Assembly: GCA_963745835.1 (NCBI GenBank)
Contig: CAVUZH010000018.1
Span: 416,001 to 480,000, forward strand
Source: an uncultured delta proteobacterium
GTDB lineage: Bacteria; Desulfobacterota; Binatia; UBA9968
Length of the DNA stretch: 64,000 bases
Direction: 5' to 3'
Shown here: positions 1 through 64,000 of the stretch, in pieces
How positions within the stretch are numbered: the first letter of the stretch is position 1
Layout of the letters: every line of letters begins with the position of its first letter
Notes under the pieces: generated by a model
The model's input: only the letters and a program-made list of their open reading frames with translations
What the model was told of the DNA's origin: nothing
The model's database searches: none
Program-made: the position numbers and the translations under genes

Positions 1-570
1 TACTACGACGAAGTGCAATTCAAAGACTGGACGCACGCCGAGACCGGCGCGGGCGTGCTCAAGGCGCAACATCCGGAGTTCGAGATGTGGAATCAAGGGA
101 TCCACGCGCGCTCGGGGGTCACTTGCGCCGATTGCCATATGCCTTACAAACGCGAAGGCGCGCTCAAGATCAGCGACCACCACGTGCGCAGCCCGGTGCT
201 CAACATCAACCGCGCCTGCCAGACCTGCCACAAGTGGCCCGAAGAAGAGCTCAAGGCGCGGATCGAGACGATTCAGGAGCGCACCTTTAAGATGCGCAAT
301 GTGGCGATGGATGCGCTGATGGATTTGATCAAGGATCTAAAAGCGGCGAAGGCAGCGGGTAAGACCGACAAGGAACTCGCAACGGCGCAGGACTTCCAGC
401 GCAAGGCGCAGTTCTATCTCGATTTCGTCGAGGCGGAAAACTCAACCGGCTTTCATGCGCCGCAAGAAGCCGCGCGGATCCTCGGCGAGTCGGTTGATTT
501 CTCCAGGAAAGGTCAGATCGCTTTGCGCGACGGCAAAAGCGTTGCGCGCGCTCCAAACGCTAAACCGTAA
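1..570 (+). CDS. nrfA: Ammonia-forming cytochrome c nitrite reductase catalytic subunit, 5'-truncated by window edge
   Basis: [11 protein letters not shown] motif, hemes CADCH and CQTCH, C-terminal [12 protein letters not shown]; frame is open from base 1. Confidence 0.92.
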
Positions 571-633
571 TCGGTATTCGTCTGCCGAGAGCCAAGCGTA
601 GTTCTGCCGAAACAGACCGTGTCGCAATCGGAT

Positions 634-716
634 GTTCGCCCTTCGAGAGCCTCAGGACCAAAGGAAAATACGCTGCGCAGAAAATTCCGTTAGAGGTGAG
701 GTTCTCGATCGCGAAC
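634..716. repeat. REP-like intergenic hairpin after nrfA
   Basis: GTTCGCCCTTCGAGAGCCTCA (634-654) is an imperfect inverted repeat of TGAGGTTCTCGATCGCGAAC (697-716). Confidence 0.55.
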
Positions 717-740
717 GGCCGAAAACTCCCAGCAATGCCC

Positions 741-760
741 TATTGGACCAAAGTCCAATT
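741..760 (+). promoter_or_regulatory. Palindromic box copy 1, upstream of the formate dehydrogenase operon
   Basis: TATTGGACCAAAGTCCAATT. Confidence 0.8.
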
Positions 761-954
761 CCTGATATCTTCCCGTTCTGATATTGCAATTACGAATCAA
801 GGCGATCTTGCCACTGCTGGGATCAACCGTTCGACAATCTGCGCATTTTGCTCCGTCATTGCCTGCGGCGATACGAAACCACCGCTGGACGGGCTCGATC
901 TGCTGCTAAATCACGGGGACCCCAAGAGGTCGGCTAGCCCGTGTAGAGGGAAAA

Positions 955-3900
955 ATGAAAACCGAACATGAAGATGAGAAAAGACCGGACGACGAAGAGG
1001 GCGCGGCCAACCCGGTCTCTCTAAAGTCGACACGCCGCCAGTTTCTTAAAGGATTGACAACCGGCACGGTGGCGATCGGCGCGTTGACGCAGTCCGGTTG
1101 CGCTCCGGCGATCCCGCCGCTCAAGACCCGCGGCGCAACGGAAACGAGGACGGTCTGCCCTTTTTGCGGCGTCGGCTGCGGTCAGGTCGTCGCGACGCGC
1201 GAGGGCAAGGTCATCAACATCGAGGGCGATCCCGCCCACCCGATCAGCGAAGGCACGTTGTGCAGCAAGGGAGCTTCGGCGATCCAGGTGGTGAACAACT
1301 CGCGGCGCTTGCAGAAGGTTCTCTACCGAGCTCCGGGCGCGAAAGCGTGGGAGGAAAAAAGTTGGGATTGGGCGCTGGAGCGGATCGCCGCGCGAGTCAA
1401 AGAAACCCGCGATAAAACGTTCAAGACGAATCAGTGAGAAGGGCGCGTGGTAAATCGCACCGAGGCGATTGCTTGTCTCGGCGGTTCGGCGCTGGACAAC
1501 GAGGAGGCTTATCTCCTCGTGAAACTGATGAGGGCGCTTGGCCTGGTGTACGTCGAACACCAGGCCCGGCTCTGACACAGCTCCTCGGTCGCCGGTCTGG
1601 CGGCCTCATTCGGCAGAGGGGCGATGACCAATCACTGGATCGACATGCTGAACGCCAACGTCGTCCTGATCATGGGCGGAAACCCGGCGGAAGATCACCC
1701 GATCGCGATGAACTGGCTGGCGCGCGCCAAGGAGCGCGGCACCTATATCCTGCACGTCGACCCGCGTTTCAATCGCACCAGCTCGATAGCGGACGTGTTC
1801 GCCAAACTGCGCTCGGGAACCGACATCGCTTTCGTCGGCGGCATGATCAACTACGCCATCGAGCATAACCGCATTCAGGAGGAGTCCGTGCGCGAGTACA
1901 CCAACGCCTCCTGGATCGTCGGCGACGGCTACAGCTTCACGGACGGGCTGTTTGCCGGCTACGATCCCAAAACCAGACGCTACGATAAATCCCAGTGGAC
2001 CTACGCGCAGGACGGGCAGGGACGGCCGCGGCGCGATCCCACGCTCAAACATCCCCGTTGCGTGTTTCAACTATTGAAGCAGCACTTCTCGCGCTACGAC
2101 GCCGACGCGGTGTGCCGGATCACGGGCACGCCGAAAGAAAACTACCTGCGGGTTTGCGATCTCTATACCGGGACCTATGCTCCCGACCGCGCCGGCACTT
2201 GGCTGTATGCCATGGGGACGGCGCAGCACAGCCACGGCACGCAGAACATTCGCTCTTACTCCATCCTGCAACTACTGCTCGGTAACATCGGGGTCGCCGG
2301 CGGCGGCGTCAACGCCATGCGCGGCGAATCCAACGTGCAGGGCTCCACGGATCAGGGGCTGAACTACGACGGCTTGCCTGGATACCTGCGGCTTCCGGTC
2401 GAGGCTGATGCAGATTTGAAAACCTATCTCTCACGGGTGACGCCGATCAGCCACGATCCTGGCAACAGCGCCAACTGGCTGCAGAACACGCCGAAGTATG
2501 TTGTGAGTTTGCTGAAGGCGTGGTGGGGAGAGCAGGCCAGCAGCGAGAATGAATTTGCTTTTAATTACCTGCCGAAGCTTGGCGCCGGATTTGAGGGACA
2601 GGGTTACGCTTTCCTCGCGCTTACCCACGCCATGCTGGCCGGCGAAGTGAAAGGACTTTTCTGCTTCGGTCAGAACCCAGCGGTGGGTGGCGCCAACGCG
2701 CGCTTGATACGCGCCGGACTGGACAAGCTCGATTGGATGGTGGTCGCCGACTTGTTCGAGCATGAGACCGCGAGCTTCTGGAAGCGGCCGGGCGCCGATC
2801 CGGCGCGGATCCCCACAGAAGTTTTCGTTCTACCCGCCACCTCCGGCGTCGAGAAAGAGGGCAGCATCGTCAACAGCGGCCGCTGGGTGCAGTGGCGCTA
2901 CCAGGCGATCAAGCCCATCGCCAATTGTCGCCCCGACCTCGATATCGTCGACGGCCTCGCCAAGGCCATGAAGCGCGCCTACGAAAAAGACGGAGTATTC
3001 CCGGAGCCAATCCGCCATCTCGCGTGGGACTATGGAGATCACGCGGATCCTCATCGAGTTGCCCGCGAATTGAACGGACGTTTCCTGGTCGACGTCACGG
3101 AAAAAGATGGCAAGACCTTCGCGGCCGGCAAGCAGGTGCCGGGCTTCACGCAACTGCGCGACGACGGCAGCACCATGTCGGGCAACTGGATTTATTGTGG
3201 CGGCTACACGGAAGAGGGCAACCTGGCCGCGCGCCGCGAGATGACCGATGCGCCGAACGGTATTCAGCTCTATCCGAACTGGGCCTGGGTGTGGCCGATG
3301 AATCGCCGCATTCTCTACAACCGCGCCTCGGTCAATCGTAAAGGGGAGCCGTTTAATCCACGCAAATGGGTGATCCGTTGGGACGCTGAAAATAAAAAAT
3401 GGGAAGGCGATGTTCCCGATGGCGCCATGCCGCCGGGCGAGACCAATCCCTTTATCATGCTGGCGTCCGGGGTTGGCCAGCTCTACTCGCCGGACCTGGC
3501 CGATGGTCCCTTTCCAGAGCATTACGAGCCGGTGGAGAGTCCGGTTAAAAATCCATTCTCAAAAATCCAGTCGAGTCCGTGCGCGCAGATTTGGCATTCC
3601 AGCGAATTCGATCGCTACGGCAAACCCGATGTTTTCCCGATCGTCGCCACGACCTATCGAGTTTCCGAACACTGGCAGACCGGCGCGATGAGCCGCAACA
3701 TGCCATGGCTCGCGGGCCTCGTTCCGAGCGCCTTCGTTGAAATCGGCTCGGCGTTGGCCAAGCGTGAAGGGATCAAGAACGGCGATCGCGTGATTGTGAG
3801 CAGCGCGCGAGGTTCCGTCGAGGTTTACGCGTCTGGTCACCGAACGCTTCCAACCGTTTTTTATCGAGGGACAGAATGTCGACGAGATCGGCCTGCCGTG

Positions 3901-4039
3901 GCATTGGGGCTATGCGGGCATCGTACCTGGCGACATCGTCAATGATCTCACCGCCAGCGTCGGCGATCCCAACTCGTACATTCCCGAGAGCAAGGTGTTC
4001 CTCTGCAATATCAAGAAAAAGGACCGCGCATCAGCTTAG
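955..4039 (+). CDS. fdnG: Selenocysteine-containing Mo/W-bisPGD formate dehydrogenase alpha subunit (FdnG/FdhA type), Tat-exported; extra in-frame TGA at 1435 and +1 frameshift near 3832
   Basis: Tat motif STRRQFLK; CPFCGVGC...C Fe-S motif; EHQARL-TGA(1573-1575)-HSSSVAGLAASFGRGAMTNHW matches the FdnG Sec site; MRGESNVQGSTD; after the shift the frame reads LVTERFQP...GLPWHWG...VGDPNSYIPESKVFLCNIKK to TAG 4037-4039. Confidence 0.9.
1573..1622 (+). promoter_or_regulatory. Bacterial SECIS element immediately 3' of the Sec UGA
   Basis: TGACACA GCTCCTC GGTCGCC GGTCT GGCGGCC TCATTCGGCA GAGGGGC: upper stem GGTCGCC/GGCGGCC with GGUCU apex, lower stem GCTCCTC/GAGGGGC. Confidence 0.8.
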
Positions 4040-4068
4040 CGCAGCCGGAAAGAATCGGAACAGATGAC

Positions 4069-4159
4069 TCACCACGAAGGACACAAAGATCACGAAGGGA
4101 AGAAGAAAGTTAATAAATCTCTTCTCCGAACTTCGTGTCCTTCGTACGCTTCGTGGTGA
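4069..4159. repeat. Hairpin with 9-bp periodic arms between the fdh alpha and beta genes
   Basis: TCAC-CACGAAGGA-CACAAAGAT-CACGAAG ... CTTCGTGTC-CTTCGTACG-CTTCGTGGTGA. Confidence 0.8.
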
Positions 4160-4204
4160 ATTCAGGCCCAGAAAATTTGCTGTAACACGAAAAAGGACGC
4201 GTAA

Positions 4205-5014
4205 ATGAGCACACCGACAGTGAAGCCGAAAGCGATGATTCAGGACAATACCCGGTGCATCGGCTGCCGGGCGTGCATGGTCGCGTGCAAATCGTGGAAC
4301 GACCGGCCGGAGGACAAGACCGATTTCTTCGCCGGCGAGGGTTACCAGAACCCGCGCGATCTCGACGCCAACAACTACAACCTGATTACTTTCAACGAGA
4401 TCGTTACCGGCGCCCAGCCCGATTGGGTATTCGGGCGCCAGCTGTGCATGCACTGCGAACAGCCAGCCTGCGCCTCGGCGTGCCCGACTAACGCGATGTT
4501 CAAAACGGATCTCGGCCCCGTCGTGTTCGACGAGTCGCGCTGCATCGGTTGCCGCGCATGCATGCAGGCATGCCCATTCATCATTCCGAAATATGACTAC
4601 GAGAGCTTCGCGCCGAAGATCCACAAATGCACCTTCTGCGCGGATCGCTTGGAAGTTGGACTCGAACCGGCATGCGCGAAGGTATGTCCGACAGGCGCGA
4701 TCACCTTCGGGGATCGCGACGATATGGTTGCCGAAGCGAAGCAGCGGATCGCGGCGGCCCCGGGGACTTACATTCCAGAGATTTACGGCCTCGAAGAAGT
4801 TGGCGGCACCAGCGTACTGCACCTGTCATCCGTGCCGTTCGAACAGATCGGTTACATTACCGGCTTGCCGAAAACGCCGATGCCGGACCTCACGCACCGA
4901 TGGCTGCGCGTCACGGCGCCGGTGTTTGCTGTGTTGTACGGGGTGTTTGGCGCGCTCAACTGGATCGTGCGCCGGCGCATGCGCAACCAAGGCCACGACG
5001 GAGAGCACACATGA
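4205..5014 (+). CDS. 4x[4Fe-4S] electron-transfer subunit (FdnH/HybA/NrfC family) with C-terminal membrane anchor
   Basis: CIGCRACMVAC, CMHCEQPACASACP, CIGCRACMQACP, CTFC...PACAKVCP; YGLEEVGGTSV; C-terminal TM helix. Confidence 0.9.
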   Translation: MSTPTVKPKAMIQDNTRCIGCRACMVACKSWNDRPEDKTDFFAGEGYQNPRDLDANNYNLITFNEIVTGAQPDWVFGRQLCMHCEQPACASACPTNAMFKTDLGPVVFDESRCIGCRACMQACPFIIPKYDYESFAPKIHKCTFCADRLEVGLEPACAKVCPTGAITFGDRDDMVAEAKQRIAAAPGTYIPEIYGLEEVGGTSVLHLSSVPFEQIGYITGLPKTPMPDLTHRWLRVTAPVFAVLYGVFGALNWIVRRRMRNQGHDGEHT

Positions 5015-6192
5015 ACTGGCGCATCCGGCTTACCTGGTGGGATAAATTGCTGCTGGTGATTATGGCGGTGGCAGCCATTGTCGGCTTTGTGCGGTTCGCG
5101 ACCGGCATAGGCACCATCGCCAATATCAACAATGCCTACCCATGGGGCTGGTGGGTCGGTTACGGCATCATGACGATGATCGCCATCGGAGGCGTCGGCT
5201 TCACGATGACGGCGCTCGTGGAGATCCTGGGCGTGCATCGCTACCACTCGTTCCTGCGTCCCGCCGTGCTCATGGGCCTACTCTGCTACATCAGCGCCAT
5301 CACCATGCTCATGGTGGAGCTTGGCCGGCCGTGGAAAGTTTGGCTGGTGCTGGTGTCCTGGGCGCCGACCTCGGCGCTGTACGAAGTCGGCTGGTGCGCG
5401 TTTTTGTATCTCACTGTGCTCGCTTTGGAATTCGCGCGGGTTCCGCTCGAGCAGGCTGGCTGGCAGCGCGCGTTTCGCATCGTGAGCGCGATTTACATTC
5501 CGATCATGCTCCTCGGCGTCACCCTCTCGCACCTGCATCAGTCCTCGCTCGGCACTTTGATGACTCTGATCCCGCACAAGGTGAACGAACTGTGGTGGTC
5601 GGATAATTTGCCATTGCTCTATCTCTTCTCCGCCATGATGGCCGGACCGGCAATGGCGATCCTCGAGCATCTTGCCGCGGCGCGTTGGCTCGGCTTCGAG
5701 CCGCGCATGAATCTGCTCGCCGGCCTCGCGCGCATCGAAGCCTGGCTCGTCGGCCTCTTCCTCGCCTTTCAGATGGGCGATCTTTTCTACCGCGGCGCCG
5801 CCGACGCGATGTTGAGCGCATCGTGGTTCGCCGTGTCTTTCTGGGTCGAAATCGGTTTGGGCTTGCTGCTGCCGCTCGCTCTGCTGCTGATGCCCGAGGT
5901 GCGCGAAAGCCGGCGCGGCCTCGCCACCGCGTGCAGCTTGATAATAGCCGGCGTATTACTGCACCGGCTGAACGTGGCCGTGATCGGTCTGCGCGTCCGG
6001 CACTGGGAAACCTACGTGCCTTCCATGGGAGAAATCGCAATCACATTGGGCATCACTGCGGCGGCCCTATTTGTCTTCGGCTGGCTGGCGCGCGTCCTGC
6101 CGATCCACGAAGAGTTGCCGCCGCCGCACACTGCTCGTCGTCTTTCTGCTCAACCAGCCGGCGTATTGCGAGGAGCCGAAGGAGTATCGTGA
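5011..6192 (+). CDS. NrfD/PsrC-family integral membrane subunit (HybB-like)
   Basis: ATGA overlap with the upstream gene; YPWGWW, ELGRPW, LSHLHQSSLG, RLNV motifs; about 10 TM helices. Confidence 0.88.
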   Translation: MNWRIRLTWWDKLLLVIMAVAAIVGFVRFATGIGTIANINNAYPWGWWVGYGIMTMIAIGGVGFTMTALVEILGVHRYHSFLRPAVLMGLLCYISAITMLMVELGRPWKVWLVLVSWAPTSALYEVGWCAFLYLTVLALEFARVPLEQAGWQRAFRIVSAIYIPIMLLGVTLSHLHQSSLGTLMTLIPHKVNELWWSDNLPLLYLFSAMMAGPAMAILEHLAAARWLGFEPRMNLLAGLARIEAWLVGLFLAFQMGDLFYRGAADAMLSASWFAVSFWVEIGLGLLLPLALLLMPEVRESRRGLATACSLIIAGVLLHRLNVAVIGLRVRHWETYVPSMGEIAITLGITAAALFVFGWLARVLPIHEELPPPHTARRLSAQPAGVLRGAEGVS

Positions 6193-6193
6193 C

Positions 6194-6774
6194 ATGACGA
6201 CGGAACGACCAGAATCCCGAAATTTAGGTTTTCGCGTCTTCGTGTTTCTGGCAGTGCTCGCCAACCTGATCCTCACCATCGCTCTGATCTCTCAGGTACG
6301 AGAGGTTCAGCAGCGGGTCGAGAACCTGCCGCCGGATCTAGCCAGCAAACGCGATGTCGCCGCGCTCCGCCCGCTGCAGGGTGCGCCAGATTCTGACGCA
6401 GAATTGCGTCGAGTGTCACAGCACGCGCCGACTTGGAACAACTGTCTCCATGGAGCCGGCGGAAATACAGCGCACCATCGAGCATTTGCCAAGCCACACG
6501 TCGGTTAACATCCCAAAAGAAGAAATGGAACGCATCACCGCTTCTCTTCTAATTGCCCGCTGCGCGCGGTGCCATGGCGAGGAGACGCTAAATCTTGATG
6601 GTGCTCAAGACGCCGCCCGAGCGCGTCGCGACAATCCGCCGGATGGCGGCGCTCCCCGGCTCGGGCGTGCGAGCGGATCAGGTACTCGCCACCGCGCAAG
6701 CGTTTGAGAAGATCATCGAGCGAGGCGATACAGATACTAACCGTCAGCAGTCGGCAGCTCAGGCGTCCCGTTAG
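6194..6774 (+). CDS. Membrane-anchored diheme c-type cytochrome (two +1 frameshifts near 6380 and 6597)
   Basis: N-terminal TM helix, CVECH and CARCH motifs, C-terminus MVLKTPPERVATIRRMAALPGSGVRADQVLATAQAFEKII, reconstructed across three frames. Confidence 0.72.
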
Positions 6775-6797
6775 TCAGAAGCTTTTTTAGACAGCGC

Positions 6798-7015
6798 TTG
6801 CCAAGCCACACGGCGATCAACATCGCGCAAGATCAATTGGAATCTATCAGGTTCCCTTCTGTTGCCCGCTGCGCGCGTTGCGGCGAGGACAGGCTAAATC
6901 TTATGATGCTCAAGACAGTGGCCGAGCGCATCGCGACAATCGCGCGGGCTCCCCGGCTCGGCGTGCGAGCGGATCAGGTACTCGCCACCGCGTGGGCTTT
7001 TGACAAACTGATTCA
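6798..7015 (+). pseudogene. Degenerate tandem copy of the 3' half of the diheme cytochrome gene
   Basis: Aligns by eye to about 6486-6718; the heme motif has lost its His codon (CARCH to CARCGE) and there are small deletions. Confidence 0.8.
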
Positions 7016-7243
7016 TGAAACGGGTGGCGGCGGAGCGAGTAGTGCGAACTTGAGCAGCTACATGATAAACAGTTGTGCTGCCAAATCACGGAGCGATAGT
7101 TCCTCATAAGCTCGGCCCCAGTGAAACTGAAGGCGCGGCGAGGTATTCGATCTCAATATCAATATCAATCTGAAGAAACGCTAGGCCGCGGCTCGATGTA
7201 TGAAACGAATGGATGCAATGTCAGGCAGAAAGGAGCCTTTCGC

Positions 7244-7900
7244 GTGAAGGCAATTATTTGTCTGATTGCCGCAGCATTGTTCAGCGCCTGCGCTACGGTT
7301 TCTCCGCGCGATGCGATGCAGGTAGATGTTGATCAAGCAGCGGCCATCATCGAACGGTTTGAGGCGATCCCGGAGAAAGAAATTCCGCCCGCCGTCATGC
7401 GCGGAGCCAGGGGTGTGGCGATTCTTACCGTCACAAGGGCCGGGTTTATTGGTAGTGCCAGGGGCGGTACTGGAGTTGTCGTTGCGCGGACGGAAAAAGG
7501 TTGGAGCGCCCCTTCCGCGATCGGTCTGGGGGGAGTTGGCGTCGGTTTTCAAGCTGGGGTCGAGATCACCGAATTCGTTATTGTCCTCAACACTCCGGCT
7601 GCTGTTGATGCATTTGCCAAGCAGGGCAACGTCATGCTTGGAGGCAACCTCAGTGCGGCGGCAGGCCCTCTAGGACGCACGGCCGAGGCCGGCGTAGCTT
7701 TGCAGGCAACGATGTACAGTTATAGCCGGAGTCAGGGACTATTTGCCGGCATTTCCCTCGAGGGTACCGTCCTAAATACGCGAGATGACGCGAACACCGC
7801 CTATTACGGCAAGCTAGTTACGGCGGGAGAGATTCTTAGCGGCGGAGTACAACCGCCTGCGGGCACGCGGAATTTACTGACCGCTTTATCCAAATATTGA
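7244..7900 (+). CDS. SYLF/Ysc84 lipid-binding domain lipoprotein, copy 1
   Basis: AGGAG RBS, GTG start, lipobox LFSAC; GWSAPSAI, GFQAG, YSYSRSQGLFAGISLEG, NTAYYG. Confidence 0.88.
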   Translation: MKAIICLIAAALFSACATVSPRDAMQVDVDQAAAIIERFEAIPEKEIPPAVMRGARGVAILTVTRAGFIGSARGGTGVVVARTEKGWSAPSAIGLGGVGVGFQAGVEITEFVIVLNTPAAVDAFAKQGNVMLGGNLSAAAGPLGRTAEAGVALQATMYSYSRSQGLFAGISLEGTVLNTRDDANTAYYGKLVTAGEILSGGVQPPAGTRNLLTALSKY

Positions 7901-8115
7901 GGCAAGCGGAATATGCGGTCTAGTTGCGAGGGAGCTCATCGAGCTCATGATGAGCATACCCTTCCGCATGTATCCCTACACGATTTTCAATGCTATAAGA
8001 GGGCTAATAGCCCGAGTAAGTTTCCAAGTGCCGCGCAGAGTCGACAGAAGCGCAGTATCAGGGGACTGAATCGAACGAATGGATGCAATGTCAGGCAGAA
8101 AGGAGCCTTATTAAC

Positions 8116-8776
8116 ATGAAGATAATTATTTCTGTGATCGCTGCAGCATTGTTGAGCGCGTGCGCTACGCAGCTTTCTACGCGCGAATCAATGCAGGCAG
8201 ATATTGATCAAGCAGCGGCCATCATTGAACGATTTGAGGCGATGCCGGAGAAAGCAATTCCACCCGTCGGTCATAAAGGCAGCCAGGGGTTTGGCGATTC
8301 TTACCGTCACAAGGGCCGGGTTTATTGGTAGTGCCAGGGGCGGTACTGGAGTTGTCGTTGCGCGGACGGAAAAAGGTTGGAGCGCCCCCTCGGCGATCGG
8401 TACGGGGGGAGTTGGCGTCGGTTTTCAAGCCGGGGTCGACGTCACCGAGTTCGTTATTGTCCTCAACACTCCGGCTGCTGTTGAGGCGTTTGCCAAGCAG
8501 GGCAACGCCACGCTTGGCGGCAACCTCAGTGCGGCGGCAGGTCCTGTCGGACGCTCTGCCGAGGCCGGCGTAGGTTTGCAGGCAGCGACGTACAGTTATA
8601 GCCGGAGTCAGGGACTATTTGCCGGCGTTTCCCTCGAGGGCACCGGCATCAGTACGCGAGATGAAGCCAACGCCGCGTATTACGGTAAGCCGGTTACGGC
8701 GGGAGAGATTCTTAGCGGCAAAGTACCGCCGCCTGCGGGCACGCGGAACTTAACGGCCGCTCTATCCAAATATTGA
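8116..8776 (+). CDS. SYLF/Ysc84 lipid-binding domain lipoprotein, copy 2 (+1 frameshift near 8268)
   Basis: Highly similar to copy 1, lipobox LLSAC, with duplicated leader and trailer DNA. Confidence 0.85.
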
Positions 8777-8920
8777 TGCAAGCGGGATCGTGCGGTGGGG
8801 TTGCGAGCGAGCTCATAATGAGCGCGTAAAGTGTCCCTTCCGCATGCATCCCTGCACGATTTCAATGCTATAAGCCGACTACATAGTCCGAGTAAATTTC
8901 CAACTGCTTGCTAGTGAGGG

Positions 8921-8990
8921 GCTGCCCGGCTCGGGCGTGCGGGCCGGATCAGGTACTCGCCACCGCGCAAGCGTTCGAGAAGCTGATTGA
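8921..8990 (+). repeat. Third copy of the diheme cytochrome gene 3' end
   Basis: gctgcccggctcgggcgtgcgggccggatcaggtactcgccaccgcgcaagcgttcgagaagctgatt compared with 6651-6716. Confidence 0.85.
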
Positions 8991-9253
8991 TGAGGGTGAC
9001 CCTGGCGGACGGAATAAATCTACGACTAGTTCAGCCGCGCCGATAGCAAAACCGTAGAAGTCGATAAGGAGCAATACCATGAATCGAAATCGATGTTTGC
9101 TGGGATTGCTGGATCAAAAGACTCGAAAACGCCCGTGATTGAGTACAGCGATGGTCAAAGGCATTGGCCTGTTTGGCGGGCGGATTTTGGCCGTGCTTTG
9201 CTCGCAGAGCGTGGAAATTATTATAGGCGCTCGTAAGGAACGAAGGGAAAACT

Positions 9254-10561
9254 ATGAACTCGTTCAAATTAGCGTCAGTCGCGATAAGCATCGCAAACCT
9301 ATGCGCATCTGTCGCTCTAGCGGGTGAGCCAGCAAGCATTAACTGGGATAGTGTTCCCACGAAAACGATCACTCTCTTCTATCCGGCACAATCCACTTAT
9401 CAATGGATACGCGGTTCTGCTCACCCGGGAGCAGCAGGCGTGAACGGTGAAGTCGCCTGTTTGACGTGCCACAAAGGAGCCGAAGAGAAACTTGGCAATA
9501 AGCTGGTCGCGGCAAACCCGTTGGAACCCACGCCTGTGGCCGGTAAAAACGGCGTCATCCAGCTAAATCTCCAAATCGCTTATGACAACGCGAACGCTTA
9601 TTTCCGCGCGCAGTGGAGGACCAGAAATCCGCATCCAGGCGAAGCCCATCAGTTTGTGCGCTTCGATGGCAAGGAATGGAAAACCTACGGTTTTCCCAAG
9701 CTGGATCGCGTTGTCCAAAAGGGCGAGCAGCCGGGAATTTATGAAGATCGTTTTTCGATCATAATCGATGACGGGGGAGTGCCGGCTTTTGCGAACCACG
9801 GTTGCTGGCTTACGTGCCATGATGGCCAACGGGATAATCCGAAACCTGCGAACAGAGCGCAAGTGGAGGCGAATCCATTGTATCAGGCGTTGAAACAGAG
9901 CGATGTCCGCAAATACCTGCCCTCGACGCGCACAGACGAGAACGCATCCTGGGATAAGGGCAAAAGCCCCGAGGAGATCGCCAAAATCAAAGCGGCCGGA
10001 GGCTTTCTCGAATTAATGCAGTGGCGCGCCCACCGCTCAAATCCCGTCGGCATGGCCGATGACGGCTATGTGCTCGAATATCGCTTGAGCGATGACGGCG
10101 GCAACCCGTTCGGATCCAATGTGGACCCAAAAACACATCAGCCGAGATTTATGTACGACGAGAAGAAGGTCGGGAAAAAGGCGCTCAGGGCAGAAGACAT
10201 CCGCAAGAACCCCACAGCACTCATCCGCGACCAGAACGCGGTGCCCTTTGATCCGAATGCCGGATGGAAGGATGGCGATCTCATTCCCGAGTACGTGCTC
10301 AACAGGGAAGGCGCCAAGGGGTCGGGAGCCGATAACAAAAACGTCAACGGCGTTTGGAATAACGGGATGTGGACTGTCGTGTGGTTGCGTCCGCTGCAAC
10401 TCACCAATCCGGACGACAAGGCTTTGGTTGAAGGAAAGGTCTACAACTTCTCCTTCGCGATTCATGACGACAACATTACGACTCGAGGACATCATGTATC
10501 ATTCCCGGTCACAGTCGGTTTCGGCGCGAAGGCCGATATCGAAGCGACCAAGCTCAAATGA
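9254..10561 (+). CDS. Periplasmic c-type cytochrome of the cytochrome c552 (P. stutzeri NirB-like) / EB_dh heme-binding family
   Basis: Signal peptide; WDSVPTKTITLFYP...CLTCH...LEPTPVAGK N-terminus; atypical CWLTCH (CX3CH); FAIHDD...RGHHVS C-terminus. Confidence 0.75.
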   Translation: MNSFKLASVAISIANLCASVALAGEPASINWDSVPTKTITLFYPAQSTYQWIRGSAHPGAAGVNGEVACLTCHKGAEEKLGNKLVAANPLEPTPVAGKNGVIQLNLQIAYDNANAYFRAQWRTRNPHPGEAHQFVRFDGKEWKTYGFPKLDRVVQKGEQPGIYEDRFSIIIDDGGVPAFANHGCWLTCHDGQRDNPKPANRAQVEANPLYQALKQSDVRKYLPSTRTDENASWDKGKSPEEIAKIKAAGGFLELMQWRAHRSNPVGMADDGYVLEYRLSDDGGNPFGSNVDPKTHQPRFMYDEKKVGKKALRAEDIRKNPTALIRDQNAVPFDPNAGWKDGDLIPEYVLNREGAKGSGADNKNVNGVWNNGMWTVVWLRPLQLTNPDDKALVEGKVYNFSFAIHDDNITTRGHHVSFPVTVGFGAKADIEATKLK

Positions 10562-10795
10562 GTGCTTGAGGGGTGTCGAGCGCTACACGCGTCCAGATTA
10601 ATGCGCACAAACCGTAGATTTAGGTACGAGTTTGCCGATGATCGAAGCGCTGCGCGTTCAAGCAGCAGCATGTGTTTGGGATGTACCGTAGCGATGGATT
10701 ATCCGACGATTAAAAACCAGTGGCATGAATTGCGCGCGCGGTTTGATTGAAGTTTGTCTTCGGGTACAGAACTACGATTCGAAGGAAATGAGCCA

Positions 10796-11398
10796 TTGGC
10801 GGACCACGCCGTTACGATTCTCATTATTCTGAGCGTTGTTCTTATCGGTTTGCTGATCGTTCGGCCCTCGCTTACCGCGGTAACCGGCGGCAAGATTCTT
10901 GCTTTTATTGCGCTGTTTATTTTGCCGATCACCGCGCTGGCTTTGGGCTCGGCGGTTCATCTCAAAGAGGCCACATCCACCAGCTTCTGTCTATCCTGCC
11001 ACCCGATGGAGGCCTACGGAAAAAGTCTGCGCATTGACGATTCGACCTATATTCCCGCATTCCACTTCCAAAACAATCTCATTTCGCGAAGTGAAGCTTG
11101 TTTTACCTGTCACACCAACTACGCGATGTTCGGCGGCTTAAAGGCCAAGATCGGCGGCCTCAAGCATCTCTACATCTACTACTTCGGGACGGTACCGGCG
11201 AAGCTCGCTCTTTATGAGCCTTACAACAATCGTGAATGCCTGCACTGCCATACTGGCGCGAGATCTTTTGAAGAAACATCTCCTCACAAAGAAATGAGCG
11301 AGCAGCTGGGCACCAATGACATGTCGTGTCTGACCTGTCATAACAAGATCCATGACGCTGGGCAGGCGGACAAGATGAAGCTGTGGAAAGGACCGTGA
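10796..11398 (+). CDS. NapC/NirT-family membrane-bound tetraheme cytochrome c
   Basis: Two N-terminal TM helices; TSTSFCLSCHPM, CFTCH, CLHCH, CLTCH; start codon uncertain. Confidence 0.85.
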   Translation: MADHAVTILIILSVVLIGLLIVRPSLTAVTGGKILAFIALFILPITALALGSAVHLKEATSTSFCLSCHPMEAYGKSLRIDDSTYIPAFHFQNNLISRSEACFTCHTNYAMFGGLKAKIGGLKHLYIYYFGTVPAKLALYEPYNNRECLHCHTGARSFEETSPHKEMSEQLGTNDMSCLTCHNKIHDAGQADKMKLWKGP

Positions 11399-11613
11399 TC
11401 GTGGCCGAGAATACCTCTCCATTGCAGAGTAGGCTGAAGATCGCTGCTTACCTGCTGATCGCCGGGCTGCTGGTGGAAGTCGTAACGCTCTACTGGTCCA
11501 GCCCGCTGAGTTTCATGCTTTTCATCGGCCTCGGCGGAACTCTCATCTGTTTGGGCATTATCGTTTACCTCACGGCCATCGTTGGCCACACCAACCAGCG
11601 AAACGCGATATAG
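11395..11613 (+). CDS. Small two-TM membrane protein
   Basis: GTGA overlap with the upstream stop; two hydrophobic segments. Confidence 0.6.
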   Translation: MIVAENTSPLQSRLKIAAYLLIAGLLVEVVTLYWSSPLSFMLFIGLGGTLICLGIIVYLTAIVGHTNQRNAI

Positions 11614-11711
11614 GTCGCAATGGCCGATCGGTTTTCTCGGCGTGTACCCGAATCCGGTGCTAATTAGCAGGAGAAATTTAAGACAGCGAAGTCTGAATGA
11701 GGAGAAGAACA

Positions 11712-12048
11712 ATGAACATAACGCATACACTAGCGATCAGCAGCATCGTTCTCTTGTTCGGATGGCCCGCTTCAGGGGTTGTGGCCGCCGATGCGCAGTC
11801 GGGTAAGGCAGTTTATGACAAAAATTGCGCGGGTTGCCATGGCGCCGACGGCAAGGGGAATCCGGGCATGATCAAAGCCCTTGGGGAAAAAGGCTTGAAT
11901 ATCGTCACTAAAGAAACGACCCAGAAGTCGGACGAAGAGCTTTTGAAAATCATCGCTGATGGGAGCCGGTAAAATGCCCCCGTCAAAAAAACTCAGCAAA
12001 GAAGAGCAAAAGCAATCATTGGATTACACCAGATCGCTCGCGAAGTAA
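11712..12048 (+). CDS. Monoheme class I cytochrome c (+1 frameshift near 11963)
   Basis: GAGGAG RBS, signal peptide, GKAVYDKNCAGCHG; after the shift G(A)GKMPP supplies the axial Met, stop at 12046-12048. Confidence 0.82.
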
Positions 12049-12180
12049 TCCCAGGACGCTCTCGGTGAGCAGCCGATAAGCCCACTCTGCCGCGCCTTTT
12101 GGCGCACGTTCCTTCCATCAGCATTTGCCAGACGCTCACGCGGCTGCTGCGCAAACCAGCCAGAACAGTTTTGTCCCGTT

Positions 12181-12229
12181 GGGCCGGACCAAGTGCTCGC
12201 CAGCGCACAAGCGTTCGAGAAGCTGATTG
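12181..12229 (+). repeat. Fourth, shorter copy of the cytochrome 3'-end sequence (a fifth ~24-bp remnant lies at 12416-12439)
   Basis: gggccggaccaagtgctcgccagcgcacaagcgttcgagaagctgattg; remnant gcgcaagcgttcgagagcctgatt. Confidence 0.7.
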
Positions 12230-12359
12230 GCAACCGGCGACCGCGGCGCGACGGATAAGAACAATTATGCTCCGGCGCTTCAACCACGATAATCAATCGC
12301 AACTTAAATCAAACGCATTACGATCAATGCAAGCGATGCTCACTGAACTTTCCGACCAA

Positions 12360-12379
12360 TATTGGACTAAGGTCCAATA
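12360..12379 (+). promoter_or_regulatory. Palindromic box copy 2, upstream of frdC
   Basis: TATTGGACTAAGGTCCAATA. Confidence 0.85.
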
Positions 12380-12485
12380 TACCGCATCTCAATTTCCCGA
12401 TAGAAAATTTTTCAGGCGCAAGCGTTCGAGAGCCTGATTTATAGCGACCGCTGCGGATACTCAATGTATAGAGAAGGAGCCATCA

Positions 12486-13271
12486 ATGAGTAACCAAGTC
12501 GATGTCATTGCCGGAACCGGTCTGGACCTCAAAGCGCGAAAGAGTCACTGGCCGGCGCGCTTGGATTTTGTCCAGAGCGCGAGCGGATTGTTCTTGGGCC
12601 TTTTCATGTGGGGCCATATGGCTTTCGTGTCGACGATCCTGATCAGCAACGATGCCATGTATTGGGTGACGAAGATGTTCGAGGGAGAGTTTATCCTCGG
12701 CAAAGCCTATTCCGGCATCGTGGCTGCAGTCGTTGCCGTGGTTTCGTTCATGTTCGTGCTCCACGGCTTGCTCGCCATGCGAAAATTTCCTGGAAATTTT
12801 CAAGAGTACAGAAGTTTCGCCGGCCACCGGCGAATGATGCGCCATGAGGACACCACACTCTGGTGGGTGCAGGCGTGGACCGGCTTTGCCCTCTTTTTTC
12901 TGGCTTCGGTTCATCTATACCAGATGCTCATGAATCCCGGTGCTATCGGCCCTTACGAGTCGGCGGAGCGCGTGTGGAGCGGCGGTTGGTGGCCGCTCTA
13001 TCTGGTCCTGTTGTTTGCCGTCGAGCTGCACGGCGGCGTCGGTCTCTACCGGCTGGCAGTAAAGTGGGGCTGGTTCGAAGGTGAAGATCCGAATCGGACG
13101 CGCACGATGCTTAAGCGGCTCAAGTGGGCAATCACGATATTTTTCCTGACGCTTGGGCTGCTCACCCTGGCGGCGTACATGAAGCTCGGCCACGAGCGCC
13201 GCGATCGTCTCGGCGAGCGCTATGTGCCGTCCTGGGCCGCGCCTTCGAGTTCGCCGGCACAGCATCGCTAA
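12486..13271 (+). CDS. frdC: Fumarate reductase diheme cytochrome b subunit (Wolinella/Campylobacter type)
   Basis: PARLDFVQSASGLFLGLFMWGHM, HGLLAMRKFP, HEDTTLWWVQ, ELHGGVGLYRLAVKWGWF. Confidence 0.93.
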   Translation: MSNQVDVIAGTGLDLKARKSHWPARLDFVQSASGLFLGLFMWGHMAFVSTILISNDAMYWVTKMFEGEFILGKAYSGIVAAVVAVVSFMFVLHGLLAMRKFPGNFQEYRSFAGHRRMMRHEDTTLWWVQAWTGFALFFLASVHLYQMLMNPGAIGPYESAERVWSGGWWPLYLVLLFAVELHGGVGLYRLAVKWGWFEGEDPNRTRTMLKRLKWAITIFFLTLGLLTLAAYMKLGHERRDRLGERYVPSWAAPSSSPAQHR

Positions 13272-13279
13272 CGGAGCCG

Positions 13280-13468
13280 AAAAATTCGAAGCACGAAGCC
13301 AAAAAATTCGAAGCACGAAACCCGAAATCCGAAACAATATCAAATGATCGAAATAGGGAAAATTCTAAACGAGACTGGCATTCGGATTCGGTAGTTTTGG
13401 ATTTGCGGATTTTCGAAATTTTTGGCTGGGTTTGTTTCGGGTTTCGATATTCGGATTTCGGATTTTTT
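13280..13468. repeat. Hairpin with 7-bp periodic arms (CGAAATC/GATTTCG family) between frdC and frdA
   Basis: aattcgaagcacgaaacccgaaatccgaaacaa ... ttgtttcgggtttcgatattcggatttcggatttt. Confidence 0.8.
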
Positions 13469-13526
13469 CGCTGGTCGTTTGGCGGGAGAAAATTTCTTAG
13501 GTGATTCTGACGAAGGAAGTTAAGCC

Positions 13527-15503
13527 ATGAAAATACTTTACACCGACGTTCTCGTGATCGGCGGCGGTCTGGCTGGCCTGCGCATCGGTATTGGCGCCAA
13601 ACGGCGCGGCCATGATGTCATCATTCTTTCGCTGGTGCCGCCGAAGCGTTCTCATTCAGCGGCGGCGCAAGGCGGCATGCAGGCGAGCCTCGCCAACGTC
13701 ATCAAGGGCCAGGGCGACAACGAAGACGTGCACTTCGAAGACACCGTGCGCGGCAGCGACTGGGGCGCAGACCAGCAAGTCGTGCGCATGTTCGTCGATA
13801 CCGCGCCCAAAGCGGTGCGCGAACTGGCGGCCTGGGGGCTTCCCTGGAGCCGGATAACCAGAGGCGATCGCGACGTCATCATCAACGGGCAAAAAGTCAC
13901 CATCACCGAGCGCGACGAAGCCCATGGACTGATTGCCCAGCGCGCCTTCGGCGGCACCAACAAGTGGCGCACCTGTTATGTTTCGGACGGCACCGGGCAC
14001 GCCATGCTCACTACGATGAGCGATCAGGCGATTGCCCAGAAGATACCGGTGCATGAAAGAGCCGAGGCGATCGCTTTGATCCACGACGGCAGTCGCTGTT
14101 ACGGCGCGATCGTGCGCAGTCTTGTGACCGGCGAGTTAACGGCTTACGTCGCTAAAGCCACAGCCATTACCGGCGGCGGCGCCGGACGCCTCTATCGTGT
14201 GACCACCAATGCGGTCATCTCCGAAGGGATACCCACGGCTATCGCGCTGGAGACCGGCGTCGCCACCCTCGGCAATATGGAGGCGGTGCAGTTTCATCCG
14301 ACGCCGGCCTTTCCTCCCGGTATCCTGCTCACCGAGGGCGCCCGAGGCGACGGCGGTCTTTTAAAAGACGTCGATGGCCATCGCTTCATGCCGGATTACG
14401 AGCCGGAGAAAAAAGAGCTCGCCTCGCGCGACGTGGTCTCGCGCCGGATGGAAGAGCACATCGCCAAAGGCAAAGGCGTGAAGTCGCGATTCGGCGAGCA
14501 TCTCTGGTTGGACATCACGCTATTGGGCGAGCACCACATCAAGCACAACCTGCGTGAGGTTTACGAGATCTGTCATTATTTTCTCGGCGTCGATCCGGTG
14601 AAAGAATGGGTGCCGGTGCGGCCGGCACAGCACTACACCATGGGCGGCGTGCGCACCAACCACACCGGCGAAAGCCCGACCTTGAAGGGATTGTTCTCGG
14701 CCGGCGAAGCGGCCTGCTGGGACATGCATGGCTTTAACCGGTTGGGCGGAAACTCGGTGGCGGAGACGGTGGCGGCCGGCATGATCGTCGGTGAGTTCAT
14801 CGCCGACTACTGCGACCGCTCCGAGAACGCCGGCAATATTCCTACCAGGCTGATTGAGGAAGCGCTGCATCGCGAGCAAGCGAAGATCGATGTCTTGATC
14901 AACGGCCGGGGCACAGAGAACCCCGCTGCGATCATGGCCGGGATGCAGACGATCATGACTACTAAGGTCGGCATCTTTCGTAGGGGTCCCGTGTTGGAGG
15001 AGGCGGTGCACGAGTTACAGCAACTATTATTGCGCAGCCGCAACATCGGCCTGCGCTACAAGGCGAGGGGCGCCAATCCGGAGCTGGTGACGGCCTATCG
15101 GGTGCAGAAGATGCTCAAGATGGCGCTGTGCGTCGCCTATGGCGCGCTCCAGCGCACCGAAAGCCGCGGCGCTCATTTCCGCGAGGACTTTCCGCGCCGC
15201 AACGACGCCGAGTGGCTGAACCGCACCTTGGCGACGTGGAAATCTGAAACCGACACATTGCCGTCGCTCGCCTACGAAAAACTCGATGTCATGAAAATGG
15301 AGCTGCCCCCAGGCTGGCGCGGCTACGGCGCCAAGGATCACATCGATCATCCGGACACGGCCAGGCGAATTGCCGAGATCGAAGCGCTGAAGCAGCGCAA
15401 TGGCGCTGATCGTTTCGCATTTCAAAAGATACTGATGCCTTACGAACATCTGATGCCAAGGCCTTTCCGCGGCAGAAATGAACGGATCGACGAAAGATTG
15501 TAG
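13527..15503 (+). CDS. frdA: Fumarate reductase flavoprotein subunit
   Basis: [16 protein letters not shown] (covalent FAD His), [31 protein letters not shown]. Confidence 0.95.
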
Positions 15504-15552
15504 AGCCAGATGGCTGTTTTGGGTTTCGAGTTCCGGGGAGATAAGTCGAGTA

Positions 15553-15658
15553 GTTCAAAACGTTCAAGCAGTTCAAGCCCCCACCTCTTTCCTCCGCCGC
15601 GACGCGGGGGAGGATGAGGAGGGGTGGAACCATTGAAACACTTGGAACAGTTGGAACC
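15553..15658. repeat. Hairpin with 9-bp periodic arms around a GC-rich stem, between frdA and fumC
   Basis: GTTCAAAAC-GTTCAAGCA-GTTCAAG / CCCCACCTCTTTCCTCCGCCGC-GAC-GCGGGGGAGGATGAGGAGGGG / TGGAACCAT-TGAAACACT-TGGAACAGT-TGGAAC. Confidence 0.75.
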
Positions 15659-15695
15659 GAATCTTTCTTCGAAGCGCCAGAAAGGAGCATCCGGC

Positions 15696-17093
<1,398 letters not shown>

Positions 17094-17144
17094 GATTCGA
17101 TTCCCGAATGAAGAGTCGAGAGACTCGTGTCGCAATGAGGAGAG

Positions 17145-17892
17145 ATGAAAATGGAAAATAACGCCGTGACCCGCCAGCTGAAGATCAGCGTTCTTCGTTT
17201 TAACCCACAGGAGCCGGGAAGCGTGCCGCGCATGCAGACCTACGAGATCGAGGAAGCTGAACAGATGACGCTGTTCATCGCCCTGATGGAGATTCGCGAG
17301 AAACAGGATCCGTCCCTGGAGTTCGACTTCGTCTGCCGCGCCGGCATCTGCGGCAGCTGCGGCATGATGATTAACGGCAGCCCGACCCTGGCCTGCCGCA
17401 CGTTGACGAAAGACTTGGGCGCCCGAGATCACGTTGGCGCCGCTGCCGGTCTTCGAGCTGATCGCGGACTTGTCGGTGGATACCGGCAAATGGATGCGCG
17501 GCATGAGCGAGCGATTGGAGACCTGGCTGCACATGAAGGAGCAGGAACCGGATCTGCGCCGGCTGGAAGAAAGGATGGAGCCGGAACTGGCGGAAAAGAT
17601 CTATGAGCTCGACCGCTGCATCGAGTGCGGCTGTTGCGTCGCCGGTTGCGGCACGGCGCGCATGCGCGAGGATTTTGTCGGCGCGGTGGGGCTCAACAAG
17701 ATCGCGCGCTTCCGTCTCGATCCGCGCGATCGGCGCGACGATGACGACTATTTCGAGGTGATCGGCGACGACGACGGCGTCTTCGGCTGCATGTCTCTGA
17801 TGGCCTGCCACGACGTTTGCCCGAAGAACCTGCCGCTGGCGACGCAGATCGCTTTTCTCAGACGTAAAATGGTGTCGGTGGGATGGAAATGA
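17145..17892 (+). CDS. frdB: Fumarate reductase iron-sulfur subunit (+1 frameshift near 17420)
   Basis: [11 protein letters not shown]...LAC; [11 protein letters not shown]; [14 protein letters not shown]. Confidence 0.92.
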
Positions 17893-17943
17893 TGTGCGAT
17901 TCCGAGCTGTAACACCTCCGCAAGTGCGCGAAAGGAGACTCAC

Positions 17944-19455
17944 ATGAGTAAGGTAGAAGCGGTGCCGGTGACACCCACCGTAAGCGCCAAAAAAGAGAGC
18001 TCCAAAAAAATCGGCTGGAAACATTTTGCGCCGATTGTTGTGGCGCTCATTATTGCGCTCATCCCCGCGCCGGCGGGGCTGCCACAGTACGCGTGGTACT
18101 ACTTCGCCATTTTTGCCGGCGTGATCGTCGGTCTGATGTTCGAACCCCTGCCCGGTGGCGCCATCGGGTTGATCGCCGTGACTTTGGTCGCGCGATTATC
18201 CGAGTACGTCCTCTACTCGCCGGAGCAACTCGCGAAGCCAGGTTTTAACGCGCTTAACGCCTCCTTGAGCTGGGCGCTTTCGGGCTTCTCCAATAGCACG
18301 GTCTGGCTGATCTTCGGCGCGTTCATGTTTGCGCTCGGTTATGAAAAGACCGGGCTCGGCCGGCGCATCGCGCTGATGCTGGTAAAGGCGATGGGGCGAA
18401 AGACGCTGACTCTCGGCTACGCGGTGGTGATTGCCGATACGATTCTGGCGCCGTTCACTCCTTCCAGCACCGCGCGCAGCGGCGGCACGATCTATCCGGT
18501 GATTAAAAATTTGCCGCCCCTCTATGGTTCGAAACCCGACGACCCGTCCATGCGGCGTATGGGCTCCTATCTTATGTGGGTGGCGATCGCGGCGACCTGC
18601 ATAACCAGCTCGATGTTTCTCACCGCGCTCGCGCCCAACCTGCTCGCCGTCGAGCTGGTGCGAAAGACCGCGAAGATCGAGATCGCGTGGCTCGACTGGT
18701 TTAAATACTTCGCTCCCGTCGGCATCCTTCTGCTCGCGGCATTGCCGCTGCTGGCCTACTGGATCTATCCGCCCGAGGTGAAGGAGGGAAAGGAGGTCCA
18801 GAGCTGGGCGGCCAACGAGCTGGAGAAAATGGGGGCGTTCTCACGCAAGGAGATTACCCTGGCAATACTGGTCCTGATCGCTCTGGTGATGTGGATCTTT
18901 CGAGGGGATGAAGTGAACGCCACCACCGCTGCGCTCATCGTCATCTCATTGATGCTGGTGACCAGCGTGGTGAGCTGGGATGACATCATCAAAAATTCCG
19001 CGGCTTGGAACACATTGGCGTGGTTCGCGACCTTGATCGCGCTTGCCGACGGCCTCACTCGCGTGGGGTTCGTGAAGTGGTTTGCGGAGACCGTCGCCAG
19101 TCAACTGACCGGCACTCCGCCGGCAATCGCGGTTGCGATGCTGCTGCTGATCAACTTTTTCGGCCACTATTTGTTTGCCAGCGTCACCGCCCACGTTACC
19201 GCAATGATTCCGGTGCTGCTCGCGGTCGCATCGACGATTCCCGGAGTCAACATGCATACGCTCGCTCTCGGTCTGTGCTTGCAGCTCGGCATCATGGGCA
19301 TCATCACGCCATACGCCAGCGGTCCAAGCCCGGTGTACTACGGCAGTGGGTATCTACCGGCCGCCGACTACTGGCGGTTGGGCGCGATTTTCGGCGTGAT
19401 CTTTTTCCTCGTGTTCCTCGTGATCGGCGTGCCTTGGATGCTGGCGATACGGTGA
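17944..19455 (+). CDS. DASS-family dicarboxylate antiporter (CitT/TtdT-like)
   Basis: TPSSTARSGG, SSMFLTALAPNLL, YLFASVTAH, ITPYASGPSPVYYGSGY. Confidence 0.9.
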   Translation: MSKVEAVPVTPTVSAKKESSKKIGWKHFAPIVVALIIALIPAPAGLPQYAWYYFAIFAGVIVGLMFEPLPGGAIGLIAVTLVARLSEYVLYSPEQLAKPGFNALNASLSWALSGFSNSTVWLIFGAFMFALGYEKTGLGRRIALMLVKAMGRKTLTLGYAVVIADTILAPFTPSSTARSGGTIYPVIKNLPPLYGSKPDDPSMRRMGSYLMWVAIAATCITSSMFLTALAPNLLAVELVRKTAKIEIAWLDWFKYFAPVGILLLAALPLLAYWIYPPEVKEGKEVQSWAANELEKMGAFSRKEITLAILVLIALVMWIFRGDEVNATTAALIVISLMLVTSVVSWDDIIKNSAAWNTLAWFATLIALADGLTRVGFVKWFAETVASQLTGTPPAIAVAMLLLINFFGHYLFASVTAHVTAMIPVLLAVASTIPGVNMHTLALGLCLQLGIMGIITPYASGPSPVYYGSGYLPAADYWRLGAIFGVIFFLVFLVIGVPWMLAIR

Positions 19456-19496
19456 GCGGCGCCCGGTACTGGCCACATCCGCAAAGAGAGATTTAG

Positions 19497-20150
19497 ATGG
19501 ATATCCCGGCTATAAACTACCTGGTGCATTTCTCGAACATCCTGCTGGTCGTATCCTACTCGGTGCGGGACATTTTGTGGCTGCGCTGGTTTGCGGTTGC
19601 CGCCGCGCTCACCAACATTCCGTACTTTCTCCTTCAGGGTACCGTGCTCTGGCCGCCGGTTCTCTGGGCGCTGGTATTCACCGCGATCAATCTCTATCAG
19701 ATTGTGCGCATCTATCTCGAGCGACGTCCCGTCGTGCTCTCGCAGGACGAACAGAAGCTCTATGATCTGGGGTTCCGTTCGCTTCGTCCGCGCGAGTTCG
19801 TTTCACTGTCGCTCGTCGGTGAGTGGAGGAACGCCGCGGCCGGCGAGAGGGTCATGACCGAAGGGGAGCCGGTGTTGGGCGTTTGCATCCCGATCACCGG
19901 GAGCGCAGACGTACGCAAGCAGGGTGCGCACATCGGCGCGCTCAAACCGGGGCACATCATCGGCACCGCGTTGGCTCTCACCGGCGAACCATCACCGGTA
20001 GAAGTGACCTTCACCGAGCCCGCACGTTACATGCGCTGGTCGCTTCCGAGCCTGCGAAGTTTTATGGACAAACGGCCGGAACTGCGGATCACGCTGCAAG
20101 GTCTCGTGAACCGCGACTTGGCCGGAAAACTAGAACGAGTGTTATCGTGA
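19497..20150 (+). CDS. Popeye-like membrane protein: three TM helices plus a degenerate cyclic-nucleotide-binding domain
   Basis: HFSNILLVVSYSVRDILWLR TM block followed by a cNMP-like beta-roll (GERVMTEGEP...GALKPGHIIG). Confidence 0.7.
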   Translation: MDIPAINYLVHFSNILLVVSYSVRDILWLRWFAVAAALTNIPYFLLQGTVLWPPVLWALVFTAINLYQIVRIYLERRPVVLSQDEQKLYDLGFRSLRPREFVSLSLVGEWRNAAAGERVMTEGEPVLGVCIPITGSADVRKQGAHIGALKPGHIIGTALALTGEPSPVEVTFTEPARYMRWSLPSLRSFMDKRPELRITLQGLVNRDLAGKLERVLS

Positions 20151-20329
20151 AAGAACATAGATAAAACAAGGTGATCAGGTTTGACGAGGCAGAAATACAA
20201 CGGTGCGTGTCTAAGCGTCAACAGTTTAATTTCCCGATAGATTCGCCGCTGATGGAGCTCCTAAAAAATCGGCAACCAACTCGATGAGCTGGCGACCGCG
20301 GTTGTTCGCACTGAGACAAGGAGACAAGT

Positions 20330-21743
<1,414 letters not shown>

Positions 21744-22046
21744 GTCCGAAGCTGCAAACTTTCACGCGGAAATAAGTCAATGACAATTGCCAACTTTGCC
21801 CCAACTCGTGTGCGTCCTTGCAGCGATCTCTAGGGATACGCGCGATGGCACCGTTCTGAGCCGCAACTGCGTGTCACTTCGGCGTGGATCCATCAGAGTG
21901 TTCGCTTCGCTCAACGCCTCCTCTTGACCTACAGGCTCGCTGATAACCGGCGATCAGCTTCGAGCTGTCCGGCACCGTCAAGACCGGTAATTACTTCCTC
22001 AACCAATCGTTCATGATACCTGGAGGTGCCAGAATGATTCGCCGCA

Positions 22047-23285
22047 ATGGCCAAACGCATTGGTCTGCTCGGCAGACCGGTGCTGGCCCGCCGCTTCACT
22101 TGTCTGTTCGCAGTGATCGCCGTCCTGGTAATGGGAACGGCGCACGGGGCTGGGCCGCTCCGAGCCGAGCCGGAATCCCTCGAACGCGCGGCGCCCGAGC
22201 TGATCGAGCGACTTCGAGCCGACCCTTACAATTATTTCCGATTCGTCAACCGGCCGTGGATCGCGCGGGTCTGCGACGATTTGGGCAATGATTTGCGCGA
22301 GCTGCCAATTGTGCGGTTGCACGGCGACGCGCACGTCGAGCAGTTCGCGATGGCGCAGGATGCATGGGGGCTCGATGACTTCGACGACTCCGCTCAAGGC
22401 CCGGCCGCTATCGATATCGTACGCTTCCTGGGCTCCATCGATTTAGTGGCACGCCAGCGTTCCTGGGAAAAGGATCGTGACAGGCTGTTCGATCGATTCG
22501 TCGAAGGCTATAAGCGCGGTCTCGTCGAGCCCCACTATCTGCCTGGTCCGCCTGACGTCGTGCGCCGGCTACGCACCCAGGCGTCACCGACACGCGCGGC
22601 GTTTCTTGCGTGGGGCGAGACCAGGATGAAGCCTCTGGCCGAGGTGACAATGAAGCCTCTTGTCGCGGCGGTCGAAGCCTTTGCCCGCGTCGTGGTGCGC
22701 GAGCGGCCCGACCTCACGCCGGAATACTTTCACGTTGTCCGTGCCGGCTGGCTTCAGGGTGGCGTTGGCGGCGCCGTGAGTCCGAAAATCATGGTCCGCG
22801 TGCAGGGGCCGTCCGACGATCCAGCCGACGATGATCTCCTCGAGTTAAAAAGGATCGAAGATCTCCACGCCATCGGCTGCCTCAAGACGCCCACGGTTCA
22901 ACCAACGCTCCGCATCATCGACGGAAGCAAACAGCTTGGTCGGCTGAAGTACGGCATACTGGCGGCTGGACCCGAGCTCGTCGTCCCTGAGGTGATGGCC
23001 CGGGGGCAGCGGTTGCAGGATTGGTGGATGCGCAATGTGGAGCCGTCCTACCGCCAGGTTCGTTTGACCGAGCTCCGTTCCGTCGCGGACCTCGCGGGCA
23101 TTGTCTACGATGCCGGTGTGCAACTCGGAGCGGGCCGACTACAGAATAAGACAGTGCTGCTGGGCAGCTACGACCGCCAACGAATACTCGCCGCGACGGG
23201 CGGGCTCGAGAAACTCTATCGGCAGGAAGCCACCAAACTAGTCGATGACCTGCTCCAAGGATGGCGGGAGCTCTCAACACGATGA
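22047..23285 (+). CDS. DUF2252-like (kinase-like fold) protein with apparent signal peptide
   Basis: DPYNYFR, LHGDAHVEQF, DDFDD motifs; N-terminal hydrophobic segment ending in AHG. Confidence 0.6.
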   Translation: MAKRIGLLGRPVLARRFTCLFAVIAVLVMGTAHGAGPLRAEPESLERAAPELIERLRADPYNYFRFVNRPWIARVCDDLGNDLRELPIVRLHGDAHVEQFAMAQDAWGLDDFDDSAQGPAAIDIVRFLGSIDLVARQRSWEKDRDRLFDRFVEGYKRGLVEPHYLPGPPDVVRRLRTQASPTRAAFLAWGETRMKPLAEVTMKPLVAAVEAFARVVVRERPDLTPEYFHVVRAGWLQGGVGGAVSPKIMVRVQGPSDDPADDDLLELKRIEDLHAIGCLKTPTVQPTLRIIDGSKQLGRLKYGILAAGPELVVPEVMARGQRLQDWWMRNVEPSYRQVRLTELRSVADLAGIVYDAGVQLGAGRLQNKTVLLGSYDRQRILAATGGLEKLYRQEATKLVDDLLQGWRELSTR

Positions 23286-23338
23286 ATCTACTCGCGAGAT
23301 CGCAAGAGTAACGACCACTGATCTAATTGAACCAACGG

Positions 23339-24431
23339 ATGGACAGGAGCTTAGGTTACGATCAATTGGCTTCTCATCTTTGTGCCGATCACTGTGGCGC
23401 TTGAGCACGTCGCGCCGCAGGCGCACACGTGGATTTTTTTTAGCGCTTGTGTAGCCATAATCCCCATCGCCAGGCTCATCGTGTTGGCTACAGAACAAAT
23501 CTCCACACGCACAGGCGAAGCTGTTGGTGGCCTGCTCAATGCGACGTTCGGCAATGCGCCGGAGCTGATTATCACGCTCGTGGCGCTGAAGGCGGGCTAC
23601 GCGGACATGGTGCGGGGATCGTTGATCGGCGCGATCCTGGCCAATCTGCTGCTCGCCTTGGGCCTCGGCTTTCTGTTCGGAGGCCTTCGCCACGTCGACC
23701 AGAAATTCAATTCGATCGCCGCACGAGCGTACAGCACGATGATGCTGCTGGCGGTGACTAGTCTGATCGTGCCGAGCTCGTTCAGCAGGTTCTTTGCGCC
23801 CGAAGGCACGATTCGACAGGAGCAATTGCTGAACATCGGCATCGCCTTCGTGCTGCTGGCGGTCTATATCTTGTACCTGGTGTTTTCGCTCAAAACCCAT
23901 CCACACTCCTTCGCCAGCTTGGACCAGGAGGGCGCTCATCACGAAGGCCCAGAGTGGAGCCTGTGGCAAGCCATCGGAGGACTCCTGGGGGCGGCCATAC
24001 TGGCGGCGTGGATGAGCGAAATTCTTGTCGGGGCAGCGGAAGGCACTGGCAAGGCCTTGGGTATGTCACAGAGCTTCGTCGGGATTGTCTTTCTGGCCAT
24101 CGTCGGCGGCGCCGCGGAGAGTAGCTCCGTGATCGTGACGGCGCGCAAGAACAGGATGGATTTGTCGGTGAGCATTGCGTTGGGTAGTTGCATCCAGATC
24201 GCGCTTTTTGTCGCACCGGTACTGGTCTTGGCGAGTTACTTCATCGCCCCACGGCCGTTCGAACTCTCATTTAGCCGCGCGGAGGTCGGCTCGCTGTTCC
24301 TCGCCGTATTGATCGGTACCCTGGTTTGCGGCGACGGTCAGTCCAACTGGTTCAAGGGCGTGCAGCTCACCACGGTGTACGTAATCATGGCGTTGTTATT
24401 TTACTTTATGCCTGAGGTGATGCCGGGATGA
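23339..24431 (+). CDS. Calcium/proton exchanger (Cax/ChaA family), +1 frameshift near 23357
   Basis: INWLLIFVP, GGLLNATFGNAPELII, GSCIQIALFVAP, DGQSNWFKG. Confidence 0.9.
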
Positions 24432-25115
24432 GCCGAGCCATTCAGATTGGAGCCGGCAGCCCGCGCGCGCTCGGAAATGCCTATCTCTGCCGCCGTTACG
24501 AGATCTTGTTTTACACCCTCCTCGCTTACAATCTTGGCGGCTCCGCTTGTCGCCGTTTTAGAGTTGAAGGGAGCGCTGCTCGAGTTACTGCTAGCCGCGA
24601 ATCTGCTTGCGGCGGTGATGCCGATCAGCACCGGCAGAGGTCGGCGCGTTTTGCTCGCCATTTTAGCCGTGCTATGGCTGGCTCGTGCGGCGACCGCATG
24701 GTTTGGTTATCCGGTATTCTCGGCTCTGACACTTGGTCTGTGGGCAGTGCTCGCGATGTTCGCAGCGGGCGGTGCTTTGCGCTTTGCTATGCGAGCCGCA
24801 ACGGTAGATGCGGAGCATCTGTATGCGGCGCTTAGCGCATATCTGCTCGCGGGAATTTTCTTCGGCATCTTCTATTGGGTTCTCGAGCACCTCGGACCGG
24901 GCACATTCACCGCCAACACTGAGTTCTCGCGCATGAGCGCGATCTATTTTAGTTTCGTCACGTTGGCGACGCTTGGCTACGGCGATATCGTCCCGCGCAC
25001 GGACTTGGCCCGGGGTTTTGCCATCGTTGAAGGTGTCGGCGGGCAGCTTTTTTTGGCGGTGCTGGTCGCCCGTTTAGTCAGCCTCTACGCGCGCGAGAAA
25101 ACAGCAGCCGGGTAG
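24428..25115 (+). CDS. Potassium channel family protein (Ion_trans_2), +1 frameshift near 24524
   Basis: YFSFVTLATLGYGDIVP selectivity filter. Confidence 0.85.
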
Positions 25116-25187
25116 TATCCGGACACGTGAGAAAATGTTCAACTAAGCTCGGAGAAAGGGTCGCCGTCATAGTGACGAGGAGGAAAG

Positions 25188-26348
25188 ATGAACTTAAGAA
25201 AAGTCCTCTCTTGGTTGCTTTTAATGGTTCTTTTGGCCGGGTGCAATCCTGCATCGGTCCAGTATCCTGTTGGCTCAACTCCTTATCCTCCTCCTCCGAC
25301 AAGCATTGCCTCAGGCGCCCGGTCCTCCAGCCCCCAATCAGTCCTACAGCCCCAAGCTTCGACTGGATCACAGCGACGTCAATACGCACTGGAAAAGGCC
25401 TTGGAGGGCATGGTTATAGGTGCTGCTCTTGGCGGGATCTATGGAGCAGGAGGGGGTATGGTCCTAGGCTTTCTCACCGGGCTCTTCACCGCCGAGATCT
25501 ATGACGACCAGCTGAATACTCAAATCCAAGCCGAACAAACCAAAGATAAACTGCTGGAAGCGAAGATCGAACAGGAATTGGAGCGTCAGCGACAGATGGA
25601 AGCTCAACTGCTAAATGGCCCAGCAAGTCCGCAGGAAAATCACGCCGGCCTGCCGCCGTCGGCGCTAACCCCGCTTGAGCCAATGGCATCCAATGTCGGG
25701 ATGAACGACGCTTCGAGCACTGTAGCTTCGTTGAGCAAAAAGGAATTTCCTTCAAACCCGACGGGCAGCTCATTTAAGAATTTCGAGATGAGCGACATCA
25801 ATGGCGACGGCGTTCCGGACCGATGGATTTACTACAGCCCGCTTAGGTCCAGCGAGATCGTGCGGCAAGAGGAGGCCAGCCACTTCGATGGCAGAGTTGA
25901 CAGCTGGAGTCATTTCAAAGACGGACGGTTAGTGAGACGTGAAGTCGATACCAAAGGCAAGGGCTTGGCGGACACGGTTTATTATTACGAGAACGAGAAG
26001 ATGGTCAGGGAAGAGCGTGATGACAACGGCACCGGCCGTGTGAGTTTCCGCGCGATCTACCAAAATGGCCGCCGCGTCAAAATAGAGGAAGATACCAGTG
26101 GCCGCGGCAAAATCGACCAATGGATCTATTTTGACTCAAGCAAAGACGGCGAGATTGTCTTGAGGGAAGAAAGGGACCTCAATGGCGACGGGGTGGTTGA
26201 TCTGTGGGCCTATTATGAAGATGGTCGGCTTGTCCGACGCGATGTTAACGCAGTCGCAGCGGAACTCCTGTCCAAACAAGATCGACTCTCTTTTCCGCCG
26301 GGTGATACTAAAAACATTTCGCAGTCCCAACCGGTTAGAGACGACTAA
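25188..26348 (+). CDS. Lipoprotein with glycine zipper, coiled coil and six DxxGxGxxD-type repeats
   Basis: Lipobox LAGC; GAALGGIYGAGGG; DINGDGVPDRW, HFDGRVDSW, DTKGKGLADTV, DDNGTGRVS, DTSGRGKIDQW, DLNGDGVVDLW. Confidence 0.7.
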   Translation: MNLRKVLSWLLLMVLLAGCNPASVQYPVGSTPYPPPPTSIASGARSSSPQSVLQPQASTGSQRRQYALEKALEGMVIGAALGGIYGAGGGMVLGFLTGLFTAEIYDDQLNTQIQAEQTKDKLLEAKIEQELERQRQMEAQLLNGPASPQENHAGLPPSALTPLEPMASNVGMNDASSTVASLSKKEFPSNPTGSSFKNFEMSDINGDGVPDRWIYYSPLRSSEIVRQEEASHFDGRVDSWSHFKDGRLVRREVDTKGKGLADTVYYYENEKMVREERDDNGTGRVSFRAIYQNGRRVKIEEDTSGRGKIDQWIYFDSSKDGEIVLREERDLNGDGVVDLWAYYEDGRLVRRDVNAVAAELLSKQDRLSFPPGDTKNISQSQPVRDD

Positions 26349-26414
26349 GGACGAGCCGAAATCCCTTAACCTTCACACTCAGGCGGCCACAGGGGTTTAA
26401 AAAACGAGGAGTTA

Positions 26415-27791
26415 ATGAACCAAGAAACCGCCGATGCTCTGGTCTTTTTCGGGGCGACTGGAGATCTCGCCTATAAAAAAATATTTCCCGCGCTCCAGGC
26501 GCTGGCCAAGCGCGGCAATCTCGACGTCCCGGTCATCGGTGTCGCCAAAGCTGGATGGACGCTTGATCAACTGAAGTCGCGCGCCCGTGACAGCGTCGAG
26601 AATTATGGCGGGCTTGATCCGGCTGCTTTTGCCCAACTAAGCCGTTGCTTGCGCTACATTGATGGCGACTATGCCGATCCGGCAACCTTTCAACTGCTCC
26701 GGCGGGAGTTGGGCGACGCAGAGCATCCGATGCACTATCTTGCCATCCCGCCGAGCCTCTTCGAGATCGTCATTCATCAACTCGGCGAGTCCGGTTGTGC
26801 TAAGGGCGCGCGCGTCGTCATCGAGAAGCCTTTCGGACACGACTTCGCTACGGCTCAAAAGCTGAATTCAGTGGTACACAGTAGTTTCAATGAAGAAAAC
26901 GTGTTTCGCATCGACCACTACCTGGGCAAAAACACGGTTCAAAATTTGCTTTTCTTCCGCTTTGCAAATTCATTTCTCGAGCCGTTGTGGAATCGGCAGT
27001 TCGTTGAAAGTGTGCAGATCACGATGGCAGAAAATTTCGGCGTCGAGGGTCGTGGCAAGTTTTACGATCAAACGGGCGCCGTGCGCGACGTCGTGCAGAA
27101 CCATCTGCTGCAAGTTCTTTCGAACATTGCCATGGAGCCGCCCCCGGGCCTGGATGCCGAAATGTTGCGGGACGAGAAAGCAAAAGTGCTGAAAGGGATT
27201 CGTCCGCTTCAGCCGCTCGATGTTATACGCGGTCAGTTTCGCGGCTACCGTGATGAGCCGGGGGTCAGCGCAAATTCGCGGGTTGAGACCTTTGTCGCGC
27301 TCAGACTCGAGATCAACTCGTGGCGCTGGAAGGGAGTGCCATTCTATATCCGGGCGGGCAAGTGCCTCCCGGTGACCGCAACAGAAGTACTCGTCAAGTT
27401 GCGCCAGCCGCCGGCGGTTTTCTCCGAGATTGCGCCGCCGCCCAACTACTTCCGTTTCCGTGTAACACCCGATCTGATGATCGCCATCGGCGCGTTGGTG
27501 AAGAAAGCGGGTGAACGTGAAGGGCAACACGTCGAACTTGTCGTCAGCGAGGAATTCGATGCGGCCGAGATGGGAGCTTACGAGGAGCTTTTGTTCGACG
27601 CGATGCGGGGAAATTCGGCCCGTTTTGCACGGCAGGATTACGTCGAAGAGGCATGGCGAATCGTCGATCCAGTTCTGGGCGATGTTGTTCCTGTCTACGA
27701 GTACGAACCCGGCACATGGGGGCCATCAGAGGTGAGTTCGTTGATTGGACCCGACGGGGTTTGGTTTGATCCAAGCTCCAGGCAACCCTGA
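26415..27791 (+). CDS. zwf: Glucose-6-phosphate 1-dehydrogenase
   Basis: [39 protein letters not shown]. Confidence 0.95.
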
Positions 27792-27890
27792 TAGGATTTA
27801 CCCGCTGAAAAGAGCCAGCACATCCTGACGTGAGCATAATCCACAATCAAGTCGGATCATTTTCATAGACGAATGGGCGCAAACAAGTGT

Positions 27891-28331
27891 CTAGAAGTAA
27901 CGCCGATCAAGCTCCGAGCCCAGCTCTCGAACATGCTTGGCGAAAAACGCGCAAGCGTTTCGGTAAAAAAGAAGGGCAAGTGCCGGCCGGTCCGTAAGCA
28001 ACTGCGCCAGCTTATCGAAAGGTATCCGCACAAGCTGCGTGCGCTCGCGGGCGGTAGCGGTAGCGAACCGTTTGTCCGGCTGGAAAAAAGCGAGTTCCCC
28101 CAGCGTCTGACCGGTTCCCATCGTAACAACCGGCGTTTGTTTTCCTTTGACGACAATGTCGATGGTGCCCATTTCAATTATGAAAATGGCGTCGGCACGT
28201 TGATCGATGTCGTAAGCAAGTTGTCCCGGCAGGAGAACCGTTTGCTCAGTGATTCCCAACAGAGCCGTGAGATCATTGGCGTCTATCCCGCGAAACAAAT
28301 AGGTACCCTTAATCACGTCAGCCTTATTCAT
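27891..28331 (-). CDS. Stand-alone cyclic nucleotide-binding domain protein
   Basis: GQTLGELAFF...RFATATA cNMP signature; no HTH. Confidence 0.8.
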   Translation of the reverse strand: MNKADVIKGTYLFRGIDANDLTALLGITEQTVLLPGQLAYDIDQRADAIFIIEMGTIDIVVKGKQTPVVTMGTGQTLGELAFFQPDKRFATATARERTQLVRIPFDKLAQLLTDRPALALLFYRNACAFFAKHVRELGSELDRRYF

Positions 28332-28449
28332 CAACCATTGTCCCCCAATTTTAATTCGGTCTGTTGTTTGCCAACTATATAACGAGCGGTGTCGCGGCTT
28401 CAACTTGTTCTTCTTAAAGAAACGATATGCCTGGCTCTGCTCGGCATTC

Positions 28450-28469
28450 TATTGGACCAAGGTCCAATA
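28450..28469 (+). promoter_or_regulatory. Palindromic box copy 3, in the divergent region upstream of GH63
   Basis: TATTGGACCAAGGTCCAATA. Confidence 0.85.
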
Positions 28470-28525
28470 GACGCGGTTCGAAGCTTTAGTTTTAGTAAGC
28501 TTTAACTTTAGATAGAAAGCGCGTT

Positions 28526-31304
<2,779 letters not shown>

Positions 31305-31405
31305 AATCCTGTCCTATTTCACATCAACATCCATGCTTATAGTTCGAATCTCCAGGCAAAGCCAGGGAGCACACGGTAACAAATGGCCACTATAGAAGTT
31401 GGCAA

Positions 31406-31792
31406 GTGAATATGAATTGCTCCAACAGAGTGATGCTCTGTGTTCTTCTGCTGAACGTTCTTACACTTTATGGCTGTGAGGACCTGGTGATACGCGACAC
31501 GTCGAGCCTGCTCGCCCCCCGGTTTCAACGGTCTGAGATCTTTGGCCTTGTGGCAGGATTTGGGACGACCTTTGCCGGGGTACCAGACTTAGTGGCAATG
31601 CTCAAGCGGCGCTCATGCGTCGGGATGAACCCGACGATGGCGGGCATCATGGGCGTCTTTCAAATCGCCTGGGTCTACTACGGCTTGTTGATTGTTTCAC
31701 GGCCGGTGATCGTCTGGAACATGATCGGGATTGTGATCAATTTCGTGAACGTCGGCGCGTACCTATATTTCGTTCGCAAAGCAAGGCTGTAA
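31406..31792 (+). CDS. SemiSWEET/PQ-loop-like transporter with N-terminal extension
   Basis: GLVAGFGTTFAGVPDL...WVYYGLLIVSRPVIVWN three-TM core; start codon uncertain. Confidence 0.65.
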   Translation: MNMNCSNRVMLCVLLLNVLTLYGCEDLVIRDTSSLLAPRFQRSEIFGLVAGFGTTFAGVPDLVAMLKRRSCVGMNPTMAGIMGVFQIAWVYYGLLIVSRPVIVWNMIGIVINFVNVGAYLYFVRKARL

Positions 31793-31879
31793 GCAATGGA
31801 GTGAAGGCGGCGGCGAGTTATCTACGAGTTCGTCCCCAGGCAGGGTCGGGAACGAGTAGCAAATCCTTGAGGAATACCA

Positions 31880-33385
31880 ATGGTGCCATCACCACCCTAT
31901 CCTTCGCTTTACCAAATCAATAGCCGCGTCTGGTTGACCGAGCTTTCGCGACAACTTGGTAAGCGCGCGACGTTGGACGATATTCCTGATGCCGAGTTGG
32001 ACCGCCTTGCCGAGCTCGGTTTTGATTGGCTGTGGTTTTTGAGTGTGTGGCAGACCGGGCCGGCGGCGCAGCGGATCTCGCGAGCCAGTCCCGAGTGGCG
32101 CAAGGACTTTGGACAGACGCTGCCGGACTTGCGAGAAGAAGACATCGCCGGCTCCGGATTCGCCATCCAAGATTACATTGTGCATCGCGATCTGGGCGGG
32201 CCGGCGGCGCTCGCACGCTTGCGAGAACGAATGCAAAAAAGTGAACTGAAGTTGATGCTCGATTTTGTTCCGAACCACATGGCCCCGGATCATCCATGGG
32301 TCGACGAGCACCCGGACTATTTCGTCCACGGCAGCGAGACTGATTTGGCGCGCGCGCCCCAGAACTACTGCCGGGTGCAAACCAAAAACGGGCCGGTCGT
32401 GCTCGCCTACGGTCGCGACCCGTACTTTGACGGCTGGCCCGATACGCTGCAGCTCAACTACGGCAACCCACAATTGCAGCAGGCGATGATCGGCGAGTTG
32501 GAGAGCATCGCCGGTCAATGCGATGGCGTGCGTTGCGATATGGCCATGCTGATCTTGCCCGATGTGTTCGAAAGCACTTGGGGCATCCGCACTGATCTCT
32601 TCTGGCCAAAAGCAACGGAGCGAGTGCGCAAAGCATCTCCGGGTTTTTGTTTTATGGCCGAGGTCTACTGGGACCGGGAATGGACAATGCAGCAACAGGG
32701 ATTCGATTACACCTATGACAAACGGCTGTACGATCGGCTGCACGAGGGGCACGCCCGCCCAGTGCGCGAGCATTTCCACGCGGGCTTGGATTACCAGAAC
32801 AAAATGGCGCGCTTCATGGAAAACCACGACGAGCCGCGTGCGGCCGCGACATTCTCACCCGAAGTTCATCAAGCTGCCGCTGTCATTACGCTCCTGTCGC
32901 CGGGATTGCGCTTCTTTCATCAAGGGCAATTCGAAGGGCGAAGGAAACGTATCTCGCCCCATCTGGTCCGAGGGCCAGACGAGCCCATCGATCAGAACCT
33001 TAAGCATTTCTACGACAAGCTGCTTGCCGTGCTGCGCCGTCCAGTGATACGCGACGGCCAGTGGCAATTGCTCGAATGCAAATCCGCCTGGGATGGAAAC
33101 TGGACGTCGGATTGTTTCCTCGCAAGCTTCTGGCAAGGAGTGCAAGGAGTGAATGACGAACACTTGCTGGTTGTAGTGAATTACGCCGCCAATCAGAGTC
33201 AGTGCTATATCCGCATTCCCCTTCCCAATCTGCGGGCGCAGCGATGGCGGCTGGAAGATTTACTGGGTGACGCACGATACGATCGGGACGGCAATGAACT
33301 CGATTCGCGTGGACTCTATCTAGACGTGCGTCCGTGGCAAGCGCATGTTTTCTCCCTGACGCAAGTGAAAGAAGGATCGGCATAA
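31880..33385 (+). CDS. GH13 alpha-amylase family protein
   Basis: LDFVPNH, DGVRCDMAM, AEVYW, FMENHDE catalytic regions. Confidence 0.88.
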   Translation: MVPSPPYPSLYQINSRVWLTELSRQLGKRATLDDIPDAELDRLAELGFDWLWFLSVWQTGPAAQRISRASPEWRKDFGQTLPDLREEDIAGSGFAIQDYIVHRDLGGPAALARLRERMQKSELKLMLDFVPNHMAPDHPWVDEHPDYFVHGSETDLARAPQNYCRVQTKNGPVVLAYGRDPYFDGWPDTLQLNYGNPQLQQAMIGELESIAGQCDGVRCDMAMLILPDVFESTWGIRTDLFWPKATERVRKASPGFCFMAEVYWDREWTMQQQGFDYTYDKRLYDRLHEGHARPVREHFHAGLDYQNKMARFMENHDEPRAAATFSPEVHQAAAVITLLSPGLRFFHQGQFEGRRKRISPHLVRGPDEPIDQNLKHFYDKLLAVLRRPVIRDGQWQLLECKSAWDGNWTSDCFLASFWQGVQGVNDEHLLVVVNYAANQSQCYIRIPLPNLRAQRWRLEDLLGDARYDRDGNELDSRGLYLDVRPWQAHVFSLTQVKEGSA

Positions 33386-33440
33386 GAGATGAGTGATAGG
33401 TGTGGAGCGTTGGTGAAGACCGACTTTGGTTTAGTGTCGG

Positions 33441-34304
33441 GTGAAGCCGTGGTGGAGCTACATCGTGAGCGAGCCGAGATATTCTACTCCGTTCGTTAAG
33501 TCGATTTTCCATCCCTCGGATTTTTCCGCGGCGAGCGAGCTGGCATTTGCCCATGCGCTTGCCATCGCTCTAATAAGAGAGACCGAATTAGTCATCATGC
33601 ATGCGCGCCGGGGGGAACGAGAAGATTGGTCCCGGTTCCCGGCGGTTCGAAAGACTCTCGCGCGGTGGCGGGTGATCGAGCCAGGAACCCTACCCACCGA
33701 CGTTTTTAAACAGCTCGGGGTACTTATCACAAAGGTGAGCACAGGGGGCGATCCGGTGCAATCGAGCATGCGCCAAATCGAGAAGCAAAAGCCGGACTTG
33801 GTGGTCCTCGCCACACGCGGACGTTACGGCTTGCCTCTTTGGCTTAAACCGTCGGTAGCTCAGGCGATTGCTCGGCGGACCGATGCGATGACCCTTTTTG
33901 TGCCCCGCGGATGCCGCGGTATCGTGTCGCCGGAGGGTGTCGTCGTTCGGTTGCGCCGCATTCTCTTGCCGGTCGACGACCAGCCGGAGCCCTACGAGGC
34001 TTTGATTCGGGCGACCCGCGCTGCCGAAGCCTTTGGCGATGAAGCGGTAGAAATCGTGCTCCTTCACGTGAACGGCAGCGGATTCCCGCAGTTCAGTCGA
34101 CCGGAGGGCAAAGCCTGGGTATGCAAGGAGCTGCGCCGCGAGGGCGACGTCGTGTCGGTGATACTAAAGGAAGCCGAGGATAGTGATCTTATCGTCATGG
34201 CCACGGAAGGCGAGCAGGGCATCATCGATGCTATGCGCGGCAGTGTGACCGAGCGCGTCGTCCGTGGCGCCCCATGCCCGGTGCTGGCCGTACCCATTAG
34301 GTGA
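33441..34304 (+). CDS. Tandem-domain universal stress protein
   Basis: IFHPSDFS, DLVVLATRG, ILLPVD, GSVTERVVRGAPCPVLAVP. Confidence 0.88.
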   Translation: MKPWWSYIVSEPRYSTPFVKSIFHPSDFSAASELAFAHALAIALIRETELVIMHARRGEREDWSRFPAVRKTLARWRVIEPGTLPTDVFKQLGVLITKVSTGGDPVQSSMRQIEKQKPDLVVLATRGRYGLPLWLKPSVAQAIARRTDAMTLFVPRGCRGIVSPEGVVVRLRRILLPVDDQPEPYEALIRATRAAEAFGDEAVEIVLLHVNGSGFPQFSRPEGKAWVCKELRREGDVVSVILKEAEDSDLIVMATEGEQGIIDAMRGSVTERVVRGAPCPVLAVPIR

Positions 34305-34482
34305 GGGCCGATATTTATCGGGGCGCATGGGGCACCCGTGTCGACTGGGCTCGAACCAGCGCTGATGCTAACACTCTCAAGCTCGAGCTGAGCAGGTATC
34401 TTCATTTTTTCGACATTGGCTATTCAATCCTCCCAACGATCGATGCCATTCCGATTGTAGCCTTTGAACCTGCGAGGCTTGA

Positions 34483-34502
34483 TGTTGTCCTAAAGTCCAA
34501 TA
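34483..34502 (+). promoter_or_regulatory. Degenerate palindromic box copy 4, upstream of patatin
   Basis: TGTTGTCCTAAAGTCCAATA (right half-site perfect). Confidence 0.55.
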
Positions 34503-34546
34503 GACGGTTTTTCGGCGCGCGGTAATCTAACTCCTCGGAGAAGCCT

Positions 34547-35950
34547 ATGCGAGCGAAAACATCTTTGATCCTTTGCACGGGTGTCGTGCTTGGCGCTGCG
34601 CTGGTCACACGGCGTTTCCTCTCATTGCTCGGAGTAATCAGCGGACGGTCACTGTGGGGCTATGGCGCCTCAGTACAACGCCCCCGAATTGTGGCGGAAA
34701 ATCTTCGGCGCAGCACGCCCGAGGAGCAGTCCGAAGCAGCCCGCGAGTTGCTCGGCCGCCTGGTTAAACGCATTAAGGCCAAGTACGACCAGTATGCGGC
34801 CGACGGCCGGAAAGAACCACCGGCGGTCGACATCCTGATCATCTCAGGTGGGGGCGACTGGGGAGCCTTCGGCGCGGGATTTCTCAAAGGTTGGCACAAG
34901 GTGCCAGTGTCTCATCCGCTGGCCAAGCCGGAATTCGACGCCGTAACTGGCGTAAGCACAGGGACGCTGATCGCTCCGTTCGCATTTTTGGGTGACGAGC
35001 AGTCGATCGAGCAGATCCTAAACATGTATCGCAACCCGAAGAAGGACTGGGTGAAGCAGCGCGGATACCTTTATTTTTTGCCGGACAACATTTCGTTCGC
35101 CGAGATACCTGGACTGGAGCGCGAGATACGCCACCACATCACCGTGGACATGCTTGGCCGGGTCGCGAAAGCGGGCGCCGACGGTCGTCTTTTGTTAGTC
35201 AACACGACCGAGCTTGACGTAGGACAGCCGCGGGTGTTCGACCTGGTGGCGGAAGCGCAGCGGGCTGCCGATTCCGCAGAGCTTGATCGCGTTCACAACA
35301 TTATGCTCGCCTCGGCGGGAATTCCTGGCGCGTTTCCGTTCCGCATGATCGACGGAGAGCTCTACGTCGACGGTGGGGTGACGGGAAACATCATCTACGG
35401 CGGGCGAATAGCGGAAGAGGACAGCCTGCCGGCCCTATGGCAGAAAGCTTATCCGAATCACCCCGGTCCTAAGTTTCGCTTCTGGGTGATTTTCAACAAT
35501 CAGTTCCGGCCGGTGCCTACACTGGTGGCGCTTAACTGGCCGGCAGTCATTCAACGTAGCCTGGAGACATCCACGCGGGCAGCTACAGCGACTGCGGTGC
35601 GGCATCTCTTCGCAATGGCCGAGATCTCACGGCTCAAGCGGAAGGCCGATGTGGAGGTGCGTATCGTGTCAATTCCCGGCGATTGGATTCCGCCCGCGCA
35701 GACACCGTTCGATAAAGAGACCATGAACAATCTCGCGGATCTCGGCGAAAAGATGGGCGCGGACCCGGCAAGCTGGAGCAGCGAGCCGCGCGAACTTCCA
35801 GTGCGCAGCACGTTAGCCAAGCTGGAACGAAACCATCCTGACGAAGCCGTCGCGATTGTTCGATCTGGTGACTTTGGTGGCGAACCGGGGAGCTGGGCGC
35901 CGGAACGCCGTGATCGCAAAAAACTGAACAAAGAAAGGGCCGGTCAATGA
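34547..35950 (+). CDS. Patatin-like phospholipase
   Basis: SGGGDWGAFG, GVSTG nucleophile elbow, VDGG. Confidence 0.85.
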   Translation: MRAKTSLILCTGVVLGAALVTRRFLSLLGVISGRSLWGYGASVQRPRIVAENLRRSTPEEQSEAARELLGRLVKRIKAKYDQYAADGRKEPPAVDILIISGGGDWGAFGAGFLKGWHKVPVSHPLAKPEFDAVTGVSTGTLIAPFAFLGDEQSIEQILNMYRNPKKDWVKQRGYLYFLPDNISFAEIPGLEREIRHHITVDMLGRVAKAGADGRLLLVNTTELDVGQPRVFDLVAEAQRAADSAELDRVHNIMLASAGIPGAFPFRMIDGELYVDGGVTGNIIYGGRIAEEDSLPALWQKAYPNHPGPKFRFWVIFNNQFRPVPTLVALNWPAVIQRSLETSTRAATATAVRHLFAMAEISRLKRKADVEVRIVSIPGDWIPPAQTPFDKETMNNLADLGEKMGADPASWSSEPRELPVRSTLAKLERNHPDEAVAIVRSGDFGGEPGSWAPERRDRKKLNKERAGQ

Positions 35951-36537
35951 AAAATTTCTATAAATCCGTGGGGAGCACGTTCCTTGGCGGCTTGCTCATC
36001 GTAGTGCCGCTTTACCTATCTGTTTTGCTGGCGCTCAAGGCGATGCAATCGGTAGTGGGTTTGGTGCGTCCGTTCGCCAGGTTGCTCCCGGAATGGCTTC
36101 CCGCTGAAAATCTCCTTTCTTTACTTTTGGTGTTGATTGTCTGTTTCCTCATCGGCGTCGCGATACGCACGCCTCCAGGGCGCGCGATGCGGGAGCGAAT
36201 CGAGAAATCTCTTTTCGAAAGGATGCCAGGCTATGCACTCATTCGGAGTCTGACTCAAAGACTGGCGGGAAAGGATGAGGAGAATGTGTGGAAGCCGGCC
36301 CTGGCCGAGATTGAGGATGCTCTCGTCCCCGCGTTCATCATTGAAGAGTTGGAAGACGGGCGTTTCACCATTTTCGTGCCCTCGGTGCCCACGCCGTTCG
36401 CTGGAGCCGTCTATATTCTTAGCCGGGAACGGGTGCATCCCCTGAATGTCCCCTTTACACAGGCGCTCAAGTCGGTCTCTCAGTGGGGATCAGGTTCAAA
36501 GGACCTTGTCGCGGCAATAACACCGAGAACACTTTGA
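35947..36537 (+). CDS. DUF502-family membrane protein
   Basis: GLLIVVPL, ERMPGYALIR, FVPSVPTPFAG. Confidence 0.75.
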   Translation: MKNFYKSVGSTFLGGLLIVVPLYLSVLLALKAMQSVVGLVRPFARLLPEWLPAENLLSLLLVLIVCFLIGVAIRTPPGRAMRERIEKSLFERMPGYALIRSLTQRLAGKDEENVWKPALAEIEDALVPAFIIEELEDGRFTIFVPSVPTPFAGAVYILSRERVHPLNVPFTQALKSVSQWGSGSKDLVAAITPRTL

Positions 36538-36658
36538 AATGGGAACATTCTGAGACGAAATCGCACGGCAAGTGAAGTATAAGGATTCATGGTCTGCAAC
36601 GAAACGCTTAAAATTGAAAAGCTCCATGCTCCGAGACTACTAGCACTCCGACTTTTCG

Positions 36659-36678
36659 TATTGCCCCAAAGTCCAATA
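36659..36678 (+). promoter_or_regulatory. Palindromic box copy 5
   Basis: TATTGCCCCAAAGTCCAATA (2 mismatches to consensus). Confidence 0.7.
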
Positions 36679-36821
36679 GAAGGTTCTTCGTCGAGCGCGC
36701 TATTCATACTTCCGGAAAAGAGCATCATCGCTGATCGCGCGGCTGCGAGCTTTCAATTCCAGTGACAACTCTTTGATGATGATGTTCGCAAGGCTGAACA
36801 TGCGACCAAGAGCCAAAGCCA

Positions 36822-38033
36822 GTGACGTCCCCGGCTTCGATGTTCCAGGACAATCTATTTCCAGAACGGCAGGATTTCTCGCTGGTGCTGGGCGGGCCGT
36901 TATTTCAGCTTCTGCGCCGTAGTCATCTGGCGGGAGACGCGCTGGAATTGCTCCGACAACGGATCCTGCTGATCACGCTGCTCGCTTGGTTGCCGCTACT
37001 CGTGCTTTCGCTTATCGAAGGAGAGGCGTTGGGCGGCCGCGCCGCCGTGCCCTTCCTGTTGGACATCGAAGTACATGTCCGGTTTCTTATTGCGCTGCCG
37101 CTGCTGATCATTGCCGAGCTGATCGTGCACCAACGCATGCGTTTTGTGGTCCGGCAATTTCTCGAGCGCAATTTAATTCCTCAAAGTGCGCTGCCACGCT
37201 TCGAGAAGGCCATTGCTTCGGCCTTTCGCCTGCGCAATTCGCTGCTCGCCGAGGTGCTGCTGATCGCGTTCGTATATGCGGTCGGTATCCTGCTTATCTG
37301 GCGTCATTACGTGGCGCTTTCCACTGACACATGGTACGCGGTGCCGACCGCCGAGGGGTTGAAGCTCTCGATGACGGGCGCTTGGTATGGCTACGTGAGC
37401 CTGCCGATCTACCAATTTTTGCTGGTGCGATGGTACTACCGGATGTTTATTTGGAGTCGCTTTCTCTGGCACGTGTCACGCATTGAGTTGAGCATCGTGC
37501 CCACGCATCCGGACCGCGTCGGTGGCTTGGGATTTCTGGCCAACACGGTTTACGCCTTCATGCCGCTGGCGGTGGCGCACGGTGCGATGCTCGCGGGACC
37601 GATCGCCAATCGTATTTTCTATCTCGGGGCCACGCTGCCTGAGTGGAAGGTCGAGATCGGCGTCCTGGTCGTCTTTCTGGTGTGCCTGGTCCTTGGTCCG
37701 CTATTGGTGTTCGCACCTCAGCTTGCTCAGGCGAAGCGGACCGGCAATCGCGAATATGGCACGCTTGCCGAGCGTTATGTGCGCGAGTTCGATGCCAAGT
37801 GGTTGCGCGGTGGAGCGCCCGCAGACGAGCCTTTGGTCGGCAGCGCCGACATCCAGTCGTTGGCGGATCTGGCCAATAGTTTCGAAGTGGTGCGTACAAT
37901 GCAGATCGCCCCGATAACAAGAGACAGCTTGCTTCGGCTGGTGGCTGCGACTCTTGCGCCGATTGTACCGCTGGCGCTCACCATGATGCCTTTTGAGGAA
38001 CTGCTGCGGAAGTTGCTCGGCGTTTTGTTCTAG
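36822..38033 (+). CDS. Hypothetical polytopic membrane protein
   Basis: Long ORF with several TM segments; FSLVLGGPL, PTHPDRVGGLGFL, DIQSLADL motifs. Confidence 0.7.
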   Translation: MTSPASMFQDNLFPERQDFSLVLGGPLFQLLRRSHLAGDALELLRQRILLITLLAWLPLLVLSLIEGEALGGRAAVPFLLDIEVHVRFLIALPLLIIAELIVHQRMRFVVRQFLERNLIPQSALPRFEKAIASAFRLRNSLLAEVLLIAFVYAVGILLIWRHYVALSTDTWYAVPTAEGLKLSMTGAWYGYVSLPIYQFLLVRWYYRMFIWSRFLWHVSRIELSIVPTHPDRVGGLGFLANTVYAFMPLAVAHGAMLAGPIANRIFYLGATLPEWKVEIGVLVVFLVCLVLGPLLVFAPQLAQAKRTGNREYGTLAERYVREFDAKWLRGGAPADEPLVGSADIQSLADLANSFEVVRTMQIAPITRDSLLRLVAATLAPIVPLALTMMPFEELLRKLLGVLF

Positions 38034-38071
38034 TACGAACCTGGACTCATGGATGGTGGAATCACACCAAC

Positions 38072-38172
38072 TGGAATGTTGGAACGATGGAGTCATGGAA
38101 CGTTGAAGACTGCCTTGATCATGCGCTGGCGCGGCGAACGATGTTCCACTATTCCAGTCTTCCAGCATCCCA
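38072..38172. repeat. Hairpin with 8-bp periodic arms (TGGAAxxx / TTCCAxxx)
   Basis: TGGAATGT-TGGAACGA-TGGAGTCA-TGGAACGT ... TTCCACTA-TTCCAGTC-TTCCAGCA-TCCCA. Confidence 0.7.
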
Positions 38173-38201
38173 CATTGGTGGCGCACCAGAGCAGGATACC
38201 G

Positions 38202-39267
38202 GTGCAAACGCGTGCCGCAGCTCAGCGGTCCCTTTGGTTATTTTCGCATCGTGTAGACTTTTGGCTGGCCTCGGCTGGGGCCTCAGCCGCCATAGCTGCG
38301 GCAGTTCTTGTTGTTCTCTGGCATGGTGACCGTGAAATCGACGCCCTCGATTTTGTGCTATCGGAGTTACATCTGGGCGCAACCTATCAGGCCGTCATAA
38401 GGCGGCGGCTCTGGCAGCGCCTTCCCGTCGATGTGTTGGTTGTGCCTTTAGTGATCCTGGCCGTCACCTATGCTCTGTTGACGAGCGGCCAAGCAGTCTT
38501 GCTGACTACGATCGCCATGTATGCTGCCGTCTGGCACCGCGGGCGGCAGAGCCTAGGAGTGGCGCGCTTTTACCAGCGCGCCGTGGGCGGGCCGGCTTCG
38601 CCGGTGCATGATCGCTTGTTCCAGGGCGCCGTCTATCTGCCGATGATGGCAGCGCTGCTCTGCTACGCTCATTTGGCCCCGCTGGAATACGAAGGACAGC
38701 CGTACTTCGCCTTGAACCTCGGGCCGGAAGTTGCTGCTGTCGCCGTGATTGCCGCAGCGGGTTGGTTGATCGCGTACTTTGCCTGGGCGCTCTGGCGAAA
38801 CCGCGCTGAGCGTCCGATGACCGCGCCACAAAATAGCGGAATCCGAGTTCATCCCGGCGAGCGCTGGGTGGTTCTCGCGCATGCCGTGGCGTTCGGCAGC
38901 GGTTATGTGCTCGGCGCATCGAATGCATCATTTCTGTTGGTTCTCGCCGTTCACCATGAAGTGCAGTACCTTTACTTCGCCTATGCTATGAGTCGCCGCT
39001 CCGCCATAGTTAGTGGAGCATGCAAAAACGCGACTGACCGCGCAACGAGACATTCTTATGCCACTGCTTTATCTGAGAGAAGATGATGTGCGATTTGAGC
39101 TCAAGCATGCCGCGAGTTTTCTTGTGTGGCCGGTGATCGGCTTTGGCGGAGCGGTTGTCGGCGGTTGGTTAGCTCTCGAATGGCTGGCGCCGCTGGGCGT
39201 GGGCGGACTCTTCTGTCACTACTGGCTAGATGGCCGCATTTGGACGCGACGGGCGATGTATACATGA
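38202..39267 (+). CDS. Hypothetical His-containing membrane protein (+1 frameshift within 39013-39086)
   Basis: TM segments with HLGAT, WHRGRQSLG, HHEVQYL and HYWLDGRIW motifs. Confidence 0.6.
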
Positions 39268-39274
39268 GAACGGT

Positions 39275-39430
39275 CAGGTTTATAGGTTTCAGGTTTCAGT
39301 GTTCAGGTTGGCTAATCGGGCGAAGTGGAATGCTGGAATATTGGAATGATGGATTTTCTAAACGACCAGAATTCCAGCTTTCCAGTATTCCAATTTCTTC
39401 TGACGTCTGACACCTGAAACCTGACACCTG
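39275..39430. repeat. Nested periodic hairpins: outer 7-bp arms, inner 8-bp arms
   Basis: CAGGTTT/CAGTGTT repeats ... TGGAATGC-TGGAATAT-TGGAATGA ... ATTCCAGC-TTTCCAGT-ATTCCA ... CTGACGT-CTGACAC-CTGAAAC-CTGACAC-CTG. Confidence 0.8.
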
Positions 39431-39462
39431 CACTAGACCTTTGACTGGCTGAGGATAAAGAG

Positions 39463-40545
39463 ATGCCGTGGAAAGTGGCTTTGATAATAGCTCTGGTGTT
39501 AATCGGTGTGAGCGGCTGCGCCAGTATCGGGCCGGGTACGGTCGCGCGGGATCGCTTTGATTATATTACGGCGATCTCGGATTCGTGGAAATCTCAGATG
39601 CTGCTCAATCTGGTCAAGATTCGATATGGCGACGCGCCGGTTTTTCTTGATGTCGCTTCGGTTATCAACCAGTACGCAATTGAAGGATCCATCGGCTACA
39701 CAGGCAGCTGGGCTCAGAACAACCAGCTGCCGTGGCCCTGGAACAGTTTGCATAGCTGGGCAACTCTGGGCAGATACACGGATCGACCTACGATTACCTA
39801 CTCGCCGCTTAGCGGTGAGAGGTTCGCGCGCAATCTCATGACCCCCATTCCGCCAGCCGCTATTCTCAATTTGCTGCAGGCCGGGTATCCAGCGGATTTG
39901 GTGTTCCGGCTCTGCGTGCATAGCATCAACGGCATATCAAGCCGTTACGGCGGTTCCGCGCGATTGCGCGAAGCCGACCCCGAATTCTATCCGTTGGTGG
40001 AGAGATTGCGAAACATTCAGCTCAGCGGAGATCTCGGTTTGCGCGTCCGAAAAACCGGCGAGCAGACGGCGACCTTGATTGTATTTAGCAAGAAAGCTAC
40101 CCCCAGTGTCGAGGCAGAACGCGGCGAAGTGCGAGAACTCTTGGGCCTTGATCCTAAATCCGAAGAATTCAGCGTCGTTTACGGTTCGGTGTCGAGCAGC
40201 GATAAGGAAATCGCCATACTCACCCGCTCGATTCTCGAAATTCTCATCGATCTGTCTTCTTACATCGAGGTTCCGGCGGAGAGCATGACGGAGCGGCGCA
40301 CTTATCCGACACCGCCGCCGGAAGTCGTCAGGGGGAACCTAGTACCGCCGCTCATAAGAATCGCCAGTTCTCCACAAACCCCAGGCGATGCCTTTGCTGC
40401 CGTGCCTTATCGCCGAGAATGGTACTGGATCGACGACAAGGATTTTGCTTCGAAGCGGCTTTTTTCTTTTATTATGTTTCTTTTCACGCTCACCGAAACA
40501 GAAGGCAAGCAAGGTGCTCCGGTGATCACTATCCCTGCCGGATAA
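39463..40545 (+). CDS. Hypothetical lipoprotein
   Basis: GAGGA RBS, lipobox VSGC, RDRFDY...QMLLNLVKIRYGDAPVFLDV, DRPTITYSPLSG. Confidence 0.75.
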   Translation: MPWKVALIIALVLIGVSGCASIGPGTVARDRFDYITAISDSWKSQMLLNLVKIRYGDAPVFLDVASVINQYAIEGSIGYTGSWAQNNQLPWPWNSLHSWATLGRYTDRPTITYSPLSGERFARNLMTPIPPAAILNLLQAGYPADLVFRLCVHSINGISSRYGGSARLREADPEFYPLVERLRNIQLSGDLGLRVRKTGEQTATLIVFSKKATPSVEAERGEVRELLGLDPKSEEFSVVYGSVSSSDKEIAILTRSILEILIDLSSYIEVPAESMTERRTYPTPPPEVVRGNLVPPLIRIASSPQTPGDAFAAVPYRREWYWIDDKDFASKRLFSFIMFLFTLTETEGKQGAPVITIPAG

Positions 40546-40558
40546 AATCGCGGATCAT

Positions 40559-41665
40559 ATGAGAACCCATGAACAATTAGCGAGAGTGGGCGAAAGACAG
40601 CACGACCTCACGCGCGTCGTGCTTGCAGTTCTCTTCATTGTGGCCCTGATCGGATCTTCTCTCTGGATCTTGCGGCCGTTCCTCGCAGCCATCGTGTGGG
40701 CGGCGACCATCGTCATCGCCACTTGGCCGCTGATGATTGCTTTACAGAAGTGGCTGTGGGGCAAACGGGGACTCGCGGTCGCCGTGATGACAGTCTTGCT
40801 TCTATGTCTTCTGGTGATACCGCTGACATTCGCAATCGGCACAATCGTCGCCAACGTCGATGAGATGCTTGTGTGGGCAAGGTCACTCGCCACCTTCAAG
40901 GCGCCCCCGCCACCCGCGTGGTTAGCGGATCTGCCGTTCGTAGGCGAAAAAGCCGTGGAGTTGTGGAATCGTGCGGCCGGTGAGGGAATACAGGAATTCG
41001 CCGTAAGAGCTGCCCCCTACGCTGCTGGATTGATAGGCTGGTTTGTGGGTCAGATCGGCAATGTCGGTATTTTGTTCGTGCAATTTCTATTGACTGTCGT
41101 TCTCGCTGCGACCTTGTACGCTACCGGCGAGCTCGCGACCCAGCGCCTCGTGCGCTTCGGTCAGCGTCTTGCGGGTGCAGGCGGCGAAAACGCGGTTTGG
41201 CTCGCCGGACAGACGATTCGCGGTGTTGCCCTTGGCGTGGTGGTAACGGCACTCGCCCAAACAGCTTTAGGCGGAGCCGGCCTGGTACTCGCGGGTGTGC
41301 CCTTCGCGGCAATATTGACCGTAGTGATGTTCCTTTTGTGCATCGCGCAGATCGGCGTCGTGCTCGTGCTCGCGGGCGCGGTCGCGTGGCTCTACTGGAC
41401 CGGACAGTCGGGGGCGGGAACGTTCATGCTCGTCTGGACTATTGTCGTCGGCGGCATGGACAATTTTTTACGTCCCATCCTCATCAGACGGGGCGCGGAC
41501 TTGCCGTTGCTCCTTGTCTTCGCCGGCGTGATCGGCGGTCTTCTGGCCTTCGGCCTCATCGGTATCTTCATCGGTCCCGTGGTATTGGCGGTGGCCGATA
41601 AACTGCTCACGGCGTGGATCGATTCGCCGGCGTACGACGCGTCCAGCGAAGTGCCCGGAGAATAG
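40559..41665 (+). CDS. ydiK: AI-2E family transporter (YdiK-like)
   Basis: LRPFL...WAATIVIATWP, IRGVALGVVVTA, DNFLRPILIRRGADLP, GLIGIFIGPV. Confidence 0.85.
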   Translation: MRTHEQLARVGERQHDLTRVVLAVLFIVALIGSSLWILRPFLAAIVWAATIVIATWPLMIALQKWLWGKRGLAVAVMTVLLLCLLVIPLTFAIGTIVANVDEMLVWARSLATFKAPPPPAWLADLPFVGEKAVELWNRAAGEGIQEFAVRAAPYAAGLIGWFVGQIGNVGILFVQFLLTVVLAATLYATGELATQRLVRFGQRLAGAGGENAVWLAGQTIRGVALGVVVTALAQTALGGAGLVLAGVPFAAILTVVMFLLCIAQIGVVLVLAGAVAWLYWTGQSGAGTFMLVWTIVVGGMDNFLRPILIRRGADLPLLLVFAGVIGGLLAFGLIGIFIGPVVLAVADKLLTAWIDSPAYDASSEVPGE

Positions 41666-41737
41666 TCGATAATCGACCGCTTCGGTGCGCCAAATCGCGC
41701 TTCTTTAGAACATTTCAAAATGTGAGTCGTGTCTGCG

Positions 41738-41757
41738 TATTGGACCAAAGTCCAATA
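41738..41757 (+). promoter_or_regulatory. Palindromic box copy 6
   Basis: TATTGGACCAAAGTCCAATA (perfect). Confidence 0.85.
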
Positions 41758-41857
41758 TACGGGTCAAGCCGTCTCAGGATCAATTGGTCTTGACAAATTG
41801 AAAGTCTCGTTGACAGCTGAAGCCTTTGGGGAGGCGCATCTATCGAGACGCAACTTC

Positions 41858-42352
41858 ATGACACGACAAATGCCGGTTGCAATTGCAGTACTCATGCTCG
41901 GCTTTGCACCGCTTGGGTTGGCACAGACCAAAACTGCCAGCGCGGACAAGCCGGCGAGCAATTTGGAAATCATCCATGAGAAACTCAAGGCGGATAAGAA
42001 GCTGATAGTTGCGCAGTACATGGAATTGACCGAATCGGAGGCGAAAAAATTCTGGCCGGTTTACGACGAGTACCAGAAAGATCTGCGGATAAGTAACGAT
42101 CGACTTCTTCGCTTACTCGAGAGCTACGCCGCGGATTATAGAAATAACTCGCTGACGGATGAAAAAGCAAAGAAGTTACTCGACGAGTGGATAGGGATCG
42201 AGCAGGACGAGGGCAAGCGCCGCGGTGCTTTTTCGCCGAAAGTGCTGCAAGCATTGCCGGCAAAGAAAGCGGCGCGATACCTGCAGATTGAAAATGAGTA
42301 CCGCATTTTATTGCGTTACGATTTGGCAGCCACGGTGCCATTGGTGGACTAG
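41858..42352 (+). CDS. Exported alpha-helical protein, paralog A
   Basis: Signal peptide; ADKKLIVAQYMELTESEAKKFWPVYDEYQ, KAARYLQIEN. Confidence 0.75.
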   Translation: MTRQMPVAIAVLMLGFAPLGLAQTKTASADKPASNLEIIHEKLKADKKLIVAQYMELTESEAKKFWPVYDEYQKDLRISNDRLLRLLESYAADYRNNSLTDEKAKKLLDEWIGIEQDEGKRRGAFSPKVLQALPAKKAARYLQIENEYRILLRYDLAATVPLVD

Positions 42353-42382
42353 GCCATTTATCTGTTGCTCCTAGGAGATGAA

Positions 42383-42950
42383 ATGACTCTGAATAAAATC
42401 AGAAAGATTTTAGCATTGGCGCTAATAATCGGCTCGGCACATGGGTTTTCCCCTACTATCGCACTGGCAACGACGCGCGAGCGCGATCGATCGTGATGCT
42501 CGATCGGTTTTGGATAAACTTTACAAGCTTATACCGGACGCAAAGGCTTTGGCCGACAAAGCCGTCGCGGTCTTGGTGTTTCCGAGCATTGTCAAAGGCG
42601 GCTTCATTATCGCGGGACAGTTTGGCGACGGCGCTTTAACAAAAAAGGGTAAGAGCGTGGCGTACTATCGATCGCTTTCCGCGTCTTATGGATACCAGGC
42701 CGGCATTCAGTCGTTCGGCTATGTGCTGTTCTTCATGGACAATGCCTCGCTTGAGTATCTTAACAACAGTGACGGCTGGGAGCTGGGAGTAGGACCGAGT
42801 TTGGTAGTGCTCGATGAGGGCTTCGGCAAGCACTTGTCGTCGACAACTCTGCAGAAGGGTGTTTATGCGTTTATCTTCGACCAGACGGGACTCATGGCCG
42901 GTATGGGTATACAAGGAACGAAAATCACCAGAATTAATCCGAATCCCTAA
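42383..42950 (+). CDS. YSC84/SYLF-related exported protein, third family member (+1 frameshift near 42475)
   Basis: AGGAG RBS, signal peptide; VLVFPSIVKGGF, SYGYQAGIQ, GLMAGMGIQGTKITRI. Confidence 0.8.
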
Positions 42951-42967
42951 CAGCAGCAAACGCTCAT

Positions 42968-43136
42968 AAGCACGAAACTCGAACACTTCGAAACGAATTC
43001 CAAATCAGTACAATCGAAGCATCCGAATGTTCCGAAACACGTCCTGATTCTCGATCACGTTTTGCGAGTCTCGAGCTCGAGATCGTTTGGCTGCGAGTCT
43101 TGTTTCGGATTTCGAGCTTCGGATTTCGGATTTTTT
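42968..43136. repeat. Hairpin with 7-bp periodic arms, same family as 13280-13468
   Basis: aagcacgaaactcgaacacttcgaaac ... ttgtttcggatttcgagcttcggatttcggattttt. Confidence 0.78.
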
Positions 43137-43154
43137 ATTTGAAGGAGAGAAGCG

Positions 43155-43646
43155 ATGAGAATGGACCTTGTGAAGAAAACAATTGGCGTTGCAATGGCGA
43201 TTATGGTTCTTGGCTGCGCCCCTTTGAGTTTTGCGCAAGACAAGCGGGCCGACAACATGGAAATTTTGCGCGACAAGATCAGGGCGGACAAAAAACTTGT
43301 TGTCGCGACTAATATGGAACTGACCGAGTCGGAGGCCAAGAACTTCTGGCCGATTTATGACCAGTATCAGAAAGATCTGCAGAATATTAACGGACGCGTC
43401 CTGGCCCTATTGGAGAGCTATGCAGCTGACTTCAAGGGCAAATCGCTGACCGATGACAAGGCGAAAAAACTCATCGATGAGGCGGTGGCGATCGATCAGG
43501 CCGAGGCCAATCTGAAAAGCACTTATGCGCCTCAATTGGGCAAGGCGTTGCCGGCGAGGAAAGTCGCGCGCTACATGCAAATTGAGAACAAGATCCGCGC
43601 CGTGGTGAAGTACGATCTCGCCCAGGGTGTGCCGCTGGTGCGCTAG
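43155..43646 (+). CDS. Exported alpha-helical protein, paralog B
   Basis: Clearly similar to 41858-42352 (ADKKLVVATNMELTESEAKNFWPIYDQYQ, KVARYMQIEN). Confidence 0.75.
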   Translation: MRMDLVKKTIGVAMAIMVLGCAPLSFAQDKRADNMEILRDKIRADKKLVVATNMELTESEAKNFWPIYDQYQKDLQNINGRVLALLESYAADFKGKSLTDDKAKKLIDEAVAIDQAEANLKSTYAPQLGKALPARKVARYMQIENKIRAVVKYDLAQGVPLVR

Positions 43647-43878
43647 GTAAGTGAGAAACTTAATGGACTATTCGAAAAAGGAAAGCCCAAAGGCAAAAGC
43701 GCCATCTGGCTCTTAGCATTTTTCGATCCTGAGTTTGGGCGCAGCCAGCGTCAGTCAATCATCTATACTCAACTGTCACGCCTCAATAGTTTTTTGCTGG
43801 CCCGGCTGAGCGCTATGCTGGAGCTGGCAGGTAAGTCATGGGGTTGCAATCGATAGGCGCTTCGATGTCGGATATCCA

Positions 43879-43898
43879 TATTGGACCAAAGTCCAATA
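43879..43898 (+). promoter_or_regulatory. Palindromic box copy 7
   Basis: TATTGGACCAAAGTCCAATA (perfect). Confidence 0.85.
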
Positions 43899-44000
43899 TA
43901 CAGAGCTGGTGCTCTTCAGTAATAAATCCGTACTGACGAAATCTCTTCGAATTGCCGGTCTTGTTGCATATTGGGGTCGAGTTTTTAAAGGGAGAGTTAC

Positions 44001-44864
44001 ATGGCGAAAAGCAAGGCAGCGTTTTGCACATTGTTGATCACGTTGATTATGGCTGGTCCAGGATGGAGCCAAGACTTGGACGGCACTCTCAAGAAGATCA
44101 AGGCAGAGAGCACCCTGACACTTGGTTATCTCGAGTCGGCACCGCCATTCTCTTTTCCGGGACCGGATAGACGACCGGTGGGCTACTCCATCGATCTGTG
44201 CACACAGGTCGCAAGCGCGATTCAGAAACAACTCGGGATCAATCTCAAGCTTAACTGGGTGCCGGTCACGACGGAGAATCGCGTTGAGATGGTGGCATCA
44301 GGCAAGGTCGATATCGAATGCGGTACCAGCACCGCTAGTCTTTCCCGCCAGGAACGAGTGGATTTCAGTTTGATGACCTTTGTCGACGGCGGAGGCCTGC
44401 TGACCAAGTCCGACTTTAAGCTTGGCGCTATGGCCGATCTGGCGGATAAACGCATCGCCGTCATCCCCGGTACCACGACTGAGGCCGCATTGGGAAAATT
44501 CCTCAAAGAGGAATTTGTTTCCGTCAAATACGTTCCTGTCAAAGATCACGTGGAGGGGCTGGCGGCGATAGAAAAAGGCTCAGCTGAAGCGTTTGCCTCC
44601 GACCGCGGGATTTTGGTTGGACTTGCGGTCACCTCTAAGGACCCTAAGCTTTACGCCCTGCCGAATATCTTTTTCTCATATGAACCTTATGGATTCATGG
44701 TGCGCCGGAACGACGCGGACTTTCGCCTGCTGGTCAATCGAGCACTGGCCGGTCTTTACCGCTCGGGCGGCATCGCTCCTATTTACGACCGATGGTTCGG
44801 ATCTTTCGGCACCCCCAGCCCGGCAATAAAGGCGATGTATTTTCTCAACGCGCTCCCCGAGTGA
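44001..44864 (+). CDS. Amino-acid ABC substrate-binding protein (GltI-like, SBP_bac_3), orphan
   Basis: GTLKKIK, GYSIDLC, VDIECG, RQERVDFS, YEPYGFMVRRND. Confidence 0.85.
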   Translation: MAKSKAAFCTLLITLIMAGPGWSQDLDGTLKKIKAESTLTLGYLESAPPFSFPGPDRRPVGYSIDLCTQVASAIQKQLGINLKLNWVPVTTENRVEMVASGKVDIECGTSTASLSRQERVDFSLMTFVDGGGLLTKSDFKLGAMADLADKRIAVIPGTTTEAALGKFLKEEFVSVKYVPVKDHVEGLAAIEKGSAEAFASDRGILVGLAVTSKDPKLYALPNIFFSYEPYGFMVRRNDADFRLLVNRALAGLYRSGGIAPIYDRWFGSFGTPSPAIKAMYFLNALPE

Positions 44865-45134
44865 CAGATTTGCTCTGCAGCGACATTCGATTTGAGTCTC
44901 CAGAGATGAATTGGAGATTAGCAATCGGAGTTAAGCAAAGCCTCGAGTTCTCAGTTAAGCCATTTTCGTTGACTCGCCAGTCGACGTTCATCTATCAAGC
45001 CGCAACATCGGGTGCTGCGATTCTTTCGAATCCGCTTTGTTACTCCAGCAGGTTGCTGAAAAAAGCCCTCTTACAGTCTCTACTGTCCTGCCCCAGAAGT
45101 TCGCTCCGTTATGGCGCCGTCTTTCGCTGATTAT

Positions 45135-45352
45135 TAACCCTAATCCGACAATAGTTGAGCGCTGTCAGCAGTGAGCGAGGACGGCGAGGCTGCAAGCCGC
45201 GGGCATTCGAGCACGCAGTTGGCTCTAAGGCCCCGACGTACCAAACATCACCTTTAGGGTAATGTGGGGCGGCCTTCGAGGCACTGTCCCATTGCCCATG
45301 GCTGTAGGGCTCGCTGCCCTCGCGGGGTTCGAATAATGTCGGATTAGGATTA
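45135..45352. mobile_element. MITE-like non-autonomous element, 218 bp
   Basis: 19-bp terminal inverted repeats TAACCCTAATCCGACAATA / TAATGTCGGATTAGGATTA (2 mismatches) plus an internal ~30-bp inverted repeat. Confidence 0.65.
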
Positions 45353-45512
45353 GTTAGTTTTATCAGGGCGGTTCGATGGCCGGATATCTAAGTCGAAAGA
45401 GGATTTCTCGTGCCACAATTGTGCGGCGGTAAAGCGCACCCATTGTCGCCGAAAAGCAACCGCCGCGGTTCGAGAAAGCAATCGAGCAATTGATTGCCGC
45501 GGCATTAATCCC

Positions 45513-48500
45513 ATGAAATTACCGCGCGCCATCACATTCGCCGGGGCCGCTGCTGCGGTCGTAATAGTCGCGGCCGTTGCCAGTGCGTTGCTTCTTCCCT
45601 GGCTCATCGACAGCCGGCTGGTCAAAGAGAAAATCAGCTCGGAATTGCTCAAAAGAACATACGCGAGCGTGATCTTCGACAAGATCACCCTTCTGTGGTT
45701 TCCCTGGCCCACCTTGGTCATCGAGAACACCGAAATTTCTCTTGAGGACAACGCCCGGGCTTCGATTCGCAGTGTCAGGATCTATCCGTCGATTTATCAT
45801 CTGCTCACCGGCAGACTCATCGTGCACCGAGCGCTGTTGCAGGAGCCCCGAATAACCTATCGCGTGCCGCAGCATCCGGGAACACCGTTGGATCTCGAAG
45901 AGTGGGAAGAACAAATTCGCTCTGCTTTGGTTCGTCTCACCGAAGAATCGCCCGCTTCGGACATACAGCTTTCCAACGGATCCGCTGAGATCAGCATCGG
46001 TGACAAACCACCGATGCTTCTCGAAGATGTGACGGCTCAAACGATCGCCTCCCCTGAACAGTTTCGATTTACGATCTCGGCACGCTCGAATCTCTGGGAG
46101 CAGTTGCGGGGCGAAGGGAGTATCTCTCCGGAAAGTCTCGAATCACAGTTACATGTAGGTCTCCAGCAGATCAACATCAGAGAGACTCTTGTTCTGATTG
46201 CGCCGCAGATTGCCGAAGGCGCGAGAGATGGCAAGGCGACCTTCGATATCAAGATGAGTTCCGTCGGTCTACGACACATGAAAGCAGCGGTCGACGGATC
46301 GGTCGGCCCGTTCGTTTTCACCGGACATGGCGGTACCGCTACTGTCGAGGCAAAGAGATTACGAGGCGGGATTACTTACGAAGGGAAAGTTTTCCAGGTC
46401 AACGTGGAGCAGCTAGAACTCGGATCGCCACGGCTGCAAGCTTCAGGACAGCTTAAAATCCAACCGGGTTCTTTATCTGCACAAATCAAGGTTCGCGACG
46501 TCAATATCGCCGAGGTCAACCATATGGCGCTGCGGTTGGTCGACGACACCGAACCGGCTAAGCGAATAATGCGCTACATTCCAGCGGGAACAATTCCGGA
46601 AGTAAATTTTCACAGTTCCGGACGTTCGCTTGCTGAAATGATCTCGAGCCAAAATATTGTAGTCGCCGCAGCGGTGCGTGACTGTAGGATATTGATTCCT
46701 GCCTATGATCTGGAGTTCAAAAATGTGGGCGGCTCGCTGCGAATTGCCAACGGCGTTTTGGAAGCTAGCAACGTCACGGCCAATCTTGGAACGGCGAAGG
46801 GGTGGAACGGCAAGCTCAGGCTTGGGCTTGATGGAAAGAGCGCGCCTTTTCATCTCGACATATCGGCGCACAGCGCCGCACCGGACCTGCACTCCTTCTT
46901 GCTGAAGACCGTCGACAAGGAACCCTTGCGCGGAGAATTGCTGAAGCTGCGAAACGTTTCAGGCGAGCTGTCCGGGAGAGTGGTTTTGGGCGACTCGCTG
47001 GATGCGATCTCACCGGTTGTGACAATTTCGGCATTGGCCATCAGCGCCAGCTATGAGGACATGCCGTTCCCCATCGAGATTAGACGCGGCCGGTTCAGCT
47101 ATGACCGAAGACTCATCAAGCTTGAGAACGCCCAGGGATCCGTAGGGCGCTCGATCTTTGACGGCGTTGGCCTGAGTTTGGATTCTCACGGAGGACGCCG
47201 GCTGAGCGTCGACTCGGGGCGGGTTTCTTTGGACCTGCAACAGATGGAGATTTTGCTTCAGCGCTTTAACAATGTGGCAGCACAATTTGCGAAGTTTCAG
47301 TCCGCGCGCGGCTCCGTCGAGTTGGAGAGACTCGCTCTCTCAGGAGCTTATGACGATCCTGCGGCATGGATCTTCGCGAGCGCGGGCAGATTCCATGGCG
47401 TTGAGATAACCCATGCAGATCTCCCTGGGCCGGTGACTGTCACCCGGGGACAATTCACTGCCAACCAGGAGAAATTTGATTTCTCGGAGACTGCGTTAGC
47501 GATTGCCGATGCTTCCTGGCTTGGTGCCGGTACATTCGAATACTTGAAAGAAGCATCGCGTTTTTTCGTCATCAAGGGGACGGGAACGATCGGCGCCCAA
47601 ATGACTGAGTGGCTCAGCCATCAAATCCAATGGCCCGAAGAGTTGAAGCTTCGTTCCCCTCTGAAAATTGCGGCAAAACAGCTGGCGTGGCGCGCAGGCG
47701 GGAACATCTCGTTTAACGGGCAGGTGACGGCCGCGGGTGGTCCGCAGCTTTCCCTGGTAGCGGTGAAAAATCCTCAGTGGCTCGGCGTGCAGAATCTTAG
47801 CATTCAGGATGGCGACCGGCGCGCCCGAGTGATCTTTTTAGTTGCTAAGGACCAGCTCGAGTTCTCGTTCAGCGGTGCCCTGGTGCAGCAAACGATCGAT
47901 AAGATATTTGCATCTTTTCCCACTAAAGATAGCGCTCTCAGTGGTGAGATCCAGCTAAGCGCTTCGCTGACCCGTCCCGTCAGGGTCTCCGCCCAAGGTC
48001 GATTAGAGGGAAGCAACCTATGGCTGCCCTTGGGAACTGAAAAAGCGCTGCTGGAAAGATTCGATATCGAGGCGAGCGGGGACAGCTTGAGCGTGCGATC
48101 CGCAGATCTCCTTTGGAGTAAGAGCCGCTTTGCCGTTTCGGGGAAAGTCGCCGGAACAAGGGAGAACCTCAGGCTGGATCTCGACGTTACCGGCGACCAG
48201 CTTGACTGGGAGGAACTCCAGCGTATTTTCGCCGGCGGAGGCAAGCAGCGGCAACCAGAAAAAGTCGGAGCGGAGTCTTTTCCGACGATGGAAGGCACGA
48301 TTCGCTTCAGAACGAACCGCTTCGCGTTTGCAGGTTTCGACTTTACCGCATTAGAGACGATGGCAACCATCTCCCCGTCAGGAATCAGAGCCAAGATTGA
48401 TCAAGCGATTGTGTGCGGAATCAATGTCATGGGACGCGTGGATGTCATCGGCAGCGAAATCGGAGTCGATGTGGAGCTCGCAGCGAGAAGCGCCCAGCTC

Positions 48501-49157
48501 GAGCCCACGACGGTTTGTCTCACGAATCGACAAAACCAGGTGACGGGATCCTATTCTTTGGCCGCGCGTCTTTTAGCACGAGGCGAGCGAGATCATTTGT
48601 TAAGAGCGCTTCAGGGCACTTTTGAGCTCACCGCTCGAAACGGTGAGTTCATTCGTTCACCGGGAATTGATGCTACATTCGACTACCTCAACGCTACCGG
48701 TGACTTCCAAACCGCATTCCCTGATCTTGATAGGCAGACGTTTCCTTATCGCTCTGTCGAAGTTAAGGGGAGGATTGAAGGCAAGATGCTGATAGGCGAT
48801 GAGATCAATGTTAGCTCATCCCGGATCAACCTGAGCGGCCAGGGCAGAGTCGACCTGGAGCGAAACCAGATTGACGGTAAAGGCCTCATCGCCGTCCTCA
48901 AACCTGTAGACGAGGTGATCCGCCGGATCCCGGGAATTAGGTCGGTGCTTGGTGGCTCCCTGTTAGGCATCCCCGTGCGAGTTACCGGTGAGCTCGAACA
49001 CCCCGATGTTAGCTATTTGTCGCCCGCAGACGTTGGCGCGGAGCTGATAAATATTCCATTGAGAATTCTCGGCGTGCCCATCGGCGCCATGAGGCTCTTT
49101 ACTCCGCGGCGTGATTTGCGTGATAGAAAATCACCAAGTCAGCCAAGCGGGTCGTGA
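45513..49157 (+). CDS. AsmA-like (YhdP/DUF3971-type) envelope-spanning protein
   Basis: 1214 aa, N-terminal TM anchor, beta-rich body, C-terminal GQGRVDL...IPGIRSVLGG...VTGELEHPDV typical of the AsmA_2 end. Confidence 0.75.
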   Translation: MKLPRAITFAGAAAAVVIVAAVASALLLPWLIDSRLVKEKISSELLKRTYASVIFDKITLLWFPWPTLVIENTEISLEDNARASIRSVRIYPSIYHLLTGRLIVHRALLQEPRITYRVPQHPGTPLDLEEWEEQIRSALVRLTEESPASDIQLSNGSAEISIGDKPPMLLEDVTAQTIASPEQFRFTISARSNLWEQLRGEGSISPESLESQLHVGLQQINIRETLVLIAPQIAEGARDGKATFDIKMSSVGLRHMKAAVDGSVGPFVFTGHGGTATVEAKRLRGGITYEGKVFQVNVEQLELGSPRLQASGQLKIQPGSLSAQIKVRDVNIAEVNHMALRLVDDTEPAKRIMRYIPAGTIPEVNFHSSGRSLAEMISSQNIVVAAAVRDCRILIPAYDLEFKNVGGSLRIANGVLEASNVTANLGTAKGWNGKLRLGLDGKSAPFHLDISAHSAAPDLHSFLLKTVDKEPLRGELLKLRNVSGELSGRVVLGDSLDAISPVVTISALAISASYEDMPFPIEIRRGRFSYDRRLIKLENAQGSVGRSIFDGVGLSLDSHGGRRLSVDSGRVSLDLQQMEILLQRFNNVAAQFAKFQSARGSVELERLALSGAYDDPAAWIFASAGRFHGVEITHADLPGPVTVTRGQFTANQEKFDFSETALAIADASWLGAGTFEYLKEASRFFVIKGTGTIGAQMTEWLSHQIQWPEELKLRSPLKIAAKQLAWRAGGNISFNGQVTAAGGPQLSLVAVKNPQWLGVQNLSIQDGDRRARVIFLVAKDQLEFSFSGALVQQTIDKIFASFPTKDSALSGEIQLSASLTRPVRVSAQGRLEGSNLWLPLGTEKALLERFDIEASGDSLSVRSADLLWSKSRFAVSGKVAGTRENLRLDLDVTGDQLDWEELQRIFAGGGKQRQPEKVGAESFPTMEGTIRFRTNRFAFAGFDFTALETMATISPSGIRAKIDQAIVCGINVMGRVDVIGSEIGVDVELAARSAQLEPTTVCLTNRQNQVTGSYSLAARLLARGERDHLLRALQGTFELTARNGEFIRSPGIDATFDYLNATGDFQTAFPDLDRQTFPYRSVEVKGRIEGKMLIGDEINVSSSRINLSGQGRVDLERNQIDGKGLIAVLKPVDEVIRRIPGIRSVLGGSLLGIPVRVTGELEHPDVSYLSPADVGAELINIPLRILGVPIGAMRLFTPRRDLRDRKSPSQPSGS

Positions 49158-49198
49158 AAATAGCCGCGCACGGATGTTCGACATTCGCAGAGGTCTTT

Positions 49199-49597
49199 AT
49201 GAATAGATCTTTAGGCTTCAAAATCATCCTCTTTTTGGCGTTTTTGCAAAGCGTTTTTGGTCTTATGCGCGCGTATAACTGGGTGCAAATTGGTGTCGAC
49301 ATTTTTGGTCAGGGAGGTTTGTTTTTGCCTTTAGTCGGTGCGTTGGCAGTGATGCGCGGTCTGATTATCTCGGTTGTTGCGCTGTTATATCTGTTGTCAG
49401 TTTTCGGAGCGCTGCTGGCAAAAGGTTGGGCTTGGTGGACCGGTGTGATCGCAGTCGTGCTCAACCTGCTGCTGGTTCTGGCTGGCTTAGCTCAAGGGGC
49501 TTCCGTATTGGACGCCCTGGTCTGGTCGGTAATCCCAGTGATCCTATTGTTTTATCTGTTTACTCCGACGAAGAATAATGCACTCAGGAGCGCATAG
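49199..49597 (+). CDS. Four-TM hypothetical membrane protein
   Basis: GAGG RBS; four hydrophobic helices. Confidence 0.6.
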   Translation: MNRSLGFKIILFLAFLQSVFGLMRAYNWVQIGVDIFGQGGLFLPLVGALAVMRGLIISVVALLYLLSVFGALLAKGWAWWTGVIAVVLNLLLVLAGLAQGASVLDALVWSVIPVILLFYLFTPTKNNALRSA

Positions 49598-49620
49598 TGT
49601 TCCAGGACGCATGCCCGCCG

Positions 49621-49640
49621 TATTGGACCAAAGTCCAATA
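49621..49640 (+). promoter_or_regulatory. Palindromic box copy 8
   Basis: TATTGGACCAAAGTCCAATA (perfect). Confidence 0.85.
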
Positions 49641-49871
49641 GTTTTGCATTTTACCGTCTGCCAAATTACTGCCATACGAGATCGCCGAGCACAGCCCTGT
49701 TCTGGCTCATTGAACGATTCGCGGCATTAAGCCGCGAACAATCAGGAGCGTCGAGCAAGATCGGAAAGTAATAATGACGTTACTGTTCTGTTGACCAAAA
49801 TCCGACACACACCTGACGGAGTAACCATCGCGGTGCCAACCTCTTCACGGCGTGCCTTACAGGGGTGAAAT

Positions 49872-51424
49872 ATGGAGACTAGATATAAGTTGTACAAGGG
49901 CTTGTTGACGATTCTCGGACTGGCCTCTCTTCTGAGCGCGTGCAGTCCGGCGATCACCTGGGATTACCCGCGCACCCCGTCAAATCTTTTCGCACATCCG
50001 CAAGACCACTACCGTCGGCGCGCTGTTTCAGGAAGCGGCCGACAAGCATCCGGGACTATCCGGCTTCTCGGTTATTCGGCAAGGTGGTCCGGCGTTCATG
50101 GCTCGGCTGGCAATGGCCGAGTTGGCCGAAAAGACGCTCGGACGGGCAGTACTACATCTGGGATGGCGACACCAGCGGCCTGATCTTGGCCGACCGGCTG
50201 CTGCGTGCCGCCGACCGCGGCGTCCGTGTGCGCTTGTTGATCGACGACCATTATATGACGGAAACCAGAGACGCCAACATTGCGGCGCTCGACGCCCATC
50301 CCAGCATCGAGATCCGTTTCTTCAACCCGGTCAGGAACCGGCGGTGGCGCATGATGAGCTTCTTGGCCGAGTTTGGCCGGGTCAATCATCGGATGCACAA
50401 CAAGCTGTTCGTCATGGACAACGCTGTGGGAATTGTCGGCGGACGCAACATCGCGGATGTCTATTTTGGCGTGCGCACGGAGCATAACTATGTGGATCTC
50501 GATGTTATGAACGCCGGTCCGATCGTCAACGATTTATCGACGAGCTTCGATCTGTTCTGGAACAGTGAATGGGCGCTACCCGTCGGTGCGGTCGTGGAAG
50601 AGCGCGCGACCGAACAGAATTTGCGGGACTTTCGGAAACGGCTTGAGGAAAAACTCGCTGCCACCGGCTATCCGTATCCCATCGACGAACGTCTCGAGGG
50701 CCTTCGCTCGCGTTTGGTCGAGATCAGGGACACATTCACCTGGGCCCCGGCCAAAGTTTTGGTCGAGCATCCGTCCAGGGTTGCCACGGAAGCGGGCAAC
50801 GTTATCGCTTTGGCACTGCGCCAACGGGCCAATGAGGTGGAGCGCGAACTGTTGATCGAGTCGCCGTATTTTGTGCTGGGCGACCCGACGATCGAAAGAG
50901 TGCGAGAACTCACGGCGCGAGGTGTCAAGGTCCGCGTGTTGACCAATTCCGCCGCCTCTCATGACGTGCTCCCGGCGCTGGCGGGTTATGTCAATACGCG
51001 CAAGAAACTGCTCAATGCCGGCATCGAGCTGTACGAGTTGCGCGCGGATAGCGATATTCCACGGATCTGGTCGGTGTTGGCGGGAAAATCGGGAGCTGCG
51101 TTGCATTCCAAGTCCCTTGTGTTCGATCGCAAGTCGGTGTTCATCGGCAGTTTCAATCTCGATCCTCGATCGACGGCCCTCAACACCGAGATCGGTGTGA
51201 TGATCGACAGTCCGGAGATTGCTAGCCGGGTGGGAGAGTTGATGGATGAAGGGATCTCCCCCGGCAGCGCCTTTCACGTCACGCTCGACAAGAACGATAA
51301 TCTGGTATGGACCGCTGAGAACAACGAGGAAAAAGTGGAGTACGACAAAGATCCGGAGACAAGTTTCTGGCACCGGTTCGTTGTCGGTATCGTCGGCTTG
51401 CTGCCGATTGAGGACCAGCTATAG
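49872..51424 (+). CDS. Phospholipase D family lipoprotein, cardiolipin synthase ClsC-like (two +1 frameshifts near 50007 and 50141)
   Basis: Lipobox LSAC; QYYIW, RMHNKLFVMD and LHSKSLVFD HKD motifs, GSFNLDPRS. Confidence 0.85.
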
Positions 51425-51542
51425 AGGGGCTGTGGCGGGATTTTTCAAGATAACAGGAATCGAACGTCTTAGGTTGCTCCCGGATTTCTGGATTGAGCTG
51501 TGCTGTTTTCGTGCGAGTCGCGCGGCAACGAACATTGTGGCG

Positions 51543-51562
51543 TATTGGACCAAAGGCCAATA
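51543..51562 (+). promoter_or_regulatory. Palindromic box copy 9
   Basis: TATTGGACCAAAGGCCAATA (1 mismatch). Confidence 0.8.
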
Positions 51563-51692
51563 TACAGGCTCACCGATTCTGATAGAACGCTCGTGGATCC
51601 CAGTTACAGACAGTCCCATCGCTTGTGGAACTCGATCAAGCGGTGGGCGCAACGATCTCCGGCTAACGGGGATCAGAAAGGACAGGAGAACT

Positions 51693-52100
51693 ATGAAGAT
51701 AGGATACCTAGCAAAGGGCGTTGGCCTCGCGTCGGTTGTCGCGCTGGGTGCCATTGGCAGCGCCAGTGCTGACGAGTGGTTCGTGCTCAGTCAGAAGGCG
51801 ATCAAGTCCATGGATCCAAACGTGGAGATCAAGGCCGAAGCAGGGAAGATGTGGAAGGAGGACATCAAGAAGACGAAGATCACCGTCGAGGGCGCTGACG
51901 TGGAGATCACGAAGGTCGTCCTCCGCTGGCAGGGTCGTAAGGACGAAACCATCACGAAAGTGGGAGTCATAAAGTCGGGAGGACAAACGGCTGAGAAGGA
52001 CGCTCCAGGACGTGAATCGACCCTCACATCGGTGGCGGTCCAGTACAAGATCCTCAATGATAAACCGTCGGCCACCCTCAAGGTTTGGGGATACGACTGA
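51693..52100 (+). CDS. Small exported beta-rich protein (possibly DUF2541-like)
   Basis: AGGAG RBS, signal peptide ending in ASA, Lys-rich beta domain. Confidence 0.65.
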   Translation: MKIGYLAKGVGLASVVALGAIGSASADEWFVLSQKAIKSMDPNVEIKAEAGKMWKEDIKKTKITVEGADVEITKVVLRWQGRKDETITKVGVIKSGGQTAEKDAPGRESTLTSVAVQYKILNDKPSATLKVWGYD

Positions 52101-52215
52101 GCGGAGTGTGAACACGGCCAGCGGACATGTAGCCGCGATCAACGCGCCAAAAGGCGAGGCGATCAGGGTTTACGTTTGCCGGAGTCGAGCACGGCTGCGG
52201 CGTTTACGTCCCATG

Positions 52216-52261
52216 GGCGGGGTGGCGAGGCTTCGGTCTGCCGAAGCCTCGCCACCCCGCC
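52216..52261. repeat. Perfect 21-bp-stem GC-rich hairpin (REP-like)
   Basis: GGCGGGGTGGCGAGGCTTCGG-TCTG-CCGAAGCCTCGCCACCCCGCC. Confidence 0.8.
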
Positions 52262-52425
52262 ATGACCGGCTTCGATACCGAGTCGATCGCCATCAACGGC
52301 GTCAGCCGAGCCGGGCCGAAGCGGAGCACCTGCCAGCCCACCGTCATAACCGGCGGTGATCAGTCCCTCATAGGCTGTCGATAACGTCTTGCCACAGGCC
52401 CGCACGCGAATCGCATGAGCCTCCC

Positions 52426-52504
52426 ATGCGAAGGAAACTACTCAACGCCGGCGTCGAGCTGTACGAGCTGCATCCGGATAGCGATATGCCAAAGATCTGG
52501 TCGG
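52426..52504 (+). pseudogene. Isolated ~80-bp fragment of a PLD/cls paralog
   Basis: RRKLLNAGVELYELHPDSDMPKIWS versus RKKLLNAGIELYELRADSDIPRIWS at about 50999-51073. Confidence 0.7.
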
Positions 52505-52972
52505 CGAGTCTCTCTCTCCTGGACCTCACTGATCGCGATCGGAATCGTTCCCGGTACCGGCCTGCCATGATCGCTGTTACGCGCCCGTGTCACAGGTCAG
52601 GTCGAAGTTGATTGAAAGTACCGAGGGTTTGCAGTTCCTCAAGCTATGGAGCTCTAGCCAATCCTATAGCATTAAAAGCTTTGCCTGTATGTACGGTCCT
52701 TAGATTTTTCCGAGATCAATGTGCCTCCGGTCGACTGCCTTCTTCCCTCGCTTGCGGCCAACATTTTGGCAGGTCCATAATTTTTCACATGCAAGAGCAA
52801 GAGCCTGCTTGTGCAGATCGCATTCGCTGCGAGGTCACTGAACGATTCAAAAGCGGTGCGCTATACGTCGAAACTGTCGCCATCGACATCTGGTACGTCG
52901 CGGAAGGCTGTCCACAAGCTGTATCGATAATGAATTTGTTCAATTGCGGGTCATTCAGAACCAGGAAATCAG

Positions 52973-53356
52973 TTAGGACACGACAGCTAACCAGTCAACA
53001 GCATCTTTTGAATCACGAAATACCGCGATACGGAAGCCATATTTCGCCAAACAGGTGCTCACGTCGGATAAGTTAGCATGATCGTCGGCATCGAGTGGAG
53101 AAACTAAGGCAATTCTGTTTCCGGCTGGGTATAAATCCGGCCGGAGTTCGGATAACAACTGATCGATCTCTGCAGGCGCAATCCTGCAGGTAGCCTCAAT
53201 GAGATCAATTAAAACTTTGCAATTGGTATGACCCAGCGTCGCAGCTGCGACCTTGCTGAGGATTTGCTCTAGACCGCCGGCGTTTAATATCCCTTGAGCG
53301 ATCATAATCATGTAATTTCCTTTTTGCCAACTGAGCTGTTTGATCTGGATACGCAT
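52973..53356 (-). CDS. SpoIIAA/STAS-SEC14-like hypothetical protein
   Basis: KVLIDL, RIALVS and C-terminal VFRDSKDAVDWL pattern. Confidence 0.55.
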   Translation of the reverse strand: MRIQIKQLSWQKGNYMIMIAQGILNAGGLEQILSKVAAATLGHTNCKVLIDLIEATCRIAPAEIDQLLSELRPDLYPAGNRIALVSPLDADDHANLSDVSTCLAKYGFRIAVFRDSKDAVDWLAVVS

Positions 53357-53941
53357 GAAGATTCCATCGAGAATGAAAAAATGGGGAAAGCCTTTGCAAC
53401 AGTTTTAGTTCTCCCGACGAAATTTCACGGAGGTGCGAGCGGAAAAGCCAATGCTCCAGAAATCCAGAAACCTGCAGCCGCCGGCTAGAGTTGGTTACGG
53501 GAGCGCCGTCGCTTATGGCGTCTTACTGGTGGACCGATGCGTGGCTGGCTCTTAAGCCATGTGATCAGCTCTGTTTCAAGCATGCCAGGGGTAGCCAGTG
53601 GTGTGACCCGGCGAAGCGGCAACCGTGGTTTTTTGCCAATCGTTTTATAGAATCCTCGCTCAGTCCAAAAAGTCTTGCGATTATTTGCAACTGCAACCAT
53701 CGATCCGTGCAAATTGTCATCCGAATATTTCATCCTTGTACGTATATACCCGTTGTTCACGGGCCCGTTGGGATCACCTCGAGTCGACCCGAAGTGGACA
53801 TTAGCTGGGTCGTCTTTGGTCCTGCAGATTTCGCGTGACAGAAAAAAGCTAAATAGAGATTTCTCATGGTAAGGCTTGAAAACGTCACTGTCTTGGCATG
53901 TGATGCCTTTTACCTGGTAATAGAAACCATCGAGTGCGGTT

Positions 53942-54979
53942 ATGCCGGTCTCTAAAAACCCGATGATCTCCATATCTGCTGCGGCCGGACTGATCGAGGC
54001 GATTAAAGCGGCAGGCGCGAATCCTGATGATGTTCTCGGAACGATCGCAGTGGATAGCGCGATTTTTGCCAATCCGGATGGGTTTATTAGGGTTTCGACC
54101 TTCGCGCGAATTCTAGAAGAAGCGGCCCGCGTGAGCTCGGATGCATGCTTCGGGCTGCATTTCGGCGAACGCTACAATCCAAAGAATATAGGTTCGTTGG
54201 TCTATGTGGTCTTGAATTCACCGACGATTGCGGCAGGTATCGAAAACACAGCGCGGTTTATTAAGATTCATAACGAGGCAGCCAGAGCCTCACTCCTCGT
54301 CGAAAAAGACCGTGCGTATCTTAGATTCTTGCCGAACGAGCTTCTGATTCACACTTCGCGCCAACATAGCGAATACGCCATGGCCGTTGCTCTTAATACA
54401 TTGAGATTAATGGTTGGCAGCGAATGGGCGCCGCAGGAGGTTCATTTCACGCATCAGCTGGAGGTCGCCACTCCGGAGCATTTCCGCGTGTTCTGCGCTC
54501 CAATTATGTTTGGCTGTCCGGCCAATGCTTTTGTTGTCGAGAGTGATTTTCTGAAGCGGGAGGTGCCGGCAGCGGACCCGCGGCTCTATCGCATACTGAA
54601 GCGTTACCTGGGACGTATGTTGAACGAGATGCCACGCGAAGACGACCTACTTGCCGCCGTTCGACGCATGATTGGAGAAGCAATCCGGGATGCAGAGCCA
54701 AAACTTTCGCTCGCAGCAAAAAAACTTGGCATGAGCCCGCGTCGCCTACAGAGGCGACTCCAAGAGTACGGACTGGACTTCAAGAGGCTAGTCGACGATA
54801 CCCGCCAACGGTTGGCCCTCCAGTACATCAAGGAAGAAAAGGACACTCTTACGCAAATCGCTTTCATGCTCGGCTACTCGGACGTCAGTGCGTTCAATCG
54901 AGCCTTCAAGCGCTGGACCGGCACAGCACCCTTGGAATACCGTCGTACCGTTGCGAAGCAAGCCAGCACATATGTCTAG
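53942..54979 (+). CDS. AraC-family transcriptional regulator (OruR/VqsM-like architecture)
   Basis: FGLHFGE N-terminal domain; LGMSPRRLQRRL and IAFMLGYSDVSAFNRAFKRWTG double HTH. Confidence 0.92.
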   Translation: MPVSKNPMISISAAAGLIEAIKAAGANPDDVLGTIAVDSAIFANPDGFIRVSTFARILEEAARVSSDACFGLHFGERYNPKNIGSLVYVVLNSPTIAAGIENTARFIKIHNEAARASLLVEKDRAYLRFLPNELLIHTSRQHSEYAMAVALNTLRLMVGSEWAPQEVHFTHQLEVATPEHFRVFCAPIMFGCPANAFVVESDFLKREVPAADPRLYRILKRYLGRMLNEMPREDDLLAAVRRMIGEAIRDAEPKLSLAAKKLGMSPRRLQRRLQEYGLDFKRLVDDTRQRLALQYIKEEKDTLTQIAFMLGYSDVSAFNRAFKRWTGTAPLEYRRTVAKQASTYV

Positions 54980-55287
54980 AGTCAAAAGTGACTTTGGGGG
55001 CGCCTGAGATAAAACTCAACGTCCTTCATGAAATGGAATTCGAACGGCTAATCAGATTAATTCTCACTTAACCCTCACCGAAATCCGCCGTGATGATCAA
55101 GACTCCGGATTGCCATCCGCTCGTATCGAGGGAGTAGTCTCGGAGAAAGTCGTCCGCTCGCGCCATTCGACTCAGGACCATCCTGAAACGATTCGCGAGA
55201 TCAAGCGCATTTTGATCGAGCATCATTTCAGCGCTTTTGATCTTTTATTTGCTCTCGGCGAGAGGTCGCCGTATGTTTAGCCGGTAA

Positions 55288-56883
55288 GTGATTCGCTTTA
55301 GATTAGCGTTGAACACACGCGAAGAAAGCAGACGCGATACGAGGTTTTCGGTGTGGGACTGCGTCGACCATTTTAAGCTCGCAATTTCAGTTTTCCGAGG
55401 TGCACTCGTGAAGCACGCTTTCGTTACTTCGCAAAAACAAAGCTGCACAATTGGCAATGGGGCAGTAGCCACAAGCTACCGGCAGTCGGTTCGAGATAAA
55501 GCAGAACGAGCTTCTCCCACTATCAAGACTCAGAGGGGGCGCAGTTTTCGGACCGGCAGCCTCTTGGCTGTTTTTGCGATATTCGTAGTGTTTGCCGGCT
55601 GTACAGCCGTTGAAGAAGCTCAGCAGGGCGTGAGAGGTATTTTTACACCTCTTTCGATGGGTGCTGCAAAAAAGACTACAAAGCGCGCCGACCAGATCAC
55701 CCAAGAAGAGTTGGATCAGCTCACTTTAGGGTTCTCAGATCGCTATCTCACCTATATTGGGTCGGCGATGGGAGCGATCGAACGTGACAATGCCGATGCC
55801 GCGCAGCGCCGCCGTGCGCACCAGGTAAGGCTGGTACAAGTCAGCGCCATTTACGATATTGTCACCAACGCCGATCCGTTTACGCGTCTTATGGATCTCG
55901 TCCTGACGGTAACGCTCCAAAGCCAAACTTGGATCGAGGATGACCAGGCCGAAAAATGGTTCGGCGCGCGCGCCCGGCCGCTCATTAATGCCTCGCGCAA
56001 AGCGCGAGAGGACATTTGGCAGATCGCGGCGCGTGCCATGACTACCGACCAACTCGAAGTCCTCGATTATCTCATTTGGGACTGGCGCCAGCAAAACCCA
56101 GGCATCGAGATTGTCTCCTATGTTCGCTTCGACGACGTCGCCGCAGCACGCGGTAAATCAATCGTCGCCGACGTCAAGAGCGGAACCGGCTTGCTCGCAC
56201 CCGTCGGGGAAGCGACCAAAGCAGTTGACGAAACAAGAATGTTGGCCGAGCGCGCATTCTTCTATGTTAAGCGTTTGCCGTTCTTATTAAATTGGCAGGT
56301 GCGCTTGGCGGTCGAGGACGTCTTGGGACAGTCGGAAATCCAGGAAATGTCCCGGGGATTGCTGGGCGTTACCCGTATGGTCGAAAAGCTGCCTCAGGAT
56401 ATCGCTCGCGAGCGCGAGGCGTTGCTGGCGACTCTCAAGAGGGAACAGCCCCTGTTTAATGCGCTCTCGTCACAGTACCGTGGCGCCGTCGGTGACACGA
56501 CAACTCTGGTGGGCAGCCTTACTGACTTTGCCGACACGAGCCAGCAAACTTTGGCGGAATTCAATGAACTCGTCAAAACAATTAACAAAGACGGACGGCC
56601 GTTCGACATCCGTGAATATGGCGCAACACTCGATAAGCTGACTGCCGCTCTCCAGCAAGCCGATCGCTTAGCGGGAACAGGCTTGGCCGTGGCGCAAACC
56701 GCTCAGCCACAAAGTCTCACCGAACTCATGAAGGGCGGATCGCAGCAGACGGAGACATTGGCGGCGCGAATCCTCGATACAGCATTCTGGCGCGGCTTCG
56801 CGCTCATGGTTGTCTTCTTTGCCATGCTCGCCCTCTATCGTCTGTTCTGCCTGTTGATTGATCGGCGCGGGAAGACTCAATGA
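55288..56883 (+). CDS. Hypothetical helical lipoprotein with C-terminal TM (true start probably downstream of 55288)
   Basis: Lipobox-like FAGC near 55600; coiled-coil-like C-terminal half; stop overlaps the next ATG. Confidence 0.6.
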   Translation: MIRFRLALNTREESRRDTRFSVWDCVDHFKLAISVFRGALVKHAFVTSQKQSCTIGNGAVATSYRQSVRDKAERASPTIKTQRGRSFRTGSLLAVFAIFVVFAGCTAVEEAQQGVRGIFTPLSMGAAKKTTKRADQITQEELDQLTLGFSDRYLTYIGSAMGAIERDNADAAQRRRAHQVRLVQVSAIYDIVTNADPFTRLMDLVLTVTLQSQTWIEDDQAEKWFGARARPLINASRKAREDIWQIAARAMTTDQLEVLDYLIWDWRQQNPGIEIVSYVRFDDVAAARGKSIVADVKSGTGLLAPVGEATKAVDETRMLAERAFFYVKRLPFLLNWQVRLAVEDVLGQSEIQEMSRGLLGVTRMVEKLPQDIAREREALLATLKREQPLFNALSSQYRGAVGDTTTLVGSLTDFADTSQQTLAEFNELVKTINKDGRPFDIREYGATLDKLTAALQQADRLAGTGLAVAQTAQPQSLTELMKGGSQQTETLAARILDTAFWRGFALMVVFFAMLALYRLFCLLIDRRGKTQ

Positions 56884-57854
56884 AAGCAGCTTTTCTTGCC
56901 GTGGCGCTCCTCTCATGCGCAACTGCCGCGCCGGCGGCGGAAATAACACGACCCGCCATCGTCGATCCCGAAGTGGCGGACTATCAGCGCAGTGACAAAA
57001 TGGAGGGCGTGCTCCGGGCGGTGGGTTCCTCGACGCTGTCAAATCTGCTGTTCCGTTGGGGAGCGGAGTTCCGCCGTCTGTATCCGACAGTCGATTTGCA
57101 GATCACTGGAGGAGGCTCTGAAACGGCAGTTCCCGCGCTTCTGAGCGGCGGTGCTGAACTCGGACCCATGAGCCGGCCGATGAGCGACGCCGAGGTGGAG
57201 AGATTCCGTGTCAAGTTCGGATACTTGCCGACACGGCTGACGGTAGCGATGGACGCGATCGCCGTTTACGTCAATAAGCACAATCCTCTCTCGCGTATCA
57301 GCTTTCGGGAGCTGGATGCGATATTTTCCGACACCCGGAAGCGAGGCGGGTCGCCGATTCGCACCTGGAATCAGATGGGACTTAGCGGCGAATGGATTGG
57401 CCGGCCGATTCTCTTAAAGGGGCCGTCGCCGCTGCAAGGACTGTACAGTATCTTTCGCTCATCGGTTCTTAACGGGGGTACGTACCGTTTAGCCATGCGG
57501 CCTGAACCCGTCGCCTCATCCATCGTTCAGGCAGTTGCAACAGAAGACAACGCGATCGGATTTGCCAGCCATTTTCTCGCAGCTGCGCGCACGAAGACGC
57601 TCGCCATTGCCCAAAATGACGCTGGCCCCTATGTTTTGCCCACGGCTGAGCATTCGGGCGACGGCAGTTACCCGCTGGCACGCAAACTCTTTATTTACGT
57701 AAACCGAGCGCCCGGAATGGCTCTAAGTCCCCTCACCCGCGAGTTCCTGCGCTTTATCTGTTCAGCGCAAGGGCAGGAGATCACCGCTCTTGGTGGAAAT
57801 TTTCCGCTCGGTGCGAATCTGGCAGGGCGGGAATGTGCCATGATGATCGAGTGA
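56880..57854 (+). CDS. PstS-family phosphate-binding protein, orphan
   Basis: VGSSTL, GGSETA, PMSRPM, DAIAVYVNKHNP, YPLARKLFIYVN. Confidence 0.82.
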   Translation: MKAAFLAVALLSCATAAPAAEITRPAIVDPEVADYQRSDKMEGVLRAVGSSTLSNLLFRWGAEFRRLYPTVDLQITGGGSETAVPALLSGGAELGPMSRPMSDAEVERFRVKFGYLPTRLTVAMDAIAVYVNKHNPLSRISFRELDAIFSDTRKRGGSPIRTWNQMGLSGEWIGRPILLKGPSPLQGLYSIFRSSVLNGGTYRLAMRPEPVASSIVQAVATEDNAIGFASHFLAAARTKTLAIAQNDAGPYVLPTAEHSGDGSYPLARKLFIYVNRAPGMALSPLTREFLRFICSAQGQEITALGGNFPLGANLAGRECAMMIE

Positions 57855-57983
57855 GTAAGTGGAGTAGGTTTACCCCGCTTGAGCGGCTCACATTGAGAAA
57901 TGCATTTTTTCGACAGCTCATGAAGGGATGATGTCAGCATCTTCAGAGACGCATTTCTCAGAACGGACGTGATTTCGAGAAGC

Positions 57984-58018
57984 AAGGCGTGCAGGATACA
58001 ACCCGCGCGCCTTTTTTT
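57984..58018 (+). terminator. Probable intrinsic terminator
   Basis: AAGGCGTGCAGG...CCCGCGCGCC followed by T7, between convergent genes. Confidence 0.55.
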
Positions 58019-58081
58019 ATTTTAACTGCGCTGCCTCGATCTAACCTTGCTCGCGATAGCCTCCGTTAATCCATAAACCGG

Positions 58082-58573
58082 CTAGGGCGAGAGCCCTTGG
58101 CTTGCAGTGCTGATAGTATCGCCTACCCGAATGATTCCGCCGCGCACGACATCGGCACGCAAGCCGCCGCGATGAATCAATCCGCGCATAACGCCTTTGA
58201 CCGTAAGTTTTTCCAAATGCGCGCAGGGTTCGCACAGCCTGGTGCCGCGTAGCACCGCCTCGCCGACGGCAAATTCTCGATCGATAAGATGATTGAGCCC
58301 CACTCCTCGAGTCACGATGTTGCGCCTGGCTTGCGCAGCATCGATGTCGATCCCATATTCTCGTCCCAAAGCCTCGATGGCTTCGATTTCGATCAAGGTC
58401 ACTTCCCGGCCGGTGCCGGGAGTTTTGCTGTAAGTGCCGGTTTTGAGATAGTAGCGATCCCCTTCCAGTCCCTTGCCGGCGGTGGCCTGGATCTCTCCGA
58501 GTGAGATGATCGGGGCGGCCCCAGCAAAAGCGATATGGATCGATGAAACGGCGCCTGTCACGATTATGGTCAA
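58082..58573 (-). CDS. MOSC domain protein
   Basis: GLEGDRY, RRNIVTRG, LCEPCAHL, RGGLRA. Confidence 0.88.
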   Translation of the reverse strand: MTIIVTGAVSSIHIAFAGAAPIISLGEIQATAGKGLEGDRYYLKTGTYSKTPGTGREVTLIEIEAIEALGREYGIDIDAAQARRNIVTRGVGLNHLIDREFAVGEAVLRGTRLCEPCAHLEKLTVKGVMRGLIHRGGLRADVVRGGIIRVGDTISTASQGLSP

Positions 58574-59430
58574 TTCTGTTTGCGTGCCAGCAGCGCGTTT
58601 ATATCGGGCGTCTGCATCCCTTCCTTCAGCAGATTACATGTGCCCTTTTCCAGAATCTCTTGAGCCAATCGCCGGGTGGCGGTGATCGCAGCCTTGGTGA
58701 AGCCCGATCCGTAGCTGACCCGCGCCACGCCCAGGTCTTGTAGTTGTTGAACGCTGGGCGACTGCGGGCCGGCGAGGATACTGATCGGCGCCTTAACCTC
58801 TTTGGCTAAGCGCCCGATAATCTCGGCCGAATGGAGGAAGAGGTAAAAAATGCAGTCGGCTCCCGCTTCGGCGTAGGCATTGCCGCGTTCGATCGCTTCA
58901 TCAACCGCTTTCTTTGGGTTGTCGGTGATCACGTGGAAGGAATCGACACGGGCATTGAGAAAAAACTCGCTGCCCAATTCGCGTTTGACGTCGATGACTG
59001 CTTTGATCTTGCGCAGTTGTTCCGAGATCTCGACCAATCCGCCTTTTCCTTTCGCCGCGCCGTCTTCGAGATTCATGCCGGCGACACCCCGCGCCACCAA
59101 CCCACGCACCGTATCCCTTACGCCGTTCTCGTCACCGTAGCCCCTCTCACCGTCGGCATTGAACGGGACGTTCACGGCCGCCGCGAAATTGCCGCTTAGC
59201 TCAATAAACTGATCGCGGCGCATCGCTTCACCATCCAAATAACCGACAGCCGCAGCGATGCCGCCGCTGGTGCCCTGAATCGCCTTGAAACCCATTTGCG
59301 CGAATAGCAGCGCGCTGAGAACGTCATAGGCCCCCGGCATGATGAGAATTTCCGGCGCGCGCACCAGTTCCCTGAGTCTGCGGCTTTTTTCGTTCGCTGT
59401 GGTTAGTGTTGAAGCTGGAATTGCCTCCAT
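58570..59430 (-). CDS. Isocitrate lyase/PEP mutase family protein
   Basis: MPGAYDVLSA, ADGERGYG, GMNLED, LNARVD, YAEAGADCI. Confidence 0.88.
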   Translation of the reverse strand: MEAIPASTLTTANEKSRRLRELVRAPEILIMPGAYDVLSALLFAQMGFKAIQGTSGGIAAAVGYLDGEAMRRDQFIELSGNFAAAVNVPFNADGERGYGDENGVRDTVRGLVARGVAGMNLEDGAAKGKGGLVEISEQLRKIKAVIDVKRELGSEFFLNARVDSFHVITDNPKKAVDEAIERGNAYAEAGADCIFYLFLHSAEIIGRLAKEVKAPISILAGPQSPSVQQLQDLGVARVSYGSGFTKAAITATRRLAQEILEKGTCNLLKEGMQTPDINALLARKQN

Positions 59431-59712
59431 GCTGATCCTCCTTCTAACGATTTAAAACGGCATGAACAATTTGAACGCCTAATTGATGATTCGCATCCTA
59501 AGTCGGAACAACACATTCTCGCAAGAGGCAGAGAGCTACTGTCAACTCGTTTGCAGAGTTGTTCGATCTCGCGCGAGTTCTGCGCGCAGTTCTTTTTTCT
59601 TGTGCTCATGACCTGCGGATATTTCGCACGTAGGTAATTCGTTGCTCGTCCGGTTATATTAGTCCGGCGAACGGGAACGTGATTACCGTTAGTTTACGAG
59701 TTTGTTCGAGCG

Positions 59713-59742
59713 TTGACATGCGATAAAGCTATCGGATAGGTT
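59713..59742 (+). promoter_or_regulatory. Candidate sigma70 promoter for the VOC gene, with an inverted repeat in the spacer
   Basis: TTGACA-N18-TAGGTT; spacer contains CGATA-AAGC-TATCG. Confidence 0.45.
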
Positions 59743-59787
59743 TTCAGACTAAGGATCGGACTGACTTAAAGATAAAGGAGGCCGCCG

Positions 59788-60258
59788 ATGTCGAAGATCA
59801 GAGGGATAAGCCACGTTGTGCTCTACGTCAATGACCTGGACAGAATGGTCGCTTTCTACCGTGACATGCTCGGGCTGATCGAGTATCGGGAGAACCCCGG
59901 TCGAATGGTTTTCCTAACCCCGGATCCGGACATCGACGACCACCAAATCGCACTGGCTAAAGGACGAGAAGGCGACGCCAAGCTCATCGGTCACATCGCG
60001 TGGAGCGTCGATAGCCCCGCCGACGTCAAGGCATTCTATGAGAAGTTCAAGGCCGCAGGAGTGCCCATCGATCACTGTGTCAGTCATGCATACCAGGAAA
60101 TGGGAAATACCGTCTCCTGTTATTTCCTTGATCCGGAAGGCAACTGTCTAGAGATCTATGCTCTCGTGGCGGAGCGCGACCAGGCGCGCATCAATCGGCC
60201 TCTCGATTTAGACAAGAGCGTGGATGAGATTGTCGCCCAGGCCAGCGGGCTCGGCTAA
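59788..60258 (+). CDS. VOC/glyoxalase family protein
   Basis: AAGGAGG RBS; SHVVLYV, HQIAL, HIAW, YFLDPEGNCLE. Confidence 0.88.
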   Translation: MSKIRGISHVVLYVNDLDRMVAFYRDMLGLIEYRENPGRMVFLTPDPDIDDHQIALAKGREGDAKLIGHIAWSVDSPADVKAFYEKFKAAGVPIDHCVSHAYQEMGNTVSCYFLDPEGNCLEIYALVAERDQARINRPLDLDKSVDEIVAQASGLG

Positions 60259-60448
60259 GGTTCAGCATTGCTATTCCAATTTCAAAACTGTCATTACGCA
60301 CGCCGGCTCTATCCGACTTTGAATAGCGAGCATGCGCGAGCGGTTGAACGGTTGAACCTTGAACAAATTGCCGGCCCTTGAACGAACACTGATCTTGGAT
60401 CCAGACTTTATTTGAGGTAACTAAAGATCAGGAAGGGATTTAAGCCTG

Positions 60449-60769
60449 ATGAAACAGACCTGCTTTGTCTGCCAAAACGTTGATTGCCAGAGCCGGGGCT
60501 CTGAAGAGCTCATGAAGGAGCTCACCACTGAGGTGGCGGCAAAATCCATTGATGCCGAGGTTAAGTCATACATCTGCTTCGGCGGCTGTGATATCGGACC
60601 TAACATTGTCGTCCATCCGCAAAAAGTCTGGTATGCCGGCGTAACGAAAGAGGATGTGCCGGAGATAGTCGCTGCCCTAGCAAGCGGCGCCACGGTTACA
60701 CGGCTCGACAGCGCAGACCCGGCGTTGAAAGAGATCGTATTTTCGCTTCTGGATGCCGGGGTGTTTTAA
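60449..60769 (+). CDS. Thioredoxin-like [2Fe-2S] ferredoxin
   Basis: VCQNVDC...CFGGCDIGPNIVVHP...WY. Confidence 0.85.
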   Translation: MKQTCFVCQNVDCQSRGSEELMKELTTEVAAKSIDAEVKSYICFGGCDIGPNIVVHPQKVWYAGVTKEDVPEIVAALASGATVTRLDSADPALKEIVFSLLDAGVF

Positions 60770-60973
60770 AGGGCTTCCCGCCTCAGCGCCGAGCAGATGG
60801 CGGCTCACAGCTACCATCATCGTGCCGGCAGGAACGATCGAAACCTTGCTCTTTCTCTGATTATCGCTAGGGTCGGATCTATGCGATGAGATTCCCCGCT
60901 CGAATACCATCAGATTTGTTTCAGGCCGAGTAACCTCTGTTTCCGCCATGCAGGAAGGCCCGCCGCCTCACGT

Positions 60974-61636
60974 CTATTGACAGAGGTATTGTGTAAACTC
61001 GCGCTCTGGACTGCCCCCATCCGCTGTGACCAGAAAGTTGCCGTCGGACTCGCGCACCACAATCACGCCGTAAGTGTGGAGCCCAAGTCTCGCAGCATGG
61101 CGCTTTGCGGCGTCCCAGACATCCTCGAGGCGTTCGACACGCAATGGAGTTCGGCTCGCGAGTCTCTGCCGCGCGTCTTGCCGGAGCCGCACGAGGTGGA
61201 TATGAAGATGATCCTGAGAGCGCAGGGAAGCTGGATTGACTACGAGCCCGATTCCCGTCTCTTCAGGAATCCGCTGGCGAGCGACTGCCCAGGCAAACGG
61301 CCAGATGCCCGCGGGCCGCTGGCTATCTTCGACACCGGAGACGGCTACCCGTGCCATCGCCAAGCCGTGCACAAAACCCGCCGGACACCCGCACATTTTG
61401 ATATCGCGGATGGCCACGTAATCGTCCGTCTGTGCCCAAACCTCCGAGGTCCGGCTACACTCGTCATTCATCGCGCATTGACCAGACAAGGGAGCAGGGC
61501 ACCGGACACAGTAGTCAGGTATTGAGGAGTCGAGGCAGTGGGCCACAATCTCATAGAGTATGTTCCGTGAGGGTTGCCCGGCCACACCGCTATGGGACCC
61601 CATCGCTAGAAAGATAATCAAAAGGATCACTAACAT
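60974..61636 (-). CDS. CDP-diacylglycerol pyrophosphatase (Cdh)-like HIT protein, exported
   Basis: Signal peptide; VSGVED, RSQDHLHIH HIT motif. Confidence 0.7.
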   Translation of the reverse strand: MLVILLIIFLAMGSHSGVAGQPSRNILYEIVAHCLDSSIPDYCVRCPAPLSGQCAMNDECSRTSEVWAQTDDYVAIRDIKMCGCPAGFVHGLAMARVAVSGVEDSQRPAGIWPFAWAVARQRIPEETGIGLVVNPASLRSQDHLHIHLVRLRQDARQRLASRTPLRVERLEDVWDAAKRHAARLGLHTYGVIVVRESDGNFLVTADGGSPEREFTQYLCQ

Positions 61637-62223
61637 ACCCGCTCTCCCCTTCACTCTGACGACACAGTCGCTCAATTCGAAGCATCTGCTTTCAATAATC
61701 CATCATCAAACCTGGCATGAGACGCTCACAACATTAATGGGCAGCTAAGTTTCGATCCGCAATTCATATTCTACTAGAACACATAGGAAGGGTAACGCCG
61801 GATCTGGCTTTTTATTCTTAAGAATCTTTTAGGGGAGTTTCCGTAATCTCAACCTTGCGCGTTTCGACAATGAGAGAATAGTGTCTGACATAGGCTATTG
61901 TTATAACTTTAGGACAGATCAAAAAGTTCGCCTGACACCGACCTCATTCCCTGGATTTGCAGATGATCGTAGGCGCGGAAAAGCCCATTAATAGGTGGTA
62001 ACTGAAAAAGACATCAGCTAATAGGCAAAGTAGCGGAAGACATCTAAGTATCCAGCGACGGTCGGATGCTGTTCATCAGAACAGGAGAGCTGGAGTTTTG
62101 CCAGTTGCCGTGTCGTCGATTCTACCTTTTTTTAGCGCTTCACCTGATGGTATTCAACAAAGTATGCCAGTAGGAACAATTCTCGGGATGTCTCAGCGCG
62201 TAACCAGAATCAAACCGAAAGGC

Positions 62224-62934
62224 ATGAACCTCCTGCTCCTTCGCATTGCACTCGTCGGTGCTTTCATATCAGTTACCGTAGTCTCCTCGTTTGCAGGTCA
62301 TCCACTGATGAACGATGACGCTCGTACCGTCGATGCAAAGGCGTGTCAGATTGAATCCTGGATGGAACTTCGTTCGGATAGCGCAACCTATTGGATCCTT
62401 CCGGCCTGCAATTTCACAGGAAATCTCGAGCTAACTGTGGGAGGCGCATGGACGCATGAAGCCCACAGCACACGGAACAGCCAAGTAGTGCTTCAAGGGA
62501 AATCTATCTTCAAGTCATTGGATACGAATGGGTGGGGTCTTGGAATAGCTGCTGGTACGCTATGGTATCCTAAAGGCAAGTCAAACAATCGGCCATATGG
62601 CCTCTACGCTTATCTCCCGGCTAGCTTTTCGTTCAAGGACGATAGAATCATCATTCACGGCAACCTCGGTTGGACGCGTGAAAGTGCAGAGCGGGTGAAT
62701 CACTTACAATGGGGGTTAGCTACCGAAGCGGAAGTCATAAAGCCTTTGTCCTTATTCGCTGAAGTCTTCGGACAAGAACGAGGTCATCCCTCCTTTCAAC
62801 TCGGATTCTGGTATTGGATCGTATCTGAACGGGTGCAGGTAAACGCCGCCTACGGGAATCGCTTCGGAACTGGCGGAGGTGCAAACTGGTTTTCGGTAGG
62901 GGTTAATTTATTTAGCGTACCGTTTTTACCGTGA
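62224..62934 (+). CDS. Exported beta-rich protein, probable outer-membrane barrel
   Basis: Signal peptide ending in SFA; HPLMNDDARTVDAKACQIESW; amphipathic beta strands. Confidence 0.6.
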   Translation: MNLLLLRIALVGAFISVTVVSSFAGHPLMNDDARTVDAKACQIESWMELRSDSATYWILPACNFTGNLELTVGGAWTHEAHSTRNSQVVLQGKSIFKSLDTNGWGLGIAAGTLWYPKGKSNNRPYGLYAYLPASFSFKDDRIIIHGNLGWTRESAERVNHLQWGLATEAEVIKPLSLFAEVFGQERGHPSFQLGFWYWIVSERVQVNAAYGNRFGTGGGANWFSVGVNLFSVPFLP

Positions 62935-63412
62935 CTGAATTGGGGCACGCCTGACAAGTTTGGCCGCCTGCATTTGATAAATATGCTGAGAGTGACGACG
63001 ACGAGGATAAGCCCATCGCGTAGTCACTGAACAAAGAATTTCGTAGGTCCTTCTAAGTTATTCGAGCTGCGAAGAAAATCAGTACGACTGTATCATTTGA
63101 GAATTAGTTAAAAAGCCGGCACGCTGTGGCCGCTCGGCCGTGCCGCTCCTGGATCACAAGGCGCGGTTCACGCGCGACACAGTCACAATGGAATGGTCCG
63201 CTATGGCGCTGTTCGAAATTACACTCACTACTCTGAAGAAGTGTCTACGGAACCGCCGAGGTCGGCCGTAGGAGGCGCGTGTTTGGTGTAGGGTTTTCGA
63301 TCTTTGCCCACATTTCCTTGAGGCTTCTGCCTCGATGATCATTTCATCTCGTCAGGCGTCATGCCTATGCAGACTCAGCCAATTCGCATTTATCACAAGT
63401 ACAGAAGGACGG

Positions 63413-64000
63413 TTAGGGACGCATCCTAGGGTTCCTAAGTTCTTCGCCTATCACTAGTTTTCTGATGGCAATCTCAATTAGGAACAGGGCCAACAGAATA
63501 ACGATTATCGTATTCCTTAACGGCTGTTCAGTTCTTATCGAGATTTGTTTTTCCTGGGTCTCAATGGATCTTGGGTTAATTTCGCCGCCGCTGATCTGGG
63601 CCAGCTTGGTAAGCAACGGCAAGTTTACGTCGGGACGTGGCAACTCACGCTTGGGATCGTAAGTGGAGGTAAAGCCCACCGGGGGGTATGCGATTTTGCG
63701 GCCCCTTCGGTCTTCGGTGAGGTCGATCCGGTGTTCGCCAGGTGCCAACATCGGCAAGACAGCCTGAAAATGACCGGGAGCAATTTTTTTGAGTGTTCCA
63801 TCGGTCTTAGTTCCGTTTCCACTTGCGGCGAAGCGAAACTGGCTCTCTAAACCCGTGTCCTCAAATATATAGAGATCCAATACGGGCTGGGAACCGGCTA
63901 AGACTGATCCTCGTTTCGTGGACAGGTGTGGGGGTATCGGTGCTCGGTCGGATCCACTCCAGGATCTTTTCCCAAAAATCCGGCAAGCTTCCCCATTGAA
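63413..64000 (-). CDS. C-terminal part of a large membrane-anchored protein, 5'-truncated by window edge
   Basis: NLPLLTKLAQISGG and a C-terminal TM ending in EIAIRK, a tail pattern seen in VWA-domain proteins. Confidence 0.5.
   Translation of the reverse strand, partial: FNGEACRIFGKRSWSGSDRAPIPPHLSTKRGSVLAGSQPVLDLYIFEDTGLESQFRFAASGNGTKTDGTLKKIAPGHFQAVLPMLAPGEHRIDLTEDRRGRKIAYPPVGFTSTYDPKRELPRPDVNLPLLTKLAQISGGEINPRSIETQEKQISIRTEQPLRNTIIVILLALFLIEIAIRKLVIGEELRNPRMRP

Follow-up and report, generated by a model that had tools for sequence, protein, structure and literature searches.

A recurrent 20-bp palindrome as the very probable operator of a single two-component activator in a soil bacterium

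Which factor, if any, acts on the 20-bp palindrome that recurs in front of genes along the 64,000-nucleotide stretch of DNA analysed here (the window), and how many promoters does it connect? A search of the window with the pattern TATTGGAC-N4-GTCCAATA, allowing up to three mismatches, returned exactly nine matches, all on the forward strand and all at positions listed in the initial annotation (741, 12360, 28450, 34483, 36659, 41738, 43879, 49621 and 51543); shuffled sequences contained 0.06 matches on average, and none of 100 shuffles reached nine. The copies at 34483 and 36659 carry three and two mismatches, respectively. The spacers read CAAA, TAAG, CAAG or TAAA with the central AA constant on the forward strand, and their asymmetry, described earlier as pointing in one direction, did so at nine of nine sites. 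Every box occupies an inter-ORF gap, as had been proposed, and the nearest plausible forward start codon lies 44 to ~300 nt downstream (it is uncertain behind the boxes at 41738, 49621 and 51543), a slightly wider range than the 45–230 bp first given. The copies can be aligned over the 20-bp box and ~3 bp more, but no further into their flanks.

The predicted targets in the window all lie on the forward strand. Box 1 (741..760; one mismatch; 29.2 bits in the weight matrix) heads a selenocysteine formate dehydrogenase (FDH) operon (955..11972), whose catalytic subunit gene (955-3945) has an in-frame TGA at 1435-1437 and which also encodes an NrfD-like membrane subunit, two SYLF/Ysc84 proteins, an EB_dh haem subunit, NapC/NirT and c-type cytochromes (Pfam, ORFs). 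Box 2 (12360..12379; perfect arms; 38.5 bits) heads frdC, which opens a run of genes at 12486..28382, operon limits not being implied, with frdA, fumarase C, a short frdB and a DASS dicarboxylate carrier, as well as a cNMP-binding membrane protein, a split aspartase-like lyase, DUF2252, an Na/Ca exchanger, a K channel and G6PD (Pfam). Behind box 3 (28450..28469; perfect arms; 39.0 bits), operon 3 (28526..34304) encodes a GH63/MGH1-like hydrolase split in two frames, a SWEET-type carrier, a GH13 alpha-amylase family enzyme and a tandem universal stress protein (Pfam), and behind box 4 (34483..34502; distal half degenerate, proximal half intact; 25.2 bits), operon 4 (34547..36537) encodes a patatin-like phospholipase and a 196-aa protein without a Pfam family match. 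Box 5 (36659..36678; two changes in the distal half; 29.0 bits) heads a membrane-protein cluster (36822..41665) comprising an AI-2E family transporter and four proteins without a family match in Pfam or NCBIfam. Operon 6 (41858..43646), behind box 6 (41738..41757; perfect; 40.4 bits), encodes an uncharacterized 164-aa protein (start codon uncertain), a SYLF lipoprotein of the BPSL1445 family and an uncharacterized 163-aa protein; box 7 (43879..43898; perfect; 40.4 bits) heads a family-3 solute-binding protein gene (SBP_bac_3), followed in the same operon (44001..49597) by genes for a 1214-aa AsmA/YhdP-like protein and a 147-aa protein (Pfam). Box 8 (49621..49640; perfect; 34.4 bits) heads a phospholipase D (PLD)/cardiolipin-synthase-like gene (49940..51424), whose start codon is uncertain and where a 103-aa ORF at 49872 overlaps; box 9 (51543..51562; one change in the proximal half; 35.9 bits) is the last of its series and precedes a gene for a small protein of 135 aa (51693..52100) with a ribosome-binding site in front and a sub-threshold DUF2541 match only. 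Pfam and NCBIfam support the labels assigned earlier: Sec-FDH, frd/fumarase, GH63-like/GH13, patatin, SYLF lipoprotein, family-3 solute binder and PLD.

Scanning the whole 7.28-Mb genome with the weight matrix revealed 22 sites scoring at least 25 bits (range 25–40), followed by scores of 20.1, 17.3 and 15.4, a bimodal distribution with a clear gap under the strong sites. Seventeen of them, the window's nine included, fall within C18:367342-467562, on a ~100-kb stretch of contig C18 (364.7–468 kb) in which genes are almost all co-directional (the island), and the other five in two small loci elsewhere. The initial annotation had suggested a ~50-kb regulon; a set sharing the box does exist, but only half of it falls in the window, and it extends over ~100 kb plus two further loci. 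When 300 further genomes from the phylum were sampled, none had more than three matches, about equal to the reversed control pattern. Island genes behind boxes include Mla lipid transport, MscS, a porin, carbonic anhydrase, universal stress proteins, RND efflux with nrfHA, selenocysteine FDH, fumarate reductase, compatible-solute and sugar enzymes, patatin, AsmA/YhdP and PLD.

A candidate regulator is encoded 49 kb upstream of the window (C18:366506-367192), its coding region ending ~150 bp before the island's first box, which supports the earlier proposal of one dimeric FixJ/LuxR-type regulator encoded outside the window. The 229-aa product combines a receiver (REC) domain with a GerE/LuxR helix-turn-helix of the FixJ/StyR subfamily; only two GerE matches in the genome exceed the family cut-off, one of them this gene's (C18:366992-367159). 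Its best solved relatives are StyR (1yio, 6e-60), the protein named for comparison in the initial annotation, and then FixJ (5xso, 2e-46); against the NCBIfam FixJ equivalog it scores 221 bits, the cut-off being 255. The ORF begins two bases after the stop codon of a coupled gene for a MASE1-PAS-HisKA-HATPase protein, the candidate kinase (C18:364689-366503). The FixL model matches the core of this kinase only (residues 364-601; 226 bits, cut-off 850); its PAS domain showed no match to the haem-PAS region of that model, and oxygen sensing is therefore unsupported. Autoregulation is common in two-component systems of this kind; the genome scan found no strong box before the kinase–regulator operon itself, so autoregulation was not seen here.

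Alignment of 69 sites from six genomes revealed a fixed promoter geometry. Of the 69, 57 have the dinucleotide TA starting at box position 42 or 43, against 0–8 sites at other positions, giving a phased −10-like element 21–22 nt downstream of the box, while positions 19–24 hold a −35-like TA(G/T)AC(A/G) that the box overlaps by two bases. Compared with TTGACA, these positions match at just three or four of six bases in 51 of the 69 sites, as in activator-dependent promoters. With the transcription start placed from the phased TA, the box centre would lie near −43.5, as is usual for class II activators. Predicted −10 elements in the window are TATTGC (782..787, box 1), TAGAAA (12401..12406, box 2), TAATCT (34523..34528, box 4), TATTCA (36701..36706, box 5), TAATAA (43920..43925, box 7) and TAGAAC (51583..51588, box 9), all on the forward strand; for box 7 the start site is predicted near 43932, and among the RNA-library contigs listed over its gene, starts at 43936, 43974 and 43983 give a weak hint only. 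With sites oriented by the central AA, an ORF of 90 aa or more starts within 400 nt downstream at 65 of the 69 (forward only, 24; reverse only, 1; both, 41; none, 3). A symmetric dimer does not account for the constant orientation of the central AA towards the gene.

The same regulator might instead act as a repressor that occludes the −35 region, the operons being expressed when it is unphosphorylated. A repressor could act through the overlap with positions 19–24, and both model proteins are described as capable of repression, EL222 from a site between −35 and −10 (PMC5001607) and StyR from sites other than its activating one (PMC2442086). We nevertheless consider this reading unlikely: the −35 match is weak, and most of the box is located upstream of −35, its predicted centre falling where LuxR-type proteins activate, where phosphorylated StyR is described as activating from a site at about −40 (PMC2442086) and where EL222, when transplanted onto the luxI promoter so as to cover its −35, works as an activator in E. 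coli (PMC5001607).

The recognition helix of the candidate regulator, EKTIKVHRARVMEKM, aligns with EKTVKMHRGLVMEKL of EL222, a light-activated LuxR-type LOV-HTH protein of Erythrobacter litoralis (EKTVKMHR versus EKTIKVHR; C-domain E-value 4e-14), and the core of the box, GGACYAARGTCC, agrees with the 12-bp EL222 consensus RGNCYWWRGNCY, ten bases being those of the C120 operator (PMC10521638). EL222 is reported to bind as a dimer and to activate when placed over the −35 region; it differs in being a one-component, LOV-driven protein, whereas in the candidate a receiver domain and a kinase would drive the helix-turn-helix, and the box studied here, a palindrome of 20 bp, is longer and stricter, has an oriented centre and defines a large regulon. 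Regulator orthologues (69–93% identity) occur in four related genomes (G004, G005, G008 and G010), each with a box 100–425 bp 3′ on the same strand; the homologue search found none in nine family genomes without a motif match, nor, with the same query, in two relatives that do carry the motif, G001 (84% complete) and the unpublished G012 (95% complete). Across 80 homologue loci from many phyla (79 scored; box called at 12 bits or more), a box accompanied 18 of the 25 loci with lysine at the position of Lys193 (helix E-K-T-I/V-K), seven having none within the DNA examined, and none of the 45 loci with isoleucine, valine or threonine. Alanine or glycine at this position goes with TTAGAC/GTCTAA-type boxes and arginine, in two of four loci, with TTG(A/C)AC-type boxes; at 17 loci the box is found no more than 1.2 kb 3′ of the regulator gene, in a shared orientation. 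The Fisher value of 2e-11 overstates the case, because the matrix was trained on sites of the own family and related genomes are not independent.

This pairing bears on the idea that another protein binds the palindrome, either a CRP/FNR family member or the AraC-type regulator encoded at window positions 53942-54979, the neighbouring response regulator being coincidental. CRP/FNR factors typically act from −41.5, at sites whose spacer is 4 bp, and FNR classically controls nrf, frd and fdh; the genome contains three HTH_Crp_2 matches, two above the family cut-off, and the comparable lxa locus of Burkholderia is described with an FNR-like motif (PMC3721108). Yet no HTH_Crp_2 gene lies in or beside the island, in many phyla the box stands 3′ of the gene for the GerE regulator, whose recognition residue varies together with it, and the core fits the consensus of the near-identical EL222 helix, not TTGAT-N4-ATCAA, all of which makes a different binding protein very improbable.

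An RNA element, that is, an 8-bp stem with a YAAR tetraloop transcribed in 5′ leaders and either bound by protein or stabilizing the transcript, would account for the orientation, which is invariant relative to the gene, and perfect copies do fold strongly (−14 kcal/mol, z −4.2). Degenerate copies fail to fold (z −0.15 for box 5 and +0.88 for box 4), however, and uncompensated arm variants recur unchanged, that of box 5 as an identical copy in another genus (G010) and the one-base change of box 9 in another species (G005); together with the phased −10-like TA downstream and the absence of an Rfam match, this leaves the RNA reading extremely unlikely. Part of an alternative sigma factor promoter, or a small mobile or REP-like repeat without regulatory role, is scarcely credible despite the near-identical copies and fixed spacing to the −10-like element, as dyad symmetry speaks for a dimer and not for a sigma factor, the flanking sequences are unrelated, the 22 strong copies are confined to three loci, each of the nine window copies has a start codon 44 to ~300 nt ahead of it and the other phylum genomes stay near the reversed-control level.

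Reading the palindrome as the site of the REC+GerE protein invites comparison with described systems. StyS/StyR of the Pseudomonas styrene operon and FixL/FixJ provide the best full-length solved relatives and a kinase core of FixL type, and phosphorylation of StyR is described as triggering dimerization and then activation from a high-affinity site near −40 (PMC2442086). At the position of Lys193, however, StyR has valine and FixJ arginine, and the predicted regulon includes neither aromatic catabolism nor fixK/nifA among its targets and has many promoters instead of one or two. Although the box had been likened to StyR and TodT sites, the closest described sites are the EL222 consensus and the centre of the 20-bp palindrome TTSGGGACTWWAGTCCCSAA bound by DosR/DevR, a NarL/LuxR-type regulator of Mycobacterium tuberculosis: its central 12 bases, GGACTWWAGTCC, equal the TAAA form of the box (PMC2275270). 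The DNA-recognition code is thus already known in kind. The DosR/DevR dormancy regulon is described as comprising ~50 genes, universal stress proteins among them; OsdR of Streptomyces belongs to the same comparison. DevR is only distantly related in sequence (E-value 2e-15 for the whole protein, 1e-4 for the C-domain), the outer box positions differ, and its sensors are GAF-haem proteins as opposed to MASE1-PAS here. The Dos regulon is scattered over several clusters, in contrast to the single 100-kb run of the island. The same overall organization is described for the low-oxygen-activated lxa locus of Burkholderia cenocepacia, a universal-stress-protein-rich locus of 50 genes in which a single motif recurs at 17 intergenic points, with four co-regulated loci elsewhere and patchy conservation among relatives (PMC3721108). 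There, however, the motif is FNR/Anr-like (TGA-N6-TCA), the regulator is presumed to belong to the CRP family and low-oxygen induction was measured (PMC3721108).

Taken together, we regard it as likely that YATTGGAC-YAAR-GTCCAATA is the site of one phosphorylated REC+GerE activator serving ~22 promoters, the docking of a single two-component activator being very probable; binding and activation, rather than repression, by this candidate are what we infer. The MASE1-PAS kinase would phosphorylate the regulator, whose dimer would occupy the box centred ~43.5 bp upstream of each transcription start and recruit RNA polymerase as a class II activator, like LuxR at the lux box, StyR at STY2 and EL222 at the lux-box position. 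The promoters, 17 heading successive co-directional island operons and five in the two small loci, would thereby be switched on together. Among first genes behind a box in the six family genomes, a receiver-only protein and an exported protein without assigned function recur in six, FDH in five (behind the orthologue of box 1), and the RND adaptor and the GH63-like enzyme in four each, the latter keeping its pairing with box 3; the single-domain receiver, as a conserved target, probably provides feedback on the phosphorelay. Annotation and site conservation suggest that anaerobic respiration is co-controlled with envelope and stress genes, and the physiological theme would be an anaerobic or energy-limited, envelope-stress state. 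The mechanism would be conventional; neither this regulator nor this regulon had been described before.

A pattern search allowing up to three mismatches returned exactly nine copies of TATTGGAC-N4-GTCCAATA (the box) in the window, all on the + strand, at 741 (box 1), 12360, 28450, 34483, 36659, 41738, 43879 (box 7), 49621 and 51543 (box 9), in agreement with the initial annotation; dinucleotide-preserving shuffles gave a mean of 0.06 matches, and none of the 100 reached nine. The spacers were CAAA, CAAG, TAAG and TAAA, as had been reported for these copies, and the centre therefore always reads AA on the + strand. When 240 bp around each copy were aligned, the likeness stopped at the box and approximately three further bases, which excludes a longer repeat. 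On gene calls made from open reading frame (ORF) heuristics and family matches, every copy was intergenic, as proposed, and the distance to the + strand start codon, previously put at 45-230 bp, proved slightly wider (44 to ~300 nt; candidate start codons are uncertain downstream of the boxes at 41738, 49621 and 51543). Pfam and NCBIfam agreed with the gene labels assigned earlier.

Both strands of the 7.28-Mb, 25-contig genome were then scanned with a weight matrix of 23 positions derived from oriented sites, revealing a bimodal score distribution with 22 sites at 25-40 bits and the next best at 20.1, 17.3 and 15.4 bits. Seventeen of the 22 strong sites, all in one orientation, fall within C18:367342-467562 on the contig of the window (C18, CAVUZH010000018.1), of which the window occupies 416001-480000; two overlapping sites lie at C14:105249-105287 and three at C25:197935-202845, on two other contigs. 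The estimate of a regulon of ~50 kb thus captured the right half of a run of 100 kb, which is joined by two further loci. The run is slightly richer in GC than the genome (56.3% versus a mean of 53.8%, sd 1.9%, in 10-kb windows), an excess that gives no clear sign of recent transfer, and no tRNA genes marking island borders were found in the 119 kb searched.

Among 30 relatives, motif matches with up to two mismatches were most numerous in G010 (14), G005 (11), G004 (10), G008 (8), G001 (6) and G012 (5), were sparse in G002 and G023 (2 each) and in G006, G018, G019 and G021 (1 each), and were lacking from the remaining 18; G012 and G018 are unpublished genomes, and our conclusions are independent of both. 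In 300 other genomes sampled evenly across the phylum, an 18-mer searched with one mismatch matched at most three times per genome, about as often as a reversed control pattern, compared with 21 matches in the source genome. The large expansion of the box is restricted to the family of the source genome.

A mobile repeat, which the initial annotation had itself named among the outcomes that would overturn its proposal, was rejected: the 22 strong copies occupy only three loci, have unrelated flanks and are oriented towards genes. An RNA element gains some support from the folding predicted for the perfect copies (z −4.2), but no such fold is predicted for the degenerate copies at 36659 (z −0.15) and 34483 (z +0.88), the uncompensated variant TATTGCCC...GTCCAATA is found in identical form in another genus, the relative G005 has a further instance of the GGCCAATA variant, and no Rfam family was matched over the whole window. 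We rejected this explanation too and treat the box as the probable operator of a DNA-binding regulator.

The initial annotation had suggested looking for a co-conserved LuxR-HTH response regulator and kinase near the island, and both genes were found on C18, outside the window. Only two GerE-HTH matches in the whole genome exceed the family cut-off; one of them (PF00196, 69.5 bits, C18:366992-367159) belongs to P0001, a 229-aa REC+GerE response regulator encoded at C18:366506-367192. Its GerE domain can be aligned with the C-domains of StyR, FixJ, EL222 and NarL and the full-length protein with StyR residues 2-200 and with FixJ, the FixJ model covering residues 24-219; by eye, its translation contains the receiver motifs of the acidic pocket (DDD), the phospho-Asp (LDVRMPG), the Thr (MTGHG) and the Lys (PKP). 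The gene for a MASE1-PAS-HisKA-HATPase kinase ends with a stop two bases before the P0001 ATG, and the run opens with a box at C18:367342, ~150 bp beyond the P0001 coding region. No box of at least 12 bits was found by the matrix scan upstream of the kinase-regulator operon. Having the HTH, the receiver and the adjoining kinase, P0001 is a NarL/FixJ (LuxR-GerE) response regulator.

The best solved relatives of P0001 are StyR (1yio, 6e-60) and then FixJ (5xso, 2e-46). Against the NCBIfam FixJ equivalog NF006900 it scored 221.3 bits, under the curated cut-off of 255, so that P0001 is FixJ-like and FixJ proper is ruled out. The kinase core is likewise FixL-like, with the FixL equivalog model aligning over residues 364-601 only (226 bits against a cut-off of 850); the kinase showed no match to the haem-PAS region of FixL, only generic PAS hits, and oxygen sensing of the FixL/FixJ type is therefore unsupported. 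Orthology with DosR/DevR was also rejected, as DevR ranked behind StyR, FixJ and NarL and the kinase has no GAF domain. Within the window, a gene for an AraC-family regulator (arabinose-binding domain and HTH, 53942-54979) lies 2.4 kb beyond the last box; no link between it and the boxes was found.

Linkage between regulator and box extends to other genomes. Orthologues of P0001 with 69-93% identity occur in G004, G005, G008 and G010, each followed on the same strand by a box 100-425 bp 3′ of the gene; the same query found none in G001 (84% complete) or G012, and a homologue of 57% identity in G018. We further collected 80 homologue loci (47-78% identity, one genome per species) from metagenome-assembled genomes (MAGs) and isolates labelled as many phyla, the closest named ones being MAGs labelled delta proteobacterium or Desulfobacterales. 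Loci were grouped by the residue aligned with K193, a lysine in the P0001 recognition helix (E-K-T-I/V-K), and boxes were scored at a threshold of at least 12 bits; 79 of the 80 were scored, one box-carrying locus (L063) being left out because its alignment stops before the recognition helix. A box of the GGAC type accompanied 18 of the 25 regulators with Lys at this position, and none of the 45 with Ile, Val or Thr. Both loci with Ala carried a TTAGAC...GTCTAA type, the single Gly locus a GCAC / GTCTAA form, and two of the four Arg loci a TTG(A/C)AC type, with none in the two Gln loci. The Fisher value of 2e-11 exaggerates the strength of the association, since kinship between the genomes breaks independence and the matrix was built from sites of the source family; even so, the co-variation of residue and box is clear. 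Seventeen loci have the box no more than 1.2 kb 3′ of the regulator gene, in the same orientation. A histidine kinase gene stands just 5′ of the regulator in 14 of the 16 annotated loci, with sensors that vary (MASE1-PAS, PAS, GAF, Reg_prop/YYY or a periplasmic binding domain), and in 6 of these 16 a receiver-only gene comes after the box, other loci showing a universal stress protein, OmpA or DUF1269 gene.

The recognition helix of P0001, EKTIKVHRARVMEKM, was aligned with that of EL222, EKTVKMHRGLVMEKL; the K193 position is Val in StyR, Arg in FixJ and Lys in P0001. The box core GGAC-YAAR-GTCC agrees at 12 of 12 positions with the EL222 consensus RGNCYWWRGNCY and shares CTTTAGTCCA with the C120 operator TAGGTAGCCTTTAGTCCATG, both as given in excerpts of PMC10521638, and the TAAA form of the box is identical to the DosR box TTSGGGACTWWAGTCCCSAA, as it appears in part of PMC2275270, over the twelve bases at its centre. 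P0001 probably works like EL222 in DNA recognition, a candidate function suggested by a site that fits the consensus and a helix with E-K-T-V/I-K; having no LOV domain, the P0001 system stands outside the LOV-HTH family.

To define the promoter geometry, 69 sites from six genomes (22 from the source genome and 47 from G001, G004, G005, G008 and G010, many of them orthologous) were aligned after orientation by the central AA. Positions 2-20 are almost invariant, with T or C at position 1, a preference for TAC or GAC at 21-23 and an enrichment of TT at 37-38. In 57 of the 69 sites a TA dinucleotide starts at position 42 or 43, compared with 0-8 sites for every other position from 25 to 69. If this TA is taken as the start of the -10 hexamer, a weak -35-like element, TA(G/T)AC(A/G), falls at positions 19-24, matching TTGACA at 3-4 of six bases in 51 of the 69 sites, and the phased TA predicts a box centre near -43.5. 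Class II activator sites, which overlap the -35, are by definition centred about -41.5 to -43.5 from a mapped transcription start. Activating sites in the literature lie close to the predicted centre: the LuxR box reportedly overlaps the -35 region, from which transplanted EL222 activates (excerpts of PMC5001607), and StyR-P activates from the STY2 site at ~-40 (part of PMC2442086). This resemblance to the LuxR, EL222 and StyR sites makes activation the likelier mode of regulation by P0001.

The central AA lay on the coding strand of the downstream gene at 69 of 75 sites (up to three mismatches, six genomes), the AA having itself been used to orient the sites. Orientation by ORFs is a noisy test because antisense shadow ORFs are common at such GC, with an ORF on both sides at 41 of the 69 sites. 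Position 20 is A in 91% of sites, and the promoter-distal position 1 varies between T and C. This directionality of the central AA is not explained by a symmetric dimer.

Four metatranscriptome-labelled runs, available as assembled contigs that show neither starts, strand nor level, were compared with window positions 41650-51649; most pieces were 90-95% alike and thus derive from relatives. Those listed over the solute-binder gene begin at 43936, 43974 and 43983, 38-85 nt beyond box 7, the predicted start being at ~43932; as contigs cannot prove starts and most come from relatives, this is a weak hint. Box 7 was unspanned among the longest pieces listed, a gap in cover that is uninformative in contig data. 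Soil metatranscriptome contigs (90-99% alike) covered several genes of this 10-kb stretch, and near-identical DNA occurs in rhizosphere, soil and winery metagenome runs from several studies.

By family matches, the left half of the run on C18 comprises an Mla lipid-transport system, DUF1269, MscS, OmpA, an OprB porin, carbonic anhydrase, a tandem universal stress protein, a sensor-less kinase and a receiver-only protein, DUF3300/DUF2950, carriers, and an RND efflux system followed by nrfH and nrfA. The sensor-less kinase (322 aa, C18:396295-397812, or 4295-5812 of the excised region L003) is a second FixL-like kinase and lies directly 5′ of a box and the receiver-only gene. When the first ORF after each box was clustered across six genomes, the receiver-only protein and an exported protein (P0002 and a 589-aa paralogue) recurred in all six, formate dehydrogenase in five, and the RND adaptor heading the efflux-nrfHA run and a GH63-like hydrolase in four each, so that site-gene pairs have been kept across genera as a working regulon would show. 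The receiver-only target suggests feedback on the phosphorelay; in Caulobacter, FixLJ is subject to similar feedback by a single-domain receiver. P0002 (L003:10473-11030) and its paralogue, whose gene adjoins the regulator (L001:11690-13459, in another excised region), matched nothing in Pfam or NCBIfam at a threshold as loose as E 0.05.

Outside the run, the boxes at C14:105249-105287 (region L005) overlap, offset by 16 bp, between divergently oriented genes and form the only tandem in the genome, flanked on one side by an OmpA-family operon and on the other by a 184-aa gene of no assigned family and an Hsp70-like gene. The C25 locus (C25:194000-204000, region L006), with three boxes ~4-9 kb from the contig end, encodes REC-BON, AI-2E transporter, patatin, MlaA and TAT-signal proteins, the first four being paralogues of island genes. 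Within the window, the formate dehydrogenase catalytic subunit (955-3945) is one frame with a lone TGA at 1435-1437, between an Fe4S4 domain and the molybdopterin domains, consistent with a putative selenocysteine codon. Four genes are each split into two frames: the aspartase-like lyase (20330-21743), the GH63-like hydrolase (28526-31304), frdB (17145-17892) and nrfA (C18:415148-416570, reaching window positions 13-570). Each piece holds part of one Pfam profile, and the splits could be assembly indels or real pseudogenes.

A literature search on the motif and on LuxR/FixJ regulators with inverted repeats and universal stress proteins returned nothing on the box or the regulon. The nearest architectural parallel to the 100-kb run is the lxa locus of Burkholderia cenocepacia, described in part of PMC3721108 as 50 genes, many of them for universal stress proteins, with one motif at 17 intergenic points and four other loci; that motif is FNR-like, unlike the box. 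The DNA code appears to be that of EL222 and DosR, and the mechanism would be a textbook one, a NarL/FixJ-type regulator at a palindrome overlapping the -35 region. What is unusual is the very strict 20-bp box, the crowding of 17 promoters into a single co-directional run of 100 kb and the gene-facing central AA. A broader reading, which we offer tentatively and consider rather doubtful, is that the box and a Lys-type regulator form an ancient module of at least six phyla (Desulfobacterota-like lineages, Acidobacteriota, Planctomycetota, Verrucomicrobiota, Gemmatimonadota and Proteobacteria), with exchangeable kinases and constant core targets (the receiver-only feedback protein, universal stress proteins and OmpA/BON/DUF1269-type envelope proteins). 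It would be a counterpart of the DosR dormancy regulon in Gram-negative soil bacteria, grown here to a 100-kb island that has also taken in the anaerobic respiratory chain, with the oriented AA as a so far unrecognised directional signal between the symmetric GerE dimer and RNA polymerase.

For FixJ-like regulators, the residue-to-base co-variation extends the known EL222 and DosR code and provides a candidate specificity rule for a large unstudied branch, in which GGAC calls for Lys, AGAC for Ala or Gly, and G(A/C)AC for Arg. For this uncultured soil and rhizosphere bacterium, the result is a testable map of regulator, operator and targets, in which respiration with nitrite, formate and fumarate would be switched by a single two-component system along with functions in envelope lipids and stress.
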